Shown here: one piece after another, positions 1 to 64,000 of the stretch | How the letters are laid out: each line of letters opens with the position of its first letter | How positions within the stretch are numbered: the stretch's first letter is position 1 | Assembly: GCA_002245135.1 (NCBI GenBank) | Contig: NGBS01001182.1 | Span: 1 to 64,000, forward strand | Length of the DNA: 64,000 nucleotides | Reading direction: 5' to 3' | Origin: Proteromonas lacertae | Taxonomy: Eukaryota | Translations under genes and position numbers: made by a program | Notes under the pieces: model-generated | The model's input: the letters and a program-made list of their open reading frames with translations, nothing else | The model's database searches: none | Told to the model about the DNA's origin: nothing

Positions 1-259
1 GATTATGGATATTGATGAACTTAATTTAGAAGTTAATGGGATAGATGATATGGGGTTGATTGATTTTTCTAGATATTGTCGTATGCTTCCTTATCTTATT
101 AGATTAAATCTTGATTGTATATATATATATATTATATTGTGTATAGTTAATCAATTGTCAATGAAGGGACAAAGCATTTTAAAAAGTGTTCAGACAGAAG
201 GAAGGTTGAGTGACTTGTATGGTTATCTAGAAAGATATTATAGAACTTATGAGTATTAG
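1..259 (+). CDS. 3' end of a leucine-rich-repeat protein (partial)
   Basis: LxxLxLxxNxI-like motifs (IDELNLEVNGIDD, LIRLNLD|FNQLS) across a GT-AG intron at ~117-146; stop at 257-259. Confidence 0.5.
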   Translation, partial: IMDIDELNLEVNGIDDMGLIDFSRYCRMLPYLIRLNLDCIYIYIILCIVNQLSMKGQSILKSVQTEGRLSDLYGYLERYYRTYEY

Positions 260-429
260 TTTACATGGTTAATTTTTTCTTGTTTTTATATTTTTGTTTA
301 TTATTTTATAAATTCAGCATAAGATATAATTTTTAATCATGTTCACTTAATTATTATAAATTAGATAAAGATAAAAATGATAATAAGTGAATTAAGTTTT
401 TATATTGGATAAAAAAGTAAATTTCAGAT

Positions 430-514
430 CCGAACTTAGCTCAGTTGGAAGAGCAACAGACTGTAGAAAGAAAATTGTAATCTGTGGGTCGCTGGTTCGA
501 TCCCGCAGTTCGGA
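430..514 (+). tRNA. tRNA-Tyr (GTA) with 13-nt intron (467-479)
   Basis: Acceptor stem CCGAACT/AGTTCGG, D-arm TAGCTCAGTTGGAAGAGC, anticodon stem ACAGA/TCTGT with CT-GTA-G, intron at the canonical 37/38 position, GGTTCGA T-loop, T-rich tract downstream; T-stem is one base short (possible indel). Confidence 0.92.
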
Positions 515-720
515 TTTCTTTTTCTTTTTTCTTACATTTTCTTTTTCTTATATTAAATTGTTTTCTTAGAAATTTGATGAAATAACATTTAAAATGCAGA
601 AATGTAGGTTGCATAAAAAAAGTAAGAATGTTTTGCAAAAAAGATTTGAACGAACTTTTAGCTTGACTTTTTCTTATCATAAACTTTTTTAAAGATTCTG
701 CTTGTATGAAAAATAATTAA

Positions 721-3700
721 ATGGATTCATGGAGATATTTTGATGTTAATATGTATAGATTTTGTAAAATTATCTTTGTAATAGATATCCTGATCCACCT
801 CTTCAGTTTGCTGTATACATACACGTTATTAGTAATAGATACAAAATAATGATACAGGTAATTGGGATTATTACCATACTGAATATTCAGAAGAAGGTTT
901 TCCTATTTTCTGAATGAAGAAGAGAATCATCGACCTGGGATGATCCTCGTAAAGAAACTAAAGTATTTTTACAAATTATTCTTAGTACTTTTGCGCTCCA
1001 GCTGATTCTTACCCAGAATTTAAATACTCAGAGAATTCCAAAGATTTCAAAGATTTGAAATACAAATACGACAAGCTATTAGAAAGTTATGATAAAGATG
1101 AATGATTTAGAAGAAAAATTAAAAAATGAAATCAAACAAAAAGATACAATTATCAATACTCAGAAACAACAAATCGCAAATCTCTCCAACAAAGAGAAGG
1201 AAAGATTACTTACTGAAAAATACAGAACAACCAAAAAGAGTTGAACAAGTAAAATATCAAATCTCAGGTTTGGGTTTAGCTCAAGATAGTTTATTGAAAG
1301 AAAAACAGGAATTGGAGGAAAGGAATAAATTATTAGAAACTCAATTAAACGAAGAAGTAGAGAAAGCAAAAGGAGTGATGCAAATTGAAATTGATCGGTT
1401 AAAAGAAGAATTAAATACAACTAAAAATACCGATTCAACTTTACAATATAAAAATGAAATCAGTCAATTAAAATCAGAGATTAAAACATTAAAAAGTAAC
1501 ATGGAAGCTGATAAACAATATTATGAGAAAGAAGGACAAGAAAAGATTAGATTAATACAAGAAAATGATCAATTAAGTATATATATATTATTATTATTAT
1601 TATTATATTATTTATAGCTCAAAAATTATATGCTGAAATCATGAAATTGAAGAGAAATATGTGAATGAAATACTCAATTGAAAGAGAAAGTTGCTGATTA
1701 GAATCAAAAGTAGAAAATGCTGTAGCAAATGATGATTATTTAGAGGAATTAGAACATGAATTAGGTAATAATAAGTTAGAATGCAGAGATAGAGATGTTA
1801 AGATTGAAAACTTGACAAAAGAATTGCTTGAGCAGAAACGAGCCTATGAAGAATTATGTATATATATATTTATTATTTAAAATTTATTATTAAATTTATA
1901 GATTCTAATTATACTGCAACAATTCAAGAAAAAGATAAAATGAATATCATCATTACTAAACAACAACGTCAAATCGATGGTTATGCAAGTCGATCAAGAG
2001 AAAACAAATTGACCGAAGAATTAGTATCAATGAAGGATATGGTAATACAATTAAAGAATGATAATAAAGCCAAACAATCTGAATTAAAAGTTCTTCAAAG
2101 ACAAATTGATAATGACAGTAAAGATAATAGTGATATAAATAAAAAGAGTAAAGCATTATCTCAAGAAAATACGAAATTGTTGGAAGAAATATCAAAGATG
2201 AAACACAATTACAAACTCAAAGTGTTGAATTATCTGCAAAGAAAGCTTAGAAAATGAAAGAGATAGTTTGAATAAGATAATTGCAGGAAAAGATCAAAAA
2301 CTGAGTAAATTATCTAAAGATATTGAAAAACTAACTCAGGAAATAAGAACAATTGCAACAGGAGCAAAGAAATTACAAAAAGAGAATGAAATGAAAGATG
2401 TGGAGATTAACAGATTAAAGAAATTATCAGACAGAGGTGGTGTTGTTGTTGGTGGTGGTGCTAGTATTGATGGTGGTAAAAAGGTGGAAAAGATAGTGGA
2501 AATAATAATGTAAATGGAACAACGAAGAATTATAAAGAATTATCAACTGTATATTATTATTATTATTATTATATTTAGCAATTAATGGATGTAAAGAGTG
2601 ACAATATCAAATTAGCAAGTGAAATGATTAAAATCAAACAGGATAGAGATAATTATAAGAAGAAAGCTGATACTTATGATAAGAACCTCTCCGCTTTAAC
2701 AAAGTCATTAGATGTAAGAGATCAATCTGCAGGTAAAACAAAAGAATTATTATCTGAACAAAGGAATAAACTGCAAACATTACAAAAGTCATTTGAAGCT
2801 CAAGTATTGAAGTTGAAAAAGGATTTAGGTCAAGCTGAAGAAACTTTAGCAAAAAAGATGCTGAAACGGCTAAATTACAACAAAATGTAATTACATTGAA
2901 ATCTGAAATGGAAGCAATGAAGAAGAATAATACAAATAATGTAAATGTCATGAAAGAAAACTACAAAAGACAAATGCAAAATAAAGATGAACAAATACAG
3001 AAGTTGGTTGATAAACAAAGTATGTTTATAGAAGCAAGTAAGAATCCTGAAAAGATGAAAAATATTACTCAACAAATAGCAGCTCAAACTAAAGCTATGG
3101 AAGCTATTCAAACTAGTTTGTTCAAAAAGAAAAACAATTGGATAAGAATAGAAGTGAGATTGAAGTGTTGAAGTTAAAGAATGAACAATTGAATGTACAA
3201 ATCTTGTCCTTAACAGCTGATATTTCAATAGCAAAACAGAGTGAGAAGTTGAAGAGAAACAATGAAAGTTTAAAGAGTGAATTAGAATCAGTAACTACTC
3301 AATTAATGACACAAATCCAAACATTAAAAACTGAAATTCATATATTAAAAAATGATCTAAAAGATAAAGAAGATGCTATGAAAGTATTAAGAGACGAGAA
3401 TTCCAATATTTTATCCGTTTTTAAAGAAACTCAAGAAAGAAATTCTAAAGATATGAACGAATTTACATCAAAAATATTAGACAATTATTTGAAACTCAAA
3501 TCTCTATTAGAAGATGATTCATTTATTTCACCATTAGCTTCAGGTACATCAGCTGCTGGAGGAGGTGGTTCTTCTGGTGATCAGAGTTCTTCTCAACAGA
3601 ATGTAATTAATGGAGTAGCAAGAGAAGATTATGATAAGATTAAACATGAATTAGAGTTGTTGAAGATAGATGATTTATCAAAAGCTGATGAAATAAAGAC

Positions 3701-3745
3701 ATTAAGAAGTAGACTTGAATTACAAGGTATATATATATATATATA

Positions 3746-3778
<33 letters not shown>

Positions 3779-4575
3779 AATAGAAACTGAATTTCAAACT
3801 GAGAAAGCTCAAAGAGACAAAATCTTCGAACAGAGAATCAAATCGTATGAATCACAAATTGAATCATTTTCAAAGCAATTAACAGTCAGTGATGTAGAAG
3901 ACAGATTAAGACAACAATTAGCTGAATTGGACTTAAAGAATCAACAATTGAATGAAGAATTATTAACTAAGAAAGAGAATTATCCAATATTCAAAGTACT
4001 TTGAAAGATATGACAAAAGAAAAACAAGAATTGATACAAGAGCATAAGAAAGAAATGAATATTTTATCAAAGAAACATTTGGAGGAAGTAAATGGATTGA
4101 ATGAAGAATTGAAAGCACTTACAAATGTAGCTGGAAGAGTATATATATATATATATTATTTTCTATTTTAGAATGATGTAATAATGTATGAACAAAATAT
4201 TAAAAGATTAGAAGGTGAGATTGATAAATTACATCAAATGAAACTCATACAGCCAAAGTACATGCTAGAGCTATAGAACAATTGAGTATAATAATGATAT
4301 TTAGTTATTTATTATTTAAATAGATACTGAATATCAATTAGAAAAACAAAAAACAGAAAAAATCTACAAGACAGAAATTGATAGTTTAAAGAGTAAAGTT
4401 GCCTTATTATCATCTGATAAAACAATGACAGATAAAGAGGAAGAATTTATGGCTAAAATGGAGGAACAGAAGAATCAAATGAATATTGCATTGAAGGCTG
4501 TAGCTGATAAATCTGAACAATGGAAAAAATTACAGGAAGAATTTGATGAGTATAAAAAGAGTAAAACTGAAGAAA

Positions 4576-4617
<42 letters not shown>

Positions 4618-5286
4618 TAGTTTCAAAAATTCGTATTGAAAATGATGAAAATATCAGAAAATTAAATGAAAAAATAAACAAATTAAAAGAAGAGAATCAA
4701 GAATTAACCAATCAAATCAAAGGAGATACAGTTCCAACAACTGTACAACAACAGTTGGATGAAGTTCAGAAGAAAATAGATGAAAAGGATTATGAAATAT
4801 CTCGATTGAATAAATTAATAGAAGAAAATAGCTCAAAACATAAAGAAGAATGTATATTTACTAATATTGTTAATAATAGTGAGATTAAAAGAAGAAGAGA
4901 TTGAAAAAGAATTAACAGAAATAGAAAAGTGTAAAGATGTGATTAAAGAAAAAGATAATGACTTAAAAAATATAAATGATGAACTGAAATCTCATAAAGA
5001 GAAATATATTTCATTATTCAAAGAAAAGAATGAGTTAGTAGTTGATTATGAGAAGAAAATCAGTGATTTAATGGCCAAGAATTCAAGAATAGTTCAGCCA
5101 CCACCAGGAGGTCATCCAATTGGTCCTCCACCCACTAATAGACCTAGAGGACCACCACCAAGAGGTCCACCACCAGGAATGCCACCTCCACCAAGAGGAC
5201 CTCCTCCAGGTGCTCCTCCAAGAGGTTTTGCTATGCCTCCTTCGCCACCAATTGGTCCACCTCCAGGAGCTCCTCCTCCAATGTAA
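721..5286 (+). CDS. Large multi-exon coiled-coil protein with N-terminal WW-like domain and C-terminal proline-rich tail
   Basis: Consecutive E/K/Q/L-rich ORFs joined by GT-AG introns and several 1-nt frameshifts; W...YF.N....TWDDPR recoverable at ~863-950; PPPRGPPPG repeats at 5098-5283. Confidence 0.7.
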
Positions 5287-5502
5287 TTCAAGAGAATGAT
5301 TTATTTTTTTATGATTATTAATATATTACTTTAATTAACTGTAGTTTTTATTATATACGTTGTTTGTTTTGATGAATATTAATGGAAATGACTAAAACAG
5401 AAGATTGTCCAAAATCGGTCACCCAAAACAACCCCACAAAATTTTAATCGTTTTTTTAAATTCTTTTATTTTTGGTGTTGCAATGAAATTATAATCACAA
5501 AA

Positions 5503-6815
5503 ATGGCAGTATAACCTCTTCTCATTAGTATTATCTAGCTTGAAACTACATCATGTTTTTGCATTAAGCATCTTGTACCAGAAGTTGATAAAGTTTCCCA
5601 AGAGTACTGTGCATCATTTTTTTGTATTTATTACTCATTTTATATCAATAGTAAGTTATCAAGATGTCTATGATATATACAATGTGTATATTTTCGTACA
5701 GAAGTATTACTAACTACTTTTATAATGCTTAGTAATAAGACAATGCTTGCTCCTGTTGATTTAATTCTTCAAAGAATGAATTATATGCCAGATTCTTTTT
5801 CATGTAGTGTGTTTCGAATATATGGTATATATATTTAATAATTTTATTTATTTAAATTAGCTAAAGAAGGGTTGTCATGGAATGATTATTTGAAACTGAG
5901 TTTGCTGTTTGCATTTTGTCCAATTGAAAGATTAATACCTCGTATATATATAATTATAATTTAATATATATAGTAATATTACCAATGTATGGTTATTCGT
6001 TTAATACAATTTTCTTCAAAGATTTAGAAGAGATTTTCAAAGAATTTAATGAAAAATTTTATGATGAAGTTACACTTAAGAATTTATACTTATCTAAAGT
6101 TCCCAATATCCTAGTCCCAGTCAACTCAGATTCCATTGGAGAATTCGTCACAAAAGCACCACAACTGTTTTATCCCATTATCAAATTCAAACAACAAATT
6201 CAGCAAAATCTAATCCCTCGATCAACATTTAATAATGTTTTAATGCGACTGAGCAGAATTGATATATTACGAAAATATAGAGAAACAACTGGTAAAGATT
6301 ACACCACAAAATATATAAAATTTAAAAGTTTTTTTACATGTAGTAAAAACCCATATCATTATGATTATGAAACTGATTGTAACAATGAAACAGGTGGTTT
6401 CGCATATTCCCGCCAACTTTCAAACATATTAAACGATCTAAAGATGATTTATCAACCTAAAGTATTGACAAATCGACAATTAAAGCTAGTACAACAACAA
6501 GGAGAATCATTTACATTTACTCGACCATATTATAACAATAACAATGGTGAAAGAAAGAAATCTCAATTAGGACAAAGATCATCAGAGACATCTACTGAAG
6601 GTAGTTATTCTAGTCCTGTTGTACCATTTAAATTTCCACAAATCACTTATACAACTTCTGAAAATTATAATAATGTTAGTGATGATCAATTGTTCCATAT
6701 TGGTTGTGCATCTTATGCTATTCCGATATTGTATTCTGCTTCTGATGATAAAAGTAATTTTGATACTTCTTCAGCTGCTGTTACTGGTAATAGTATGTTT
6801 ATTCAAAAGAGGTAA
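5503..6815 (+). CDS. Hypothetical multi-exon protein (possibly degenerate EF-hand)
   Basis: ATG GCA|GT two-codon first exon, short GT-AG introns, ends in the 276-aa ORF 5985-6815. Confidence 0.55.
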
Positions 6816-7021
6816 AAAGATGAATAATGATTGTAATTGTCGTGTAAATTTTAGATAGCTATTAATTATTATATATTATATATATAAATCAAATTAAATT
6901 ATTAAATTCTTTATTGTTCTTGTTATTGTTGTTTTTTTATAGAATTATGAAACGATAACATTTTTAGAAATTCTTTTGGCTTGTCAAACACAATTTTGTA
7001 GTTTCTCTCATTTTCACAGCA

Positions 7022-7830
7022 ATGAGTGAATCGCTGAGCGAAACAGATGGTGAACTTCAATCATGGATAGATTGGTTCTGCGATTTACCAGAAAATGTAT
7101 TTTTTTGTCGTGTTGATAGAAGTTATATCGGTATTAATGCTTCTTTTATTTTATAGAAGATACATTCAATTTATATGGATTGAGAGAAGAAATCCAAGAA
7201 TTTAGAAAAGCTTATGAAACAATATTAGATTTAGAGAGTGATAACGGTATTATTAATCATTTTTGACTAATATTTTATTCTATAGAAATAGATTCTGTTG
7301 ATAGTGAAAGTAATGGATTATTCAGACCTGCAGTTGATCTTTATGGTTTGATCCATGCTCGTTTTATAGTAACGGAAAGAGGTTTACAGCTAATGGCACA
7401 GAAATATGTAAATCGTGAATTTGGTGTATGTCCTAGAGTACATTGTCAAAATCAAGCAGTATTACCAGTAGGATTTGATAACAGAATTGGTATTGCAGGA
7501 GTTAAAGTCTTTTGTCCAAAATGTAAAGATATTTATGTACCAAATAAACAAATTTTGAATGGTAGAATTGATGGTGCATTTTTTGGAACAACATTCCCTC
7601 ATTTATTTTTATTAACTTATTCAGAATATATTCCAAGAGAGAAGATAACTACCTATGAACAGAAAGTATTTGGATTTAAAATACATCCTTCATCCGATGT
7701 TTATAGATATAATAGATTTGAATCTTTGCAAAAGAAAATAAATAGTGGTAGTACAAATGCTAAAGAAGATGAGCAACAACAACAAAAATCTAAAATTGTC
7801 AATAATAATAATAATAATCCCAATAAATAA
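7022..7830 (+). CDS. CSNK2B: Casein kinase II regulatory (beta) subunit
   Basis: SWIDWFC...[52 protein letters not shown]; two short introns. Confidence 0.97.
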
Positions 7831-7971
7831 TCTTATTTCACTCTTTTTTTATTTATTTGTGTTCTGGGGATGCGAAAAATAATTTTCGAAAACCTAAAGA
7901 AATGGAGTATTAAGAATGTATATAAACACTATTAAACTCTGCCTCACTTATCTTTTTAATAAATCTTGATT

Positions 7972-10900
7972 ATGTCAGTATATACTTATTATTTTACATC
8001 TATTTCATAGAGGTTCATTATCCTTGCTGTTATTTTAGCATTTGCATCAATCGCTGTTGCTCAGGATCAAAAGTATTTTTAATTTTTATCATTCAATAGA
8101 ATGAACTTTGGTGGAGTAAAATTGGAAAGATCAGCTGATTTAAAGTCGAATATTGCTTTAGGAAAGATCACTTATGATAATTGGGATAAATGTGCAGAAG
8201 AGAAAGCTCATTTCTTAATAATTTGTAAATTTGTTGATCATATTCCAGAAGAACGAGATTTCCATATTGAGAATTACGCTTGGGTTGAGTGTGAAGGAAA
8301 TAAGATAAATATAACTCAAAAAGGTCGAAAAGATAATCTTTTCTCTTGTGAATTAATCCACAATGAAGGTCGAAAACAATATGATATGAAATACAAATCT
8401 CTTCCTTTGTTATCAAAAGAATATGTAATAGAACGAGATGAAGATTTATCCAAATACCATGTTCGAAACAATTTAGCTTTAAACATGCCAGACTGTGATG
8501 CTGAGAAATCTAACTATGAATTATACTGTGGTTTCTTTACTGATGTAGTAAAATCTGAAGAAGTGAAAAAATCCGAAAATAAACGAGAAATAACTGGTGA
8601 TAAAACTCCTTTATCATTCTCTTCTAGTGGTATAGAAGATCATTATATAACATGTTATATATATCGATCATCTGATGGTAAAATAATCGATACTTACAGT
8701 TCTGGTTCACCTAGTTTAAATATTGAGAATTGGTCAATGAAGATAGGAAAAGACTTAAGTAAATATGAATTGCGAGGAGATAATCGATTAGAATGGAAAA
8801 CATGTAATATGAACAATGAAGTAATGGACTTTAGAATAACTTGTGGATTCTATAAAGATGTTCCAAGTCCATCTGATTTGCGAAATAGTTGGGAAATGGA
8901 TATGGAATTAGAATGTGGTGGTTGGCCTTGGCAAGTGATGTGGACAAAAGATGCTTCTTACAAATACTGGGGATGTATGACCTATGATGGAAAAGATAAA
9001 GCTGTAGCTGATTTAAAATATGTTGAAGTACCTAGTTTGATAATGCCAAATGCTGATTCAATTGTAGAGAAAGATAATAAATGGTATGTAAAAGATAAAT
9101 TACAATTTAAATGGACTAAATGTGAAACAGAACATGATGAATATGGTTATGTATGTGAATTCTTCAAGAATATTCCAACATATGAAGAATTAATAGAAAA
9201 GAAAGATAAGATCGGTAATATAAACTGTGTTGAAAACTCAATTGAAGATACATCTGATAATTTAAGTGAAGGATATTTAGTATGTGGAATATTGAGAAGA
9301 TCAACCAATGATGTAATATCAATGGAATATATAAGTAAGAAAAGTATTGATATTCAAGAAATATCCATGTATAAAGATGATAATAAGATCTATGCAAATG
9401 GTGATATAAGATTGAATTGGGCTAAATGTGAAAATGAAAAGAATGATTATGAATTGATTGTAAACTTTTTTGATCATTCTCCCTCTGTAGATGAAGATTG
9501 GTCAGGTAAAAGTATTGAAATAAGCTGTGGTAAAACCAAAGTTGATCATGAATATACCTCTGATTTAAAGAAGATTCACTTTGTAGTAAAATTGGTAAAG
9601 AAAGATAACAAGATAGTATATGATGTAGAATCAATAAAACTACCATCATTTGATATAAGTAAATTAAATGTATCTTTCACCAATAAATACCAAAATCATC
9701 GTATTATATCTGGTTTTATTCCAATCGATTTCCCTAATTGTGAACGAAATCATAATCAGTACAGTATAATCTGTGATTTCTCTACAACCATACCAACTTA
9801 TGAATCATTAATGAATGGATTTAAGAATAAGATTGTATGTGATGCTTGGGAATTAGAAGGATTAACATCCGTTGGAACAGATGATAGTGTATTTGGTTGT
9901 ATGATGATTGAAAATGAGAGTAAAAAGATGGTTGAATTAAAATCAATCGATTTCGATCCTCATCAAAGGTATGATTTATTAATTTTTATAATTTAATAGA
10001 ATGAACTTTGGTGGAGTAAAATTGGAAAGATCAGCTGATTTAAAGTCGAATATTGCTTTAGGAAAGATTACTTATGATAATTGGGATAAATGTGCAGAAG
10101 AGAAAGCTCATTTCTTAATAATCTGTAAATTTGTTGATCATATTCCAGAAGAACGAGATTTCCATATTGAGAATTACGCTTGGGTTGAGTGTGAAGGAAA
10201 TAAGATAAATATAACTCAAAAAGGTCGAAAAGATAATCTTTTCTCTTGTGAATTAATCCACAATGAAGGTCGAAAACAATATGATATGAAATACAAATCT
10301 CTTCCTTTGTTATCAAAAGAATATGTAATAGAACGAGATGAAGATTTATCCAAATACCATGTTCGAAACAATTTAGCTTTAAACATGCCAGACTGTGATG
10401 CTGAGAAATCTAACTATGAATTATACTGTGGTTTCTTTACTGATGTAGTAAAATCTGAAGAAGTGAAAAAATCCGAAAATAAACGAGAAATAACTGGTGA
10501 TAAAACTCCTTTATCATTCTCTTCTAGTGGTATAGAAGATCATTATATAACATGTTATATATATCGATCATCTGATGGTAAAATAATCGATACTTACAGT
10601 TCTGGTTCACCTAGTTTAAATATTGAGAATTGGTCAATGAAGATAGGAAAAGACTTAAGTAAATATGAATTGCGAGGAGATAATCGATTAGAATGGAAAA
10701 CATGTAATATGAACAATGAAGTAATGGACTTTAGAATAACTTGTGGATTCTATAAAGATGTTCCAAGTCCATCTGATTTGCGAAATAGTTGGGAAATGGA
10801 TATGGAATTAGAATGTGGTGGTTGGCCTTGGCAAGTGATGTGGACAAAAGATGCTTCTTACAAATACTGGGGATGTATGACCTATGATGGAAAAGATAAA

Positions 10901-13900
10901 GCTGTAGCTGATTTAAAATATGTTGAAGTACCTAGTTTGATAATGCCAAATGCTGATTCAATTGTAGAGAAAGATAATAAATGGTATGTAAAAGATAAAT
11001 TACAATTTAAATGGACTAAATGTGAAGCAGAACATGATGAATATGGTTATGTATGTGAATTCTTCAAGAGTATTCCAACATATGAAGAATTAATAGAAAA
11101 GAAAGATAAGATCGGTAATATAAACTGTGTTGAAAACTCAATTGAAGATACATCTGATAATTTAAGTGAAGGATATTTAGTATGTGGAATATTGAGAAGA
11201 TCAACCAATGATGTAATATCAATGGAATATATAAGTAAGAAAAGTATTGATATTCAAGAAATATCCATGTATAAAGATGATAATAAGATCTATGCAAATG
11301 GTGATATAAGATTGAATTGGGCTAAATGTGAAAATGAAAAGAGTGATTATGAATTGATTGTAAACTTTTTTGATCATTCTCCCTCTGTAGATGAAGACTG
11401 GTCAGGTAAAAGTATTGAAATAAGCTGTGATAAAACCAAAGTTGATCATGAATATACCTCTGATTTAAAGAAGATTCACTTTGTAGTAAAATTGGTAAAG
11501 AAAGATAGTAAGATAGTATATGATGTAGAATCAATAAAACTACCATCATTTGATATAAGTAAATTAAATGTATCTTTCACCAATAAATACCAAAATCATC
11601 GTATTATATCTGGTTTTATTCCAATCGATTTCCCTAATTGTGAACGAAATCATAATCAGTACAGTATAATCTGTGATTTCTCTACAACCATACCAACTTA
11701 TGAATCATTAATGAATGGATTTAAGAATAAGATTGTATGTGATGCTTGGGAATTAGAAGGATTAACATCCGTTGGAACAGATGATAGTGTATTTGGTTGT
11801 ATGATGATTGAAAATGAGAGTAAAAAGATGGTTGAATTAAAATCAATCGATTTCGATCCTCATCAAAGGTATGATTTATTAATTTTTATAATTTAATAGA
11901 ATGGATTTTAGTAGTTTTGCTCTTTCAAGAACATCAGATTTAAAAACAATTAAAGCTGCTGGAAAGATTACTTATGTAAATTGGCCAAACTGTACTGCAG
12001 AAAAATCCCATTTCTTAGTATTATGCAAATTCTTAGATCATGTTCCTAAAGAAACAGATTTTCATATCGAAGGTTATCAGAAAGTAGATTGTGATGGAAA
12101 TGTATTTAATGTGTCAACTACTGTAAAAGCAAATTCTGTATTTGCTTGTGAACTGATGCAAAAAGAGAATAGAAAACAATATGATATGAAATACAAATCT
12201 GTTCCAACATTATTAAAAGAATATAAAGTAAAGAGAGAAGAAGACTTTTCCAAATTCAAAGCTGAAGGTATGTTAGGTTACACTTGGCCAGATTGCGATT
12301 TAGAAGTTCATAATTATGAATTATTCTGTGGAATATTCGACAATATTCCCGAAACAAATGAAATTCGAAAAGAAGAATATAAACAAGCCATTACTTGCAA
12401 TGGAAATAAGATAAATTTTGAATCTAAAGGTGTTGAAGATCATTATTTGACTTGTTTAATATATCGTAAAACAGATGAGATGGTAATTGATAAAATCAGT
12501 TCAGGAACGCCTAGTTTAAATATTGAGAATTGGTCAATGAAGATAGGAAAAGACTTAAGTAAATATGAATTGCGAGGAGATAATCGATTAGAATGGAAAA
12601 CATGTAATATGAACAATGAAGTAATGGACTTTAGAATAACTTGTGGATTCTATAAAGATGTTCCAAGTCCATCTGATTTGCGAAATAGTTGGGAAATGGA
12701 TATGGAATTAGAATGTGGTGGTTGGCCTTGGCAAGTGATGTGGACAAAAGATGCTTCTTACAAATACTGGGGATGTATGACCTATGATGGAAAAGATAAA
12801 GCTGTAGCTGATTTAAAATATGTTGAAGTACCTAGTTTGATAATGCCAAATGCTGATTCAATTGTAGAGAAAGATAATAAATGGTATGTGAAAGATAAAT
12901 TGCAATTGAAATGGACTAAATGTGAAGCAGAACATGATGAATATGGTTATGTATGTGAATTCTTCAAGAGTATTCCAACATATGAAGAATTAATAGAAAA
13001 GAAAGATAAGATCGGTAATATAAACTGTGTTGAAAACTCAATTGAAGATACATCTGATAATTTAAGTGAAGGATATTTAGTATGTGGAATATTGAGAAGA
13101 TCAACCAATGATGTAATATCAATGGAATATATAAGTAAGAAAAGTATTGATATTCAAGAAATATCCATGTATAAAGATGATAATAAGATCTATGCAAATG
13201 GTGATATAAGATTGAATTGGGCTAAATGTGAAAATGAAAAGAATGATTATGAATTGATTGTAAACTTTTTTGATCATTCTCCCTCTGTAGATGAAGATTG
13301 GTCAGGTAAAAGTATTGAAATAAGCTGTGATAAAACCAAAGTTGATCATGAATATACCTCTGATTTAAAGAAGATTCACTTTGTAGTAAAATTGGTGAAG
13401 AAAGATAACAAGATAGTATATGATGTAGAATCAATAAAACTACCATCATTTGATATAAGTAAATTAAATGTATCTTTCACCAATAAATACCAAAATCATC
13501 GTATTATATCTGGTTTTATTCCAATCGATTTCCCTAATTGTGAACGAAATCATAATCAGTACAGTATAATCTGTGATTTCTCTACAACCATACCAACTTA
13601 TGAATCATTAATGAATGGATTTAAGAATAAGATTGTATGTGATGCTTGGGAATTAGAAGGATTAACATCCGTTGGAACAGATGATAGTGTATTTGGTTGT
13701 ATGATGATTGAAAATGAGAGTAAAAAGATGGTTGAATTAAAATCAATCGATTTCGATCCTCATCAAAGGTATGATTTATTAATTTTTATAATTTAATAGA
13801 ATGGATTTTAGTAGTTTTGCTCTTTCAAGAACATCAGATTTAAAAACAATTAAAGCTGCTGGAAAGATTACTTATGTAAATTGGCCAAACTGTACTGCAG

Positions 13901-16455
13901 AAAAATCCCATTTCTTAGTATTATGCAAATTCTTAGATCATGTTCCTAAAGAAACAGATTTTCATATCGAAGGTTATCAGAAAGTAGATTGTGATGGAAA
14001 TGTATTTAATGTGTCAACTACTGTAAAAGCAAATTCTGTATTTGCTTGTGAACTGATGCAAAAAGAGAATAGAAAACAATATGATATGAAATACAAATCT
14101 GTTCCAACATTATTAAAAGAATATAAAGTAAAGAGAGAAGAAGACTTTTCCAAATTCAAAGCTGAAGGTATGTTAGGTTACACTTGGCCAGATTGCGATT
14201 TAGAAGTTCATAATTATGAATTATTCTGTGGAATATTCGACAATATTCCCGAAACAAATGAAATTCGAAAAGAAGAATATAAACAAGCCATTACTTGCAA
14301 TGGAAATAAGATAAATTTTGAATCTAAAGGTGTTGAAGATCATTATTTGACTTGTTTAATATATCGTAAAACAGATGAGATGGTAATTGATAAAATCAGT
14401 TCAGGAACGCCTAGTTTAAATATTGAGAATTGGTCAATGAAGATAGGAAAAGACTTAAGTAAATATGAATTGCGAGGAGATAATCGATTAGAATGGAAAA
14501 CATGTAATATGAACAATGAAGTAATGGACTTTAGAATAACTTGTGGATTCTATAAAGATGTTCCAAGTCCATCTGATTTGCGAAATAGTTGGGAAATGGA
14601 TATGGAATTAGAATGTGGTGGTTGGCCTTGGCAAGTGATGTGGACAAAAGATGCTTCTTACAAATACTGGGGATGTATGACCTATGATGGAAAAGATAAA
14701 GCTGTAGCTGATTTAAAATATGTTGAAGTACCTAGTTTGATAATGCCAAATGCTGATTCAATTGTAGAGAAAGATAATAAATGGTATGTGAAAGATAAAT
14801 TGCAATTGAAATGGACTAAATGTGAAGCAGAACATGATGAATATGGTTATGTATGTGAATTCTTCAAGAGTATTCCAACATATGAAGAATTAATAGAAAA
14901 GAAAGATAAGATCGGTAATATAAACTGTGTTGAAAACTCAATTGAAGATACATCTGATAATTTAAGTGAAGGATATTTAGTATGTGGAATATTGAGAAGA
15001 TCAACCAATGATGTAATATCAATGGAATATATAAGTAAGAAAAGTATTGATATTCAAGAAATATCCATGTATAAAGATGATAATAAGATCTATGCAAATG
15101 GTGATATAAGATTGAATTGGGCTAAATGTGAAAATGAAAAGAGTGATTATGAATTGATTGTAAACTTTTTTGATCATTCTCCCTCTGTAGATGAAGACTG
15201 GTCAGGTAAAAGTATTGAAATAAGCTGTGGTAAAACCAAAGTTGATCATGAATATACCTCTGATTTAAAGAAGATTCACTTTGTAGTAAAATTGGTAAAG
15301 AAAGATAGTAAGATAGTATATGATGTAGAATCAATAAAACTACCATCATTTGATATTGGTAGTTTAGATTTCTCATTTACCAATCAGTATTATAATCACA
15401 GAATAATCTCTGGTTTTATTCCAATCGATTTCCCTAATTGTGAACGAAATCATAATCAGTACAGTATAATCTGTGATTTCTCTACAACCATACCAACTTA
15501 TGAATCATTAATGAATGGATTTAAGAATAAGATTGTATGTGATGCTTGGGAATTAGAAGGATTAACATCCGTTGGAACAGATGATAGTGTATTTGGTTGT
15601 ATGATGATTGAAAATGAGAGTAAAAAGATGGTTGGATTAGAATATGTCGAACTAGCAGGATTAATAATGGATGAGATAAAAATTAAGCATGCTGATAATA
15701 ACAAAATCACAGTGAATGGTTTATTAAAATACAAATTAGGAAAAGATGCCAAGGCTGAAGATTTCCATTATGAATGTAAATTATCAAATGAACTTCCAAC
15801 TCCATCATTATTCGATTATGAAAAGAGTGAGGTAATAAATGTAGAAGGAAATGAAGTAAACTTCTTTGAAGAATCTAATGAATTCTTTGGTTGTATTTTA
15901 TATCGAGTAAATGACAAAGGAATAATCGATTTACAATATAAAGAATTACCTGAATTCAATGTAGAACATTTACATTTAGAACCGAATAGAAATAGCCATG
16001 TATGGATTCCAGAAGGTGATATAACATATAAATGGTTTAGTTGCGGAATTAATAAAGATAAATTCGAATTAGCTTGTGAATACAGTGATAATGAACCAAG
16101 TTCCGTGAATTTGGACAAAGCTAGTAAATTTGATATTGTTTGTAGTGGAACAAATCTTACTTCCTTTACTACTGATCTAAATAATGAAGTTTACTTGGGT
16201 TGTTCTTTAGTGTCAAAAGATGATAAAGAAGTTTATGATTTCCACTTCATCAAAGGAAAAGAAAGTCATGATAGTGATTCTTCAAAAGTATGGATGATTG
16301 TTGTTACTTCTGCTTCTTGTGTCATTGCATTCCTTATTATTTTTACATTGGTTTGTTTCTTTGTCAGAAGTATGAATCTTAGAAGAAGAAAGAATTTGGA
16401 TGAAAAGTCTGACATTGCTGCTGAGAAATCATTACTAGCTAATGAGCAAGCTTAA
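7972..16455 (+). CDS. Giant type I membrane/surface protein (~2,776 aa) with ~26 tandem ~104-aa Cys-containing domains
   Basis: Exons 7972-7977, 8011-8072, 8100-9968, 10000-11868, 11900-13768 and 13800-16455 splice in frame; signal peptide MSRFIILAVILAFASIAVAQ; C-terminal TM (VWMIVV...LVCFFV) then basic RRRK. Confidence 0.85.
8100..15634 (+). repeat. Tandem array of four 1,900-bp units (1,869-nt exon + 31-nt intron), arrangement A-A-B-B
   Basis: Unit ATGs at 8101, 10001, 11901, 13801; near-identical over the 3' ~1.26 kb; the first 609 nt differ between units 1/2 and 3/4. Confidence 0.97.
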
Positions 16456-16568
16456 GATAAAAGTATCACTTGGTTTATCAATATGTGTTTTTATTTTAAA
16501 AAGACATTTATTCGTTTCATATAAAATAATTTACTTATTCTTAACCTTCTCGCCTTTTTTTGCACGAA

Positions 16569-17643
16569 ATGATAAATAATCGAGTACAACCAGATTATGG
16601 ATTGAATGATACTTCTATAAATATAGCAAGATATATAAATTGTAAATTTGTTTATAATTATACCTTAGATAACAATGAGGAAATAAGCATGATCTATAAT
16701 TATTTTTATAAGAACGCTATACCCGATGAAAAGTATTAAATTCTTGTTCTGTAATTAAACAGTGGTGAATTGGTTATGCCTACATGCAACATTATATTGG
16801 ATAGTAGATTCAGCAAATTTGAGATCACATATAATATATTTGAACCATTAAGTATTGATTAACAAATATTACATTGAAATAGATGTTATAGAATGGAATG
16901 ATTTCTTTCAGATATGGAATATTCTCTGCTTTTTCCCTAATAAGTATTGCTTAATGTGTATACATGTAAAAATATATAAAAATATTAGTTTTAATCTCAA
17001 CTTTAAAGATTTCTCCCTTCTCAATGATATCAGTCGTATATAATTATATAGAATATATACTGGCTAGGATGATTTACTGAGATTTATATCAAAAGCAACA
17101 AATTACAATGATGAAAGTATAAGGCAAGCTTTTAAAGAATTTGAAGTGTATAATAAATGATTATCAAATGCATATAGATCTGCAGATACTTCCTGTAATA
17201 TGAATGTTGTTATTAGATTGTTTAAGAAAGAGAAAAAGCTTCATAATCCGTTGAAAATTCTAAGGAAACAATTTAGAAGTACTATATTCAATAATTTTAT
17301 GGTAAATCAAATAAAACAAAGAAGTAAGGTTATTAGAAGTGGTTGTAATACGATAAACCATTCTAAAGAATCAATTTTTCATAGATTGCAGGGATTATTG
17401 TACAAAGCTCCACCATTATATAAGTTTGATTATACTATATATCCTGATAATGATTGTTACGATAATGAATCAGTTCACAGCTTTCTATATTATTTCACTG
17501 ATTTGACTATAAGTAGGTTTTATATATACAAGCCTAGAATAAGAAGCTCAAGAAAATGCGATAGACAATCGAGAAAGCCTACTTTCCCTATAGTTAACAC
17601 TCACAAAACATCTCCACCTTCTGAAAATAAAGCATCACCTTAA
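16569..17643 (+). CDS. Hypothetical multi-exon protein (possibly degenerate EF-hand)
   Basis: Series of short exons and GT-AG introns ending in ORF 17200-17643. Confidence 0.45.
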
Positions 17644-19071
17644 AGTGTGTTTTGAGTTACTCTTTACAATTAATATAATAGTATATTTTAATTTAGCCTA
17701 CTAAATGAATTATATGAATAAATTCAAAATAGATTTTAAAAATATGATTTTTATTTGATTATTATAAAGTTGTATGTTTAGTGATTTACATTTTCACATT
17801 TTATTCTTATTATAGCTGATTATATATTAAATAAAATTATTGAATAAGAATATACTGTGAAAATGCAGATAGAAAAGTAAAAAATTAAATCACCGAGTTT
17901 ATCAACGATTTGATACAAGGAAAAACTCACCAATACAACATTATTCAAAGCCTTAAATTATCTTCCCACAACACATGTTCAAAATTTAAATAATGAATTA
18001 ATATTTCAACAACAATTCTGGGAAGATAATCCCAAAACTATTTTAGTAACAAATTTAGAAGATATACTTTAATACTTTCCAGAAATACCATCTTATGTAA
18101 ATGCCGATAAAGATGAAAATTTATTATTTATATGGAGGTGTAACTTATTCAAATATAGAAGTAGAATATTTTATGAAGAATGTACATGCTATAATAGTTA
18201 CTCTATTAGCTTGGTGGATAGGATGGATTGGTTTTATAGGTGTATTAGTTACTTCAGCAGGTTCTATTTTTGGTTTATTAGATGCTGCAGGTTTATTTAA
18301 GTTTTTAAACGGTTTGTCACCTAATCAAATTTAATACCTAATCAAATACTATTTCAATTAATAAAGTTTTACACTTTGATACAATTATATATCAATACAG
18401 AGATCCTGTTTACCACTATAAAATAAAATTATATCCTTCTAAAGTTAAAATAAAATTTGGTTCCAAATCAATTATTCCTATTAATGATTTCATTAATAAG
18501 AATTTATCTGTTTTTGGTAATACTGATAATTGAGATTTATATTATATTTTGTTCTTATAATTTTTAATTTTACCATCTTTGCAGTTGTAGGACTATCTCT
18601 TCTTAACATTTCTTCTAAATCTATTAATGCATTTACTTCTTCGTTATTAATTTGAATTACTTCACTTTCAACTTCTTGAGTTATCAGATCACTTAAAGAT
18701 TTATTTACCATGAGATTTCATTTCAGTGTCTTCTATATATTATATTAAAGTTAAAAATAATACCTGAATTACTCATAACAAGGTGAATATAATATACAAA
18801 AGGTTTGGACCATGCCATTAAGAAATAGTAAGCTTTCTAATTACTTTTAAAAACAAAATAAATCATTAAATGATGATTTATTGTGAGGGGTAAAATTATA
18901 ATTACATTTATATAAAAAATCCTATTAAAAATTTCTTTTCCATATACACCATACAAAATTAAATGAAGTTAATTATTATGATTTTATATTATTTAGTTTG
19001 CTAATATATACACCAAACAAACAAATATAACCATTTAAAAAATAACATCATTATATATATTTATAATTAAC

Positions 19072-22000
19072 TTATTCAGATATGCCAAATGCTTCTTTTA
19101 TAATCTGTCTGTTTGGATTACTGAAATCTTTTTCATAATGATATGCTTTTTGACAAATTTCATTAATTTGATCATATTTTGATGCAAAGATGTTATATAA
19201 CTTCTCTTTAATAATCTCAATCAACCCACTCTCTTCTGATATTTGACTATTCACTCTACTCAACAATTTATCAACACTTTTATATAAATTCCTTTCACTA
19301 ATTGTGACATTCTACAAAATATTAATTATGTATATCATTATACTTTTATAAATTTTGCTTTCTGTATGTGATATTGTAATTCATCATATCCTTTTGTATG
19401 AATATGTAACAAAGCTTCACTTAAAGTAGATAATTGATTTTCAAATTGATCATTTAATAAAGTATCACAATATTCATTTAGTGATTTCTCAAACATAGTT
19501 TCAGCTTGATTTATATGATCTTTTAATAATTCATATTTCCTTACACTCATAGAAGCGAAAAAGAAATAATAATTCTCAAGCCTAAAGATTTGAGAATATT
19601 TAGGATTAGTATGACATAACATTTCAAGATGTGTGAATAGTTTTAATATTACTGTAGCGTATACATCTTCTAAGATTGTTGTATTGTGATTGGATGCGAC
19701 ATTGGCAGCACATTGAATATAGTAAAAAATAATAATTAAAGAAAATATTATTATTATATATATTTAAAAAAAGGGATATATCACAAAATATTGGCATTTT
19801 TCTAAGTGATATTAATATATGGCATTTACTAATATCTGGTTTTTGACTATCCATCCAATTACTCTAATAAATAAATAGAAATAGAAATAGAAATAGAAAT
19901 AGAAATAGAAATAGAAATAGAAATAGAAATAGAAAATAGAAATAGAAATAGAAATAGAAATAGAAATAGAAATAGAAATAGAAATAGAAATAGAAATAGA
20001 AATAGAAATAGAAATAGAAATAGAAATAGAAATAGAAATAGAAATAGAAATAGAAATAGAAAAAATAGAAATAGAAATAGAAATAGAAATAGAAATAGAA
20101 ATAGAAATAGAAATAGAAATAGAAATAGAAATAGAAAAATAGAAAAATATAATATAAATACAACTGAAGTAATATGCGATTTAATATCTTGACTCAATTT
20201 CAACTGTAATGACTCCATAATTGTCTGAATAAACTTATTATCTTTAGTTTTCTCTAATGTTGACAATATAATCTGAGACATTGAAATCATCTGATAAAAT
20301 GAACGATTATCATTATTTACTACTTTCATCAATTCAGGGAATAATCCATTGAATATTTGACTTAGAATTAATTGAACTGTTTTATTATTAACTACATCTT
20401 GAGGATTTAATCGAACATTTTGAATATTTCTTTTGGCTTTGATATTCTTATAATCTGATTTCTGTTTTAAATTTTCGAGAGTTTCGTCAACTCCACCACC
20501 ACCACAAAAGAAGTGGATCGAAAATGTTCGAACACCATTTACCAACGGAACTATAAAATCAGTTGATTTTCGAAATGCGGCAGCTACACTAATTTTTCCA
20601 CTATCTCCTTTGTAATATAAATAATATTGTTCTTCTATCATTCTCATTTCATCTTCTTGTCTTCCTAAGTTGCTATTTGCTAAATCTATTAATCTTCCTT
20701 GGCCTTCTTCATTTATACTTACTATATTCCTTTTGGTTGAACTGAAGAACTCTTTTAATGTTTTTGTCATCAAATTGGTCATCTTTTCACAGTAGATTGA
20801 TTGTAATTGTGTAAAGATTTTCATATCTTTCTTTTGAATTATCCATAACAATGGAGCTAATAATATCATTTGATTATGAACACTTTGAGGCGTACAGTTA
20901 TCTTTTGAAAATTCATTATTCAAAGTCTTCAACAAAAAATCTGCCAATTTTGCAAAAAATGATTTGATTGTTTCATCTAACTTCAACTGTTGTTCTTTAA
21001 TTGCTTTCATGTGTTTAAATGATACTCCATTGTAATCTTCATCACCTAAGCTCTTTAACATTAATAAACCATTGGCACAATGAACTACTTTTTCAATTGC
21101 ACCTTCTGATTGTTTTACTGATTCTTGATCACTAATTCGAGTTCTTTCAGCCTTTTCAACACCTACTGTCATAGCTGTTTCACCATATTTTTTGGCTTCT
21201 TTTATTACATCTAATAATACATCATCGACTGTGTTTAATACATTTACGATATCTTCATCTAAATCTAATCTTTTTACAAAATTCTATAAATAATAAATAA
21301 ATAAATAATAATAATAATAATATATACATTCAATTCTTCACACAACTTCCTTTGATTTTCAATCTGATATTGAATGGCATAATTCTGGCTTGAGATGATA
21401 TTCAAGCCTTGTTTCATTTTAATGTAATGTTCAGATTTAGAGTCTAACCATTGATACATTGCATCTAATTGCTTATCTAATTTATCTAACTGTTTAGTAA
21501 TATCTGTAACTGGACCATCTCGATCTTGCTCCCAATCTACCAGTTTGTTGTATATCATATCTTCATCAGTCTTCACTATTGCATCTAATTGCTTACGTGT
21601 TGATTGTGTAGATAAACCTCTGAATTCTTCAGAATTGAAATACAACTCCAAGTTCATCATTTCACTCTCTGAGGTTAGCATTGACTGAGAAATGTATAAT
21701 TTCTGCATTTCATCATCTTCTTCTTGAGATTGCAAAATTGACAGTCCATTCTGCCCTTCTGAGACTAATAATGGACATTTCTGTGCAAATCCACCTACTC
21801 TTGCTAATACGTTGATTGCACCAATATCAAAACCTGATGTATCGAATGGTGTTAAATATTTTTGAGCTAATTGGTATAATGTCCATACAAACATATTTCT
21901 GAGTTTTTCATTACCTGTTTTGTACATTTCTGGTTTGCCATTAACGAATATTGTGAACATGTCGTCTTTTCCTTGTATATTTTCTATTTTTGATACCATC

Positions 22001-22351
22001 TTCAAGTCTATATGTTTATTATCACTATAATTGAATATTCCTCTTGAAATTGTGACTTTAACGTAATGAAACCATATTTGGTTTTGTATTGTTGGTGAAT
22101 ATGTTCCCATTAATATTTTGACACCTTTATTTTTACCATTTTCTATTTCTTCTACAGGTAACTCAAAGATAACAACTCTCTTTTGTGTAGGATATAATCC
22201 TAAGTTTAATTGATGTCTTATCTTATCACTTTCACACATAGGTGTTAAAACATCAAGAGTTGGTACATTACTATAACCAATTAAAAGAATGATGTTTATA
22301 CCTGATGATTTCAACACCTCTAGGTTGAACTTTAGGCGTTTTTGTTGCCAT
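19072..22351 (-). CDS. SEC3: Exocyst complex component Sec3/EXOC1-like
   Basis: N-terminal PH-like region, coiled coil with YQIENQRKLCEEL, helical C-terminus with RLENYYFF; GT-AG introns plus one AT-AC intron (19722-19779). Confidence 0.75.
19875..20146. repeat. (ATAGAA)n microsatellite, ~43 copies, inside a Sec3 intron (19864-20161)
   Basis: Directly visible hexamer tract. Confidence 0.98.
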
Positions 22352-22460
22352 ATTGAGATTCTAAAACTCTTATTGATTATAAATGAAGTGAAGATCTAAA
22401 AAAACAAAAGATTTTAAAAAATTTATCTCAAACTTGTTTGATTTTTATTTTTTCACATTA

Positions 22461-24406
22461 ATGTCTGTATTCTTATTCATTTTATTGTTTTTCTTTATAG
22501 GAAGCAGAGAAAAGAAAAAGGGATGAACAGGAAGATGAATCATCCGATGATGAAGTTGGTCCAATGCCAATATCAAAGGATCTTACAACAGAAGCACCTA
22601 AAAGAAAGAAACATAAGGGTATTTTACATAATATATAATTTTATAATATTAATAGTATTGAAAGGTGCAAAAGTATTACTTGATGCTTTACCAAGCGCAG
22701 ATATGTATGAAAAGAGTTATATGCATCGTGATTACATAATGCACACACTAATCACACCATGTACTGACTTTTTAATAACAGCCAGTAAAGATGGTGATAT
22801 TAAATTTTGGAAAAAGATGTTAGAAGGAATAGAATTCGTCAAACATTATCACGCGCATATGCAAGCAATCACAGGAATAGCGTGTACACCAGACGGTCAA
22901 AAGATTTGCAGTATTTCTGAAGATAAATCAATCAAAATATATGACGTTTTAACATTCGATATGATCAATATGTTTAAAATAAATTTCACTCCTTATGCCG
23001 TATGTTGGGTACCAACATCAACACAATTATTATTGGCAATCTCTGATAAAGATAATGGAAAAATTAGTTTATTTAAATATGAAGAAAAAAATAAAGTAGT
23101 TAAAGAGGTGAATAATCATTGTTCTCCTGTTAGTTTAATGTGTTATAATGCCTATGCTAAATGTATAATATCTTGTGATATAGAAGGAGTTATAGAATAC
23201 TGGTCAGTAGATAATAATAATGAATTACCATTCAAATATATCAGTTTTAAATATAAAAGTGAAACGGATTTATTTTCATTAATGATTTCAAAATCTCAAG
23301 CTACTAGTTTATCTTGTAGTCACAATGGAAAACTATTTGCAATAACTGATAAAGATGGACAAATCCGAATATTTAAATTTAAAACAGGTAAAATATATCG
23401 ACAATACGATGAAAGTTTGAAAAAAATAGAAGAAGATCAATTAAGTGGCAAATTAAAATTAGATGATATAGATTTTGGTAGAAGACAATCTTTAGAAAAA
23501 GATTATTTAAAATCAGAAGTATCAGCTGCTAGTAATGTCGTATTTGATGAAAGTGATAATATAATAATATATCCAACTTTAATGGGTATAAAGATAGTAA
23601 ATATACTGGAAAATAAAGTGATGAAAGTATTAGGAAAAGTAGAAAATGAAAGGTTTTGTTCTATTTCTTTATTTCAAGGAATTGCGAAGGTGAATACTCA
23701 GATTAAAGGTGAAAAAATTGATGATTCAAATAATCATAAAATTCCAGAACCAGATCCAACTCTCTTTTGTTGTTCTTTTAAAAAGAAAAGATTTTATTAT
23801 TTTACTAAAAGAGAGCCTGAAGAAATCAATGAAAATGAAACTGTAGAAGAGAATGAAGGAAGAGATGTGTTTAATGAAAAACCAACTGAAGATGAATTGC
23901 AATATATAGCCATGAATTCAAAAGAAGCAGTGAAATATGGAAATAAAGCCGTTATACATACAACCTATGGTGATATTGAGATAGAATTATACCCCCGAAA
24001 AACCCCCAAAACAAACGAAAATTTTTGTGGCTTGGCTCGAAAAGGATATTATGATAAAGTGATTTTTCATAGAGTTATTCGTAATTTTATGATTCAAACA
24101 GGTGATCCAAATGGTACAGGTACTGGTGGTGAAAGTTTGTGGGGTGGATACTTTGAAGATGAATTAAGATCAGATTTAACACATGATGCTTTTGGTGTTG
24201 TTTCTATGGCTAATGCAGGTCCAAATACGAATGGGAGTCAGTTTTTTATTACTACTGTCCCTTGTCCACATTTGAATGGCAAGCATACTGTGTTTGGGAA
24301 GTTAATTAAAGGTGATAAAGTAGTGAGAAGAATTGAAGGTGTGAAAACGGATAAAAATGATAAACCGATTGAAGATATTGAGATAATTAATATTGATATC
24401 TATTAA
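22461..24406 (+). CDS. PPWD1: WD40-repeat cyclophilin (peptidyl-prolyl isomerase)
   Basis: LPSADMYEKSYMHRD, GIEFVKHY, DFGRR, FHRVIRNFMIQTGDP, SMANAGPNTNGSQFFIT; first exon ATG TCT|GT. Confidence 0.97.
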
Positions 24407-24540
24407 TAACAGATATATTTGTTTTTTTCTTTTTTTACTATGAAATGACAAAAAGTTTGAATAAAAAGCTTGAAATCAAAAATCGTTATTTTTCTTTTTT
24501 CTATTTTTATTTTAATCTAAATTATATTTAAATTATAAAA

Positions 24541-26276
24541 ATGCCTTTAGATGAAGTAGATGATGATGATGATGATAAGGCCATCTCAAATGAACATATT
24601 TTAGGTATATTTGTGTGATTTATCGTTTAGGCTCCCAATTAATTGATGCATGTAAAAAAGGTAATTTTGATGAATGTGAAAGATGTCTTGGAGAAGGTGC
24701 AAATCCAAGTTATCCAGATGAAAGAAAATGGGATCCTTTATTATGGGCTTCTTATTATGGTTATGCAAAAGTATTAATATTCCTCAATTATTCTAATATA
24801 GATATGTCAATTATTAATAGCAAAAGGTGCAACAACAGCATATGTTAGTAAAGTCCATGGTCTAAAAGCAGATAAAGGATCCGATCCTTACGTATATTCC
24901 ACAGTAAATCGAATTCCAATAAATTCTCCACTCCATTGGGCTGCATTTAATGGTCATCTTGAAACAGTAAATATTCTATTAAAAGAAGGGTATGAAGTAA
25001 GTGATCGAGATTCATGTGGTAATACTGCACTACATTTAGCAGCAACTAATGGTCACATAGATGTAATTGAATCACTATTAGCAATTGGAATGGATGTTGA
25101 GTTAAAAAATAATCATGGAAATACTCCATTAGATTTAGCAACTGATGAAAGAACAAGGAAATTTTTATTAAATTTAATTCCATCGAGAAAGTTGTCTATC
25201 ATGTGAAAAAGAATTCGATTTTAAGAATTGGAAATATTACTGTAGTTTATGTAAAAGTGGATTTTGTGGAGATTGTACAATTCTAGAAGAAAGAGTAAGT
25301 AAAAAAGATAAAGAGTTATTTATATATAAACGATATTGCAGACAATGTCTTTCAGAATTGAAGTTTAGTGAAGAAGAAGTAAGAAGGACATTAGTGCCAG
25401 AAGGTAGAAACTTAGAGGAGAATGATATACCGATTTTAGAGGAAGTAATTAATAAAGCAATTAATAAAGATGCTGATAATGTATTGGTAGATGAGAGTCA
25501 TAAAGCGTATAATAGTTTGTTGGCTTCAGTTGCATTGGAGAAAGTAATAGATAAAGTTAATCAATCAAGGTATACATAATAGTTTTATAATTCTTTCTCA
25601 TTTTTCTTTTTTTAATATTTATTTTTTATATATTCTGTTTAGACCAGTTACTGCATCACCACTAATCCTTCAATTAGAACGAGAAATAAATAACTGTAAA
25701 GTCGTAGGAATTAGTGAAAATCTAATGAAGAAATCAACCAACTTATTAACAGCCTTACAATATGAAAAGAAACTTTGTGGATCTTTAGAAATTTGTAGTG
25801 CAATAAAATGTGGTACAAATAACGATCAAAGTGATATAAACCGATTAGGAAGTCTATTAAATAGTTCAGCCAGTTATCCAGTTCATGTTGAAACATTCCA
25901 GAAATGTCAAAGTCTTTTCAATCGTCTAACTAGTGAAGTTGAATTAGAGAATGCATTGAAAGAACCAACTGTTCAAGAAGGTGAAACTCCAGAATTACCA
26001 ACAACTTATACATTTGAAGATGGAACAACAGTCGAGTCATTATTAGAAAGCTTGAGAAAGAGACATGAGAGATTAGAAAAGGCTGTGAGTGATGGTGAAA
26101 CGAATAAAGTGAATGAAGAATTATTGGCTAAAAGTCAAGAAAGTTTGAAGAAATTGACTGCTGATTTAGAGACTGAAGAAGCTGCTGAAGCTGAAAGACA
26201 AAGAATTGCTGAAGAGAAGAGATTGAGAGCTTTAAGGAGAAAGAAGAGAGGGAAGAAGAAGTCAAAAACTCAATAA
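24541..26276 (+). CDS. Ankyrin-repeat protein with FYVE-like zinc finger and C-terminal coiled coil
   Basis: PLLWASYYG, SPLHWAAFNGH, GNTALHLAATNGH, GNTPLDLA; CxxC pairs at ~25195-25350 (after a frameshift); basic C-terminus. Confidence 0.8.
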
Positions 26277-26425
26277 TTAATATTAATGAAAATGTTTTAA
26301 TGTTTTATTTTTATTCATTTATTATTATCTTAATTTCTAAAATTTAAACCAAAAAACAACAATATAATTTTGATGTAGATATTTTTATATATGAAATTAT
26401 TTTATATATAATTTAATAATAATAA

Positions 26426-29023
26426 TTACAATTCATCAAATTTTCTATACATATCTTCAATCTCAGCCTTTCTGTGACTTCTTGATCTATGCCATAAGAA
26501 TAATCCAACAACTACAATCACTGCAGCAATCACAATACAAACGATTGTGATTGTAGCAGTAGTTGTATCTGGTTTTGGAGTATCTGTTGGATCAGGAACT
26601 CTATTAAATGGTGTTGGATCTTGTTCAGGAATTGGATAAGGTTTATTCTTTGTTCCCCAAGCATGTAATGTATTTTCATCAGCTTTAATTTCATCAATAA
26701 CAAATTTTGGACCGAGTTCCTTTAGGATAGATATAAACTGTTTGATCTTTAGCTAATTCGACACTCCAATAACCAGCTTTAACATGAACTATTTTTACTG
26801 TTGCTGGTGTATGATCGAATTCACTTGTTAAATCATCCACTCTGATCTTTAATGGTGATCCAAATAATGATGTTATACTTATCCAATTGGTTTTACCTAA
26901 TTGTAAATGACCAGAAACACTAAATCCACCTTCAGCTTGTAATTGATAGAATGTTGTATTTTCTAAAGCTTTTGGTCTTGTTGGGAAAACAGTGAACATA
27001 TCCTTCATCAGATCTTAATAACATATATTGTAAAGCAAAATGCCATTCCAAATGGAGATTCATTCACTGGAGATTCACTTAGCTTCCCAGTAGAATGTAG
27101 CTTGTCCAACTCGATGACATTTCCAAGCTTCTAGTAATGTTTCCCAAGCTTTTTCATCTCTACCAGGTATTAATTGATAAAATACAGAAGCCATTACAAT
27201 ACTAAAACCAATATCAGTTACTCCAAAACTTGTCCAATGATCAATTGTTTTAGTCATTACTTCTGCTAATTCTGGATTTCCTTCGTATGTTTGTGTTTTG
27301 AACGGATATACCATAAAGATATGGCTCCAATGTCGATGTTGGCTTGCTAATTTCGTATCTTTGCCTATCAAATATCCTTCTTTTTCATCTTCATGATATG
27401 GAATTAAATTATCCATTAAGTCTTTACATCTTTCAATCATTTCTTCATCTGCTACTTTTAACATATCAATAATTTTAGTTAAATGACTACAGCTCCATCT
27501 GATTATTGATAAATCCCAATGTTGTATCTTCACAACTTGTAATATTCAGGACTATATGTAGATGGAAAATGATATTTACCATCCTTATCTTTAGTAGCAT
27601 AATGATAATAGAAATTAGTAGCTCTTCTAAGTGTAGGATATAAAACATCTCTTAATAATGTCTCATTATGTGTATATTGATAATGTAACCATAATATTTG
27701 ACAAACCCAATTCAAGTTTCCTGTTATTACCCACCTCTTGCTTTGACTACATCACCTGCTGTTCCCCATGATTGACTATCTAATTTCCAATCCCAACCTA
27801 ATTCAGTACCTAAAGCACCAGAATCACCTCTAAATTTCTCTTCAACACTTTCAGTTATTGCATCTTTATTTTTATCCATAAAGTGTAAAAATGATAAGAA
27901 TTGATCAGCATGATTAGCTCCCCATAAAGGCCAAGCTGCCATTTGAACATTTAAATCCATATGGTAATCACTCCAGTATGACTCAGTATACCAAGGACCT
28001 AATAAATCATAAGCCCAACAGTTATCTTCACTTTGACATCTTGTTGCTGATCCAACTTTATACATTTGAATCCACCAAAAACTTTCAGATTGTTTATGTG
28101 GAATAGAGATGAAAGATTTCTTATAATAATCATGCCACCATTGTTTATGTTCAATATAATGCTCACCTACATCAGTTCGTATATAATCTTGAAGTATTTT
28201 TATACCACCATCTATTGCATTTACATCTCTCTTATTACATTCCATGTTACTTGATTATCAATTGTTACATAATATGTAATATGATGGTCTTTATGATAAG
28301 TGATATTCGTCATAACCATTGAAAAATCACCACCAGCTAACATCACTTTTTCACAGTAATAGAAATATCTTCCACCTCTTATTTCATCTTTACAAACTGC
28401 ATCTGGATTGAATTTATAGTTATTCAACATTCTCTTGGCAAATGGTCTGCTCTTGGATGGTATTCGATTGGAACTATCTTTTCTTCACCTTCACTTTGCA
28501 TATCAATTACAAAGACATGATGTAAAGAATCTGTGAAAATTGTGTACCATATTTTACCTTTTGTGGTGACTAATTCACCTTCGATTTGTGCATCGTATAA
28601 GTTGATTCTGGCATTGCCTGATACTATATCTCCTGCTGGACGGATGTAGAAATAACCAACAGCCAATCTAAAACGATCAACTTCACTATTTAGATTATAA
28701 GATAAGTTGATTAATATTTATACGGATTGCCAGTTAGCTAAATCAGATCCTTTCATTCGATGATCCCACACATCAGCTCTACCAATATCGATTCTCATAA
28801 TACAATTGTCTGAATCATTCAAATATGTCAATATTCCTAGATTACCATTACCCACAAATGGAGCATCATACCACTTTTTATACCATGTTGAATTATCTGA
28901 AGCTTCAAACAACCATATAGGATCAGCCTTTTTCAAAAATCCCCTCCAATCAACTTTAACGTCTAGCTGAGCATTACAGTGTAATGCAAAGGCTAGAACA
29001 ACTAAAATCAAAAGATATTTCAT
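26426..29023 (-). CDS. GH95-like alpha-L-fucosidase with signal peptide and C-terminal TM anchor (frameshifted in this assembly)
   Basis: PFVGNGNLG, WSDYHMDLNVQM, PSTYSPEY, HRHWSH, LQAEGGFSVS; N-terminus MKYLLILVVLAFALHCNA; hydrophobic ITIVCIVIAAVIVVVGLFLW near the C-terminus. Confidence 0.8.
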
Positions 29024-29492
29024 TTGGGTGTTCGAAAAAAGATTTAAGTTGTTTTTGTTATATCTTATTTCATCAACATAATTATTTAGACAATAACCTA
29101 TTTTCTTGCTTATTGAGTTATGCTCATCTATTATGCACATTATTTTGAAATACAAAGATGTGTTACTTAAGAAATGTGTATTAATGAAGAAAAATCAATA
29201 CTAAAAATATATAATCGACCTTTTAATGTTATTATGATATGATTTTACATCCTTTTTAAAAACAATCAAAAATAATTCTTCTTATAAAACAAAAAATACT
29301 ATAGGCAACAAATGCTACACTACTTGAATATAATTGTTTCATATTAATATTCGTTCAATCCATAAAGAATGCTGAGATATAAAGAAATTAAATAAAAGAA
29401 GATACAAGGTGCCAAAAAATAAGCCAAAAAGTATCAAGCCTCAAACGCATTTCATCATCAACCAATCACAACAAAAAGTATCTTATTCATCA

Positions 29493-30482
29493 ATGAAGGC
29501 TGTGGTGTTTTTGTTATTAGTATATTTTAGTGAATTCTATATCTTCATTAGTTCTGCTGCATTTTTGCTAAAACATATAGGAGCTCTTGTATAATCATTA
29601 GTTATATTTCTTAGGTCGTCATGTTTTCAATAAATTGAATGATAGTACATATCCATTATATGCAAGCTATGATTTACAACCACTTCAAATGGAAAACTCC
29701 TAGTATTATATGTAAATCTCTTATTCGTATTATATAGTTACGTTCTTCAAGACAGTCAAACATCAACTAACAGAAATTTATCCTATTTATTTAACTTCTG
29801 TGAAAATATAGAAAACTCACCGTATTCTGGTTGTGGTAAAGATAATATCACAGGTAATTCAACAGACGATTTCCTTTACGTAAAAGCTCCTGCAGTACAA
29901 ATTGATTATGGAGATACTAAATATGGTTGTTATCAATTAGGTGAAAATGTAACAAAGAATAAGTGGACATTAATGGATGCACAAGATCCATCAGTAGGTG
30001 TTATTATTCAATATATTAACGGTAGTGAGAAATTCTGTAAAGGTATTCATCGATCACTAACAATCAAGTTACGATGTGGTAATTATTACTCAGTAGAAGA
30101 TAATGTACCAGTCACTGAATTCGATCAATGTAGTTATTCCTTCGAAATTATAAATATTTTCGCATGTCCGTTAGAATGTGGTGTAGCAGATCGTGATCTA
30201 TGTAGTAAACACGGTGTATGTGCATTTGATTTAACTACAAGAAGGCCAAGATGTTTCTGTAACTCTGAATATTTTGGAGATGATTGCAGATTCAAAGGAA
30301 GTAAAAAGACATTTTTAGATGCAACTAGTTATGTATTGATTGGTGTGATTGTATTTTTATTCGTTTTATTTGTAATAATGACTTTGATTTGGAAGAAAGT
30401 CTCTTCTTTGAGATTAGATAAGACAGTTTATACACAGAATGAAGCTGGTGTTCGTGTACAATCTAAATATGAAAAAATATAA
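29493..30482 (+). CDS. Type I membrane protein with MRH (mannose-6-phosphate receptor homology)-like domain and EGF domain
   Basis: YDLQPL, YLFNFC, GVIIQYINGSEKFC..RSLTIKLRC, EFDQCSYSFEI..FACP, EGF CSKHGVC..CFC..YFGDDC, TM, terminal YEKI sorting-like motif. Confidence 0.75.
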
Positions 30483-30684
30483 AATGATTAATTCTATATA
30501 AAATTCTTATTTCTTTATTATAATGAATGAATTTTGAATTTTGGTTTAATTCTAAAAAGTTTTGCTTTTAAATTAAACTCTCAAATCTATTGATATTGAA
30601 TATAATCACACCTCAACAATAACAAATACAAAGAAAATAATCATAAATATATTATATAAAAAATAAAAGTCAAAATCACATATT

Positions 30685-33600
30685 TCATTTCACTGTTATA
30701 GGTCCAGAAGCACAATTAGGTATTGGTTGACTATCAATTTCTTTAATTTTCTATATAAATAAAAAAAATTCAATATATATACATTCAAAGTTGCTTTTAA
30801 TCTTCGATTTTCTAATTCAGCTTTGCTTCTCTCCTTTGCTAATTTCTCTCTTTCACTCCACACCTTCTTATAATCTTCTTTCAATTTATTATAAGCACTA
30901 TCCAATTTATCTTTATGTTCATTCAATTCAACTTGTTTTTCCTTCTATTTTAATAATAAATAAATAAATATATATATACATATAATTGTTCTTGTTGTTG
31001 ATTATGTATTATTTTCATATTATTATATTCATTATTTATATGATTTAACATCTTTTCTGTCTTATTCAATTTCTTTGTAGCTTCTTCCAACATCTCTTTC
31101 TTCTTTTTTGTCTCATTTTCTAAGGTTTCAGTAACACCAGTCACTTTCTCTAGTTTATTATGTAACTCGTTATTTTCACATTGTAAGCTAATCATGACTT
31201 TCTTATATTCATCTTCTTTAATTTTTATCATTTCTGAGAGTTGATTACATTGTTTTTCTAATTCATTCTTTTGATCTAATAAATTCTTTTCACTTATTTG
31301 TAATTGAATTAATTTATTGTTATAATTATCTTCTAATTGTCGTTTTGACTCTTTATATTTACGAATTATTAACTCTTTTTCTTTTTCCTGCTCTTCATTT
31401 TCTTGTTTCATTTTTTGTAAAGCTTCTACTGCATTTTCTGCAAGTTTTTGAGCTTCTTTATTCAATCCTTTCAAATTCATTTTATCTGTTTTTGCACGTT
31501 TTAAATCATTTCGAAGTTGGATTATTGCTTTTTCATGATTATTTTGCAGTTCTTTATATTTATCTTCTGTTAGTTTGAGTTGTTCATATAATTTAATTTG
31601 GTCATTTTCTTTTTCATTTAATTTGTTTAATATCATTTGAGCTTGAGTTGTATGTTCGTTTAACTGTATTTCAATATCTTTACAAATAGAAATTAAAGAA
31701 AAAAAATAATAATAATATAAAAAAGATATCTTTTCATTTTTTCATTAAACAATTGAATCCTCTTTATTATAGTTAATATCGGTTCTTGCAATTGCCCTAA
31801 TAATATCTGATCATCATTCGTAAAACCACCATCAGTCTTATTTACACCAATTATAATCACTTTTATCTTATTATATACATCAAATAATGGTAATCCAATT
31901 ATGTTTCTATAATAAGTACTTGATATTGGTATAATAACAGATAATTCGTTAATAAATGGAGTTAAATCATCACATTTACTGATTATTTTGGGTTTTGATG
32001 ATTCTATTATATTATATATAAATCCACGTCCACTACTAATTACTCCTCTTTTAGTGGATATTTCATTATAATTATTATTTTCAATCAATAATAAACAGCA
32101 TTCTTCACAATCCATTACTTTACTCAATTCACGTTCAAATGTTGGATATAAATCAGCCATCGTATGTATTGATAATAATGATGAATAGAATATATTTAAT
32201 CTCTTTAAATAATTGATAGTCTTTTCATCTTTTACTTTGTTCATTTCATATTCTTGATTGATCTTATTGTAGTCTTTATTATTATTGTGACGGATCCTTT
32301 GCATTATTATTGAGATTTCACCTGCACAGAGAGTTAAGATGGTGTTGTCATTCATATTAAATTTTCCCAAAGTATTGTCATTTTCATTTATACTTTCATT
32401 ATTATTATTTATATTGTTATTTGATAGTTTATTTTCACATTTTACAATTCCTATCAAATTACCATTTTCACTCTTGATTGTAGCGCATATTATATTTCTA
32501 CCAGTATCTATGGTTTTATCACATCTTATATCGTTAAATGGGTCATCGAAAATTGTAGTACCACCATGATTTAACATATATTGGAATATACCTCTATTAA
32601 TTGGATGTTTGATGATTTTACCATTTGCAATATCTTCAGTCCATAGGTAAGTACCTTTCTTATCACATATATAGAGAGACGAACTTTCACAATTTAATAA
32701 TTCTTTTAAATCATTGTAAACTATACTCATTAATGTTTCGATCTTATTACTGGATAAAAATCCATCTTGTAGACTGAGTAAAGAGTTAACTGTTTTGATG
32801 GAGGTTTGTTTGAGGATTTCATCATTACTATGTTCATTCACTTCCTTTTGGCAGTTTGTTAATAAGAGATTCTTTATCATTTAAGGTGTTATTTAAGGTG
32901 GTAATTTCTGTATGGGATTCGTTGATGATTTGACACTTTTCAAGACAGGAACCAATATGATTAGCTATTGTTAGATAAACTTCATTATTACCATTGAAAT
33001 ACTCCTTCTCATTATTTCCAAATAATAAAATTCCGTTTATATTGCCTTTATTGTCATGGAGAGGTACTGATAATACAGAATGACATAGTAATGGATTGTA
33101 TAATATATCATATTGTGGATCATATCTTTTATCTTCACATAACTCTGTTATTACAACAAATCTGCCTGTGGAATAAGTTAGGCCTGTCAAACCTTTGTTT
33201 GGCTTGAATCTGATTTTCCTATTTCTGATATATGTTACTAATGATTGTTTATCAGTTGTTAATGAGAATAATGTCATGGAAGACATTCCCAATAGATTAC
33301 TACATTGATTTACTACAACTTCAATGAGATTCTGAATTGAGATTGAATGAGAAGTTATTTCATACACTTTCATAATTCCAGATGTAATATCTTGTTTCAA
33401 GTAAATAAATTAAAGAATTCTAATTATATATATTTAAAAACATAAAAATAGGATATTTTCAGCAATATTCTGCTCACATTCTTGTGTTTTCTTCACCATC
33501 TTGTTATATTTTGAGCATAATGACAATATAGGTGAAATATAACCACAATATTGTTTAAACAACTCTTCATGTTGAGAAGTGATATTGTTACTTCCACATT

Positions 33601-35339
33601 CTAATCCACCAATCATTTTGCCTTTAGATGAGTATATTGGAACACAAAGTAATGATTGAGTTGGTATCTTTTGAATACCATCAATATTCATATTGTATCT
33701 AACATCTTGAAGAACATTTAATACTTATATATAATTAAGGGAAAGAAAAAAATAATATATGATAGAAAATAAGAGTATAAATAGATAAGAGATAATATAT
33801 AGTAATTTATAATAATTTAAAAAGGATATATTTATAACAGTATTATTCAATAAACATTTTCCAATAATTCCATCATTCTTATTAAACTTATAACAATTTC
33901 CTCTAACATAAGTGAATATCTTTTCATTCTTATTATCTAATATCCATATAGTAATCCATTCTAAATCAATAAGTGGAGGTAATTCCTTATGAATCATATT
34001 ACATAGTAAATTATAATCAGTTGTTGATTTGAAGAGTGTTAATAATAACTTGATGGTTAAATCTTTTCGTTTTTGTTCAGTGAATAAATTGATGTGGAAT
34101 GTTTTCGGTGTTTTTAATAACTTCGTCTGTCTTTTGATTTGTGTCATTTATCATGTTATGTAATTCCATAAATCTATAGGAAAATAAAAATAAATAAATG
34201 AGAAATAAAAGAATGATATACTTAAAAGCTCTATTATAAGTCAATAATAATTGTATTTCTTATATCTTCCACAGCATTAATGAATATATTGTTATTAGTC
34301 CATCCCATACATATTATTATATTTATCATATTATTGATATTAATAGGAATGAATATTACTGTATGATATCGATGTACTTCATTAGGTGTTAATTAATATA
34401 TCATTTGTTCGAGATACTTGATCGTATAATTTCTATATAAATAGAGTAATAATATAATAATAATATATACAGATAAATATTCATCGCTGATTATTATATT
34501 CGATTTTGATGATTGGTTGAATATTTGAACATGATCTGTATAAAATATATCCAATAGTAATGTCTGTAAATGTGAATCAATTTCATCCACTGAATTGTAC
34601 TTGTACATTGTATTATTAAAAGTAAAACAACATTTCCAACGACTATATTTTTAATAATTGAATAAAACATACGTTATTTCACTGTGACATTCACTAATTG
34701 TGTTATTCAAATTATTTAACATTTCTCTTTGCTGATCTGCTTCATTCTGAAGTGTTAGTAAACTATTATTGAATTGATTTACCATTTTGTTATGTTGTTG
34801 TAGTTCATTGAATTGTGCCTTTTCTACTGATTGTAATGATGATAAACATCCACTAAATATTTCTACTAGTGTGTCTAAACCTTCTAATTCTGTTGGATCA
34901 ACTCCTTCAATGTAAATACAGCTTGTTAAATCCTATTATAATATTATAATATATAAATACTCCTTCATCAGTAAATACAGGATAGCATGAATGATATAAA
35001 CCATTTCTTTCATCACAACTATTAATTATGAGTAAATGTAATATACATTATTGCTTCATGTGTGTCTCTTAACTCTTCCACATATGAACCTGCTTCGTCA
35101 GACAAATCTATTGAATACTTAACAAAATTAAAAATACCTGGTTGAGGAACTGTTAAGTCAACTATTAGTACTTCTTTAATTGATGGTATTGAAGACACCA
35201 TGGCTTTTAGACGCTTTGCAGCTTCAACTATAAAAAATATAAAAGCATGAATATAAAATTTATAATTAATGTCATTAATCATACGTGTCACACTAAATTC
35301 TTGTTTTGACTCCTTAAAAAACTTTACAGATTCATTCAT
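30685..35339 (-). CDS. Multi-GAF-domain protein with C-terminal coiled coil
   Basis: Repeated GAF signatures (GIIGKC, D.RY...D, SLLCVPI, SVLSVPL, CENK...F...D, VNKTDGGFTNDD); no PDE or cyclase catalytic motif seen; contains three AT-AN introns. Confidence 0.8.
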
Positions 35340-36201
35340 TTACAAGAAAACAAGCAAACAGTTTTCAAATTCAAAAAAGCTTGAATTGAATCAAATCTTT
35401 TTTTCAATTTATTTTGACAAAATTATAATGTAGACATATTAATAAGCAGATAATGTTATATTATATGACATGTGATCAGAAAATAATATAATTTTGTGGG
35501 TATAATAAAATGATCATTCTTACATTGAGTGTTAGGTATTGATAATATACATACATATTCCATTACACTCAAAGTGCCATAATTACAAAAATAGGGTATT
35601 ATCATAACAGGATTACAATTATGAAAGTCAATGGTGTCTATTCAGTAGAAACATTTTTAAGTCTATAACTAAATAATTCATAACTAATTTCTTCTGTAGT
35701 TCACCTAAATGAGTTAGATTCTTTCATTATTTTTATTTAACGATTTTATCTATATCAATACAATCTAGCCAATCATTTACATTAATTCAAGTAATATAAA
35801 TCCTTATATAAAACTCTATTAGTAATATTCTTCCCTACTTATTTATAAACCATAAATTTATCTTCATTCACTACTTCTTGATACAATATACTCAATAATG
35901 TATGAATAAAGATCTCTATAGCTTTAGGTAATTCACAAAACAAGAAAAAAGAAAAAAATAAATTGTCGGGACTGCACCGAATGCTGACCCCACCGGTCTA
36001 ATCGATATAAATTAAATAGGAGTTATCTTTTATTATCATCTAATTATTTTAAACCACATTGGCATTTCAAGAGTGATATTAAAATGTATATTTCTGGCTT
36101 ATTATAATGACTTAAATATTCATTTTTTCATCTATCAATATCTGTGCTATTTTTCTATACATTCTATATATATTATGATTTTTATTTTGATCTATTGTTA
36201 G

Positions 36202-36681
36202 ATGAAGGACACAAGAGTAACTTTACGTCGTCATCATTCTTACAACACCGCTTCAAATAAAATAAGAAAGATTAGAACCCCAGGTATTCATTTATAGTGT
36301 TAATTAAGAATAGGAGGTAGAATTGTCGTACAATACAGACAAAAAGTTGCAGCTGGACCAAAATGTTCATGCGGAACTGCATTAAAAGGAGTATTTCCAT
36401 TTAAAATTATATAATCACTAAATAGATCCCACATTTAAGACCACGTGAATATTCTCAAATTTCACACCCACAAAGAACAGTAAAACGTACCTATGGTGGT
36501 GTATTATGTCACAAATGTGTCACTGATAGAATTTTAAGATCATTCTTAGTTGGTGAACAAAAAGCCGTAACAAAGGTCATTGAAATGAGAAACAGAAAGA
36601 AGAAGTTAGAACAACTCAGCAAGAAGAAGGGAGGAAAATCACAAAAGAAAGCCTGCAGGTAAAAAAGCAGGAAAGAAGTAA
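36202..36681 (+). CDS. RPL34: 60S ribosomal protein L34 (eL34)
   Basis: RVTLRRHHSYNTASNKIRKIRTPGG, PKCSCG, RTYGGVLCHKCV.DRILRSFL; two introns; C-terminal stop at 36662 or 36681 depending on one indel. Confidence 0.97.
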
Positions 36682-36814
36682 ATAAAATGATAAACTTTTT
36701 TAATCTCTCACTCTTGAACATTATTAGTTGTGTTTAATGTGAATGGGGGAAATGTTTTAGAATAAAAACGTAAACAGCAATAATAAATAACTTATTAATT
36801 TATTCGTACAAGAT

Positions 36815-38036
36815 TCAAAAATAATTATAATAATCAGGTAGATAATAAGGTCTTGAAATGATAGTTCTATCTGAAAATGGTGTCCATTGATAATTATCCA
36901 CTTTTTCAAGCCAAATTCTAGTATGAAACACCATAAAACTTTCTTTTAAAAGATTTCTAAAATCAATCCTTCTATTAAAACATAAATAAATAAATAAATA
37001 CTCATTGGAAACATAATAAAATGTTATTTTCTTTCTATCATATTGATACTGAGCATCAATCAATCGCATATCATAATTAAATGAGTAGACTAAATCTTTC
37101 ATAATGGCTAGTGCAATAATTTCATCGTTTTTTGTTATATTTTCATAATAATATACTTCTTCTTCATCAGCTATTCTTAATATTTTGGGTAAATTTGTAT
37201 TTCCTTCATCATTTGAAATCTATTTTAAAAATCATTATTATAAATTGATTATACAAATGTATTCTTGATTTTTCCTATATCTATTCCTCTATCTCCTTCA
37301 AACAACACATAATCATTTTTATCATAATATTCTAAAGATTTATTTCCATCATAATCACTTACACAATAAATATCTTTACTATATCTTCCTTCTAACTATA
37401 TTTTAAAAAATAAAAAATAAAAAAAAGCTGATATTATTATACAATATATATTACAGGTGAAAATATTGATTTATTTAATGTAGATGGTGAAATAATACTA
37501 CTCTTATTATCAGCTTCTTCTGATTTATTTTCAATACTTTCACTACTTAAATCATCACTTGATGAAATTGAATCATTCTCTTTTGTTATTTTGATTGGTT
37601 TTGATTTGGTTGATCTGTATGTATCTATAGTAAAGCTATTATCTGAATCAATTTCATCGTCATCATCACATGGGAATTCAAGTCCAAAAGCCTTGAATCA
37701 TAATTAAAAGAATAATCAGTACTATTTTGGGGAAACTAGAGACTGAATGGATTGAATATTCTTCACTATCTATATACACAAAAGTAATATAATAAAATAG
37801 TGATATACATACCTTTCAGTGAAGATTTATCTTTATTCATAAAGATATTTGATGATTCTATTATTCAATTTATTTGTATTTAATTTAATTTAATTTTACT
37901 TTCAACAGTTACGCTTGTGGACTTTATATTTTGTATGAAGTTAGCCAATGTGTATTTCTTAATCTCCTTCTGTATTTATTATTAAGATATCACTACCTAA
38001 TAATCCTTTGATTGGATGTGATTGACTAAACATCAT
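36815..38036 (-). CDS. PSP1 C-terminal domain protein
   Basis: VVFEGDRGIDIG, KILRIA, MRLIDAQYQYDRKKITFYY...RIDFRNLLK..F..FHTRIW. Confidence 0.85.
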
Positions 38037-38125
38037 CTTAACGAAGAGGATTTAAAGTTTTTGATTATCTAAAACGAATATATTTTTGGGAAGATTTGGC
38101 AGTTTGAATTTCTTTTTTTGGTTAA

Positions 38126-39883
38126 ATGGATAGCTTTACGACACCTATTAGGGGTCCAGAGTCGTTCGCAACATTTAACAGCAGTTTAGAACAGAATAAG
38201 GATAAATGGAATGAGAGAGCCTCTACTTTATTCAATATTATTGGTGATTTGGATCATCAGGTATAATAATAGTTTTAAAAATAGAATGACAATAATAAAA
38301 AAACTTTGACAAAACTTCAAGCTGAAAACATGGAAGCTAGAAATAAATTACAGAATTATAGTGAGAAAGTATTTCATTATACATTTTAAAAATATTTAGT
38401 TGGACAAAGTAAAAAGTACCAAAATACCAAAAGAACATTCAAATGTAGATGAATCTTTTCGAAGAGATACAATGAAACAGAAGAAGAAAGACAAAGCAAA
38501 AGCATTATCATCAGAGATTAAATCATTAGAACAAGCCACATCAGAGAATCAAGCACAAATACAAGAACTAGAAAGTAGAATATTAAACAATGAAATAATC
38601 AAAAGTGCTTTATTAAAAACAATTGAATATGAAATGCAGAATATAAATAATCAAGCAAATAATCAAAATAATATACGTATGAATAATATTATTTTATATA
38701 AATTATATATATAAAATAGAATTGTTGTTGGAAATTGAAAATCAAAAGAAAACAATAAATCAATTGAATTCACAGTTACAATCTTATCAAACAGAAAGTG
38801 ATGTAACTAAGAAATATTCTCAACATTTACAAGAATCATTTACAGAAACAAAAGTGAATTATGAACAATTGAAACAAGAGAATTATACAATAAAACAAGA
38901 GAATGAGAGATTGAAGAAAAAGATCCATGAGAATAATGTAGTTCAACAAAGTTCAAATAAACAGAATGAAGAAATGATAAATGATTTGAGAGGAAAAAAT
39001 CAGAAATTAATTCAATTATTGACAAATTATAAAGATAAACAGAAAGAGCTTCAAAATGAGATTATTGAATTACAAACTCAATTGAAAGTATTTATTTTTA
39101 TTTTTTATGATTTTTAATAGGATTTTGAAGACACTAGACAACAATTGGAAGAATCAAATCAAATCATTAAATCCAAATCAGATGAAATCAGTAGAAAAGA
39201 TGCAATTATTGCAGATATGTCTTTAAAAATCAATGATTTAGAGCAAAAAACTAATGAACTTGATTCAACCAATCAAAAAGTAGATCAATTACAGTCAGTA
39301 TTAATGAATCAAGGAAATGATATAAATGCAAAGAAATCTTATATTAATCAATTAGAAGCAAAGATTGCATTATTGCAAAAGCAGTTAAATACATTACAAT
39401 CATCTTATAATCTTTTGAATGATAATTGTGAATATTTGACTAAAACAAATCAATCATTAACAGTATATTTATATTTTTATTTTATAATTATATTTTTATT
39501 AGAAAGATTTAAATGATTCACTTACTCAAAATGCAGAAGGTTCAGTGATAGAAGCTCAATATGAACAACTGCAGAATGATGTTGAGAAATATAAAAGACA
39601 AATATCTTCACAAAATACACAGATTCAAATGTTAATTTCAGAAAAGACAAAGCTATCTGCTATAATTAAGGATAAAGATAATGAGATATACTTGAATTCA
39701 TTGAAAATAGATAATTTAGAATCACAGCTTCATCAATATGATCAGCATGTGAAAAGAACTACTTCATTAATAGAATCTGTAACTCCAATAAAATCCAACA
39801 TGAGTTATTCACCCAATACAATGAAAACACCTTATTCTTATGGATATACAAATTCTTATACTAATAGCAATTCTATGTATTAG
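38126..39883 (+). CDS. Coiled-coil hypothetical protein
   Basis: Heptad-rich ORFs joined by GT-AG introns. Confidence 0.7.
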
Positions 39884-39955
39884 TTAATTCGCTTTTTATT
39901 TTTGAATTTTGAATTTGGCGCTAAAACAATAAAAACCCGCGAAAAATATTATAAA

Positions 39956-41024
39956 ATGGCGCTTCAAACAACATTAAGCACAAAGGTACCAGAAATTGTT
40001 GATAAACTCTACAAAGAAGGAATCAAGCAAATTACAACTCTTAAGATCAGAACTATGCTTGAAGAAGAATTGAAACAAGAGTATTGAGAATAAGCCATTA
40101 TAATTGCATTAGCTTGTCTGCATTTAAAAAAGGATATAAAAGAAATATTGAATAACTATATTCAGAAGCTCTCAGTGGCAGTTCAATCGAAAGAAGAAAG
40201 AGTGAACAAGACTCCTCCATCCAGTCCAGAAGATCCAAATAAGAAAGATGCTAAAGAAGCAAAAGAAAAGAAACCTACACCCACAAAACGAAAAATAAAA
40301 GAAACAAATCCAAGTTCAACAGCTGAAGCCAGCTGCCAAGAAAGGAGGCAATCGTATACATATAACACAATCATAATATATTGTAGAAGTTGTTTATATA
40401 AGTGAGCCTTTAAGTAAATTACTCAATAATCAAGTTAAATTCTCAAAGGATGAATTATATTCATCAATAAATACTTATTTAGACTCACATAAACTCAGAA
40501 TAAAGAAAACAGTCAATTTAGACGATACATTCAAAGAATTATTACCAGAAATAGATAAAGAATCAATGACAGAATTTGCCTTTCATAAAGCAATAAAGAA
40601 GTTTATCTTCTATGGAAATCAAGTTGACAAAGATGGACATCCCTTTACCAGAAGTGATTGCCAAGAGAGAAGAAAAAGATAGAGAATTAAAAGAGAAAAT
40701 TGACAATGGTGAGATTGGATTATACTTAAAACCAAAATTGGCTGAGTTTATGGGTAAGCCAAGGAGTTTAAGAGGAAATATTACTAAAGCTATATGGAAA
40801 TATGTTAAAGAATTGAATCTTCAAAATCCAGAGAACAGAAAAGGAGATTTTGTTTGATGAAAAGTTAAAGGGTATATTTGGAGTTGATAAAATCGATATG
40901 TTTGGATTAGCTGGCTTGATTTCTAAAAATGTAAGTAAGGAACCATTAGATAAAGCAATGGAAGAGAGTGTGAAAGAGGGATGAAAAGCCTGAAGAGATG
41001 GAAACTGAAGAAAAATCTGAATAA
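39956..41024 (+). CDS. DEK-C + SWIB/MDM2 domain protein (UAF30/Tri1-like)
   Basis: ITTLKIRTMLEEELKQDL; LAEFMG....RGNITKAIWKYVKELNLQNPENR..I.FDEKLKGIFG. Confidence 0.85.
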
Positions 41025-41336
41025 GTTAAGTGTATTATCTTGTTTTTATTATTCTTCATTGTTTATTGATTTTTTGAGATTATTTTCTGTTGATAAAAAT
41101 GCAATAATAAGGTTATAAATTCATAATAAGATAAATCAACGATGATATAAGCATTCTTATAAAATCTAGTTTCAAAAATACTTTTGATGAGGCTTAAGTT
41201 TGAACATCAAATATTTAATTACAAAGCAACTCTTTTTATTGACTTTTGGGACAGTAATTTTTAATAAAGTATATTTCATTATATATACATTATTTATGGA
41301 TATAATTTAATATTTAATAGATCTTCCTCTTCAACA

Positions 41337-42314
41337 ATGCGTCTAGTAATTTCAAGAAACAGACCAGAGATGGATGTGTGGGCAGCTCATTATATAGCCA
41401 AAAAAATCAATGAATTTCCTAAAAATAGCAAAGTACCTTTTGTTTTAGGTTTGGGAACAGGAAGTTCATTAATTGGCATTTATAAGGTATGTAACCGCTT
41501 AGACAATCTAATTTTTATATAGAATCTTGCAGAAATAGCAAATAAAGGAGAAGTATCATTTGAAAATGTTGTTACTTTTAATTTTGACGAATTCTGTGGA
41601 ATTCCAGAAAGCCATCCAGCTAGCTACCATAGCTACATGTTTGAACATTTCTTCAGCTTAATAACAATCCCACCAGCAAATGTAAACTTCTTAAACGGCA
41701 ATGCTGAAGATTTAGACGCAGAATGTGATAGGTATGAAGATAAAATAAAAAAACTTGGAGGAATTGATCTTTTCCTCAGTGGCATTGGTCCTGATGGTCA
41801 TATAGGCTTCAATGAGCCTGGATCAAGCTTAGATTCTATTACCAGACCAAAAACCTTATCTTATGAGTCAATATTATCCTTAGCACCTGCTTTTGATAAT
41901 AATACAGACAATGTTCCACGTATGGCTTTGACTTGTGGTATTCAAACCTTAATGTCAGCTCATGAAATAATGGTTGCAGTTAATGGTAGTCAAAAGGCAT
42001 ATGCCTTGAGTAGAATAGTAGAAGGAGGTGTATCACATATGTGTCCAGTTTCTGCTATCCAATTACACCCAAAATCTGTAGTTGTTTGTGATAAGGATGC
42101 TACATTAGAATTGAAGGTAAAAACTGTAAGATATTTCAAAGGATTAATGAAAGAGTACAAATCTAGTCATCCAAATGATCCTTTAGGTTTAATGACTTTA
42201 CCGTCAAGAGAAGAGGATATACAACATAGTATGAGAAAACAGGCAATTTATGAAGGTACTGAGAATGTATTGAGTATAAGTTCAAGAATTCTTCCAGGAT
42301 ATGGAACTAGATAA
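41337..42314 (+). CDS. GNPDA: Glucosamine-6-phosphate deaminase/isomerase
   Basis: FVLGLGTGSS, VVTFNFDE, GGIDLFLSGIGPDGHIGFNEPGSS, ATLELKVKTVRYF; one intron 41487-41522. Confidence 0.96.
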
Positions 42315-42527
42315 ATTAGTCGATATGATAAATTGTTTTATTTTAAAAATTCGGTTGTTTTGCATTTGATTGAATATCATAATAATAAAGAGATTTGTAA
42401 AATCGTTCTGACTGTAAAAATTAATTGAAGAATAAAATATATATTTATTCGTTACAAACCCCCAAATTTTTAAAATAAAACCTTTTTTACTGATTTAGAC
42501 TTTATCTGTGTTTTTTCGTTTTATTTA

Positions 42528-43719
42528 ATGACTTTAGTGGCTACTAGTACATACACAGAATCGTTTAAGACAACTGTATTACTTTTTCTTCACTGTAATT
42601 GTAGATTAATATTGAGGAAGAAGTACTACCGAGAAGAGAGAAACAAACTAATAGAACAAAAAATATTAAACATGCTGATACAGTTTCTGACTCTCAAATA
42701 TTCTATCCTTTTACTCATCAAGTTGGAGGACAGTTCCCAGTACTTACAAATAATAGTGGTGAAGTATTAAATTATAATATATATATTCTTAGATCGCTAA
42801 ACCAGCTTGTCCTCAAGAATATAAATTTTACTCTACACTGAAAGAGAGACACTTATTCTTTTATTCCTAAATTTTATCGCCATTGTGTTATAGATATATC
42901 CGTATAATAATCAATAGAATATCTAAATTTTATAGAATATTGTACCAAGTTGTGCATCTCCTTTAAGACCAAGACGTAGAACATGTACAGTAGATTTAGG
43001 AATATTAAATAACGACAAATCTATCTCTCTTCTCGAGACTGACAAAAATACTCAAAATCTACTATGGAAGAAGTTTAAGAATGGTAGACTGAAGAAATTA
43101 CAAAAGGATGATGATAATTTAATCCATTATGTGATACTAGAAGATTTAACCTTTAATTATAAATATCCGTGTGTATTGGATGTAAAAATGGGATTAGTTC
43201 AAAACAGTACATTTTTATTATTTATAATTTATTATTATTTTGTATTAAATAGGTCCAAATGTGACTGAAGCTAAGATAATCAGCCAAAGAGAAAAATGTC
43301 TAAAATCTACCAGTGGTTACGTTGGATTTAGATTATGTGGTTTAAAGGTGTACAATAATGAAATGAAAAATTATATAATAAAGGACAAATACTGGGGTAG
43401 AGATATAAAATTGAGTGATTTATTAGAAAACTTGAAATTATACTTCTTTAATGGTAGAAATATACGTTTTAAGATATTAAAAGAGATAATCAATAGATTA
43501 ATCAAAATTCGTGAGGAGATTAAACATACTAATTGGAGATATTGGTCTAGTTCGATATTATTGATATATGATGGTAATGAGATAGAAGGTAGTAATATTA
43601 ATGTAAAATTAATTGATTATGCGCATACAGAGATTGAAGGTTATGATGATTATGATGAGAATATCTTATTTGGTATTGATAATTTAATTACATATTTAAA
43701 ATTACTACTGCCAAAATAA
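42528..43719 (+). CDS. Inositol polyphosphate kinase (IPK/IP6K/IPMK family)
   Basis: HQVGG, ILEDLT.NYKYPCVLDVKMG, STS..VGFRLCG, WSSSILLIYDG, VKLIDYAH. Confidence 0.93.
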
Positions 43720-43902
43720 GATTTTTTCTATAGAAAATGAGATATTTGTATAAATAATTAAATAAGTAAATTTGATTTTTTTTTCATGATTTTTAAGATT
43801 GTTGATTATTTGTTTTTGTTTTATTATAAAAATATATAAAAGCATATAAAGATTAGAATGAAGATGAGAAAGAATCAATAAATATAAAATAAAAAATATT
43901 AA

Positions 43903-45808
43903 TTATTTACTTAAAGTTCTACAAATTATTTTATCATTTTTATTTTTTATACCTCCACCTAACAATTTAAAAGATGTTCTTTCTTTAGCTTCTAAATAAA
44001 ACGCTTCTCTTGCCATTTTACAAAACTATAAATATAATATAATATATATATACATCATTATCTGGTAATTCATCACTTGTATCACAAATATAACTCTTCA
44101 TTATGCCTTTTCCTTTCACATATATATCACCTCTTTCAGCAAAATACTTCTGCTTTTCAACAGGCAATTCTTTATAAGTTGCTTCACTGATATGAATTAA
44201 ATCAGGAATTCCATTACTCTCCATTCTACTGGCTGTATTTACTGTATCACCAAATAGACAGAATCGTGGGACTTTTTGACCTATTACACCACCATATGCT
44301 GTGCCTGAGTGAATTCCAATTCTTATTTTTAATATTTCACCTGTTGGTTTGACTATACATCGTGAAATTTTGAGTAATTCTCGAGCTGTGTCAAGCATTC
44401 TTTCAGCATGATTTTTAACACCATCATGACCAGCTACTGCCATATATGCATCACCAATCTATAAATCAATAAATATAATAATAATAATAAGATAAGAATG
44501 AGAATTTTAAATATTATATATAAATACAGTTTCTACTTTATAAACACCATATTTCCCCACAATCTCATCAAATTCAGTGAATAAACTATTCAACAGATTA
44601 ATTGTCTTAATTGTATCAACTTGTGCAGTCATTTCAGTGAAATTCACTATATCTGTAAAGAGAATTGTTACTTCATTATATTCTTCAGCAATATTCATAT
44701 TACCTGCGATTAATTGATAAGCAATATGACGTGGTACCATTGTAGTAAGCAGCTAAAAAAATAATATATAAAATAATATATATATATATATACTTTTCTA
44801 TATTTATCACTTTCATATTTATTAATCAATAATTTCTTCATTTTATTCAAATTATCTATTCTTAGACTAATATCATCAAATGATATTTTATTATTAAATA
44901 TTTCATTCACACCAACATCCATACATTCTTTATACTTTATATCATCTTCATTTCCACCTACTATTATACTCATTTCATCTTCTTTTATCTCTTTTCTTAT
45001 CTTCTTTATTAAATCAAAATCATTTTCATTTACATAATCCATTATAAATAAAGATATATCGCTATTATAACTATTATTATTATTGTTATTATTAAGTAGT
45101 TTATCAATTACTTCTTTTTCATTATATAATATTTGTGTCAAGTATTTCTTTTCATCTAATACTTTAAGAATTAATTCACGAAGGTTTAAGTTATTGCGGA
45201 AATATATAATACAATTATTGGGAAGTTCTAAATTGAATAAATCATTGTCTATATCATCCATTCCATTGCTATCTTCGATTTCACTGAAGTTGAATTGTTT
45301 ATATGTATTCTTTCTATCTCTGATCATCTTGGGTGGAAGTAATGCTGAAGATTTTCGTTCTATTTTACATATTAAAAATAAATATATATATACTTGATTT
45401 TCTATTATTAGATGATTGTTTTGATATATTATATCCTATTACTTCCATAGATTGAGGTCTTTTATTTTTATTCATTGTTCCTGTACCTGGTAATACTCTG
45501 TAATGATCATCATCTTTTGGAGTACATAGTAATGGAGGTGTGTATATCATTGTGGATTGAAAATGAGTTGGAGGATATTTGCGATGAAGAGGAGTTTGCT
45601 TGAATGTGGGAGTAGAAGATGCTGGCCTTTTATTTTCAGGAGAACTTGACTTAGGACTCAAGGCTTCTTCGATATTCTTCACAATTTCAACTTTTAATGG
45701 AGAAGTAGCTATTGTTGTGGTACTTTCATTGGGTGCTGAATGAAAACTGGTAGTTGATATGTTTAAAGAATCGTTATTTACATGTGATGAGGAACAAGAT
45801 GCTCCCAT
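43903..45808 (-). CDS. Class III nucleotide cyclase (guanylate-type residues) with receiver-like domain and N-terminal acylation motif
   Basis: VTILFTDIVNFT, YKVETIGDAYM, RIGIHSG, PRFCLFGDTVNTASRMES; REC-like LFIMDY...DLIKKIR...GVNEIF; starts MGASCSSS. Confidence 0.92.
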
Positions 45809-45955
45809 TTTACATAATTTAATTTAATATGCACGTATTATAAATATATATGATTATAAAATATCAATTTCACAGAAGATTCCACCAAAAAAAGTGATTA
45901 TTGTGTCAAGCCTTGATTTGAAACTCCTTCAAGCGTTTTCTACTCTATTTTGAAA

Positions 45956-47169
45956 ATGCCAGGACCAAAAGAAGAAAATGTATTATGATTTAATTATATT
46001 CTTTCATAGAAAGTGACTAAAACAGCATGGAGATGGATACTTGAAGGTGAAGGATTAGAGCCAGCAACTGATGAAAATGGTCAACCGTTAAATGCAGAAG
46101 GTATAAAATTTAAATTTTAAAATAAATTATTAAATAGAGGCAAAGAAAGTAGTAAACTCCAAAATCCCCAAAGAAAAACCATACAATATTCTTTATGTTG
46201 GAAGAAAAAAATCAGGGAAAACATCATTAGTTGTATATATAATATTGTTTTATTCATAATAAATAGAGATACTATAAATCTTCAATTAATCAAAAAAATA
46301 AAGCAGAAGAAGGTAATCCAGAAGATACAGTTGCTTTAGAATATTCATCAGCTTCTAAACAAATTAACGATTTAATGTATGTAGTAAATCTCTGGGAATT
46401 AGAAAGTTCATTAGATTTAAAAATCTTATTACCAACCGTCATCAATCCAGACGATTTGGATAAATTATGTGTCGTATTTGTAATAGATATATCTCGTCCA
46501 AAAAGCTCATTCAAAGAATTAATCAAATGGATAAGAGAAATTCAATCTCAAATCAAAGAAGCGAAGAAATCACTTGGTGTTGGTGGAGAAAGTAAAAGTG
46601 ATGGAAGTGATAAATGGAGTGGTGTAGAAAGAGTAATTATTGGCTCATTTTTGGATGAATGTAAAACATTTACTAAAGATCAGATGAATGCAATTATTGA
46701 TAGTTTTAGATATGTAGCAAATCACTATGGAAGTCATTTACTATTTACTAATCCTAGTAATAAACAGACAATGGAGAACTATGCAGATTTAATGGACAGT
46801 ATTACATTCGGATTGAATAAAAATAAAATAAAATGCAGTGTAAATGAGAACTTATTAATTACAAGAGATAGTGCTGAATACGAAAGTTTTGTGAAGGTAA
46901 TAAATGAAAAATTTGGTCAAGACACGAAGAAATGGTTAGATAATTTGAATACAATGTTTAGTGATTTAAAGGAAAGGAATGATGAAGAACTATTGGTTGA
47001 TAAGAGTGATGAACCTCCATCAAATGCTGCACAAGAAGTGGAAAGGAATGTGGAGGAGAAAATTGATAAATTGAGAAAGCAGAAGGAAGAAGATTTGAAA
47101 GAGTATATTCATGAGGAAGAAAGACAAGAGAGATTAGAAATGAAGAATATGTTGGGTGATGATAAGTAG
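45956..47169 (+). CDS. DYNC2LI1: Dynein light intermediate chain, dynein-2 (IFT) type
   Basis: P-loop ILYVGRKKSGKTSL, TVALEYS, NLWEL, VFVIDISRP, RYVANHYGSHLLF, E.KID.LR.QKEEDL..Y. Confidence 0.75.
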
Positions 47170-47350
47170 ATAGAGAGAAAAAAGTAAAATATTTGGCTTT
47201 TATTATTCATTTTCTATTTAAATTTGTTTTATTTGATATGAATCATACATTCCTTCATACTTTTTATTGTTTCAATAATAGAGTCGTTTCATATTTTAAA
47301 AATTCTTTTTCTTTTTTTCTTTCATTCAATTCACAGTATATAATTATAGA

Positions 47351-47935
47351 ATGTATTCCAAGTCTTTTTATGTTGCTAAAATTATTGTATTTTTATGTCT
47401 ATTTTACAATGTCTATCCTTTATCGCTAAGATACACTCAAGAAGTAAAGCCACCCTTCACATTAAATATCACAGTTACAGGATCATTAAAAGTAAATGCA
47501 TTTAGTAGATTATTTAGAGTAAAAGTTCTATATTCTGAGAGTGAGAAATGTTTTGAAGAAAAAAAGAAATCAGTGTATTTAATCGATTGTAAATCATCTT
47601 CTTCCAAACCTAAAGAAAAAGACTTTACTTTTAAAAACCCAATGGTTGTTAATTGTGTTGGTGAAAATATAGATAAATATGAAGGTAGTACTGATGATTA
47701 TTACTTCTCCTGTGCATTGAAAAATAATTCGACACAGCAGATAGTTGATATAGGAACATATCAAATTCCAAATTATGTCTGGAGTGGAATATTCATGAAA
47801 TTGGCATTAGTATTTATAATAATAAATGCATGTTGGTTGTTTAAATGTCAAGCATCCTTGTTTTCAAGAAATGAAGAAACTCCATCAACTGGAAATACTG
47901 TAGGTTATGCTCCAGTGCCAACAGATGCTAATTAA
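47351..47935 (+). CDS. Small type I membrane protein with one copy of the ~104-aa Cys domain found in the giant surface protein
   Basis: Signal peptide, C-C-C-C spacing and motifs matching the repeat domain, TM at the C-terminus. Confidence 0.7.
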   Translation: MYSKSFYVAKIIVFLCLFYNVYPLSLRYTQEVKPPFTLNITVTGSLKVNAFSRLFRVKVLYSESEKCFEEKKKSVYLIDCKSSSSKPKEKDFTFKNPMVVNCVGENIDKYEGSTDDYYFSCALKNNSTQQIVDIGTYQIPNYVWSGIFMKLALVFIIINACWLFKCQASLFSRNEETPSTGNTVGYAPVPTDAN

Positions 47936-48023
47936 TATAATGTATTTTTTCTTGTAAGCATTTTTTAAAAGGTGTAATAAAACACATTTTAATTAACACA
48001 AACCCATTCAAACCTTGAATTAA

Positions 48024-50647
48024 ATGCAAATCGCTGAAGATTCACAAATACTGTTCCCAACAAGGGGAAGTACTTTCCTAGAACACAAAGAGAGCAGTAT
48101 TGTTCCTCCTAGCAGAAGAAAACATTTGTATAATTGGTAATTATTGATTTAGTCATGTGATTGTTTCTAAGCATCGAGGTTTATGTGGCCAAATAGTAGC
48201 TTCCATTTTAAGGTATAATGAAATAGTAACTATATTGAAATAGTTCGTTTTTAATACTAATGTCATTCTTAACTAATCCAGTTGTCTTATTTAAAGGTGA
48301 ATTAGCAGCTTATTTACCTTTAGCTATCGCACAAAGTGCAATTGGCAATCGTATATACATTTCTATTAACTAAATATGAATAGTTTTAGTACAATTAGTA
48401 TTCACAACAATTGGTAAATACAATAGCAGTATAGTAAGATTAAGTTCAGAAAGTTTACCATTTTTAGTAACAGTTCGTAGACGCATTGTTAAAAGAAAAG
48501 ATGGACTGCTGAAAATAAAGCCTCCACATTATTATGGTGTATAGCCTTCACCTCAATTTACACAGGAATACTCAGTCTAATAATAAGTGCCTTGAAATTA
48601 GGTTCAATTTTAAATTATCTCCCTATTCCAGTCAGAGGTGGTGTATTTGGTTCCATTGGTATTGTCTTTTATACTTCTGCATATTCCGTAGCTTATGGTG
48701 AAGATATCAGTACTAGAGTTTTTACTCATTTTAATTTAGCAATGGTTTTCTTATTAAACCTCATAGGATTATTCACATACTTCATGTCCATGTGGAAACC
48801 ACATCCATTAACAGTACCACTCACATTCATCGTAGGAACATCAATATTTCATATTGTCTTATTCAGTTTAGGATATAATCTGTCAGACGCTCAGGACAAT
48901 ACTTGGCTTATGCCCGAGCCGAAGTTCGTCAATTTCTGGAACTTATACGTCTCAATGGATCCTCGTAAAGTCAATTTCAGTTTCTTATTCTCTCAAACTC
49001 CTCAATTATTATTAGCCTGCAATATTAGGTCCAATTTTAAACACAGGAATCAATACAATAGTGTTAGATAAGATGTACGATGACCAATCTGATTTAGATA
49101 TAGCTTTACGTCATGTTGGAATTGGTAATATCTTAGGTGGAATATGTGGTGGATATCCATCATTCCAATATATTAGTGCAACTTCAATACATCGAACTTG
49201 TGGAGGAACTAAAAGAATATCAACAATCATTATATGTGTGATTATGCTAATATCATTCTTTGTTCCTAAGATGTTATTGGCTATTATTATAATCCCTAGG
49301 TTCTTACTGGGAGCAATCTTTATACATATAGCTATTGATTTCTTATGGAGTGCTTTATATAGTGATTTCTTTGAAGTTAATTTGTTTGAATATTTGATTA
49401 TATTGATTATGGTAATTGTTAGTTTATTTCACTGATGTTACTATTGCTTTATTAGTTGGTGTTATTATTTGTTTTGTTTTGTATATTTATAATTCAGCAC
49501 ATTCTGATTATATATCGATGGAGAATGATACTTCACAAGTACAGAGTAATATGTTGCAATCAATTGATAAAGTATATATATATAACTTATTATTTCTCAC
49601 ATTTTCTTACTTTATTTTTTATCTCCTTTTATAGGATTTATTTAAACATTCTAAACAACTTATCAAAGTCTTCAAATTAGCAGGATATATATTCTTTGCA
49701 CCATCTTATGAAATTAAAGAAAGAATTATTAAACAAGTAAATATGTTTAACTCCATGAATTATAAACAAATTACTCATATATCATTATATATATTATTAT
49801 TATCTTTTCTTTAATATATAAAAGTTGTTGTTGATTTCACTATTTGTACAGGAATTGATACAACTGCAACTAATGTGGTAATTGATATGGTTGAAAAATT
49901 AGTAACTCAGAATATTCATGTAGGATTAATCTTCGCCAATCAAAAGCGAAGAATTGAATTTCATAAATTATTTAAACAAAGGAAAATATTAGGTGGAAGA
50001 AAAGATGATTTTTTTAATATTTATGGCACTTTAGAACAAGCTTTAAGTGACTTGTGAATTAAAAATCGATTTACCTGTCGTTTTATCTCCACGAAATGAA
50101 ATTAGTGAATTTAAAAATATCAATTTACAAAATTTGAATTTGTTCTGTAGAATGTTGAAGAATATTCGAGGTAAAGCAAGCCGTCAAGCTTTACTACGAT
50201 CTGTTCAATTGGGACTTGGTAAAATAGAATGGATTAATAAAGGTGAATTAGTATATCACGAATTTGAAAGAAGTGATGGAGTTTATTTCTTATGTTATGG
50301 ACGAGTAAGTGCAATTATTTTAGACACTATCAATGAAAGAGTTTCATTGTTTAACCGTCAAGAAAATGATATAAAAGATTTAAAGAGATTATGGACAATT
50401 ACTGAAGTGGGAAGTTTGATTAGGAAATGTGTTGGAAAGAAAAGGAATAAGTTATACAACAGAAACAATGATATGTGATACAAATGTTTTATTATATCAT
50501 ATTAATGAAGAGAATTTATTTAAATTTGAGGAATTAGATGAAAAAGAATACACTGTGATAAGTCAGTGGGAATTAGAATTGAGATATAGGAAAATGAAGT
50601 ATTTAATTGAGAGAGTGAAAATGAGTCGTCAATTTATATTAAGTTAA
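48024..50647 (+). CDS. SulP/SLC26 anion transporter with STAS and cNMP-binding-like domains
   Basis: LKLGSILNYLPIPVRGG, GIGNILGGICGGYP, LAGYIFF, VVDFTICTGIDTTA, KGELVYHEFERSDGVYFLCYGRV; several frameshifts; one AT-AA intron. Confidence 0.88.
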
Positions 50648-50709
50648 AATTATAATAATATTTTACATTATAGATATATATTAATTAATTATTACTGATT
50701 TTTTCTTAA

Positions 50710-51793
50710 TTATTTCAACATTCTCTTCTTTTTCTTTCCTATCTTACTTTTTACTATTTCATTCTCATCCATTACCATATTTTCATCATCATTTCTATTT
50801 AATTCAACATTTTCATGATTCATTAACAATAATTGAGGAGGTTCGCTATGGCTTGAGTAATTAGCGCCATTTCTATTGTTTATTGGAGGAAACATTGATT
50901 TCATTGGATTTGGACAAGAATAACTATAAAATTATTAAATGATTAAAGAAATTTATACAAATTGTTATATTTTCCATTTATTCCATTAATTCCACCAACC
51001 ATTTGTTGTTGTTTAAACATATTCAACTGATTGGTCAAAAATGATATTTCTCTATTCTTCTGTTTCATTTCAATTTCTACTTCATTTAATGAACTTTGTA
51101 ATCTGATTTTCTCATTTTCACTTTCACTCTTTTGGTATTGCAATTGATCAAAGTCTTTTTCTAATAAATATAATTGTTCATGATAACTATTTAAATATAA
51201 TAATAATAATTATTATTATATACTGATTTTCATTTTGTTGACTGATTGATAATTGTTGATTTAAACTATCTAATGTTTGTTCTAATTTCTCATATTTTAA
51301 TTGCAATTCATGAAATTCATTCTATTTTATAATAATAATTATATATATATATATATATTATACGGTATAATCTTTCTTTTCTTCATATTTCTTCACCAAC
51401 ATATTACTTCTATTCAACTTATTACTTAAATAATTTATTTTATTATTCAAAAACATTTCTTTATTCTTTCTATCATTTGTCTCGTTTTCTAATTCTTTTA
51501 TTTTATTCAATAATATTTTTCTTTCTTCTTCTACATGTTTTGTTAATCGATTATTTTCATTATTTTTATTCTTTTGATTCATTAATTCAGTTTTGGTTTG
51601 ATTTAGTTCGTATGTCAATATTTCAATTTCATTGGTTAATTCTTTTATAGTTTCTTTTGTTTTATCTTGTAGTTCTGCAATCTGTGCATCAGCTTCACTT
51701 AATTGATTTTCATATTTTTGAATTAATGAATTGTTATTTTGATGAATACTTTTTACAGATGAATTATCTGAATAGGATGTAGATGGAGGTAAC

Positions 51794-51833
<40 letters not shown>

Positions 51834-52305
51834 GAAGTTGTAATATTCTCTGTTGCTGGATTTGTTGGTTCATTAATTGATTATCTATTTGACTTTGGAG
51901 TGTTGTGCATTTTTGTTGGTAATATTTTAATTTCTCTTGCTAGTTTCACTTGAATTATTGTTGTTATTATTTGATATTGGCAAAGATTGAACTGATTTTA
52001 TGAGTTGTGATCTACTTGCCTCCAAAGATGCACAATGCTGACTATATTCATTTTATTATATTAAATAATTATACTTTAACTGCTGAAGACATATTTGTTC
52101 ACTATTTGTGTATAGTTTCGTTCATTTATAACTTTAACTATTTTATTTAGACAAATAATACATACTTTGTTGATTGATACTCTTCATTAACTGTTCAATC
52201 AGAAAGATTTGTCCTATACAGTCAGAAATAATCTGAGAAGCATCTGTTCCTTTTGAAGTCTATACAATCAATTGAATGATATAAAATTTATACTCTATAG
52301 TCCAT
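50710..52305 (-). CDS. Coiled-coil protein with poly-Q tract
   Basis: Multi-exon, heptad-rich; (CAA)n at ~51795-51834. Confidence 0.6.
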
Positions 52306-52389
52306 TTATAGCTGAGTTTTAAAAAGAAACAGAAATTAGAACTCGAGCTTTTGGCTTGGCATTAAAAAATTGTTTTTAAAAAACAAAAA

Positions 52390-53237
52390 ATGACACAGAA
52401 TACTCCATATATAACTGATGATGGGAAAGAATATGAAATAAGAAATGTGTGGTCTTATAATCTAGATGAAGAGATGGCTTTAGTAAGAGAAGCTTGTGTG
52501 AAATACCCTTTTGTAGCTATGGTATATCCATATTTATTCATAATATGCATTTAGGACACAGAATTTCCTGGTGTAGGTTTCACAGCCTTTACCAGATAAA
52601 AACAAACAAGACACATACTTCAAAACTGTAATAATGAATGCCAATTTTCTAAAAATAATCCAAATAGGTATTACATTTTTTGATGCAAATGGCCAACATG
52701 CAAGTGATTGTCCTTCTTGGCAATTCAATTTTCAATTCGATATAGAAAAGGATGAACTAGCTAAAGCATCCATAGATATGTTAGTAGAAAGTGGTTTAAA
52801 CTTCGATGATTTGCGTGAAAAAGGAATAGATGCAATAGAATTTGGTGAATTATTCTCAACTTGTGGATTGACATTTAATGATAATTTAACATGGATATCT
52901 TTCCACAGTGGTTATGATTTTGCCTATTTATTACACTTACTATCAAGTGATGATCTACCATCAGATAAAGATGAATTTTTGAATTTATTGAAATATAGTT
53001 TTTCCTAAAATTTTAGATATAAAATACATAGCTGCTCAAGTAGGTTTAAAAGGTGGATTGAATAGTGTTGGAGATAAATTACTTGTAACTCGAATTGGGC
53101 CAAGTCATCAAGCAGGAAGTGATTCAATATTAACAGGAGATGCATTTTTTCAATTAATAAATTATACAGATCCAAAGATTGAATGGGAACAATATGTTGG
53201 AATATTATATGGTTTAAAGAGTTCAGTATCTGATTAA
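52390..53237 (+). CDS. CAF1: CCR4-NOT deadenylase subunit CAF1/POP2
   Basis: IRNVWSYNL, FVAMDTEFPG, IIQIGITF, WISFHSGYDFAYL, RIGPSHQAGSDS; one intron and one +1 indel near 52995. Confidence 0.97.
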
Positions 53238-53320
53238 TTATTATTATTATTGATATATTGTTGTTATAATATAAATATATATTTCATAAAATGTAATAAT
53301 AATTATATTAAATAAAATCT

Positions 53321-56300
53321 CTATTCTTTATAACTACAATCTCCTTTCATTCCACTTGTTAAAGTGAATCTTTTATCAAAGCCATCATCATTATTACTAA
53401 TACTTGCTCCTATTTTATCACCTATCTTTTGGTCTTTCATATTTAATATTTGAACTACTAAATCCATTATTACATTTACATACTCTTGTGACTTTATTAC
53501 ATTCACCATTTCCACCACATTCTTCACATTTAATTACATTAACATCATTATCTACTAATTTGAGTTTAATATCATTATCATCTACTGTACCTTCACCTTC
53601 TTTTATTAATTTCAATCCAAGTGGAGATTTTAAATCTTCAGCACAATACTAAAATAATAATAATAATAACAAGATATACTCCTGGTAAATAAATTCTATA
53701 ACTATTAACAACATTATCACCACTTCCATCTACAGTTGGTCTATCACTACCACCACATATTGAATATAATCTAGTTGTTTCTGAATAATCAATTGTTGGT
53801 AAAGTATTAACAGCTGGGTTATTTGTAATAATAACATCACTTCTCATTATATTTATTCTTTCCAACATCTTTCTCCAATATTTTGGTGTATATCCTGATC
53901 TTAATTTTCTACTTGTTTCTTGATGTCTTTTTGCATCAGTAAATTCAAATCGATAAACTGTTTTAGGATTTTCAGGTGGATTTGTTGGACATTTTAATAC
54001 ATAATATGGAGGCGTTTTTGTAACTTTATGATTAGAATCAATTCCCAATTGGACCAAATGGACAAGTTGTACCACTACAATCAGTTCCACCATATAATGA
54101 ACCGCAATCACATTTCATATTTATATAACCAAATATATCATTACCTTCTAATTTTGGTTCTTTTACTTGCATTCCATTTTTACATCTCATATTCAATTTT
54201 TCACAATTTTCTCCTACAAATATTCCACTTTTATCACATGTACATCTTCCATTATTACATTCTCCTTGATTACTACATTCAGTCAATCCATGAACTATAT
54301 TATTATTTATTCCAAACCAACTATATCCAAATGGACATATTGATGTGGATGTTAAATCTGGTTCAGTTATTAATGCAGAGGTAAATTGACAATTTTTATC
54401 ATTATTTTTTCTTCCATATCCTGATTTACACTCACATTTACCACTCTCTCTATTACATGTTCCATGACCAGAACATTCAGATATTACTACTGAATTACCA
54501 AATACACTAATATCAGTAAATACATTCTTATTTACTGTTATTGTATTACCATCAACTGTATCTACTATTGATTCTCCATTAGTCACAGCTGTCACTGTAG
54601 CACTATTAACAATAGATAATTATTTATATATACTTTGGATTATTGGTAAATGTGAATTTGTATGTTTTTCCTCCAGTAAGTTTATTACTACTATCAGCTG
54701 ATAAATCTACACAACTTTCACTACATAAACTTATAGTAGTAATTACTTTTGTTTTATCCTACAAAATAAAATAATCATATTTATACTTTAATTGCAGTTA
54801 TAATTTCAGATATTGCTTTACCAGTTATATCAACCACTTTTCTAATACCATTATTCAATATTGTTATAAAATTTGCACTTTTACTATCTTCTATAGTAAA
54901 TGTTGATGTTGAAGATGATTTATCAGTAGAATATTCAATTTTATTATCTTTAACAACTGATTCACCACTAATAACATCAGTTACTTTAGCACTAATCATA
55001 ATAAACACAGAATCATATACTATGGATCTAATGGGAAAGTGAATTTATATTCTGTTCCAGTAGTAAATGGTGTTGTTTGAAGTTTATCCAATTACTACTA
55101 TCAGTACAAGTTTTGATGCATCACATTTATATATTTTCACCATTTTCACTATATTTGAATTCTATTAATATTGTAATGATAATAAATACAATAATAGATG
55201 AAATAATCTTATCTACTGAATCATCTTTTGATATAGCGACTTCTATTTCAGAAAATTCATTTTCTTCTATTTTTTATTTACATCAGTGATAAGTGTAGAT
55301 AATGAGCTGGAATATGATATAGTATTTTGAATTCTTATCATTATTGCTGTTTTTCCACTTGGTATAGTAAATTGAGAATATGCTTCTGTGTAATATTTCT
55401 TAGCATCCTGAAGAAGTGGATCAGGAGTTGTAGTAATTGCTTTCCCATCTGATATTTCTGTAACTTTTGTTCTATTATATAATAAATATAATTCATACTT
55501 GGAATTTAACAAAAATATGAATCTATATTTACTACCATCTACATCACTTCCACCAATTAATTTATTATCATTATCATCACTTATATCTACCCACTTATTA
55601 GTCTCATATTTATATATTCTAACATCACTAACTACACTTTTTTCCTATAAACATATATTATTATTTTTATACTTTTATCTTTGTAATAATGGCAGATATA
55701 GAAGATAAACCTAAAATATCAACATCAGCTGGAGTAGAATCTTTTGTTAGTATTAAAAATGCTGCAGTTTCGTCTTTTGGTATTGTAAAGTCTGAGGTAG
55801 ATATTTTATTTGATGATTCAATATTATCTTGAATAACAGAATCACTATCACCAGTAATATCAGTTAATTCAACACTATTAACATTATATATTAATTAATA
55901 CTTTGAATCTGATGGGAATATGAATCTATATTTAGTATTAGCAGTAAGTGTCTCACTATCACTAGCACTTATATCAACCCATTTATCAGTATTATATTTA
56001 TATATTCTAACATCACTAACTCCACCATTATTCTATTATATTATCATAATAATTAATGTTATACTGTAATAGCTGTGACAATAGTAGATATAGTCGTTGT
56101 ACTTGAAATATCAACATCTGATTGAGGAGTTGTATCTTTTGTTATTTTGATCTTCATATTGGAAGGAATTGCATCTGATTTAGTAGTAAAGTCATAAGTA
56201 TTAATATCTCCATTAGTAATACCACTATTACTATCTATAATAAAATCACCTTCTATTACCTCACTCACTACAATCCTAAATAACAATAGCAATATTCTTA

Positions 56301-57117
56301 TATACTCTTTATTTAATGGAAATGTAAATCTATATGTTTTTCCACCTACAAGTTTACCATCACTATCACTAATATCTTCACAAACTTTATCACATTCACT
56401 TACTTTAATCAATTTCACATCTATTTTTCTCTATCAATATTATATATATTATTATTTTAATACTTTTATATTTTCTATTACTTCAAGTATTGTTTTATCT
56501 TTTACAATAACATCATTTGCTTTTTCATCTTTTTTTATTTTCATTAATAATGCCTTTTTACTTAGTAGATATTGTAAATTGTGAATAATGAATCTCCATA
56601 TCTGATATTGTTATATTCACACCAAATGGACATGTCTTTTCTACACCATTCTCACAATTAACTCCACTATATCCCTTATTGCATTTACAACCATATATTC
56701 TCTTATCATTCTTATCATTTCTTCCTGATAATACATCAAGTAATACATGTTCACCATTTGGACTTTTCACAATCATCTTTATTAGTAATATTAAAAGAAT
56801 CACAACTTTCACCATAAAAACCAGGATCACATTCACATTTTCCAAGTTTACAACTACCTCTACCACTACATTCTACATCATTTTTGGAAGTATTAAACCA
56901 ATCTATTCCTTTTGGACATTCATGTTCAGAACAATCCATACCTCCAAAACCTTGAAAACAGTCACAAACGCCTTTTCTGCATATTCCTTTATTACTATAT
57001 TATTAAATAAACGAAATATTGATTATACCTACAGTCATTTAAACATATTGTATCAGGTGCACCATGTATTTCACATAGTAATACTACAACTATCAATATT
57101 ACTTTTAAATATCTCAT
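53321..57117 (-). CDS. Secreted multi-EGF protein resembling stramenopile mastigoneme/Sig1-type proteins, with five internal ~100-aa repeats
   Basis: Signal peptide MRYLKVILIVVVLLCEIHG; CP.G..WF....ECS..G.C..G.C.C..G..G..C modules; C-terminal KGDCSY. Confidence 0.7.
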
Positions 57118-57208
57118 AAGGAAGATATTCAAAAACAAAAAATATGTTGAATCAAACCTTTGGCTTGACTTGATTTTAAATTTCTTTATTTCTCTTTAGA
57201 TAAGGATA

Positions 57209-58180
57209 ATGAATAGAAAGGAATTATCAAAAACTTTTGTTCATCATATGCACTTCATTAATTACCCTAGTACAATTAATATAGAAAAGTAATTATCAAA
57301 ATGTTAATTTTGTTTATATAGAATATTGATCGGTGATCCTACAGAATACATGCCAATTGTAAATTTCATAATAGTTGGATATTCTCCAGAAATAGCAAAA
57401 TTGATCGATGTTGATATTAATGGACTTACAGATCGTTTATTCATCACCTACATATTCAAATTCATAGAAAAACATTTTCATTTAGATGCAAATATGACAG
57501 TAAATGATTTTTTCACTCCAAAAAGATGTATTCACAGAAAAATGAATTATGTGATTGAATTAATTAATAGCATAAGGAAATATTTACAACATGACATTCC
57601 TGTTTATCCTCCAGTTACATTATATAACAATAAAGAATACAATCCGTCAAATAGTTATCTTCACGTTTTAAATGTTTCGAATATAAATTCAGAAATAGAT
57701 TCTATATTAAATATTGATAAAATTAGAAAACCTTTGAAGAAAGTAGATACAGTCATTTCTTCTTCAGATAGTGAAGAATCTACAACAACGACTAATAGTT
57801 TTACATCATCAGTTAAATCATCATCTTTTAATGATTCAGATAATGAAATTAATAGTAGTTTAAAACCAATAAAATATCATAAACCAAAATCTACAACGAA
57901 TCAAAGCAGTATTAATAATACACACATTTCTTTTGAAGATAAAACATCTGATTCAATTAATTATTCATCCTTATTACCTTCAAATCCTAATATATCAATA
58001 GAAAGTGATAGTAAAAGTGTCAATGTGACAGTTATTCCAAAATCTACAGGAAGTACGTTAATTGATGATAATTCAATTATTTCTAAACAGTTACAGCAAA
58101 TACTTGAACAAATGTCAAAAATGAATAGTAGGCTGGAGAGATTAGAAGAAAAAATGAGTAAAATTGAATTGAAAACTTAA
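57209..58180 (+). CDS. CEP44: Centrosomal protein CEP44-like
   Basis: INYP...ILIGDP..YMPIVNF..VGYSP.IAKLI....TDRLFI..IFK....F......T...FF.......K N-terminal domain; S-rich linker; terminal coiled coil. Confidence 0.75.
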
Positions 58181-58327
58181 TTAAACGTATATTTAACCTT
58201 AAATTCTTATCATATTATCCTTTTTTTTTAATTTTTATAACTGAAAATGAAACGAATTATTTTCCCAAACCCAATTTAATTTAATGTTAATATTTTGTGA
58301 TCTGGATAGTAAATAAATAAAATATTA

Positions 58328-59693
58328 ATGTTACCAGCATTAAATGGTCTTACTTGTGATACTACAAGCGTAAACTTGGATGTATAGGTTATTGATTTAT
58401 ATTTACACATTAGTCTTCTGAAAAAAGTACACCACTCTTTTCTCCACAAAGTTGTGGCGATTTACAACATAAAGACAGTATTCAGTTGGATTATCCATAT
58501 GAACACCCTTTCGGCTGTCCAGTGAATGAAGAATCTATGTCTCCTGTTAGTCGTAAAGGAACACAATACTATAATCATGTTATGCAGAAACTGACTCCAA
58601 TTAATAATAGAAAGAAGCATTTGTCTCTCAATTTATCAGTTAAAAATATATTAATATTACATAAGACATTAGATCCAGATAGTCATAACATGACAAGACC
58701 TGTATAAAATAAGATTTAATGATTTATATTTTTTATATAGTATAATGATTACATGTGTGCTGTAAAAATACAATCTGTAGTTCGTCGATGGTTAATATTC
58801 CGTAAATATGACAGGATATGAGACAAACAGGAAAGAATGTCGGTTAATGTTGTTAAATGAAGCGATGGACGATACTTTTATGTCAATGACACTACTGTCA
58901 GGTAAATATGACCTTAAGAATAAATTTGCAAAGGATATAACAAGATATATTAAAGAGAGAGTGAAAAGATTTGATGAATCTGTATAATAGTTATTTTATT
59001 GATTATTAATATTATATATATAGGTAACTAAAGAGGAATTATTTAGTAATTACAACTCTCTCTTCCGATTGGTTGATATAACAAATCAAAAATTTCTATC
59101 ACATCCAATATATTTATACTTTTTATTGTATATTTTAAATGTAAATTTGAGTTATTCTGAAGCTGTTGTTGTTGTTGAACAATTGGATAAAAACACAGGT
59201 ATAGTAAGATATGATGATGGGTTGGTATGGTTTAAGAATAATTTTTTAAAATTGAATAGTTTCCAAGGCAAAATGGCAAGAGTATATATATATTTTTTAT
59301 TTTATTTTTAAAAAATAGTTTCAAAGAAAATATGAAATAAATAGAAAAAACTTCGTATATAGAAATGAAATAATTGAACCAATGTTACAACAAATATTAA
59401 CAGTAGCAAATGAATATGTTTTATATAGAAAATACGACCAAAGTAATCCACCACTATTCTTCTGTAAAAAATGTTCGTTTATATCTTCCAGACCAATGGA
59501 ATTATGTCGTCACATAGTAAAATGTAAAAATAAACCAACTGAAAGGAAATCAAGGAATAGTAGAAATAGTAGAAACAGTAGAAATAGGTATAGTAAAAGC
59601 AGTAAAATGAGTAGAAATGAGAATGTTAATAAAGTCTTTGAAACAGATGCGATTATACAAAATGTGTTAAATAGAATTGAAGAAAGTAATTAA
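58328..59693 (+). CDS. Hypothetical protein with IQ motif, EF-hand-like segment and C2H2-like finger
   Basis: AVKIQSVVRRW, LDKNTGIVRYDD, CKKC....LCRH...C; multiple introns. Confidence 0.55.
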
Positions 59694-59804
59694 TTTACTT
59701 TTTTTTTAATTTATGTAATTTGTCTTATATATTTTATTTTTATGTGAATTGAATTATTTATAAAAAATTAAAAAGAAAAAAAGAACTAATTAAACTATTT
59801 TTAT

Positions 59805-60458
59805 TTAAATAAATATTAGCAAGGATATAAACAATAGAAGTATATTTATAACTACAGTGAAAGAATCTCCATTAAAAGTCTTAATTTGACTATATTTTCT
59901 AAATATACAACCATCTCCTGTTTGATCTTCACAAGTTGAACATTCTAAACCTGTTTTACACACTGCATATTTATTTTCATAATATTCACTGTAATAATCA
60001 TATAATTTATATCTATTATTCTCTGATTTATATGAAAAATCAGTTTCTATATCATTTGGATGTATTCCTGTAATATTAGCCAAATGTTTACCTATATCAT
60101 TATTTCTCACAAAAGTACCATCATAATATCTTATAATGGTTGAGACATAATTAATTTTATGTACATTATCACTTACTTTGGTAAGGTAAAATCTATTAAT
60201 ATGCATATAATAGAGTATTATTATACTTCTGCGTTTCTACTGCAGATGATGATTTTAAACCACAACTTTTATAATATAAGATAATCAGAGTGACATTCAT
60301 ATTTGTTTCATCGTAAAATACTTGTTTAGTTGAATTATAATCACAAATGGTGGTGTAGCCTTTATCGACACATACTATTTCAATTAAATAAAACGCATTA
60401 TACCAGCTTCCATAACTAAACACAAGTAAATGATTATCAATTCACTAAAAAACTTCAT
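59805..60458 (-). CDS. Small secreted, putatively GPI/TM-anchored Cys protein (paralog 1, frameshifted)
   Basis: Hydrophobic C-terminus; shares NVTL.IL.Y, ETQKY, I.YVST..R.Y and RYKLY..YSE.Y..KY..C with its neighbour. Confidence 0.65.
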
Positions 60459-60563
60459 TTTCTAAAAAAACGTAATTTACATTGTCAATTTTACCTGATT
60501 TTGTAAATCATTTATTTTGTAAGATAAACACCAAAAACAACATCAAAATAGAAAAAAATATTT

Positions 60564-61226
60564 TTAAATGAACAACACTAATATAAATATCATAACAATA
60601 ACATTGACTGTGATTAATGAAGAATTTGAAGTTGATACAGTTGGTATTTGAGTAAATACTTTCTTTTCAGTACAATCTGCACTCGATGTAGTAGTAGAAA
60701 TACAACAATTTAGTCGATTTTCACATATAATATACTTTTTATCATATTTTTCACTGTAATGTTTATATAATTTGTATCTTTCATCATCTGAATTGTAACC
60801 ATGATCTTTTTCTAGTTTTGTCCATTCTATACCAATTGTATCAAATAATTTTCTCCCATCATCTTTCTCTTTAGCATAATTTACTGAATAGAATCTGACT
60901 TGAGTTGAAACATAGTGGATTTGGTAAGTTCCTTCTGGTAATCCTTGCTTTGTTAAATACAACCTAAATATATAGCATTCAAATTGATACTTTTGAGTTT
61001 CAGTTGCATCAGAAAAATCAGCACTACATTTATCAAATGCATAATGTAGTATTAAAAGAGTAACATTTAGATTTGTATCATCCACTAAAGCTTGAGTAAT
61101 AGCATTATTATCACAATACGATTTGAATCCTATATCAGCAATACCTACAATATATTTTTGGAATTATATACAAGGTACTGTCATATAAAAAAACACTATA
61201 TAGATGAATATAAAACACTTTTTCAT
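60564..61226 (-). CDS. Small secreted, putatively GPI/TM-anchored Cys protein (paralog 2)
   Basis: Signal-like start MKKCFIFIYIVFFI, S/T-rich spacer and hydrophobic C-terminus. Confidence 0.7.
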
Positions 61227-61359
61227 TTACGTTTTTGAATTAAAGTAATTTACTTTTAAAATTACCAAAAATATGTAATTAACAATATATCAACAACAAA
61301 CACATATGAACAAACATTATTTATATACTTTTCAATTATACGACATATAATATAATAAA

Positions 61360-64000
61360 TTACTCTATTCTATTCATAATTTTCAAGTTTAGGCAGTTAA
61401 TCAAATATTTACTTTCTTTAAGTGGTAAATTATTGAAATTAAAGATATATGATAATTATATATTCATAAATAAAAAAGGATATATATCGTTAAAAGAGGT
61501 ATTTCTTCAGATTTGTCTATTATAAATCCACATTTTATATTCTTATAGTCTAATACATATTTAATTATAGCCAATCGAATCATAATAATCTCTTTGATAG
61601 TAATATCAATTTTAATCTCCTTTTCATCACCATTGGTGTTTATATTTTCAGAATTAGTGATCGAAATACCATTAATAATCTCATACAACGTATATAAACA
61701 ATTTTCATGATATCTAAGAATTAATGAACAAAAATTTCCACTATTTGCAAAATCTTTAAATCTGAAATTTCCACCAAGTGTATAAAACCCAATAGATTGT
61801 AAAATCAACATTATTTCACTAATATTCAAATTCTCTTTTCCACTAAATATATCAAATTCACCAATCATTTGTTGTAAAAACAAATCATTCTTTACATCAA
61901 ACAAAATTATGAAATTCTTCATTTCATTTTTTAAATAACTAAACAAGTTCAAATATTCAATATTTTCATAACAAATGAGTGGTAATATTGGAATATTCCT
62001 ATTTAAGGACATATAAAACAAATTCCCTTTACTATTTTCCAAACTAAAACACTTTAAAATATTATCATTTTCATCAATCAGTAAATTGTTCTTTATATGA
62101 TAATTATATATAATATAATTCACTATACCTATTGTTACACTGGATATGATGTTGTTATCTAAATAAATATCTAATTGAAATAGAGAGCTACAATTTAAAT
62201 TATCAAATCTATTATGAATATATATTTAAATAATTTCTATATACATTATTTTGCAAATATGATCTTGTTTTTCAAATTTATATGTAATAATATTTTTATA
62301 ATTATTTCTATTGTTATTAATAATGGTTTTATGATTGATAATATCAATTAATTGCATTCTAATTAGTGGAAAAGTTTCTCCACTGTTGATATTATTATTA
62401 GATTTAACTATAACATCATCATCCACTCGATAATAAGCAGATTCAATTCCATTTTTATCTTTTAAAATAATTGGAATTTCTATCTCTTTATTAGATGGAT
62501 ATATATAAATATTAGACTATTTAATAAAAATATAATAATAATATATATATATATATACAGTGGTAGTAGATGTTTTATAATATGCAAAATTATCACAAGG
62601 ATCAATACATTTAATATGAATTGGAGAATTCAATATACTTTCATTCTCAGATGTTAATATATAAATATCATAATCTCCAATTTCATAGAAACGTAATGTA
62701 AATTCATATATCAATTTGTCTTTATTTAATTTAATATCAATATTATTTGTTTGAGTTCCTGTTATATAACATTTTAAGTAATTATTTGTCAAGCTTATGA
62801 CTCGATTATTATCTTTATCGTGTAAGTGTATTTCGAAAGTGTAGTTTTTATTTTTATAATATTCTTTTTCTATTTTTGGTTTTATTGTTGATTTATCCAA
62901 GTCAATTTCACCATAAACACCTTCTATTAGATATGGACTTTCAGATATTGGCATTTTATTATAAAAAATGAATAATTTATATAATCCGATTTTTCTGAAT
63001 TTATAATTGATAATTATTTCATTTTTATTATTGATTGTGATAGAATAATCAGATTTATCAATATTTGGAATAAACTGAAGTTTATAATCTTCTAGTTTTG
63101 TATATTTAAATAATCTTAAATTCTTTAATGAAACAACAGTACAAGTATGAAATGAATGAATAGTACAAGGCGACTGTATTCCTCTAATCCCAACTATTAT
63201 AATAAATATAATCGTTATACTTTCATTTGATTGGATATTCATATTCTGTGGAATTTCTATAATAAACGGTGAATCTTTAATATTTTGAATTTGTGACAAA
63301 TTATCAACATCATCTTTATATTTCTTACTCATCGCTTTGATATAGATTTTAAGTGGATAATAAATAGTGGAAAATGTGTTATATTGAAAAGTATATTTCC
63401 CATTATTATGATCAATCAAACTAAATCCTATTTATAATTATTAATAATAATTTTAATATATATATATATTATACTATAAATATCATCATATTCTTCTTCT
63501 TTATTATTATTATCGATAACATTCCACGTATTGGTTTTATATAACAATTTCTCTCTTTCTTTCTCTTTATCATAACTATAAATTTCAATAGAAACATAAT
63601 CATCACCATTTGTTAAGTCTTTATTGCCATCACTAATGGCTTTTATCTCTATATTTACTAGTCCATCATTCACAACTATTAATAATAATAATATGTTATA
63701 TATATATATATACAAGGTTCTATTCCATTTCCACTAGCAATACACTTTATAGGTGACAGTATTGGTTCTTTTATTATATTTCTCAATACAATATCTTCAT
63801 CAATAAATCCAATTATTGTATGACTTCCTTTTGTTAATATTGTGTTGATTGTAGATGTATTCATTACGGTGAGTGTATGGAGTAACAGTGGAATGGTTTG
63901 GACGGAGTTTATATTGGGAATGCCAAGACGATTTTGGTTGTAATTACCCCAGACATACTATATATACATAATATAATAATATATATATATATATATATAT
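61360..64000 (-). CDS. Filamin/Ig-like repeat protein (5' end outside the window)
   Basis: SPIKCIASGNGI, DHNNGKYTFQY, IKDSPF, PISESPY, FEIHLHDKDNNR, ILNSPI; last exon joined by an AT-AC intron 61425-61483. Confidence 0.8.

What the first reader, a model, noticed from the sequence alone, without database searches (positions are those of the whole stretch)
7972..16455. Four 'separate' ORFs are one giant modular surface protein built from identical-phase exon cassettes of an unrecognised Cys domain
Seen: each 631-aa ORF ends CAT CAA AG|gtatgatttattaatttttataatttaatag|A ATG. This identical 31-nt phase-2 intron (9969-9999, 11869-11899, 13769-13799) fuses the units in frame. Two tiny upstream exons add a signal peptide and the last exon adds a TM anchor. 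Each 623-aa cassette holds six ~104-aa domains (W..C...Y...C.FF...P...I.C...C...D...P), ~26 in total. I do not recognise the domain. Inference: an extendable adhesin or surface-coat antigen whose length can change by whole-cassette gain, loss or skipping without breaking frame.
Basis: partly seen in the sequence, partly recalled or inferred. Interest (0 to 1): 0.88.

Follow-up and report, generated by a model that had tools for sequence, protein, structure and literature searches.

The report
Giant 26-domain protist surface rod
Four back-to-back reading frames in an AT-rich protist join across tiny introns into one predicted 2,776-residue membrane protein made of 26 copies of an uncatalogued, fibronectin-like domain, likely a cell-surface rod that grew from an 8-domain ancestor by repeated duplication.

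Summary
Observation confirmed. Six exons (7972-16455) give one open 2,776-aa frame: signal-like N-terminus, 26 domains of about 102 aa, one transmembrane segment, short tail. The three 31-nt spacers look like this genome's other introns. No RNA data were available, so splicing is inferred.

The domain reaches no Pfam cut-off, but models confidently (pLDDT 92) as a fibronectin-III/Ig-like beta-sandwich (best Z 7.9; tandem FN3 arrays E 2e-9). Eleven unnamed homologues exist. Three appear to be exons of one 8-domain orthologue matching D1-D8 in order.

The units are not identical: A-A-B-B'. D1-D2 differ strongly (dS about 1.1, dN/dS about 0.35); D3-D6 are 98-99% identical mosaics. Each internal junction is a decayed copy of the signal-peptide exon's end plus its intron. 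The identical phase is therefore a by-product of duplicating one intron, not a shuffling device. Skipping a 1.9-kb exon between 31-nt introns is unlikely; unequal crossover is the likely route to length change.

Verdict: a new domain family in a familiar architecture. The scan had not noted this family before; it noted a comparable exon-built Cys-repeat surface gene in another genome.

The parts
7972..7977 (+). Exon 1 (Met-Ser)
   Evidence: retaining the next intron stops the frame after 12 codons
7978..8010 (+). Intron 1, 33 nt, phase 0
   Evidence: inferred
8011..8072 (+). Exon 2, predicted signal peptide; its last 27 nt (8046-8072) are the likely source of the internal junction tails
   Evidence: hydropathy; 19/27 identity to the tails
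8073..8099 (+). Intron 2, 27 nt, phase 2; likely homologue of the 31-nt introns
8100..9968 (+). Exon 3, unit 1: D1a, D2a (8101-8712), D3-D6, junction tail 9942-9968
9969..9999 (+). 31-nt phase-2 intron; in-frame stops if retained
10000..11868 (+). Exon 4, unit 2: D1a, D2a, D3-D6, tail; 9 base differences from unit 1
11869..11899 (+). 31-nt phase-2 intron (identical copy)
11900..13768 (+). Exon 5, unit 3: D1b, D2b (11901-12512), D3-D6, tail
13769..13799 (+). 31-nt phase-2 intron (identical copy)
13800..16455 (+). Exon 6, unit 4: D1b, D2b, D3-D6 with its own D6 start and end, D7 (15658-15951), D8 (15952-16257), anchor, tail, stop
16288..16365 (+). Predicted transmembrane segment, followed by a basic juxtamembrane stretch and a tail of about 29 aa
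   Evidence: hydropathy; sequence
47351..47935 (+). Second family member in the window: one domain plus a C-terminal hydrophobic segment (194 aa)
   Evidence: domain HMM E 4.9e-10; sequence

Best explanation
The region holds six exons that read as one open 2,776-codon frame and are likely spliced into a single type I membrane protein, whose 26 domains are predicted to be disulfide-braced FN3/Ig-like beta-sandwiches forming a long surface rod that likely serves in adhesion or the cell coat. Shown: the frame, domain count, unit mosaic and homologous family. Inferred history: an 8-domain ancestor (signal, D1-D8, anchor) duplicated a segment running from the end of the signal-peptide exon, through intron 2, to the end of D6, giving A-B. 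D1-D2 then diverged under purifying selection while D3-D6 were homogenised by conversion. Two later unequal crossovers gave A-A-B-B': one at the shared intron 3' end, one inside D3-D6. Inferred function: four D1-D2 pairs of two kinds are held on near-identical four-domain spacers, up to roughly 90-100 nm from the membrane (3.5-4 nm per domain, recalled value). Length would change by DNA recombination between units rather than by exon skipping.
For: Splicing: single open frame with signal only in exons 1-2 and anchor only in exon 6. ORFs are 4 nt apart. Of 34 other frame-joining GT-AG candidates in the window, 29 start GTAT, range 28-69 nt, median 37. The neighbouring CK2-beta gene reads open across 26- and 39-nt introns of the same type. 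B-type D1-D2, reachable from the signal peptide only across a 31-nt intron, keep 8 of 8 Cys, and A versus B gives dN 0.40 and dS 1.13. Fold: pLDDT 92, pTM 0.82, seven strands; top VIA hits are GH2 Ig-like and FN3 domains, Z 7.9 at rmsd 3.1 over 93 residues; the four-domain model hits tandem FN3 arrays, E 2e-9. Disulfides: 39 of 44 aligned domains keep all four Cys; 4 of the 5 departures lose a pair (C1+C3 twice, C2+C4 in D5 and its orthologue). History: junction tails match exon 2's end at 19/27, and 0 of 55,374 other + strand 27-mers reach that score. Homologues P0009, P0001 and P0002 match D1, D2-5 and D6-8+anchor, best match in order for 8 of 8 domains, and their three clusters share three contig lengths. 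D1a+D1b and D2a+D2b are starred sisters. Unit 3 carries the A-type D6 start and tail, as a crossover inside D3-D6 predicts.
Against: No transcript or peptide was seen. No ligand or localisation is known; 'adhesion or coat' rests on architecture alone, and a receptor or sensor role is not excluded. The best single-domain Z (7.9) lies in the range the tool calls a common arrangement, Foldseek gave no single-domain hit at E<=0.001, and the tandem hits have TM-scores of only about 0.15-0.23. Control dinucleotides gave 10, 20 and 24 clusters against 37 for GT-AG, and the script preferred GTA/TAG ends among alternatives. One of 59 other intron-like segments scored as high against the 31-nt intron as intron 2 did. 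The 8-domain orthologue is pieced together from protein fragments and shared contig lengths, not from DNA. In the corrected tree D1 and D2 orthology is unresolved and D7 is unstarred. Copy number rests on one assembly.
Confidence: 0.68

Rival explanations
1. One reading: the units are designed exon cassettes, and alternative splicing (skipping) tunes protein length.
For: All six skip products tested stay in frame (2,153, 1,530 or 907 aa). Phase 2 is the rarest class among other candidate introns (5 of 34), so four in a row look striking.
Against: The four phase-2 introns descend from one, so symmetry is automatic. Skipping needs an intron of about 1.9 kb, where candidate introns are 28-69 nt (that scan looked only up to 70 nt). 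[quoted passage not shown]
Confidence: 0.07
2. The gene is real but the assembly overstates the copy number: for example two alleles, or a 2-3 unit gene, laid in tandem.
For: Near-identical 1.9-kb units with perfect stretches of 903 and 1,343 nt. Site patterns in D3-D6 are incongruent (AABB, ABBB, ABAB, ABBA, AABA), which mixed haplotypes could also give.
Against: Every pair of units differs (at least 7 of 1,221 core bases). The junction types present (exon 2-D1a, D6-D1a, D6-D1b, D6-D7) need at least three units. Concatenated alleles would give A-B-A-B, not A-A-B-B.
Confidence: 0.13
3. The 31-nt introns are often retained on purpose, releasing secreted 6-, 12- and 18-domain forms beside the anchored one.
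For: Retention gives stops within the intron and anchor-less products of 654, 1,277 and 1,900 aa. [quoted passage not shown]
Against: The intron ends are ordinary for this genome. Premature stops would normally invite nonsense-mediated decay (general knowledge). No RNA evidence.
Confidence: 0.07
4. Four separate tandem genes, each starting at the ATG that opens its ORF.
For: Each ORF opens with ATG and has its own stop.
Against: Only 4 nt between ORFs. No signal peptide on any of the four and no anchor on the first three, yet the Cys pattern of secreted domains is conserved.
Confidence: 0.04

Closest known systems
Tandem fibronectin type III ectodomains (fibronectin FN7-10 1fnf, leptin receptor 8dh9, gp130, receptor phosphatases CD45/LAR)
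   Same: Predicted seven-strand beta-sandwich of about 100 aa in tandem; type I topology as in the receptors; top Foldseek hits of the four-domain model.
   Different: About 10% identity; no Pfam fn3 hit; extra short helices after strands B and C; own C1-C3/C2-C4 cysteine pattern; single-domain Z only about 6.
Ig-like accessory domains of GH2 glycosidases (9nfe, Z 7.9)
   Same: Best single-domain structural match.
   Different: 10% identity; these are spacers of bacterial enzymes. No catalytic domain here, and no evidence of common descent.
Bacterial Periscope Proteins (SasG, Rib, Sgo_0707; PMC8201768, passages)
   Same: Long near-identical DNA repeats encoding folded domains between an N-terminal signal and a C-terminal anchor; length change by intragenic recombination is the mechanism proposed for them.
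   Different: Eukaryotic and intron-containing; the repeat is six domains, not one; no distinct N-terminal ligand-binding domain; strain-level length variation not shown.
Blastocystis Ig-domain candidate adhesins (IPR008009; PMC3129679, passages)
   Same: Beta-sandwich surface proteins proposed as adhesins in a possibly related lineage.
   Different: No Pfam model, that family included, reached its cut-off on these domains; this family is Cys-braced.
Apicomplexan SRS/SAG1 and 6-Cys (s48/45) domains (recalled)
   Same: Lineage-specific, disulfide-braced beta-sandwich surface families of protists.
   Different: Six Cys and usually a GPI anchor and few domains (recalled); no Pfam match here.

Membership tests
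Fibronectin type III (Pfam fn3 and clan) | Sequence match to an FN3 profile | tested here: not met
   No Pfam model reached its cut-off for 2 ORFs or 20 proteins and domains; weakest trace PF24169 Fn3-like, E 0.087 on D5
Fibronectin type III (Pfam fn3 and clan) | Seven-strand beta-sandwich fold | tested here: inconclusive
   Seven strands in the model; FN3 chains at Z 5.5-6.4; tandem FN3 at E 2e-9 but TM about 0.17. Works like FN3; membership not shown
Immunoglobulin superfamily (V/C/I-set) | Profile match, and a canonical B-F disulfide with a C-strand Trp (recalled) | tested here: not met
   No Pfam Ig hit; paired losses point to C1-C3 and C2-C4, the latter on strands C and F; Atlas C2-set rows at 0.77-0.78 are below the lead threshold
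SRS / 6-Cys s48/45 | Six conserved Cys and a profile match | tested here: not met
   Four conserved Cys columns in 44 domains; no Pfam hit
SRS / 6-Cys s48/45 | Shared fold | tested here: inconclusive
   No direct structural comparison was made; one search lists only the top 50 entries
Periscope Proteins | Tandem repeats of very high DNA identity | tested here: met
   D3-D6 core differs at 7-28 of 1,221 bases between units
Periscope Proteins | Distinct N-terminal ligand-binding domain on the stalk | tested here: not met
   All 26 domains belong to one family; D1-D2 are divergent members of it, not a separate head
Periscope Proteins | Repeat number varies between strains | not testable with these tools
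Periscope Proteins | Extended rod | tested here: inconclusive
   Four-domain model pLDDT 78, pTM 0.64; geometry not inspected
Symmetric exon modules spread by intronic recombination (exon shuffling) | Breakpoints inside introns at domain boundaries | tested here: not met
   The founding breakpoint lies in exon 2, 27 nt before the intron; each exon holds six domains
Type I membrane protein | N-terminal signal, single C-terminal transmembrane segment, short tail | tested here: met
   Hydropathy on the spliced frame; same anchor position in P0002, P0003, P0005 and P0010

The most novel reading that the evidence does not exclude
A eukaryotic periscope: an undescribed FN3-like domain family builds the surface layer of a gut-protist lineage, and this gene changes its reach and its number of two kinds of binding heads (D1-D2 type A or B) from strain to strain or cell to cell by unequal crossover between homogenised six-domain units, with retention of the 31-nt introns releasing soluble decoys.
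Probability: 0.2. Interest if true: 0.68.

Novelty: new variant of a known kind. Interest (0 to 1): 0.45.

Why it matters
It defines a surface-domain family that Pfam and the PDB sequence search miss. All 43 members read from 10 of its 11 clusters are unnamed Logan entries. The lineage is a long-branch, stramenopile-side protist. If it is Blastocystis-like, as inferred, the family offers concrete candidates for coat or adhesion proteins, which the papers read here treat as speculative. The gene also keeps an unusually legible record of how a giant modular protein arises: an exonic breakpoint that turned a signal-peptide end into a linker, conversion of the spacer domains, and retention of two divergent D1-D2 types. 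The overall architecture (signal, beta-sandwich array, anchor; growth by unequal crossover) is familiar, which caps the surprise.

Tried and rejected
No whole genome is held, so family size in this organism is unknown. No sequencing run was listed; this is no evidence on expression.

Word-indexed homologue searches with ORF 4 found none at 486-1,547 aa (0 of 6,011 candidates) or 1,548-4,420 aa (0 of 3,569), although HMMER later found a 776-aa relative, so these blanks are weak. Two metagenome scans found no locus (0 of 322 and 0 of 161 pattern hits), so homologue introns could not be seen as DNA.

The PDB sequence search with the domain profile gave a best E of 0.074. The viral fold library gave none at E<=0.001. 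Atlas hits were all 0.81 or lower, leads only. SRS and 6-Cys chains were not noticed among the 50 VIA rows, which does not exclude them.

The human-subtype Blastocystis downstream motif (octamer recalled) occurs 6 times against 6.1 expected; no taxon signal. One search used a start off by one and was redone. The 47-kb paralogue was out of frame; it was ignored there and corrected.

Whole-gene duplication followed by later fusion was considered. It is less favoured, because the junction tail changed 6 of 9 residues away from a signal-peptide end, so the fusion looks as old as the A/B split (inference). No complex prediction was run, as no binding partner is claimed.
Full report
Setting. The window is 20-33% GC per kb and eukaryotic: CK2-beta, a WD40-cyclophilin, Sec3 and GH95 pieces lie nearby. 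The WD40-cyclophilin has two unnamed relatives at 89% and 69%, then oomycetes at about 50% (no Blastocystis-named row among the 120 listed). In a quick tree of 40 rows (39 picked from those 120, plus the window) the three form a long branch outside the oomycete/ochrophyte group, on the stramenopile side of a 97-supported split. A Blastocystis/Proteromonas-type gut protist is my inference, not a result. Human Blastocystis subtypes have 30-nt introns and 39-55% GC; tortoise isolates have longer, variable introns and 21-23% GC (PMC10690189, sections 7 and 28). The organism was not identified further.

Observation. Four ORFs (631, 631, 631, 884 aa) lie 4 nt apart. The 31-nt spacer is identical three times. 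With exons 7972-7977 and 8011-8072 in front, the six exons give 2,776 aa with one terminal stop and phases 0,2,2,2,2. The product has a hydrophobic N-terminus, one C-terminal hydrophobic segment, 94 Cys, 22 N-glycosylation sequons and a mass of about 322 kDa. There are 26 domains.

Are the spacers introns? No RNA could be laid, so this is inferred. A frame-joining scan (20-70 nt) found 37 GT-AG clusters including the three spacers. Of the other 34, 29 start GTAT, median length is 37 nt, and phases 0/1/2 number 18/11/5. Control dinucleotides gave 10, 20 and 24 clusters, and the script preferred GTA/TAG ends. CK2-beta upstream reads open across 26- and 39-nt introns of the same kind, one of four solutions, chosen by a recalled conserved motif. 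Only the spliced form has both signal and anchor. B-type D1-D2 can enter the secretory path only across a spacer, yet keep all eight Cys, and A versus B shows dN 0.40 against dS 1.13.

The domain. No Pfam family reaches its cut-off. The PDB sequence search gives a best E of 0.074. AlphaFold2 on an 11-row alignment of the gene's own domains gave pLDDT 92.4 and pTM 0.82, with seven strands and two short helices. Foldseek found no single-domain match at E<=0.001. VIA over 48,161 chains gave none at Z>=8; the top rows are GH2 Ig-like domains (Z 7.9, rmsd 3.1, 93 aligned, 10% identity) and FN3 domains of CD45, DCC and cytokine receptors (Z 5.5-6.4). A D2-D5 model (pLDDT 78) hits tandem FN3 arrays (leptin receptor E 2e-9, fibronectin 7-10 E 5e-8) with low TM-scores. 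It therefore works like an FN3/Ig-like sandwich without being a shown member. Of 44 aligned domains, 39 keep four Cys. Losses are C1+C3 (D7, P0003 d6), C2+C4 (D5 and its orthologue) and C3 alone (D2a), which points to C1-C3 and C2-C4 bonds and a possible free Cys in units 1-2.

Family. phmmer over 1.84 billion representatives gave 11 hits at E<=0.001. The ten clusters looked up hold 43 members, all Logan-only and unnamed. They range from one to at least seven domains; several end in a membrane anchor, and one has Pro/Thr-rich linkers. A one-domain paralogue lies at 47351-47935. P0009, P0001 and P0002 match D1, D2-D5 and D6-D8+anchor. Each of their 8 domains is most like the same-position window domain (35-50%), and the three clusters share contig lengths 5,652, 6,371 and 6,711. 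In the corrected tree D3, D4, D5, D6 and D8 pair with starred support, D7 at 87/82, and D1 and D2 are unresolved (bootstrap not fully settled). I infer a single-unit 8-domain orthologue. In 5 of 11 representatives the sequence after a domain's final Pro turns into S/C-I plus aromatic residues, as a read-through phase-1 intron would. Relatives thus seem to have boundary introns that this gene lacks, but most of their boundaries are intron-free.

How the array arose. Units 1-2 and 3-4 differ at about 37% of bases over D1-D2 and by 7-8 of 1,221 bases over the D3-D6 core; unit 4 differs by 23-28 because of a private patch at the start of D6. The last 27 nt of units 1-3 match the last 27 nt of the signal-peptide exon at 19 positions, and 0 of 55,374 other + strand 27-mers do so. 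The 31-nt intron aligns with the 27-nt intron 2, although 1 of 59 other candidates ties that score. The founding duplication therefore most likely ran from inside exon 2 through intron 2 to the end of D6. Duplicating a segment that holds one intron always yields same-phase introns, so the symmetry needs no further explanation. D1a+D1b and D2a+D2b are sisters and closer to each other (54%, 46%) than to the orthologue (29-39%), so the duplication postdates that split. A crossover at the shared intron 3' end explains unit 2 (31-nt intron before D1a). A crossover inside D3-D6 explains unit 3 (B head, A-type D6 and tail). Incongruent site patterns (AABB, ABBB, ABAB, ABBA, AABA) indicate continuing exchange, or phasing error in the assembly.

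How it likely works. A glycosylated, disulfide-braced rod anchored by one helix would reach about 90-100 nm if extended, against about 30 nm for 8 domains (per-domain length recalled). The two D1-D2 types escaped homogenisation, and the A/B divergence ends at codon 203, at the D2/D3 boundary. This fits distinct binding heads on interchangeable spacers, but a single conversion tract would also explain it. Adhesion or coat is the most likely role; no ligand is known. All skip products are in frame, and retention would give secreted 654-, 1,277- and 1,900-aa forms. Skipping is tied to short exons with long introns, the opposite of this gene (PMC6142364, passages).

Comparison and literature. The nearest working analogue is the bacterial Periscope class (PMC8201768, passages): high-identity repeats are met, a distinct head is not met, strain variation is untested. 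Blastocystis papers name Ig-domain (IPR008009) and collagen-like candidates as adhesins (PMC3129679 and PMC5608401, passages). I found no description of this family in searches (listings only) or in term look-ups in PMC10690189 v2, PMC12129017, PMC5608401 and PMC3129679. Searches concerned mechanisms. I read no supplements and could not see version 1 of the preprint, which discusses adhesion genes; tables of lineage-specific families there may list this gene. The scan's earlier notes hold no relative by sequence and nothing on this genome. One note on another genome reached a similar sober reading for TNFR-like exon-built proteins (unchecked).

Verdict. The feature is real and the single-gene model is probable. 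It is a new sequence family of FN3-like domains in a known architecture, grown by a known mechanism. Interest 0.45.

Noticed in passing
window 47351-47935 +: One-domain member of the same family with a C-terminal hydrophobic segment (HMM E 4.9e-10).
   Followed up: partly
P0001, P0003, P0004, P0007, P0009: ORFs end, or read through, right after a domain's last Pro with the signature of a phase-1 intron; the window gene has no introns at these boundaries, so intron gain or loss has occurred at domain junctions.
   Followed up: partly
window 8407-8712 and 10307-10612: D2a has lost its third Cys only, leaving a possibly free Cys twice per chain (a candidate for cross-linking).
   Followed up: no
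window, unit codons 203-204 and 519-536 (about 14410 and 15355-15408): Two ends of homogenised tracts fall within 4 codons of domain boundaries (D2/D3, D5/D6); unit 4 keeps an old private version of the start of D6.
   Followed up: partly
window 59805-60236 and 60564-61163 -: Two neighbouring small ORFs with a similar Tyr/Cys motif and hydrophobic C-termini, apparently tandem paralogous membrane or GPI proteins.
   Followed up: no
window about 26426-29194 -: Multi-exon GH95 (alpha-fucosidase-like) gene, apparently with signal and C-terminal anchor; GH95 is mostly bacterial (recalled), so a possible transfer.
   Followed up: no
window 19873-20137: Hexanucleotide microsatellite, 44.5 copies, within the Sec3-like gene on the minus strand.
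   Followed up: no
window about 53638-56430 -: Multi-exon gene with EGF-like Cys-rich stretches and a short internal repeat, a second probable surface protein.
   Followed up: no

What the first reader, a model, noticed from the sequence alone, without database searches (positions are those of the whole stretch)
8101..12509. Variable/constant cassette design: two alternative N-terminal blocks on a constant backbone
The first 609 nt (203 aa, two domains) are type A in units 1-2 and a strongly diverged type B of identical length in units 3-4. Sequence switches abruptly to near-identity at CCTAGTTTAAATATTGAG (8710/12510). Within the divergent block a 29-nt patch (RKQYDMKYKS, 8372-8400) is identical in A and B. 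Unit 4 has a ~50-nt divergent patch (15357-15408) inside otherwise identical sequence. Inference: segmental gene conversion that homogenises some domains and keeps others variable, as in antigenically variable surface proteins.
Basis: partly seen in the sequence, partly recalled or inferred. Interest (0 to 1): 0.7.

Follow-up and report, generated by a model that had tools for sequence, protein, structure and literature searches.

The report
Patchily homogenised repeats, giant surface protein
The four near-identical 1.9-kb repeats are likely exons of one giant membrane-anchored surface protein of a single-celled eukaryote, and the two versions of their first third are likely leftovers of an old internal duplication whose remainder was later made uniform by recombination: a known process, seen here in an undescribed protein family.

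Summary
The sequence facts are all confirmed, but the units are not separate genes with alternative N-termini. Identical 31-nt phase-2 introns join them into one predicted 2,776-aa type I membrane protein: signal peptide, 26 Ig-like beta-sandwich domains of a family without a Pfam match, transmembrane helix. A relative appears to encode a single 8-domain version whose domains pair position by position with ours; A and B are sister copies. The end of units 1-3 is a diverged copy of the signal-peptide exon and its intron, the scar of an old six-domain tandem duplication. A versus B (37% of bases differ, silent sites near saturation, dN/dS about 0.4) and the unit-4 patch (19 of 52) show that old divergence; domains 3-6 were later homogenised by gene conversion or unequal crossing-over and the array grew to four units. 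Whether selection keeps A and B apart is open. No reads or genome were available, so splicing and copy number are unverified. The scan's index showed no related earlier finding.

The parts
7972..16455 (+). Predicted single gene, 6 exons, 2,776 aa, about 322 kDa; type I membrane protein with 26 Ig-like domains
   Evidence: Removing five GT..AG introns gives one open frame of 8,331 nt with a single terminal stop and hydrophobic segments only at the two ends. No RNA evidence.
7972..8072 (+). Exons 1-2 (7972-7977, 8011-8072) with a 33-nt intron (7978-8010): predicted signal peptide
   Evidence: Kyte-Doolittle 19-residue windows up to 2.3 over residues 1-23 of the model
8073..8099 (+). Intron 2, 27 nt, phase 2; homologous to the inter-unit introns
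   Evidence: 23 of the last 25 nt up to the first ATG match the inter-unit context
8101..8709 (+). Block A, copy 1 (domains 1-2)
8372..8400 (+). 29-nt run identical in A and B, at the end of domain 1: short conversion tract or conserved motif
   Evidence: 56 of 20,000 codon shuffles reach it; the 10-residue identical run alone is reached by 1,535 of 20,000
8710..9968 (+). Homogenised block, copy 1 (domains 3-6)
   Evidence: 99.4% identical to copies 2 and 3
9942..9999 (+). Duplication scar: diverged copy of the end of the signal-peptide exon plus intron 2 (8046-8099), ending in the 31-nt inter-unit intron 9969-9999; repeated at 11842-11899 and 13742-13799
   Evidence: Local alignment score reached by 0 of 2,000 shuffles for exon plus intron, 3 of 2,000 for the exon part alone
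10001..10609 (+). Block A, copy 2; two silent differences from copy 1
10610..11868 (+). Homogenised block, copy 2
11901..12509 (+). Block B, copy 1 (paralogue of A, internal in the protein)
12510..13768 (+). Homogenised block, copy 3
13801..14409 (+). Block B, copy 2, identical to copy 1
14410..15634 (+). Homogenised block, copy 4
15357..15408 (+). Unhomogenised relic at the start of domain 6 in unit 4
   Evidence: 19 of 52 sites differ, 12 of them at third codon positions; same level as A vs B
15635..16263 (+). Unduplicated end of domain 6 and domains 7-8
   Evidence: Single copy in the window; continuous with domain 6 as in orthologue piece P0002
16288..16365 (+). Predicted transmembrane helix, followed by a cytoplasmic tail of about 29 residues and the stop at 16453-16455
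   Evidence: Hydrophobicity; helix in the otherwise poor single-sequence model
47351..47935 (+). One-domain member of the same family elsewhere in the window; not a donor of A or B
   Evidence: Profile hit E 1.5e-9; own branch in the domain tree; 75% and 71% identical to P0160 and P0161

Best explanation
The four 1.9-kb units are predicted exons of one gene for a likely 26-domain, membrane-anchored Ig-like surface protein, and blocks A and B are likely the unhomogenised remains of an old internal duplication whose domains 3-6 were later made uniform by recombination between the copies. Steps: (1) an ancestral 8-domain gene (inferred from the orthologue); (2) tandem duplication of the six N-terminal domains, from inside the signal-peptide exon to the end of domain 6 (the scar is in the sequence); (3) long independent divergence of domains 1-2 and of a 52-nt stretch of domain 6 (divergence measured, age inferred); (4) gene conversion or unequal crossing-over between the copies of domains 3-6 (near-identity and incompatible SNP patterns are seen, the mechanism is inferred); (5) recent growth from two to four units (inferred). 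A and B most likely stay different because at 63% identity they no longer pair well for recombination, both under ordinary purifying selection. The protein likely works as a long adhesive or coat-forming rod (roughly 100 nm if each domain is about 4 nm; my estimate from general knowledge), and the recombination chiefly changes its length.
For: Splicing: one open 8,331-nt frame from signal peptide to transmembrane helix; all four introns before the units are phase 2; as separate genes ORFs 1-3 would lie 4 nt apart with no signal peptide or anchor. 24 other GTA..TAG donor sites of 25-60 nt join long ORFs elsewhere in the window (no shuffle control). Scar: 0 of 2,000 shuffles. Orthologue: clusters of P0009 (domain 1), P0001 (domains 2-5) and P0002 (domains 6-8 plus anchor) share contig lengths 5652, 6371 and 6711. 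In the domain tree 7 of 8 positions pair with the orthologue's domain (domain 7 unresolved); A1+B1 100/98, A2+B2 100/94, each sister to the orthologue's domain (97/84, 93/89). Old age: dS 0.84-1.18, dN/dS 0.34-0.42 (LWL85, NG86); of 98 same-residue degenerate codons 67 are identical against 59.9 expected at full randomisation; patch 19/52 vs A/B 223/609. Recombination: the 8 informative SNPs in the uniform block support all three possible pairings of four units (3, 4 and 1 sites), and 12 of 13 SNPs are transitions. Fold: single-domain model pLDDT 90.6; top matches are Ig-like/fibronectin-type sandwiches, best Z 7.8, rmsd 3.0, 95 aligned.
Against: Splicing and copy number are predictions; no reads or genome could be laid on the locus. 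A genome-wide count of AT-rich GTA..TAG elements did not exceed shuffles (31 nt: 15 vs 12.0). The orthologue's single-unit layout rests on matching contig lengths, not on seen DNA, and short-read contigs can collapse repeats. The neutral-escape part is the weakest: divergence does not fade towards the boundary (37 differences in the last 100 nt, 35 in the first); the main boundary and the patch start fall at domain linkers (by eye, untested); and domains 1-2 are somewhat further from the orthologue than domains 3-6 (34-35% vs 43%, p 0.04-0.13), all of which selection would also give. The incompatible SNPs could come from polishing a mixed sample. The ML and YN00 dN/dS estimates failed or were unstable. 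The fold match is at a level common for unrelated sandwiches; adhesion is untested.
Confidence: 0.7

Rival explanations
1. Same gene and history, but selection keeps A and B different: they bind different ligands or present different epitopes, and conversion tracts that enter domains 1-2 are purged, leaving an island of divergence as in the red/green opsin pair.
For: Sharp edge at the domain 2/3 linker and no gradient of divergence; both versions kept in two copies; domains 1-2 slightly faster than 3-6 (longest paths among paired domains); A2 has lost one of four cysteines. The pattern is the signature described in PMC3924837 (passage).
Against: dN/dS about 0.4 with silent sites near saturation; domains 1-2 no faster than unduplicated domains 7-8; the 52-nt patch, mostly silent changes, escaped to the same degree; both divergent stretches lie towards the ends of the duplicated block.
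Confidence: 0.25
2. The array is partly an assembly product: a real two-unit gene (A-C-B-C-tail) inflated to four units, or SNPs mixed between haplotypes during polishing.
For: 1,733 nt are identical across the unit 2-3 / 3-4 overlap and 903 nt between units 1 and 2, too long for short reads; alternating 13|24 SNP patterns could be two haplotypes; no reads to check.
Against: The junction inter-unit intron + A exists only in a gene with a second A; every unit has its own SNP combination and 12 of 13 SNPs are transitions. The old duplication scar cannot be made by an assembler, so A and B as mere alleles is unlikely (about 0.05).
Confidence: 0.15
3. Programmed or contingency antigenic variation: A and B are exchangeable cassettes placed on a constant backbone from donor copies.
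For: Predicted surface protein; equal-length blocks with a sharp switch; possibly a gut-dwelling lineage (unproven).
Against: Only two versions, copies nearly invariant; B internal; no donors in the window; orthologue alleles vary little, and in domain 5 (9 sites) about as much as in domain 1 (9 sites in 87 residues), with none in the 80 residues seen of domain 2 (90% clusters cannot hold deeply diverged alleles).
Confidence: 0.04
4. Four separate tandem genes, each starting at its own ATG.
For: Each unit is an ATG-to-stop ORF.
Against: 4-nt spacing, stops lying inside intron-shaped elements, signal peptide only upstream of unit 1 and anchor only after unit 4.
Confidence: 0.03

Closest known systems
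Concerted evolution of intragenic repeats in giant proteins, e.g. spider aciniform spidroin AcSp1 (PMC3563967, abstract seen)
   Same: Long coding repeats more than 99% identical within one gene, ascribed to intragenic recombination plus selection
   Different: Here each repeat is an intron-bounded symmetric exon of six folded domains, and a third of the repeat exists in two 63%-identical versions
Islands of divergence in duplicates under gene conversion, e.g. human red/green opsins (PMC3924837, passages and section 2.2 seen)
   Same: Sharp high-divergence region inside otherwise homogenised paralogues; both the neutral end of conversion and selection are described as causes
   Different: Within one gene; the island is two whole domains; no function or selection is shown
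Plasmodium falciparum DBLMSP/DBLMSP2 (PMC10919680, abstract seen)
   Same: Two deeply diverged versions of one domain of a surface protein, tied to conversion between paralogues
   Different: There they are allelic lineages segregating in a population across two genes; here both sit in tandem in one gene and no population data exist
Ig-like / fibronectin type III beta-sandwich repeat surface proteins (fibrillar adhesins, cell-adhesion molecules; function recalled from general knowledge)
   Same: Signal peptide, chain of about 100-residue beta-sandwiches, single transmembrane helix, short tail
   Different: No Pfam or PDB sequence match; four-cysteine pattern with likely 1-3 and 2-4 disulfides; best structural Z only 7.8
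Cassette antigenic variation (trypanosome VSG, Borrelia vlsE, Neisseria pilE; recalled, not from a call)
   Same: Segmental recombination in a surface-protein gene
   Different: No donor archive in the window, no hypervariability between copies, and the uniform part rather than the variable part shows the recent recombination

Membership tests
Intragenic tandem repeats under concerted evolution | Paralogous repeats far more alike than their age allows | tested here: met
   Domains 3-6 99.4% identical while domains 1-2, the patch and the scar of the same duplication are about 63% identical
Intragenic tandem repeats under concerted evolution | Paralogues closer to each other than to the orthologue | tested here: met
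   Domain tree; identity to orthologue 29-49% per domain
Intragenic tandem repeats under concerted evolution | Mosaic, incompatible variants among copies | tested here: inconclusive
   All three bipartitions among 8 informative SNPs, but polishing artefacts cannot be excluded without reads
Selected island of divergence | Sharp divergence peak amid homogenised sequence | tested here: met
Selected island of divergence | Excess amino-acid change or a functional difference at the peak | tested here: inconclusive
   dN/dS 0.34-0.42 overall with near-saturated dS; site-level tests impossible with two sequences
Cassette antigenic variation | Archive of silent donor copies | tested here: inconclusive
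   None in the 64-kb window; no whole genome held
Cassette antigenic variation | Many variants of the variable block among copies | tested here: not met
   Two versions; copies differ at 2 and 0 of 609 sites
Cassette antigenic variation | Switching within a clone or between isolates | not testable with these tools
   No sequencing run was listed
Ig-like beta-sandwich repeat type I membrane protein | Signal peptide, single transmembrane helix, short tail | tested here: met
   Spliced model and hydrophobicity
Ig-like beta-sandwich repeat type I membrane protein | Domains fold as Ig-like/FN3-like sandwiches | tested here: met
   One domain modelled at pLDDT 90.6; most of the 50 listed matches are such sandwiches by my reading of the entry titles, best Z 7.8, none at 8 or more; the other domains are inferred from the alignment
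Named Pfam Ig/FN3/cadherin family | Profile match above the family cut-off | tested here: not met
   0 families for units 1 and 4 at E 0.01; no family shared by more than 3 of 23 aligned domains at E 1

The most novel reading that the evidence does not exclude
Because exons 3-5 are symmetric (1,869 nt, phase 2-2) and every acceptor is in frame with the signal-peptide exon, exon skipping would yield A-tipped or B-tipped isoforms of four lengths, and intron retention would yield secreted truncated forms: a splicing-based surface-variation switch in a tiny-intron protist, with selection keeping the two tips distinct while conversion keeps the stalk uniform.
Probability: 0.07. Interest if true: 0.7.

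Novelty: new member of a known kind. Interest (0 to 1): 0.33.

Why it matters
The process is known, but this is an unusually legible record of it: the duplication breakpoint, the unconverted relics and a likely unduplicated orthologue are all recoverable, so neutral escape from conversion can be tested against selection once isolates are sequenced. It also defines an undescribed Ig-like domain family of surface proteins in a poorly sampled stramenopile-like lineage, and warns that ORF calling splits such genes into false tandem genes.

Tried and rejected
No whole genome is held, so no genome-wide donor search. No sequencing run was listed; this is no evidence either way. Word-indexed protein search with unit 4: 0 of 6,011 candidates. 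Two metagenome scans: 39 and 9 pattern matches, none a relative. Single-sequence fold of unit 4: pLDDT 33, unusable. Foldseek against PDB: no match at E 0.001. PDB sequence profile: 4 weak hits, best E 0.037, disregarded. ESM Atlas: best scores 0.78 and 0.81, leads only. Survey of intron-shaped elements against shuffles showed no excess. YN00 failed and ML dS (5-28) was unstable. Earlier findings: none by place; one by sequence sharing 4 of 180 words, unrelated. Lineage: the neighbouring PPWD1 falls with stramenopiles in a 25-row tree chosen from 120 listed hits (SH-aLRT 96, long branch, biased composition, no Blastocystis row available); intron sizes resemble Blastocystis, but the TGTTTGTT motif named in PMC5608401 is not enriched (6 vs 5.5 expected) and the GC content of about 27% lies between the ranges given in PMC10690189, so the genus is not assigned. 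Literature searches listed no paper describing this protein family; the library lacks most subscription papers and I opened no supplements. No complex prediction was run, as no binding partner is claimed.
Full report
Observation. The window is about 27% G+C and eukaryotic (Sec3-like, PPWD1, CEP44-like and filamin-repeat ORFs). Four units of period 1,900 nt start at 8101, 10001, 11901 and 13801.

One gene, not four. ORFs 1-3 end inside an identical 31-nt GT..AG element (9969-9999, 11869-11899, 13769-13799). Removing these and two upstream elements (7978-8010, 8073-8099) gives one frame of 2,776 residues with hydrophobic segments only at the N-terminus and near the C-terminus. The four introns before the units are all phase 2 and exons 3-5 are each 1,869 nt. 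As separate genes the ORFs would be 4 nt apart and lack signal peptides and anchors. Similar small elements join long ORFs at 24 other donor sites in the window (uncontrolled); a cruder count of such elements did not exceed shuffles. Splicing is predicted, not observed. So only the first A block is N-terminal and B is internal.

The protein. Each unit is six domains of about 100 residues; unit 4 adds two more, 26 in all. Non-equivalent domains are 14-28% identical and share four cysteines; paired losses (domain 5 lacks the 2nd and 4th, domain 7 the 1st and 3rd) suggest 1-3 and 2-4 disulfides (inference). No Pfam or PDB sequence match was found. One domain folded from a 23-row alignment gave pLDDT 90.6, mainly beta; Foldseek gave nothing at E 0.001 and the wide structural search gave Ig-like/FN3-like sandwiches, best Z 7.8, rmsd 3.0, 95 aligned, none at Z 8 or more. 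That fixes a fold class, not a family or a function. A long adhesive or coat rod is my inference from the architecture.

Relatives. A search of 1.84 billion representatives gave 11 hits; they and their cluster members are unnamed Logan proteins. P0009, P0001 and P0002 match domains 1, 2-5 and 6-8 plus anchor, and their clusters share contig lengths 5652, 6371 and 6711, which I read as one 8-domain gene split at introns; the DNA was not seen. In a tree of 46 domains, seven of eight positions pair with the orthologue's domain (domain 7 unresolved), and A and B are sisters to the exclusion of the orthologue in both domains. The duplication therefore likely post-dates the split from that relative.

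The duplication scar. The last roughly 27 coding bases of units 1-3 plus the following intron align to the end of the signal-peptide exon plus intron 2 (8046-8099): 0 of 2,000 shuffles reach the score, 3 of 2,000 for the exon part alone. Unit 4 instead runs on into domain 7, as the orthologue does. This locates an old tandem duplication from about 8046 to the end of domain 6. The scar is itself diverged from its source, so an assembler cannot have made it, and a 37% difference between copies needs no appeal to alleles.

Age and selection. A vs B: dN 0.36-0.40, dS 0.84-1.18, ratio 0.34-0.42 (LWL85, NG86); YN00 failed and ML was unstable. Of 98 same-residue degenerate codons 67 are identical against 59.9 expected under full randomisation, so silent sites are near saturation. 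The unit-4 patch has the same divergence, 12 of its 19 changes at third positions: a relic of the same event. Against the orthologue, domains 1-2 are 34-35% identical, domains 3-6 43% (p 0.04-0.13) and domains 7-8 37% (p 0.19-0.82). The 29-nt run is unusual (56 of 20,000 codon shuffles) but was picked after the fact and lies in a partly conserved last strand; a short conversion tract is likely but not shown.

Homogenisation. Domains 3-6 are 99.4% identical among units 1-3. The eight informative SNPs support all three pairings of four units, which a simple series of duplications cannot give; 12 of 13 SNPs are transitions. Recombination between copies is the likely cause; haplotype mixing in assembly is not excluded, since no reads were listed and no genome is held. 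Placing a second A behind the inter-unit intron needs a switch within a 9-nt identical run (23 of 25 matches). Which ancestral copy donated the uniform block cannot be told.

Why A and B persist. PMC3924837 (section 2.2 and passages) describes both routes: conversion ends once divergence disrupts pairing, or selection holds a peak of divergence. Purifying dN/dS, ordinary rates and the equally diverged, mostly silent patch favour escape; the sharp edge at a domain linker without a gradient keeps selection alive at about 0.25. Cassette antigenic variation lacks its marks here: two versions only, near-invariant copies, no donors in the window, and modest allelic variation in the orthologue (limited by 90% clustering).

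Organism. PPWD1 has its best named hits in oomycetes at about 51%, and unnamed relatives at 89% and 69%; a quick tree of 25 rows places it with stramenopiles. Small introns recall Blastocystis (PMC10690189, passages and one section; PMC5608401, passages), but the genus is not assigned, so a host-associated life is only a possibility.

Comparison and verdict. It works like other giant repeat proteins under concerted evolution (PMC3563967, abstract) with an island of divergence, and resembles DBLMSP dimorphism only loosely (PMC10919680, abstract). Exon skipping is reported as uncommon outside animals (PMC6142364, start of abstract in a search listing), which keeps the isoform-switch reading at low odds. 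Five searches listed no description of this domain family. Verdict: real feature, known process, undescribed protein family; new member of a known kind; interest 0.33.

Noticed in passing
window 47351-47935 (+): One-domain, membrane-anchored member of the same Ig-like family, well conserved in unnamed relatives (71-75% identity), whereas the best relative found for the giant gene is about 42% identical
   Followed up: partly
P0003-P0008, P0010, P0011: Further unnamed proteins with 1-7 domains of this family, several with a C-terminal membrane anchor; P0005 has Pro/Thr-rich linkers between domains
   Followed up: partly
window 19873-20137: 44.5 copies of a 6-nt unit read through by the mechanical ORF 19859-21172 (-); likely a long repeat-filled intron in a gene continuing the Sec3-like ORF 21274-22317
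   Followed up: partly
window 22523-24406 (+): Long intron-free PPWD1 (WD40 plus cyclophilin) ORF, used as lineage marker
   Followed up: yes
window 27727-28245 (-) and 25725-26276 (+): Weak, below-cut-off Pfam matches to a GH95 glycoside hydrolase domain and to YceG-like proteins; possible bacterial-type genes
   Followed up: no
window 54607-56402: Diverged internal repeats at about 70% identity; a filamin-repeat ORF lies at 62517-63419 (-)
   Followed up: no
window 8407-8715 (domain A2): A2 has lost the third conserved cysteine but kept its likely partner, leaving a possibly free cysteine
   Followed up: no

Follow-up and report, generated by a model that had tools for sequence, protein, structure and literature searches.

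The window, a stretch of 64,000 nucleotides from Proteromonas lacertae that was analysed as a whole, contains six segments which are very probably U12-type introns, likely excised by a minor spliceosome, three of them with predicted AA ends, in a flagellate related to Blastocystis. This reading is drawn from the genomic sequence. All six segments lie on the sense strand of their host genes, at the positions where an earlier note on this DNA had placed them, and start with ATATCC (four introns), ATATCT (one) or ATATCA (one). Each contains a branch motif of the form (T/C)C(T/C)TTAAT, which is TCTTTAAT in five introns and CCCTTAAT in one, and the second branch A is located 9–14 nt from the intron end, inside the distance of about 8–16 nt that the note had estimated. 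The introns end in AC in three cases and in AA in three, the same halves as counted before, and their GC content is 7–13%.

Table 1. Predicted U12-type introns of the window, with their branch motifs and host genes.
Feature	Position	Strand	Length (nt)	Phase	Remarks
Sec3/EXOC1-like host gene	19072..22351	-			four major introns
AT-AC intron, predicted	19722..19779	-	58	0	exocyst Sec3 gene
its branch motif	19742-19735	-
Multi-GAF coiled-coil host gene	30685..35339	-			ends approximate; three of the six introns
AT-AA intron, predicted	31680..31729	-	50	2	GAF/coiled-coil gene
its branch motif	31699-31692	-
AT-AC intron, predicted	33401..33456	-	56		GAF gene
its branch motif	33416-33409	-
AT-AA intron, predicted	33725..33829	-	105	0	inside GAF domain
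its branch motif	33741-33734	-			CCCTTAAT
SulP-STAS-cNMP transporter host gene	48024..50647	+			ends approximate
AT-AA intron, predicted	49779..49823	+	45	0	donor ATATCA; inside STAS domain
its branch motif	49808-49815	+
Filamin-repeat host gene	61360..63864	-			may start outside the window
AT-AC intron, predicted	61425..61483	-	59	1	filamin-repeat gene
its branch motif	61445-61438	-

The splice signals separate these introns sharply from their neighbours. The main denominator is 113 predicted introns, namely the six minor introns and 107 major introns starting with GTAT; the 13 of 120 major calls that lack a GTAT start were omitted, several of them patching frame breaks while a few may be real. 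The branch motif is present 8–20 nt from the end in all six minor introns as compared to 1 of the 107 major introns with a GTAT start (Fisher p=3e-9). The motif rule, composed after the six introns had been seen, gave seven matches at the same six loci (two donors at one locus). Class-matched Markov simulations, run as two sets (100 + 100), averaged 0.15 and 0.33 matches and never exceeded 2. In almost all major donors the base after GTAT is A, T or G, and it is never C (C at +5 in 0/107). None of the 107 starts with GTATC, and therefore no GT-AG minor intron was seen among them, in agreement with the earlier note.

A self-trained parser, whose U12 matrices came from the general U12 consensus and for whose training the six introns were not used, called all six donors and five of the six 3′ ends as in Table 1, and allowing U12 introns raised its overall score by 80 log units. 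No seventh intron emerged from 22 donor-like sites that have AT-rich DNA downstream. Two further parser calls were rejected: 27539-27575 is GH95 fucosidase-like coding DNA beside a frame break and was lost once frameshifts were made cheaper, and 48541-48575, with an ATAGCC donor and a GC content of 42%, corresponds to uninterrupted coding sequence in the homologue P0310.

Excision with the boundaries of Table 1 opens the reading frame in five of the six cases, the count given before, and in all six with either of two fixes at 33401..33456. One surplus A (33457, in the A-run at the donor) may be an assembly insertion, or the 3′ end may be a second AC 7 nt downstream (33394), giving an intron of 63 nt. 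The homologue P0295 favours the surplus A and thus the boundary 33401-33456. Its amino-acid read-through at this position allows an ATATCA donor and not a G, and an AC end and not AG; placement of this intron is good, not overwhelming, as its shifted-frame match scores 67 and the best of 300 shuffles reaches 64. Two of the six intron positions are common to the window and homologues of about 35% identity, and the type is legible for one of them, from such read-through only. The other is 31680..31729, where the genomic gene calls P0139 and P0286-P0299 have an intron of identical position and phase, and where their read-through does not distinguish GT from AT donors. The assembly contains at least 22 frame breaks in 51.8 kb of predicted coding DNA, about 1 per 2.3 kb. 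The break near 32860 in the multi-GAF gene is likely an assembly error, and those near 49015 and 49430 in the transporter gene are not present in the 94%-identical P0310.

Domain profiles bear on individual junctions. A GAF profile, built from matches among 148 distant homologues, was scored against 17 junction variants, of which the AT-AA intron 33725-33829 was the best (73.7 bits, no gap across the junction), while the AT-AG variant at this locus contains 5 stops. Residues 8-35 and 43-105 of the STAS profile match, in order, the exons flanking 49779-49823, weakly, both matches failing to reach the curated cut-off (E values 0.15 and 0.058), and the intron itself contains an in-frame stop. The exon next after 19722..19779 matches Pfam Sec3_C-term and the 28-aa exon upstream has no Pfam match; a search for longer Sec3 proteins gave 0 of 5,557 candidates, and when the STAS and Sec3 exons were compared with PDB sequences, chance matches alone were returned. 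The predicted intron 61425..61483, which precedes the final 21 codons of its gene, is the weakest of the six, its basis being the motif and the parser, and no homologue of its flanking exon was found.

That the segments are instead AT-rich coding or untranslated DNA, or that the major spliceosome uses nearby GT-AG sites, is highly improbable in our estimation. When U12 introns were forbidden the parser did find GT-AG paths at four loci (one with an extra frameshift), so the earlier statement that usable GT-AG ends are lacking does not hold formally; it holds in substance, since these paths require GTTT donors and, among the 120 major calls, 107 have GTAT and 3 have GTTT, none of them credible. 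At the one of these loci that was tested by profile, the GT-AG alternative deletes conserved GAF residues and scores 47.9 bits, 26 bits lower. In favour of this rival are also the plain stop met by the U12-forbidden parse at 61466 and the lack of homologues that would back the 61425 intron. Motif co-occurrence far above the Markov nulls and the non-GT intron kept by P0295 at the place of 33401-33456 both argue for minor introns. Only slightly more credible is the suggestion that all three introns with AA ends belong to the AT-AG type and that a one-base assembly error by each junction mimics an in-frame AA. An AG lies 1–2 nt past every AA end, AT-AG outnumbers AT-AA by 46 to 7 among the 149 rows listed for Blastocystis ST1, and the assembly has about one frame break per 2.3 kb of coding DNA, one of them lying probably at a minor donor. 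However, a separate error within a few bases would be required at each junction: use of AG leads to a stop after 1, 2 and 18 codons, and at 31680..31729, where the AG is 2 nt past the AA end, the stop comes after 2 codons and the homologue sets the upstream phase at 31729. Given this error rate, we put the chance of such an event at about 1 in 100 for each junction, so that one AG case is conceivable, albeit unlikely, and all three are very unlikely.

From established U12 biology, a U11/U12 particle would recognise ATATC(C/T/A) at the 5′ end, and U12 would pair with (T/C)C(T/C)TTAAT, where G-U wobble would tolerate two C-to-T changes. The 3′ end would then be A-C or A-A at a short fixed distance past the branch A, AG being unnecessary; in three introns this distance is 9–10 nt, under the human optimum of 11–13 nt reported in PMC3584512. 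The first and fifth intron bases may separate the minor from the major class, because minor introns start with AT and major donors nearly always with GTAT, whose next base is A, T or G and never C. An Rfam search of the 64-kb window returned none of U11, U12, U4atac and U6atac, and no U11/U12 proteins were seen in it.

With regard to U12 complementarity, a check of which had been proposed, RNAduplex predicts pairing, by way of G-U wobble, between the canonical octamer of U12 and each of the six branch motifs (-3.8 to -5.3 kcal/mol, consensus -6.8). The earlier note had spoken of a shifted branch point, and the sequence bias is real: T occupies the fourth branch position in five of the six introns and the terminal position in all six. 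One explanation of this bias, a branch site that co-evolved with a changed U12 snRNA in a transformed minor system as in Physarum, where U12 is reported to change at the same position (10.1101/2020.10.12.336362), seems to us unlikely. An octamer with a compensating G-to-A change pairs slightly better with the five TCTTTAAT motifs (-4.1 to -4.5 vs -3.8 to -4.2 kcal/mol), but it fails on the CCCTTAAT intron, where pairing is lost (-0.9). With a GC content of about 10% in the local introns, drift from C to T is to be expected, and TCTTT(A/G)A is described in minor introns of human CACNA1C and XPO4 with ordinary U12 (PMC6717393). Since TCTTTAAT wobble-pairs with unchanged U12 and the same variant is found in human CACNA1C, a co-evolved snRNA is unnecessary; the bias is attributed to C-to-T drift where G-U wobble preserves pairing with an unchanged U12.

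The local share of minor introns is 6/113 or 5.3% (CI 2.0–11.2%), and 4.8% when all 120 major calls are counted. Compared to 1% in Blastocystis ST1 this is high (p=0.0009 in a binomial test that counts introns, 0.024 in one that counts the four genes). However, minor introns of ST1 are clustered: in a sample of the first 10,325 intron rows (120 starting with ATATC, row order taken as gene order), six or more are found in 2 of 91 blocks, each made of 113 successive introns, a sliding window contains up to 8, and the variance exceeds the mean. A single window therefore cannot show expansion, and the lineage-specific expansion claimed before is borne out as a local excess and not as a lineage-wide one; the AT-only starts without GT-AG examples, read earlier as its sign, are already the ST1 pattern. 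The genome-wide minor share is probably at or above 1%, and one clustered window cannot fix its value; the local data hint at, without proving, a lineage unusually rich in minor introns.

It is rather unlikely, though far from negligible, that the introns are real and the genome share is ST1-like, about 1% or less, with the window representing one cluster. The clustering in ST1, the three introns that share one gene, the p value of only 0.024 with genes as units and the selection of this window because of its minor introns all speak for it. Against it, the probability of exactly six in 113 introns under ST1 dispersion is 0.006 at a share of 1%, 0.034 at 2%, 0.06 at 3% and 0.08 at 5%, a 6- to 14-fold lean to the higher share if the window was randomly placed. 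A second mass expansion can be put forward only tentatively: minor introns might comprise 3–5% or more of all introns, all AT-start and with AT-AA co-dominant, and the few hundred of Blastocystis might be the remnant of a gain begun in the opalinatan ancestor. If the window is typical of a 52-Mb genome, there would be about 4,900 minor introns (Poisson range 1,800–10,700). Even an ST1-like 1% would give about 900 by extrapolation (genome size from the published Proteromonas figure), above the human number, because the genome is intron-dense (about 113 introns per 64 kb).

To our knowledge, bulk gain of minor introns is known only from Physarum. We also know of no standard gene finder that can see AT-AA introns, and gene models of this lineage are therefore probably broken at such sites. 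A pan-eukaryote survey raised the question whether the AT-start, phase-0-rich minor introns of Blastocystis are recent gains and called for more genomes of the clade (PMC10639083). Proteromonas-like lineages are absent from the survey, and introns of this kind in a flagellated relative of Blastocystis open the question to a direct test. A metagenome scan returned 12 loci (32–58% GC) and no close relatives among them. In a PPWD1 tree of 36 rows, which combines the window with 35 of 120 matches, the window and two relatives lie on a long branch.

Among known systems, Blastocystis is the closest. For ST1, 346 minor introns, four snRNAs and seven proteins are reported, U11, U12, U4atac, U6atac and minor-specific proteins being present in both ST1 and ST7 (PMC5608401), and 339 ST1 rows (about 1% of introns) start with ATATC as compared to the 346 reported. 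ST1 and the window share a practically exclusive ATATC start, short minor introns with a short branch-to-end distance that are clustered within genes, frequent phase 0 (49% in ST1 and, provided that the surplus A at 33457 is erroneous, 4/6 here) and major introns of about 30 nt ending in TAG. Apart from the local share, ST1 differs in its AG ends (46/149 rows listed, 0/6 here, p=0.18), its branch (mostly CCTTCAC or CTTAAC, TCTTT-type in about 2/149 by eye, against TCTTTAAT here), its length (mostly 37–53 nt, 45–105 nt here), its donor +6 position (C in 336/339; C, T or A here) and its shorter branch-to-end distance (about 6–9 nt by eye). The distinguishing feature is the AA ends, 3/6 here against 7/149 among the rows listed (p=0.004); much of the remaining pattern is the known Blastocystis pattern. 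GC content, intron style, gene content and the best matches of its genes, which are in oomycetes, make a flagellated relative of Blastocystis a more likely source of the window than Blastocystis itself. Tortoise Blastocystis is an unlikely source: it has 21–23% GC, a median intergenic distance of 645–719 nt and has lost nucleotide cyclases (PMC12129017), whereas in the window GC is 27.1%, the parser gives a median of 147 nt and a cyclase is present.

Animal and plant U12 introns share the 5′ ATATCC(T), a branch near the 3′ end and no need for a polypyrimidine tract, but in the same reports they are less than 0.5% of introns, mostly GT-AG, with phase 0 disfavoured and non-canonical ends in about 4% (PMC3584512, PMC10639083). 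For both animals and plants, AT-AA is described as the most frequent of the non-canonical minor ends (PMC10639083). A mouse/human list of minor-intron genes, in which the positive controls are present, gave 0 matches for EXOC and SLC26. Physarum resembles the window in that minor introns are dense, the fourth branch base is T, +6T donors occur and AT-AA is one of the common non-canonical ends, and differs in its larger reported share of 20,899/175,198 (11.9%; 6/113 is lower, p=0.015) and in having mostly GT-AG introns, a TTTGA branch and a demonstrated compensatory U12 change (10.1101/2020.10.12.336362).

All six segments of the earlier note are present at their coordinates, and their signals, spacing and frame can be observed directly. 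They are 45–105 nt long with a GC content of 7–13%, and all are in the sense orientation of their host genes. Every donor begins ATATC, with C, T or A as its sixth base, the branch motif is TCTTTAAT in five and CCCTTAAT in one, the second A of this motif lies 9–14 nt from the intron end in every case, and the termini are AC in three and AA in three. Excising the segments at the cited boundaries gives an open frame in five cases, in agreement with the note. The six are very probably real U12-type introns of the Blastocystis kind. By analogy with U12 biology, as described in passages of PMC3584512, the donor would be recognised by U11/U12, the branch motif would pair with U12 and the 3′ end would be picked by distance with no requirement for a pyrimidine tract.

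Candidate introns, predicted genes and other features of the window
Feature	Coordinates	Strand	Remarks
Candidate U12-type intron	19722-19779	-	Sec3
Candidate U12-type intron	31680-31729	-	multi-GAF coiled-coil gene
Candidate U12-type intron	33401-33456	-	multi-GAF coiled-coil gene
Candidate U12-type intron	33725-33829	-	multi-GAF coiled-coil gene
Candidate U12-type intron	49779-49823	+	SulP-STAS-cNMP transporter
Candidate U12-type intron	61425-61483	-	filamin-repeat gene
tRNA match	430-514	+	85 nt, probable intron; detected by Rfam, missed by ARAGORN in bacterial mode
Single predicted gene	8101-16455	+	four near-identical ~1.9 kb units, three identical 31-nt GT-AG introns between; predicted product ~2,750 aa, membrane segment at the C terminus; explained by a recent tandem duplication or by an assembly repeat
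Major intron in Sec3	19864-20161	-	298 nt, 10x usual length; upstream of 19722-19779, one short exon between
6-nt repeat	19873-20137		44 copies, filling the 298-nt intron
GH95 fucosidase-like gene	26426-29023	-	membrane anchor; 2.6 kb with about six frame breaks (pseudogene or assembly errors)
Nucleotide cyclase with receiver-like region	43903-45808	-	predicted gene
Dynein light intermediate chain	45956-47169	+	predicted gene
Major intron	50924-50958	-	sole GTAT-start major intron with TCTTTAAT close to its end; possibly a minor intron turned major, or chance
CEP44	57209-58180	+	predicted gene

A self-training gene parser was run on the two strands; it models major introns, allows U12 introns as an option and permits frameshifts, and its U12 matrices derive from the general consensus and not from the six segments. 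The parser recovered every one of the six donors, and for five of them the cited 3′ end. Its additional U12 calls (two in the first run, one in the final) were both coding DNA and were discarded. The 120 major introns called have a median length of 32 nt, and 107 start with GTAT, among which 104 end in TAG and none has C at +5. The branch motif lies 8–20 nt before the end in all six candidates as compared to 1 of these 107 (p=3e-9). A motif rule, formulated post hoc with the six segments already known, matches only these loci in the window and gave at most two matches in 200 class-matched simulations. Major GTAT and minor ATAT differ by one base, which may ease class conversion.

Homologous proteins called from genomic contigs suggest that two of the six positions are conserved. 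P0295, a member of the P0139 cluster, reads through the upstream intron, which corresponds to 33401-33456; its residues permit ATATCA and exclude G at the donor, permit TTCTTTAAT within the intron, and permit AC and exclude AG at the end. Position and phase 0 are the same in both if one A in the donor run of the window is surplus, and the shifted-frame match scores 67 against a maximum of 64 in 300 shuffles. Alternatively, the 3′ end could lie at AC 33394, which is in frame without assuming any error. For 31680-31729, homologues have the same position and phase, with a read-through compatible with GT or AT; P0139 and its cluster, which are ~35% identical, cover precisely the exon bounded by 33401 and 31729. 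At 33725-33829, the AT-AA junction ranks top of 17 variants against a GAF profile made from matches among 148 distant homologues (73.7 bits, no gap), whereas GT-AG splicing scores 47.9 bits and the AT-AG variant contains five stops. Exons flanking 49779-49823 match STAS positions 8–35 and 43–105, both weakly, and 61425-61483 is supported by motif and parser.

Since an AG lies 1–2 nt beyond each of the three AA ends, frame breaks in the assembly matter here. The parser required 22 frameshifts in 51,762 coding bases, and the three checked (near 32860, 49015 and 49430) are absent from homologues. However, an AT-AG reading needs an independent error within a few bases at each junction, and we therefore estimate that such ends at all three are highly improbable, and at one or more, unlikely. 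In Blastocystis sp. ST1, 149 of the 339 ATATC-start rows of the intron table (S11 Data of PMC5608401) were inspected and counted by eye (AC 93, AG 46, AA 7, AT 3), so that AA ends are commoner here (3/6 vs 7/149, p=0.004). According to the survey PMC10639083, AT-AA is the most frequent of the non-canonical ends that minor introns of animals and plants have; such ends amount to ~4% there.

The local minor share is 6/113, or 5.3% (CI 2.0–11.2%; 4.8% with all 120 major calls in the denominator), higher than the 346 of 35,412 introns reported for ST1 in the passages of PMC5608401 (p=0.0009; p=0.024 with genes as units). A genome-wide share of about 1% or less would make the window a local cluster. 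Taking row order as gene order, six or more minor introns occur in 2 of 91 blocks of 113 within the first 10,325 ST1 rows, with a sliding-window maximum of 8, and clustering exceeds the Poisson expectation. With this dispersion, a count of six favours a share of 2–5% over 1% by 6- to 14-fold. High shares being rare, one of at least 3% is a tentative possibility, and about 1% or less a slightly less probable one. Lineage expansion is live but unproven. ST1 clusters over neighbouring genes include 8 in 111 (rows 8975-9085), 7 in 108 (3369-3476) and 6 in 97 (6826-6922), on which the passages of PMC5608401 do not comment.

The cyclase, dynein light intermediate chain and CEP44 predictions fit a flagellated cell and not Blastocystis, all isolates of which have lost cyclases according to the sections of Lind et al. 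(PMC12129017) consulted; the same sections give 27.0% GC and 52.2 Mb for Proteromonas lacertae and do not use the word 'minor'. The window has 27.1% GC and Blastocystis-like introns of ~30 nt. For PPWD1, oomycetes are the best named matches, with relatives 89% and 69% identical. The host is probably a Proteromonas-like opalinatan, and the PPWD1 tree (36 rows) assigns it to no named lineage. P0001, P0002, P0138, P0139, P0310 and P0311 come from contigs of at least two relatives, 89–94% and 69–82% identical (PPWD1, SulP), whose DNA would provide independent intron counts. No report of minor introns in Proteromonas was found among the papers listed (best 40 of 441 in one listing); its genome paper, outside this scope, may mention them. 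Proteromonas is not named in the text or one supplement of PMC10639083, the species tables being hosted elsewhere and outside this scope.

Four of the six introns are in phase 0, with 33401 taken as such, nearer to the 49% of ST1 than to the usual 22% (p=0.024). The mammalian list of genes with minor introns contains no EXOC or SLC26 genes. Each of the two observations weakly favours gain inside the lineage.

The earlier note took AT-only starts as pointing to a lineage-specific expansion; they are seen here but are already the ST1 pattern, as 339 ATATC-start rows, all of them in the ST1 sheet, stand against 346 reported minor introns. Its shifted branch point is partly upheld, as the motif departs from TTCCTT(A/G)AC by two C-to-T changes, but an altered U12 is unnecessary. 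Both changed positions face G in U12, and therefore all six motifs can pair with the canonical octamer, as the complementarity check that it proposed confirmed. A matching change in U12, as described in part of the Physarum study (10.1101/2020.10.12.336362), is possible, but pairing is explained without it and a compensated octamer fails on the CCCTTAAT intron. The human CACNA1C and XPO4 minor introns carry TCTTT(A/G)A, according to passages of PMC6717393. What sets the six apart within the Blastocystis kind is the larger number of predicted AA ends and the AT-drifted branch site, in a lineage outside the existing minor-intron survey.

Follow-up and report, generated by a model that had tools for sequence, protein, structure and literature searches.

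Introduction

The locus described here raises the question of whether a single GAF-domain gene carries three introns of the minor (U12-type) class, whether two of these end in AA, and whether so many minor introns in one gene are a sign of recent gain. The gene lies on the reverse strand of a stretch of 64,000 nucleotides, the whole of which is referred to below as the window, and a sequence-only reading of this window had proposed all three. Our analysis suggests that the three segments are probably minor-type introns, likely removed by the minor spliceosome, of which one ends in AC and two likely end in AA, and that at least two of them are old. The features on which the argument is based are collected in Table 1.

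Table 1. Coordinates of the host gene, its minor-type introns and frame breaks, and the other minor-type introns of the window.
Feature	Position	Strand	Remarks
Host gene of the three introns	30685..35339	-	gene model; product of ~1370 aa
Minor-type intron 1	33725..33829	-	105 nt; phase 0; within GAF domain 1
Minor-type intron 2, AT-AC	33401..33456	-	56 nt; likely phase 0; frame error at junction
Minor-type intron 3	31680..31729	-	50 nt; phase 2; between GAF 4 and coiled coil
Extra base breaking the frame	32851..32851	-	14/14 relatives read straight past
Three further frame breaks	34095..34400	-	near 34395, 34255 and 34097; no intron signals; three-frame reading
Fourth minor-type intron, AT-AC	61425..61483	-	59 nt; filamin-repeat gene
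Fifth minor-type intron	49779..49823	+	45 nt; donor ATATCATT; STAS region of sulfate transporter gene

The host gene and the quality of its assembly

The coordinates and motifs first reported for the three introns were recovered unchanged, and the three lie in one gene for four tandem GAF domains and a coiled-coil-like part. In our gene model the three minor-type introns are accompanied by 8-9 GT-AG introns. The four GAF domains were delimited with a profile of our own made from 567 GAF stretches, GAF being also reported by Pfam, while the N-terminal ~330 residues have no domain assignment and the C-terminal ~300 residues are coiled-coil-like by composition only and correspond to no Pfam family. 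Structural matching of the GAF region returned PDB entries 1ykd, 4mcw and 2zmf, and the host domains agree with the tandem GAFs of 1ykd (an adenylate cyclase), 2zmf (PDE10A) and 4mcw in GAF subtype and motif spacing. Unlike these proteins, to which it is 20-25% identical, the host product has a coiled-coil-like tail and no cyclase or phosphodiesterase domain, nor was any catalytic domain found by Pfam or PDB matching, and a role as non-catalytic GAF sensor or scaffold is likely. The ESM Atlas yielded nothing beyond generic GAF clusters of bacteria. The three minor intron sites occupy non-equivalent positions within the GAF repeat unit.

Besides that at intron 2, the frame of the host gene is broken four times, and about 7 breaks occur elsewhere in the window, six in other genes and one near 49430. 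The extra base at 32851 is likely an assembly error, as it is absent from all 14 relatives, and the three breaks upstream of intron 1 are likely errors too; the frame breaks of the host gene, the one at intron 2 included, can likely be ascribed to an unpolished assembly. A GT-AG intron called by the gene finder at 32036-32004 was rejected, since the open reading frames of relatives continue across it.

Minor-type signals

The donors of introns 1, 2 and 3 (ATATCCTT, ATATCCTA and ATATCTTT, respectively) are all of the ATATCC/T type and conform to RTATCC(T)T, with one mismatch in that of intron 3, where the window copy has T and 14 close relatives have C. Branch points close to TTCCTTAAC are present in all three introns, as CCCTTAAT in intron 1 (33741-33734) and as TCTTTAAT in introns 2 and 3. 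From the branch-point motif to the 3′ end there are 9, 8 (or 15) and 12 nt, respectively, a short and constrained distance in each case; the optimum published for U12-type introns is 11-13 nt (PMC3584512). Donor, branch point and spacing, together with the sites of introns 2 and 3 kept in homologues, support the U12-type identity first assigned to these introns.

A strict pattern of donor, branch point and G-poor body, written after introns 1-3 had been seen, has four matches in the window, namely these three and the intron starting at 61483 on the reverse strand, whereas 200 dinucleotide shuffles gave 0.7 matches on average and never more than 3. A looser donor and branch-point pattern was not enriched (11 matches, about 9 expected). 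Among the 118 intron calls of the window that start with GTA just one contains a U12-type branch point. No minor snRNA was found within the 64 kb, where Rfam matched one tRNA.

In minor splicing, U11 recognises the donor and U12 base-pairs with the branch point. For the introns described here, U11 would read the ATATCC/T donor and U12 would pair with (C/T)CTTTAAT at the branch point. Distance from the branch point, 8-15 nt past the motif in this lineage, would be the main determinant of the 3′ end, so that an intron starting with A could end in AC, AA or AG.

The 3′ ends of introns 1 and 3

Removal of intron 1 at the AA that lies 9 nt beyond its branch point leaves an open frame, as had been proposed, and the AG one base downstream (33724) is out of frame. 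When all ends 5-22 nt past the branch point were considered, this AA proved to be the first open site with an A. Among 11 in-frame variants of intron 1 scored with the GAF profile, the AA end ranked highest at 64.5 bits, followed by a variant at 61.5 bits, and the best GT-AG solution reached 44.3 bits; an AT end scored 57.0 bits. The AT end at 33716 was rejected. The AA-spliced product also keeps the 16-residue spacing seen in 192 of 197 GAF stretches, together with an Asn found in 123 of those 192. Loss of a single G at the junction would nevertheless yield an AG end with an unchanged protein, to which the GAF score is blind. None of the homologues shows intron 1.

For intron 3 the frame is likewise open, as originally read, when the AA 12 nt past the branch point is used, whereas the AG two bases further on (31678; 14 nt past the branch point) leads to a stop. 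Further in-frame ends are offered by AT at 31686 (6 nt past the branch point) and at 31674, and a GA-AG intron spanning 31730-31678 would also be in frame. The GA-AG reading was rejected because no intron starting with GATA is found among the Blastocystis ST1 introns listed.

Homologues provide further evidence on this intron in the form of open reading frames called on genomic contigs, which run into introns. In a close cluster (P0136-P0149, 91% identity) all 14 members read R-Y-P at the site, which corresponds to ATATCC, and the phase-2 position is kept. The exon of this cluster has 8 variable sites in 543 residues, and the intron body behind it varies in length; two of the frames spell the branch point of the window, and the four alleles open that far have a stop codon at the matching distance from it. 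The AT end at 31686 was rejected because the codon that would thereby become exonic varies among these four alleles, whose exons differ at only 2 of 543 sites. In a second cluster (P0153, 35% identity) the 15 members listed, of 16, all read R-Y-L (ATATCT), and 13 members show F-F-N, the branch point, followed by a stop 9 nt on. Exon conservation stops exactly at the intron-3 donor in 14/14 sequences at 91% and in 15/15 at 35% identity. The stop at the intron end in these homologues can be TAA or TAG, which is a reservation on the AA reading. The exon before intron 3 is in the same frame in 29/29 homologous open reading frames, which confines any error at the end of intron 3 to five bases after AG.

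On this evidence two AA ends, the best in-frame ends of introns 1 and 3, are the most likely reading of the DNA, and it is quite probable that both introns end in this way. All three AA ends of the window, those of introns 1 and 3 and that of the intron at 49779 on the forward strand, are followed by an AG that begins or ends 1-2 bases further on. Splicing at that AG would bring a stop 1-2 codons later, and selection would for this reason hold the choice of AA. GT-AG or GC-AG alternatives near the three sites of the host gene either lack a GTA donor, which is used by 98 of the 106 AT-rich calls, or delete conserved residues.

The strongest competitor keeps the minor-type introns and supposes that single-base assembly errors disguise AT-AG as AA at one of the ends or at both. 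It draws on the AG found 1 and 2 bases beyond the AA ends of introns 1 and 3, on the frequency of indels in this assembly, and on the published Blastocystis ST1 intron list, where 45 of the 150 rows counted are AT-AG and 7 end in AA. Such a disguise would, however, require that at each of three junctions in two genes an error had struck one of a few particular bases, and rough arithmetic based on the error rate of the locality and on how often each end occurs in ST1 favours AA over AG plus an error by ~5:1 or better per junction. We regard this explanation as decidedly unlikely.

It might also be that the window copy is a decaying pseudogene whose odd ends are decayed AC or AG. The 4-5 frame breaks in 4.6 kb exceed the density found elsewhere in the window, and the intron-3 donor has T where its 14 close relatives have C, yet six or seven other genes carry frame breaks too, the exons are free of in-frame stops and 91% identical to intact relatives, the 35% cluster likewise has ATATCT as its donor, and the stop-like triplet at the end of intron 3 is kept in relatives. 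Decay is thus a very improbable source of the AA ends.

The 3′ end of intron 2

Intron 2 had been read as ending in AC at 33401 with a likely indel, and this cut does break the frame as assembled. The only canonical in-frame ends available without a correction are AC at 33394, which would give an intron of 63 nt ending 15 nt past the branch point, and AG at 33391, 18 nt past it. Evidence on this choice came from P0319, a homologue of the 35% cluster that reads through the intron and shows a donor (ATATCA), a branch point and a TAC end. Its upstream exon, in a shifted frame, matches that of the window and ends in E-N/D, in phase 0, before ATATCA; after TAC it continues with L-K-S-D, as compared to L-K-Q-D after the TAC at 33401 in the window. 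The 15 nt between branch point and 3′ end in P0319 run contrary to the 8 nt that the end at 33401 implies. Because of the P0319 match and the local number of frame breaks, the end at 33394 was ranked below that at 33401; an AC end at 33401 with an assembly indel is probable, in keeping with the first reading, and an end at 33394 without an indel rather unlikely. Frame restoration on removal is accordingly direct for introns 1 and 3, and for intron 2 is obtained with the 33394 end or with the assumed indel.

Age and origin of the introns

From the presence of several minor introns in a non-housekeeping gene the sequence-only reading had argued for de novo gain, and it had named intron-position mapping in homologues as a check. 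Such mapping places introns 2 and 3 at the same sites in homologues, the shared site of intron 2 being represented by the single read-through allele P0319, and does not find intron 1 in any. Since their sites are shared with a homologue of 35% identity, introns 2 and 3 are to be regarded, by sequence comparison, as old and inherited, predating the split from that homologue, and this holds for the 35% cluster (P0153/P0319) as orthologue and as paralogue alike. A third cluster (P0152, 33%) begins within the exon and ends at an extra GT intron and is uninformative on the three sites, and multi-GAF proteins at about 20% identity, of which P0151 is one open reading frame of 2051 residues, offer no usable positions. 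A search for homologues of the large exon with greater length had no scoring match, a weak negative. The three introns would have been passed down for at least as long as the 35% homologue has been separate, and their clustering would reflect a known tendency of minor introns: clustering within genes above the random expectation was reported for all 21 genomes tested by Moyer 2020 (PMC7367187). The host gene resembles these cases in having several minor introns, with the difference that one gene is considered here and 21 genomes there.

Recent de novo gain in the host gene, for example through a mobile element or duplication, would account for some features. Three of about a dozen introns being minor is improbable at random (p 0.0002-0.008 for three among n=11, at minor fractions of 1-4%); two of the three are likely in phase 0, a bias tied to possible gain in Blastocystis in the part of PMC10639083 concerned; an 8-base word occurs at both ends of intron 3; and multi-GAF proteins at greater distance, P0151 among them, consist of one long open reading frame each. 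Against this, introns 2 and 3 are common to the 35% homologue, which refutes recent gain for both, the three sites differ in GAF-repeat position, and the clustering of minor introns is general. The inference from several introns to de novo gain is not supported. An introner origin was rejected in particular. The sites are present in homologues at 91% and 35% identity, the intron bodies are dissimilar, with 5 of 6 pairs no more alike than ordinary introns and introns 1 and 3 sharing a poly-T tract, and the flanking word is unexceptional, being matched in length in 2 of 118 ordinary calls. Recent gain is thus very unlikely, although the findings are open to gain in the stem of the protist group.

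Least tenable of all is the view that the segments belong to the major class (GT-AG or GA-AG introns) or that the coiled-coil part forms a gene of its own. In its favour, each intron has GT-AG and GA-AG solutions that are in frame, and AG splicing of intron 3 terminates the protein just past GAF 4. Against it, GT-AG splicing costs at least 20 bits in the GAF profile or loses residues conserved in relatives, GATA-starting introns are absent from those listed for ST1, the minor-type donor and branch point are retained at 35% identity, and the coiled-coil part is open for 14 codons ahead of its first Met, without any intergenic gap.

Comparison with Blastocystis and other eukaryotes

The closest published parallel is Blastocystis ST1, for which 346 U12-type introns in 319 genes and all four minor snRNAs have been reported (PMC5608401; Gentekaki 2017). 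At least 336 rows of the supplementary list start with ATATCC, and we counted the ends by hand in 150 of them (rows 1-120 and 307-336), obtaining AC in 95, AG in 45, AA in 7 and AT in 3. The list is described as RNA-curated, and AT-AA ends are present in it; among the rows listed, at least two genes (OAO18147 and OAO17624) have three minor introns, at least three donors are ATATCT and none is ATATCA (PMC5608401). The 45 AG rows among the 150 counted are at odds with the description of AT-AG as disfavoured (PMC3584512). Among the ST1 supplementary files covered, no GAF gene, and with it no ST1 orthologue of the host gene, was found. Larue and Roy 2023 (PMC10639083) gave 253 minor introns for Blastocystis, 77% AT-AC and 49% in phase 0, with recent gain as one explanation.

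The window shares with ST1 short AT-starting minor introns amid GT-AG introns of ~30 nt, genes with three minor introns and ATATCT donors. The AC and probable AA ends of the window are among the four of ST1 (AC, AG, AA and AT). In contrast to ST1, the minor introns of the window are 45-105 nt long, as compared to about 37-53 nt for most ST1 rows counted, their 3′ ends lie 8-15 nt past the branch-point motif as against mostly 4-8 nt in those rows, position +6 of the donor is C, T or A, and AA accounts for 3 of 5 ends. In the passages of PMC10639083 concerned with animals and plants, AT-AA is the commonest non-canonical minor end, all non-canonical ends together making up about 4% of minor introns there. 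The probable AT-AA ends of the window agree with this subtype, the 3 of 5 found here coming from a small, selected sample in one window. Physarum polycephalum, a case of minor-intron gain according to PMC10639083, resembles the present case as a protist in whose ordinary genes the share of minor introns is raised, the share given here being that of a 64-kb window.

Among the GT/GC-AG introns called in the window by the gene finder, 106 are AT-rich, with a median length of 33 nt, and about 5 of its 110-120 introns are minor-type; outside the selected gene the figure is 2 in about 100, consistent with the 1% of ST1 (p 0.26). The fourth minor-type intron ends 13 nt past its branch point, AA and AT sites at 5-9 nt being skipped, and its removal leaves the frame open to the stop. 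The fifth, found in a relaxed scan, has as its best in-frame end an AA followed by G, and it is flanked by successive weak Pfam STAS matches (profile 8-35, E 0.14, and 43-105, E 0.067). Two of the three AA introns had been chosen beforehand for that end. At the rate of 7 in 120, the AA excess has p 0.002 for 3 of 5 and p 0.16 for 1 of 3 unselected introns. Candidates at 59828 and 50677 on the reverse strand were rejected as a coding membrane tail and as intergenic, respectively. Scans of JGI metagenomes gave 106 and 596 matches to the pattern, of which none could be confirmed.

Lineage and significance

As a single gene the host gene is ordinary for its group. Published Blastocystis data already contain both AT-AA ends and genes with three minor introns, and it is the host lineage that may be new. 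A literature search combining Proteromonas and U12 returned nothing on minor introns in Proteromonas, the Proteromonas genome paper lying outside that search; the word Proteromonas is absent from the main text of PMC10639083, a statement that leaves its supplements aside, and minor introns are not referred to in the passages of PMC10690189 covered. Whether Blastocystis acquired its minor introns, odd in their richness in AT-AC and in phase 0, recently is a question raised by Larue and Roy (PMC10639083), who also ask for further genomes of the clade. If the window is Proteromonas-like, its genome would serve as an outgroup for that test, and the host gene shows two old, stable introns at 35% identity. 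If the share of AA ends holds genome-wide, the lineage would be a natural system for the study of 3′ end choice by the minor spliceosome, with AA and AG side by side. Going further, one may picture a Proteromonas-like sister of Blastocystis in which 2-4% of introns are minor, all start with AT, and AT-AA leads over adjacent AG, these introns having been gained in the Opalinata stem; this is a tentative and on the whole doubtful proposal, which if true would give minor-intron creation, after Physarum, a second large example in the Opalinata stem.

The window is gene-dense, with short introns and a GC content of 27.1%. Published values are 27.0% for Proteromonas lacertae, 21.5-23.1% for tortoise Blastocystis and 39-55% for other isolates (PMC12129017, Table 1), and according to the same source, in the part consulted, nucleotide cyclases have been lost from every isolate of Blastocystis. 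The window differs from Blastocystis on both counts, its GC content falling between the ranges of 21-23% and 39-55% and a nucleotide cyclase domain being present at 44021-44458 (Pfam, E 6.5e-36). A CEP44 domain was also identified by Pfam. From these features a Proteromonas-like host may be inferred, an AT-rich protist of gut type that is likely kin to Proteromonas and Blastocystis. The cyclophilin-WD40 gene at 22442-24403 has relatives at 89% and 69% identity, its best named matches being oomycetes at about 50%. A quick tree built on this one gene, with 52 rows (51 homologues and the window) and no named Opalinata among the matches, placed the window on a long branch within a group that includes oomycetes and an ochrophyte (SH-aLRT 98), outside the oomycetes and with a composition warning. 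The motif TGTTTGTT, which marks gene ends in Blastocystis, is found 6 times in the window, about the number expected by chance.

Minor-type introns and their 3′ ends

At each of the three 3′ intron ends read as AA, two in the GAF-domain gene (33725 and 31680) and one in the sulfate transporter gene (49823), an out-of-frame AG is present one to two bases further downstream, and in the GAF gene the use of this AG in place of AA as the splice end would introduce an early stop. The presence of an AG adjoining all three AA ends may be due to chance, to a bias towards G at exon starts or to assembly errors. An identical 8-base word spans each end of intron 3 of the GAF gene (31733-31726 and 31681-31674, minus strand), and its register fits AG rather than AA. 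The intron of the sulfate transporter gene, which is likely of the AT-AA type, escapes strict donor patterns.

Comparison of the GAF gene with its homologues points to turnover of major introns alongside stable minor introns: the five ORFs of the P0152 cluster (33% identical) carry an additional GT-start intron within GAF 3, which is absent from the window and from the P0136 and P0153 clusters (91% and 35% identical, respectively).

Assembly quality and other genes

Frame breaks without intron signals were found in genes other than the GAF gene at 2237, 2849, 4232, 25183, 40638, 49430 and 56768, and when those of the GAF gene are included, a break occurs about once in every 4 kb of coding DNA; the assembly of the window looks unpolished.

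Features of the window
Position	Strand	Feature	Remarks
430-514	+	one tRNA gene	Rfam
7972-16455	+	single long gene	four tandem 1.9-kb repeats
25551-26273	+	weak YceG-like match	
26426-29140	-	GH95 fucosidase-like pieces	few clear introns
43903-45808	-	adenylate/guanylate cyclase gene	
49779-49823	+	minor-type intron, fifth in window	donor ATATCATT; sulfate transporter gene, STAS region
57248-58180	+	CEP44-domain gene	
59800-61184	-	two small, adjacent, similar genes	each ends in a hydrophobic tail
61425-61483	-	minor-type intron, AT-AC	filamin-repeat gene, close to 3′ end

The cyclase gene argues against Blastocystis as the host. The fucosidase-like pieces and the YceG-like match are possibly genes of bacterial origin. 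Pfam assigned no family to either of the two small genes or to the two repeats of the long gene that were scanned; the same 31-nt intron opens three of its four repeats (at 9969, 11869 and 13769).
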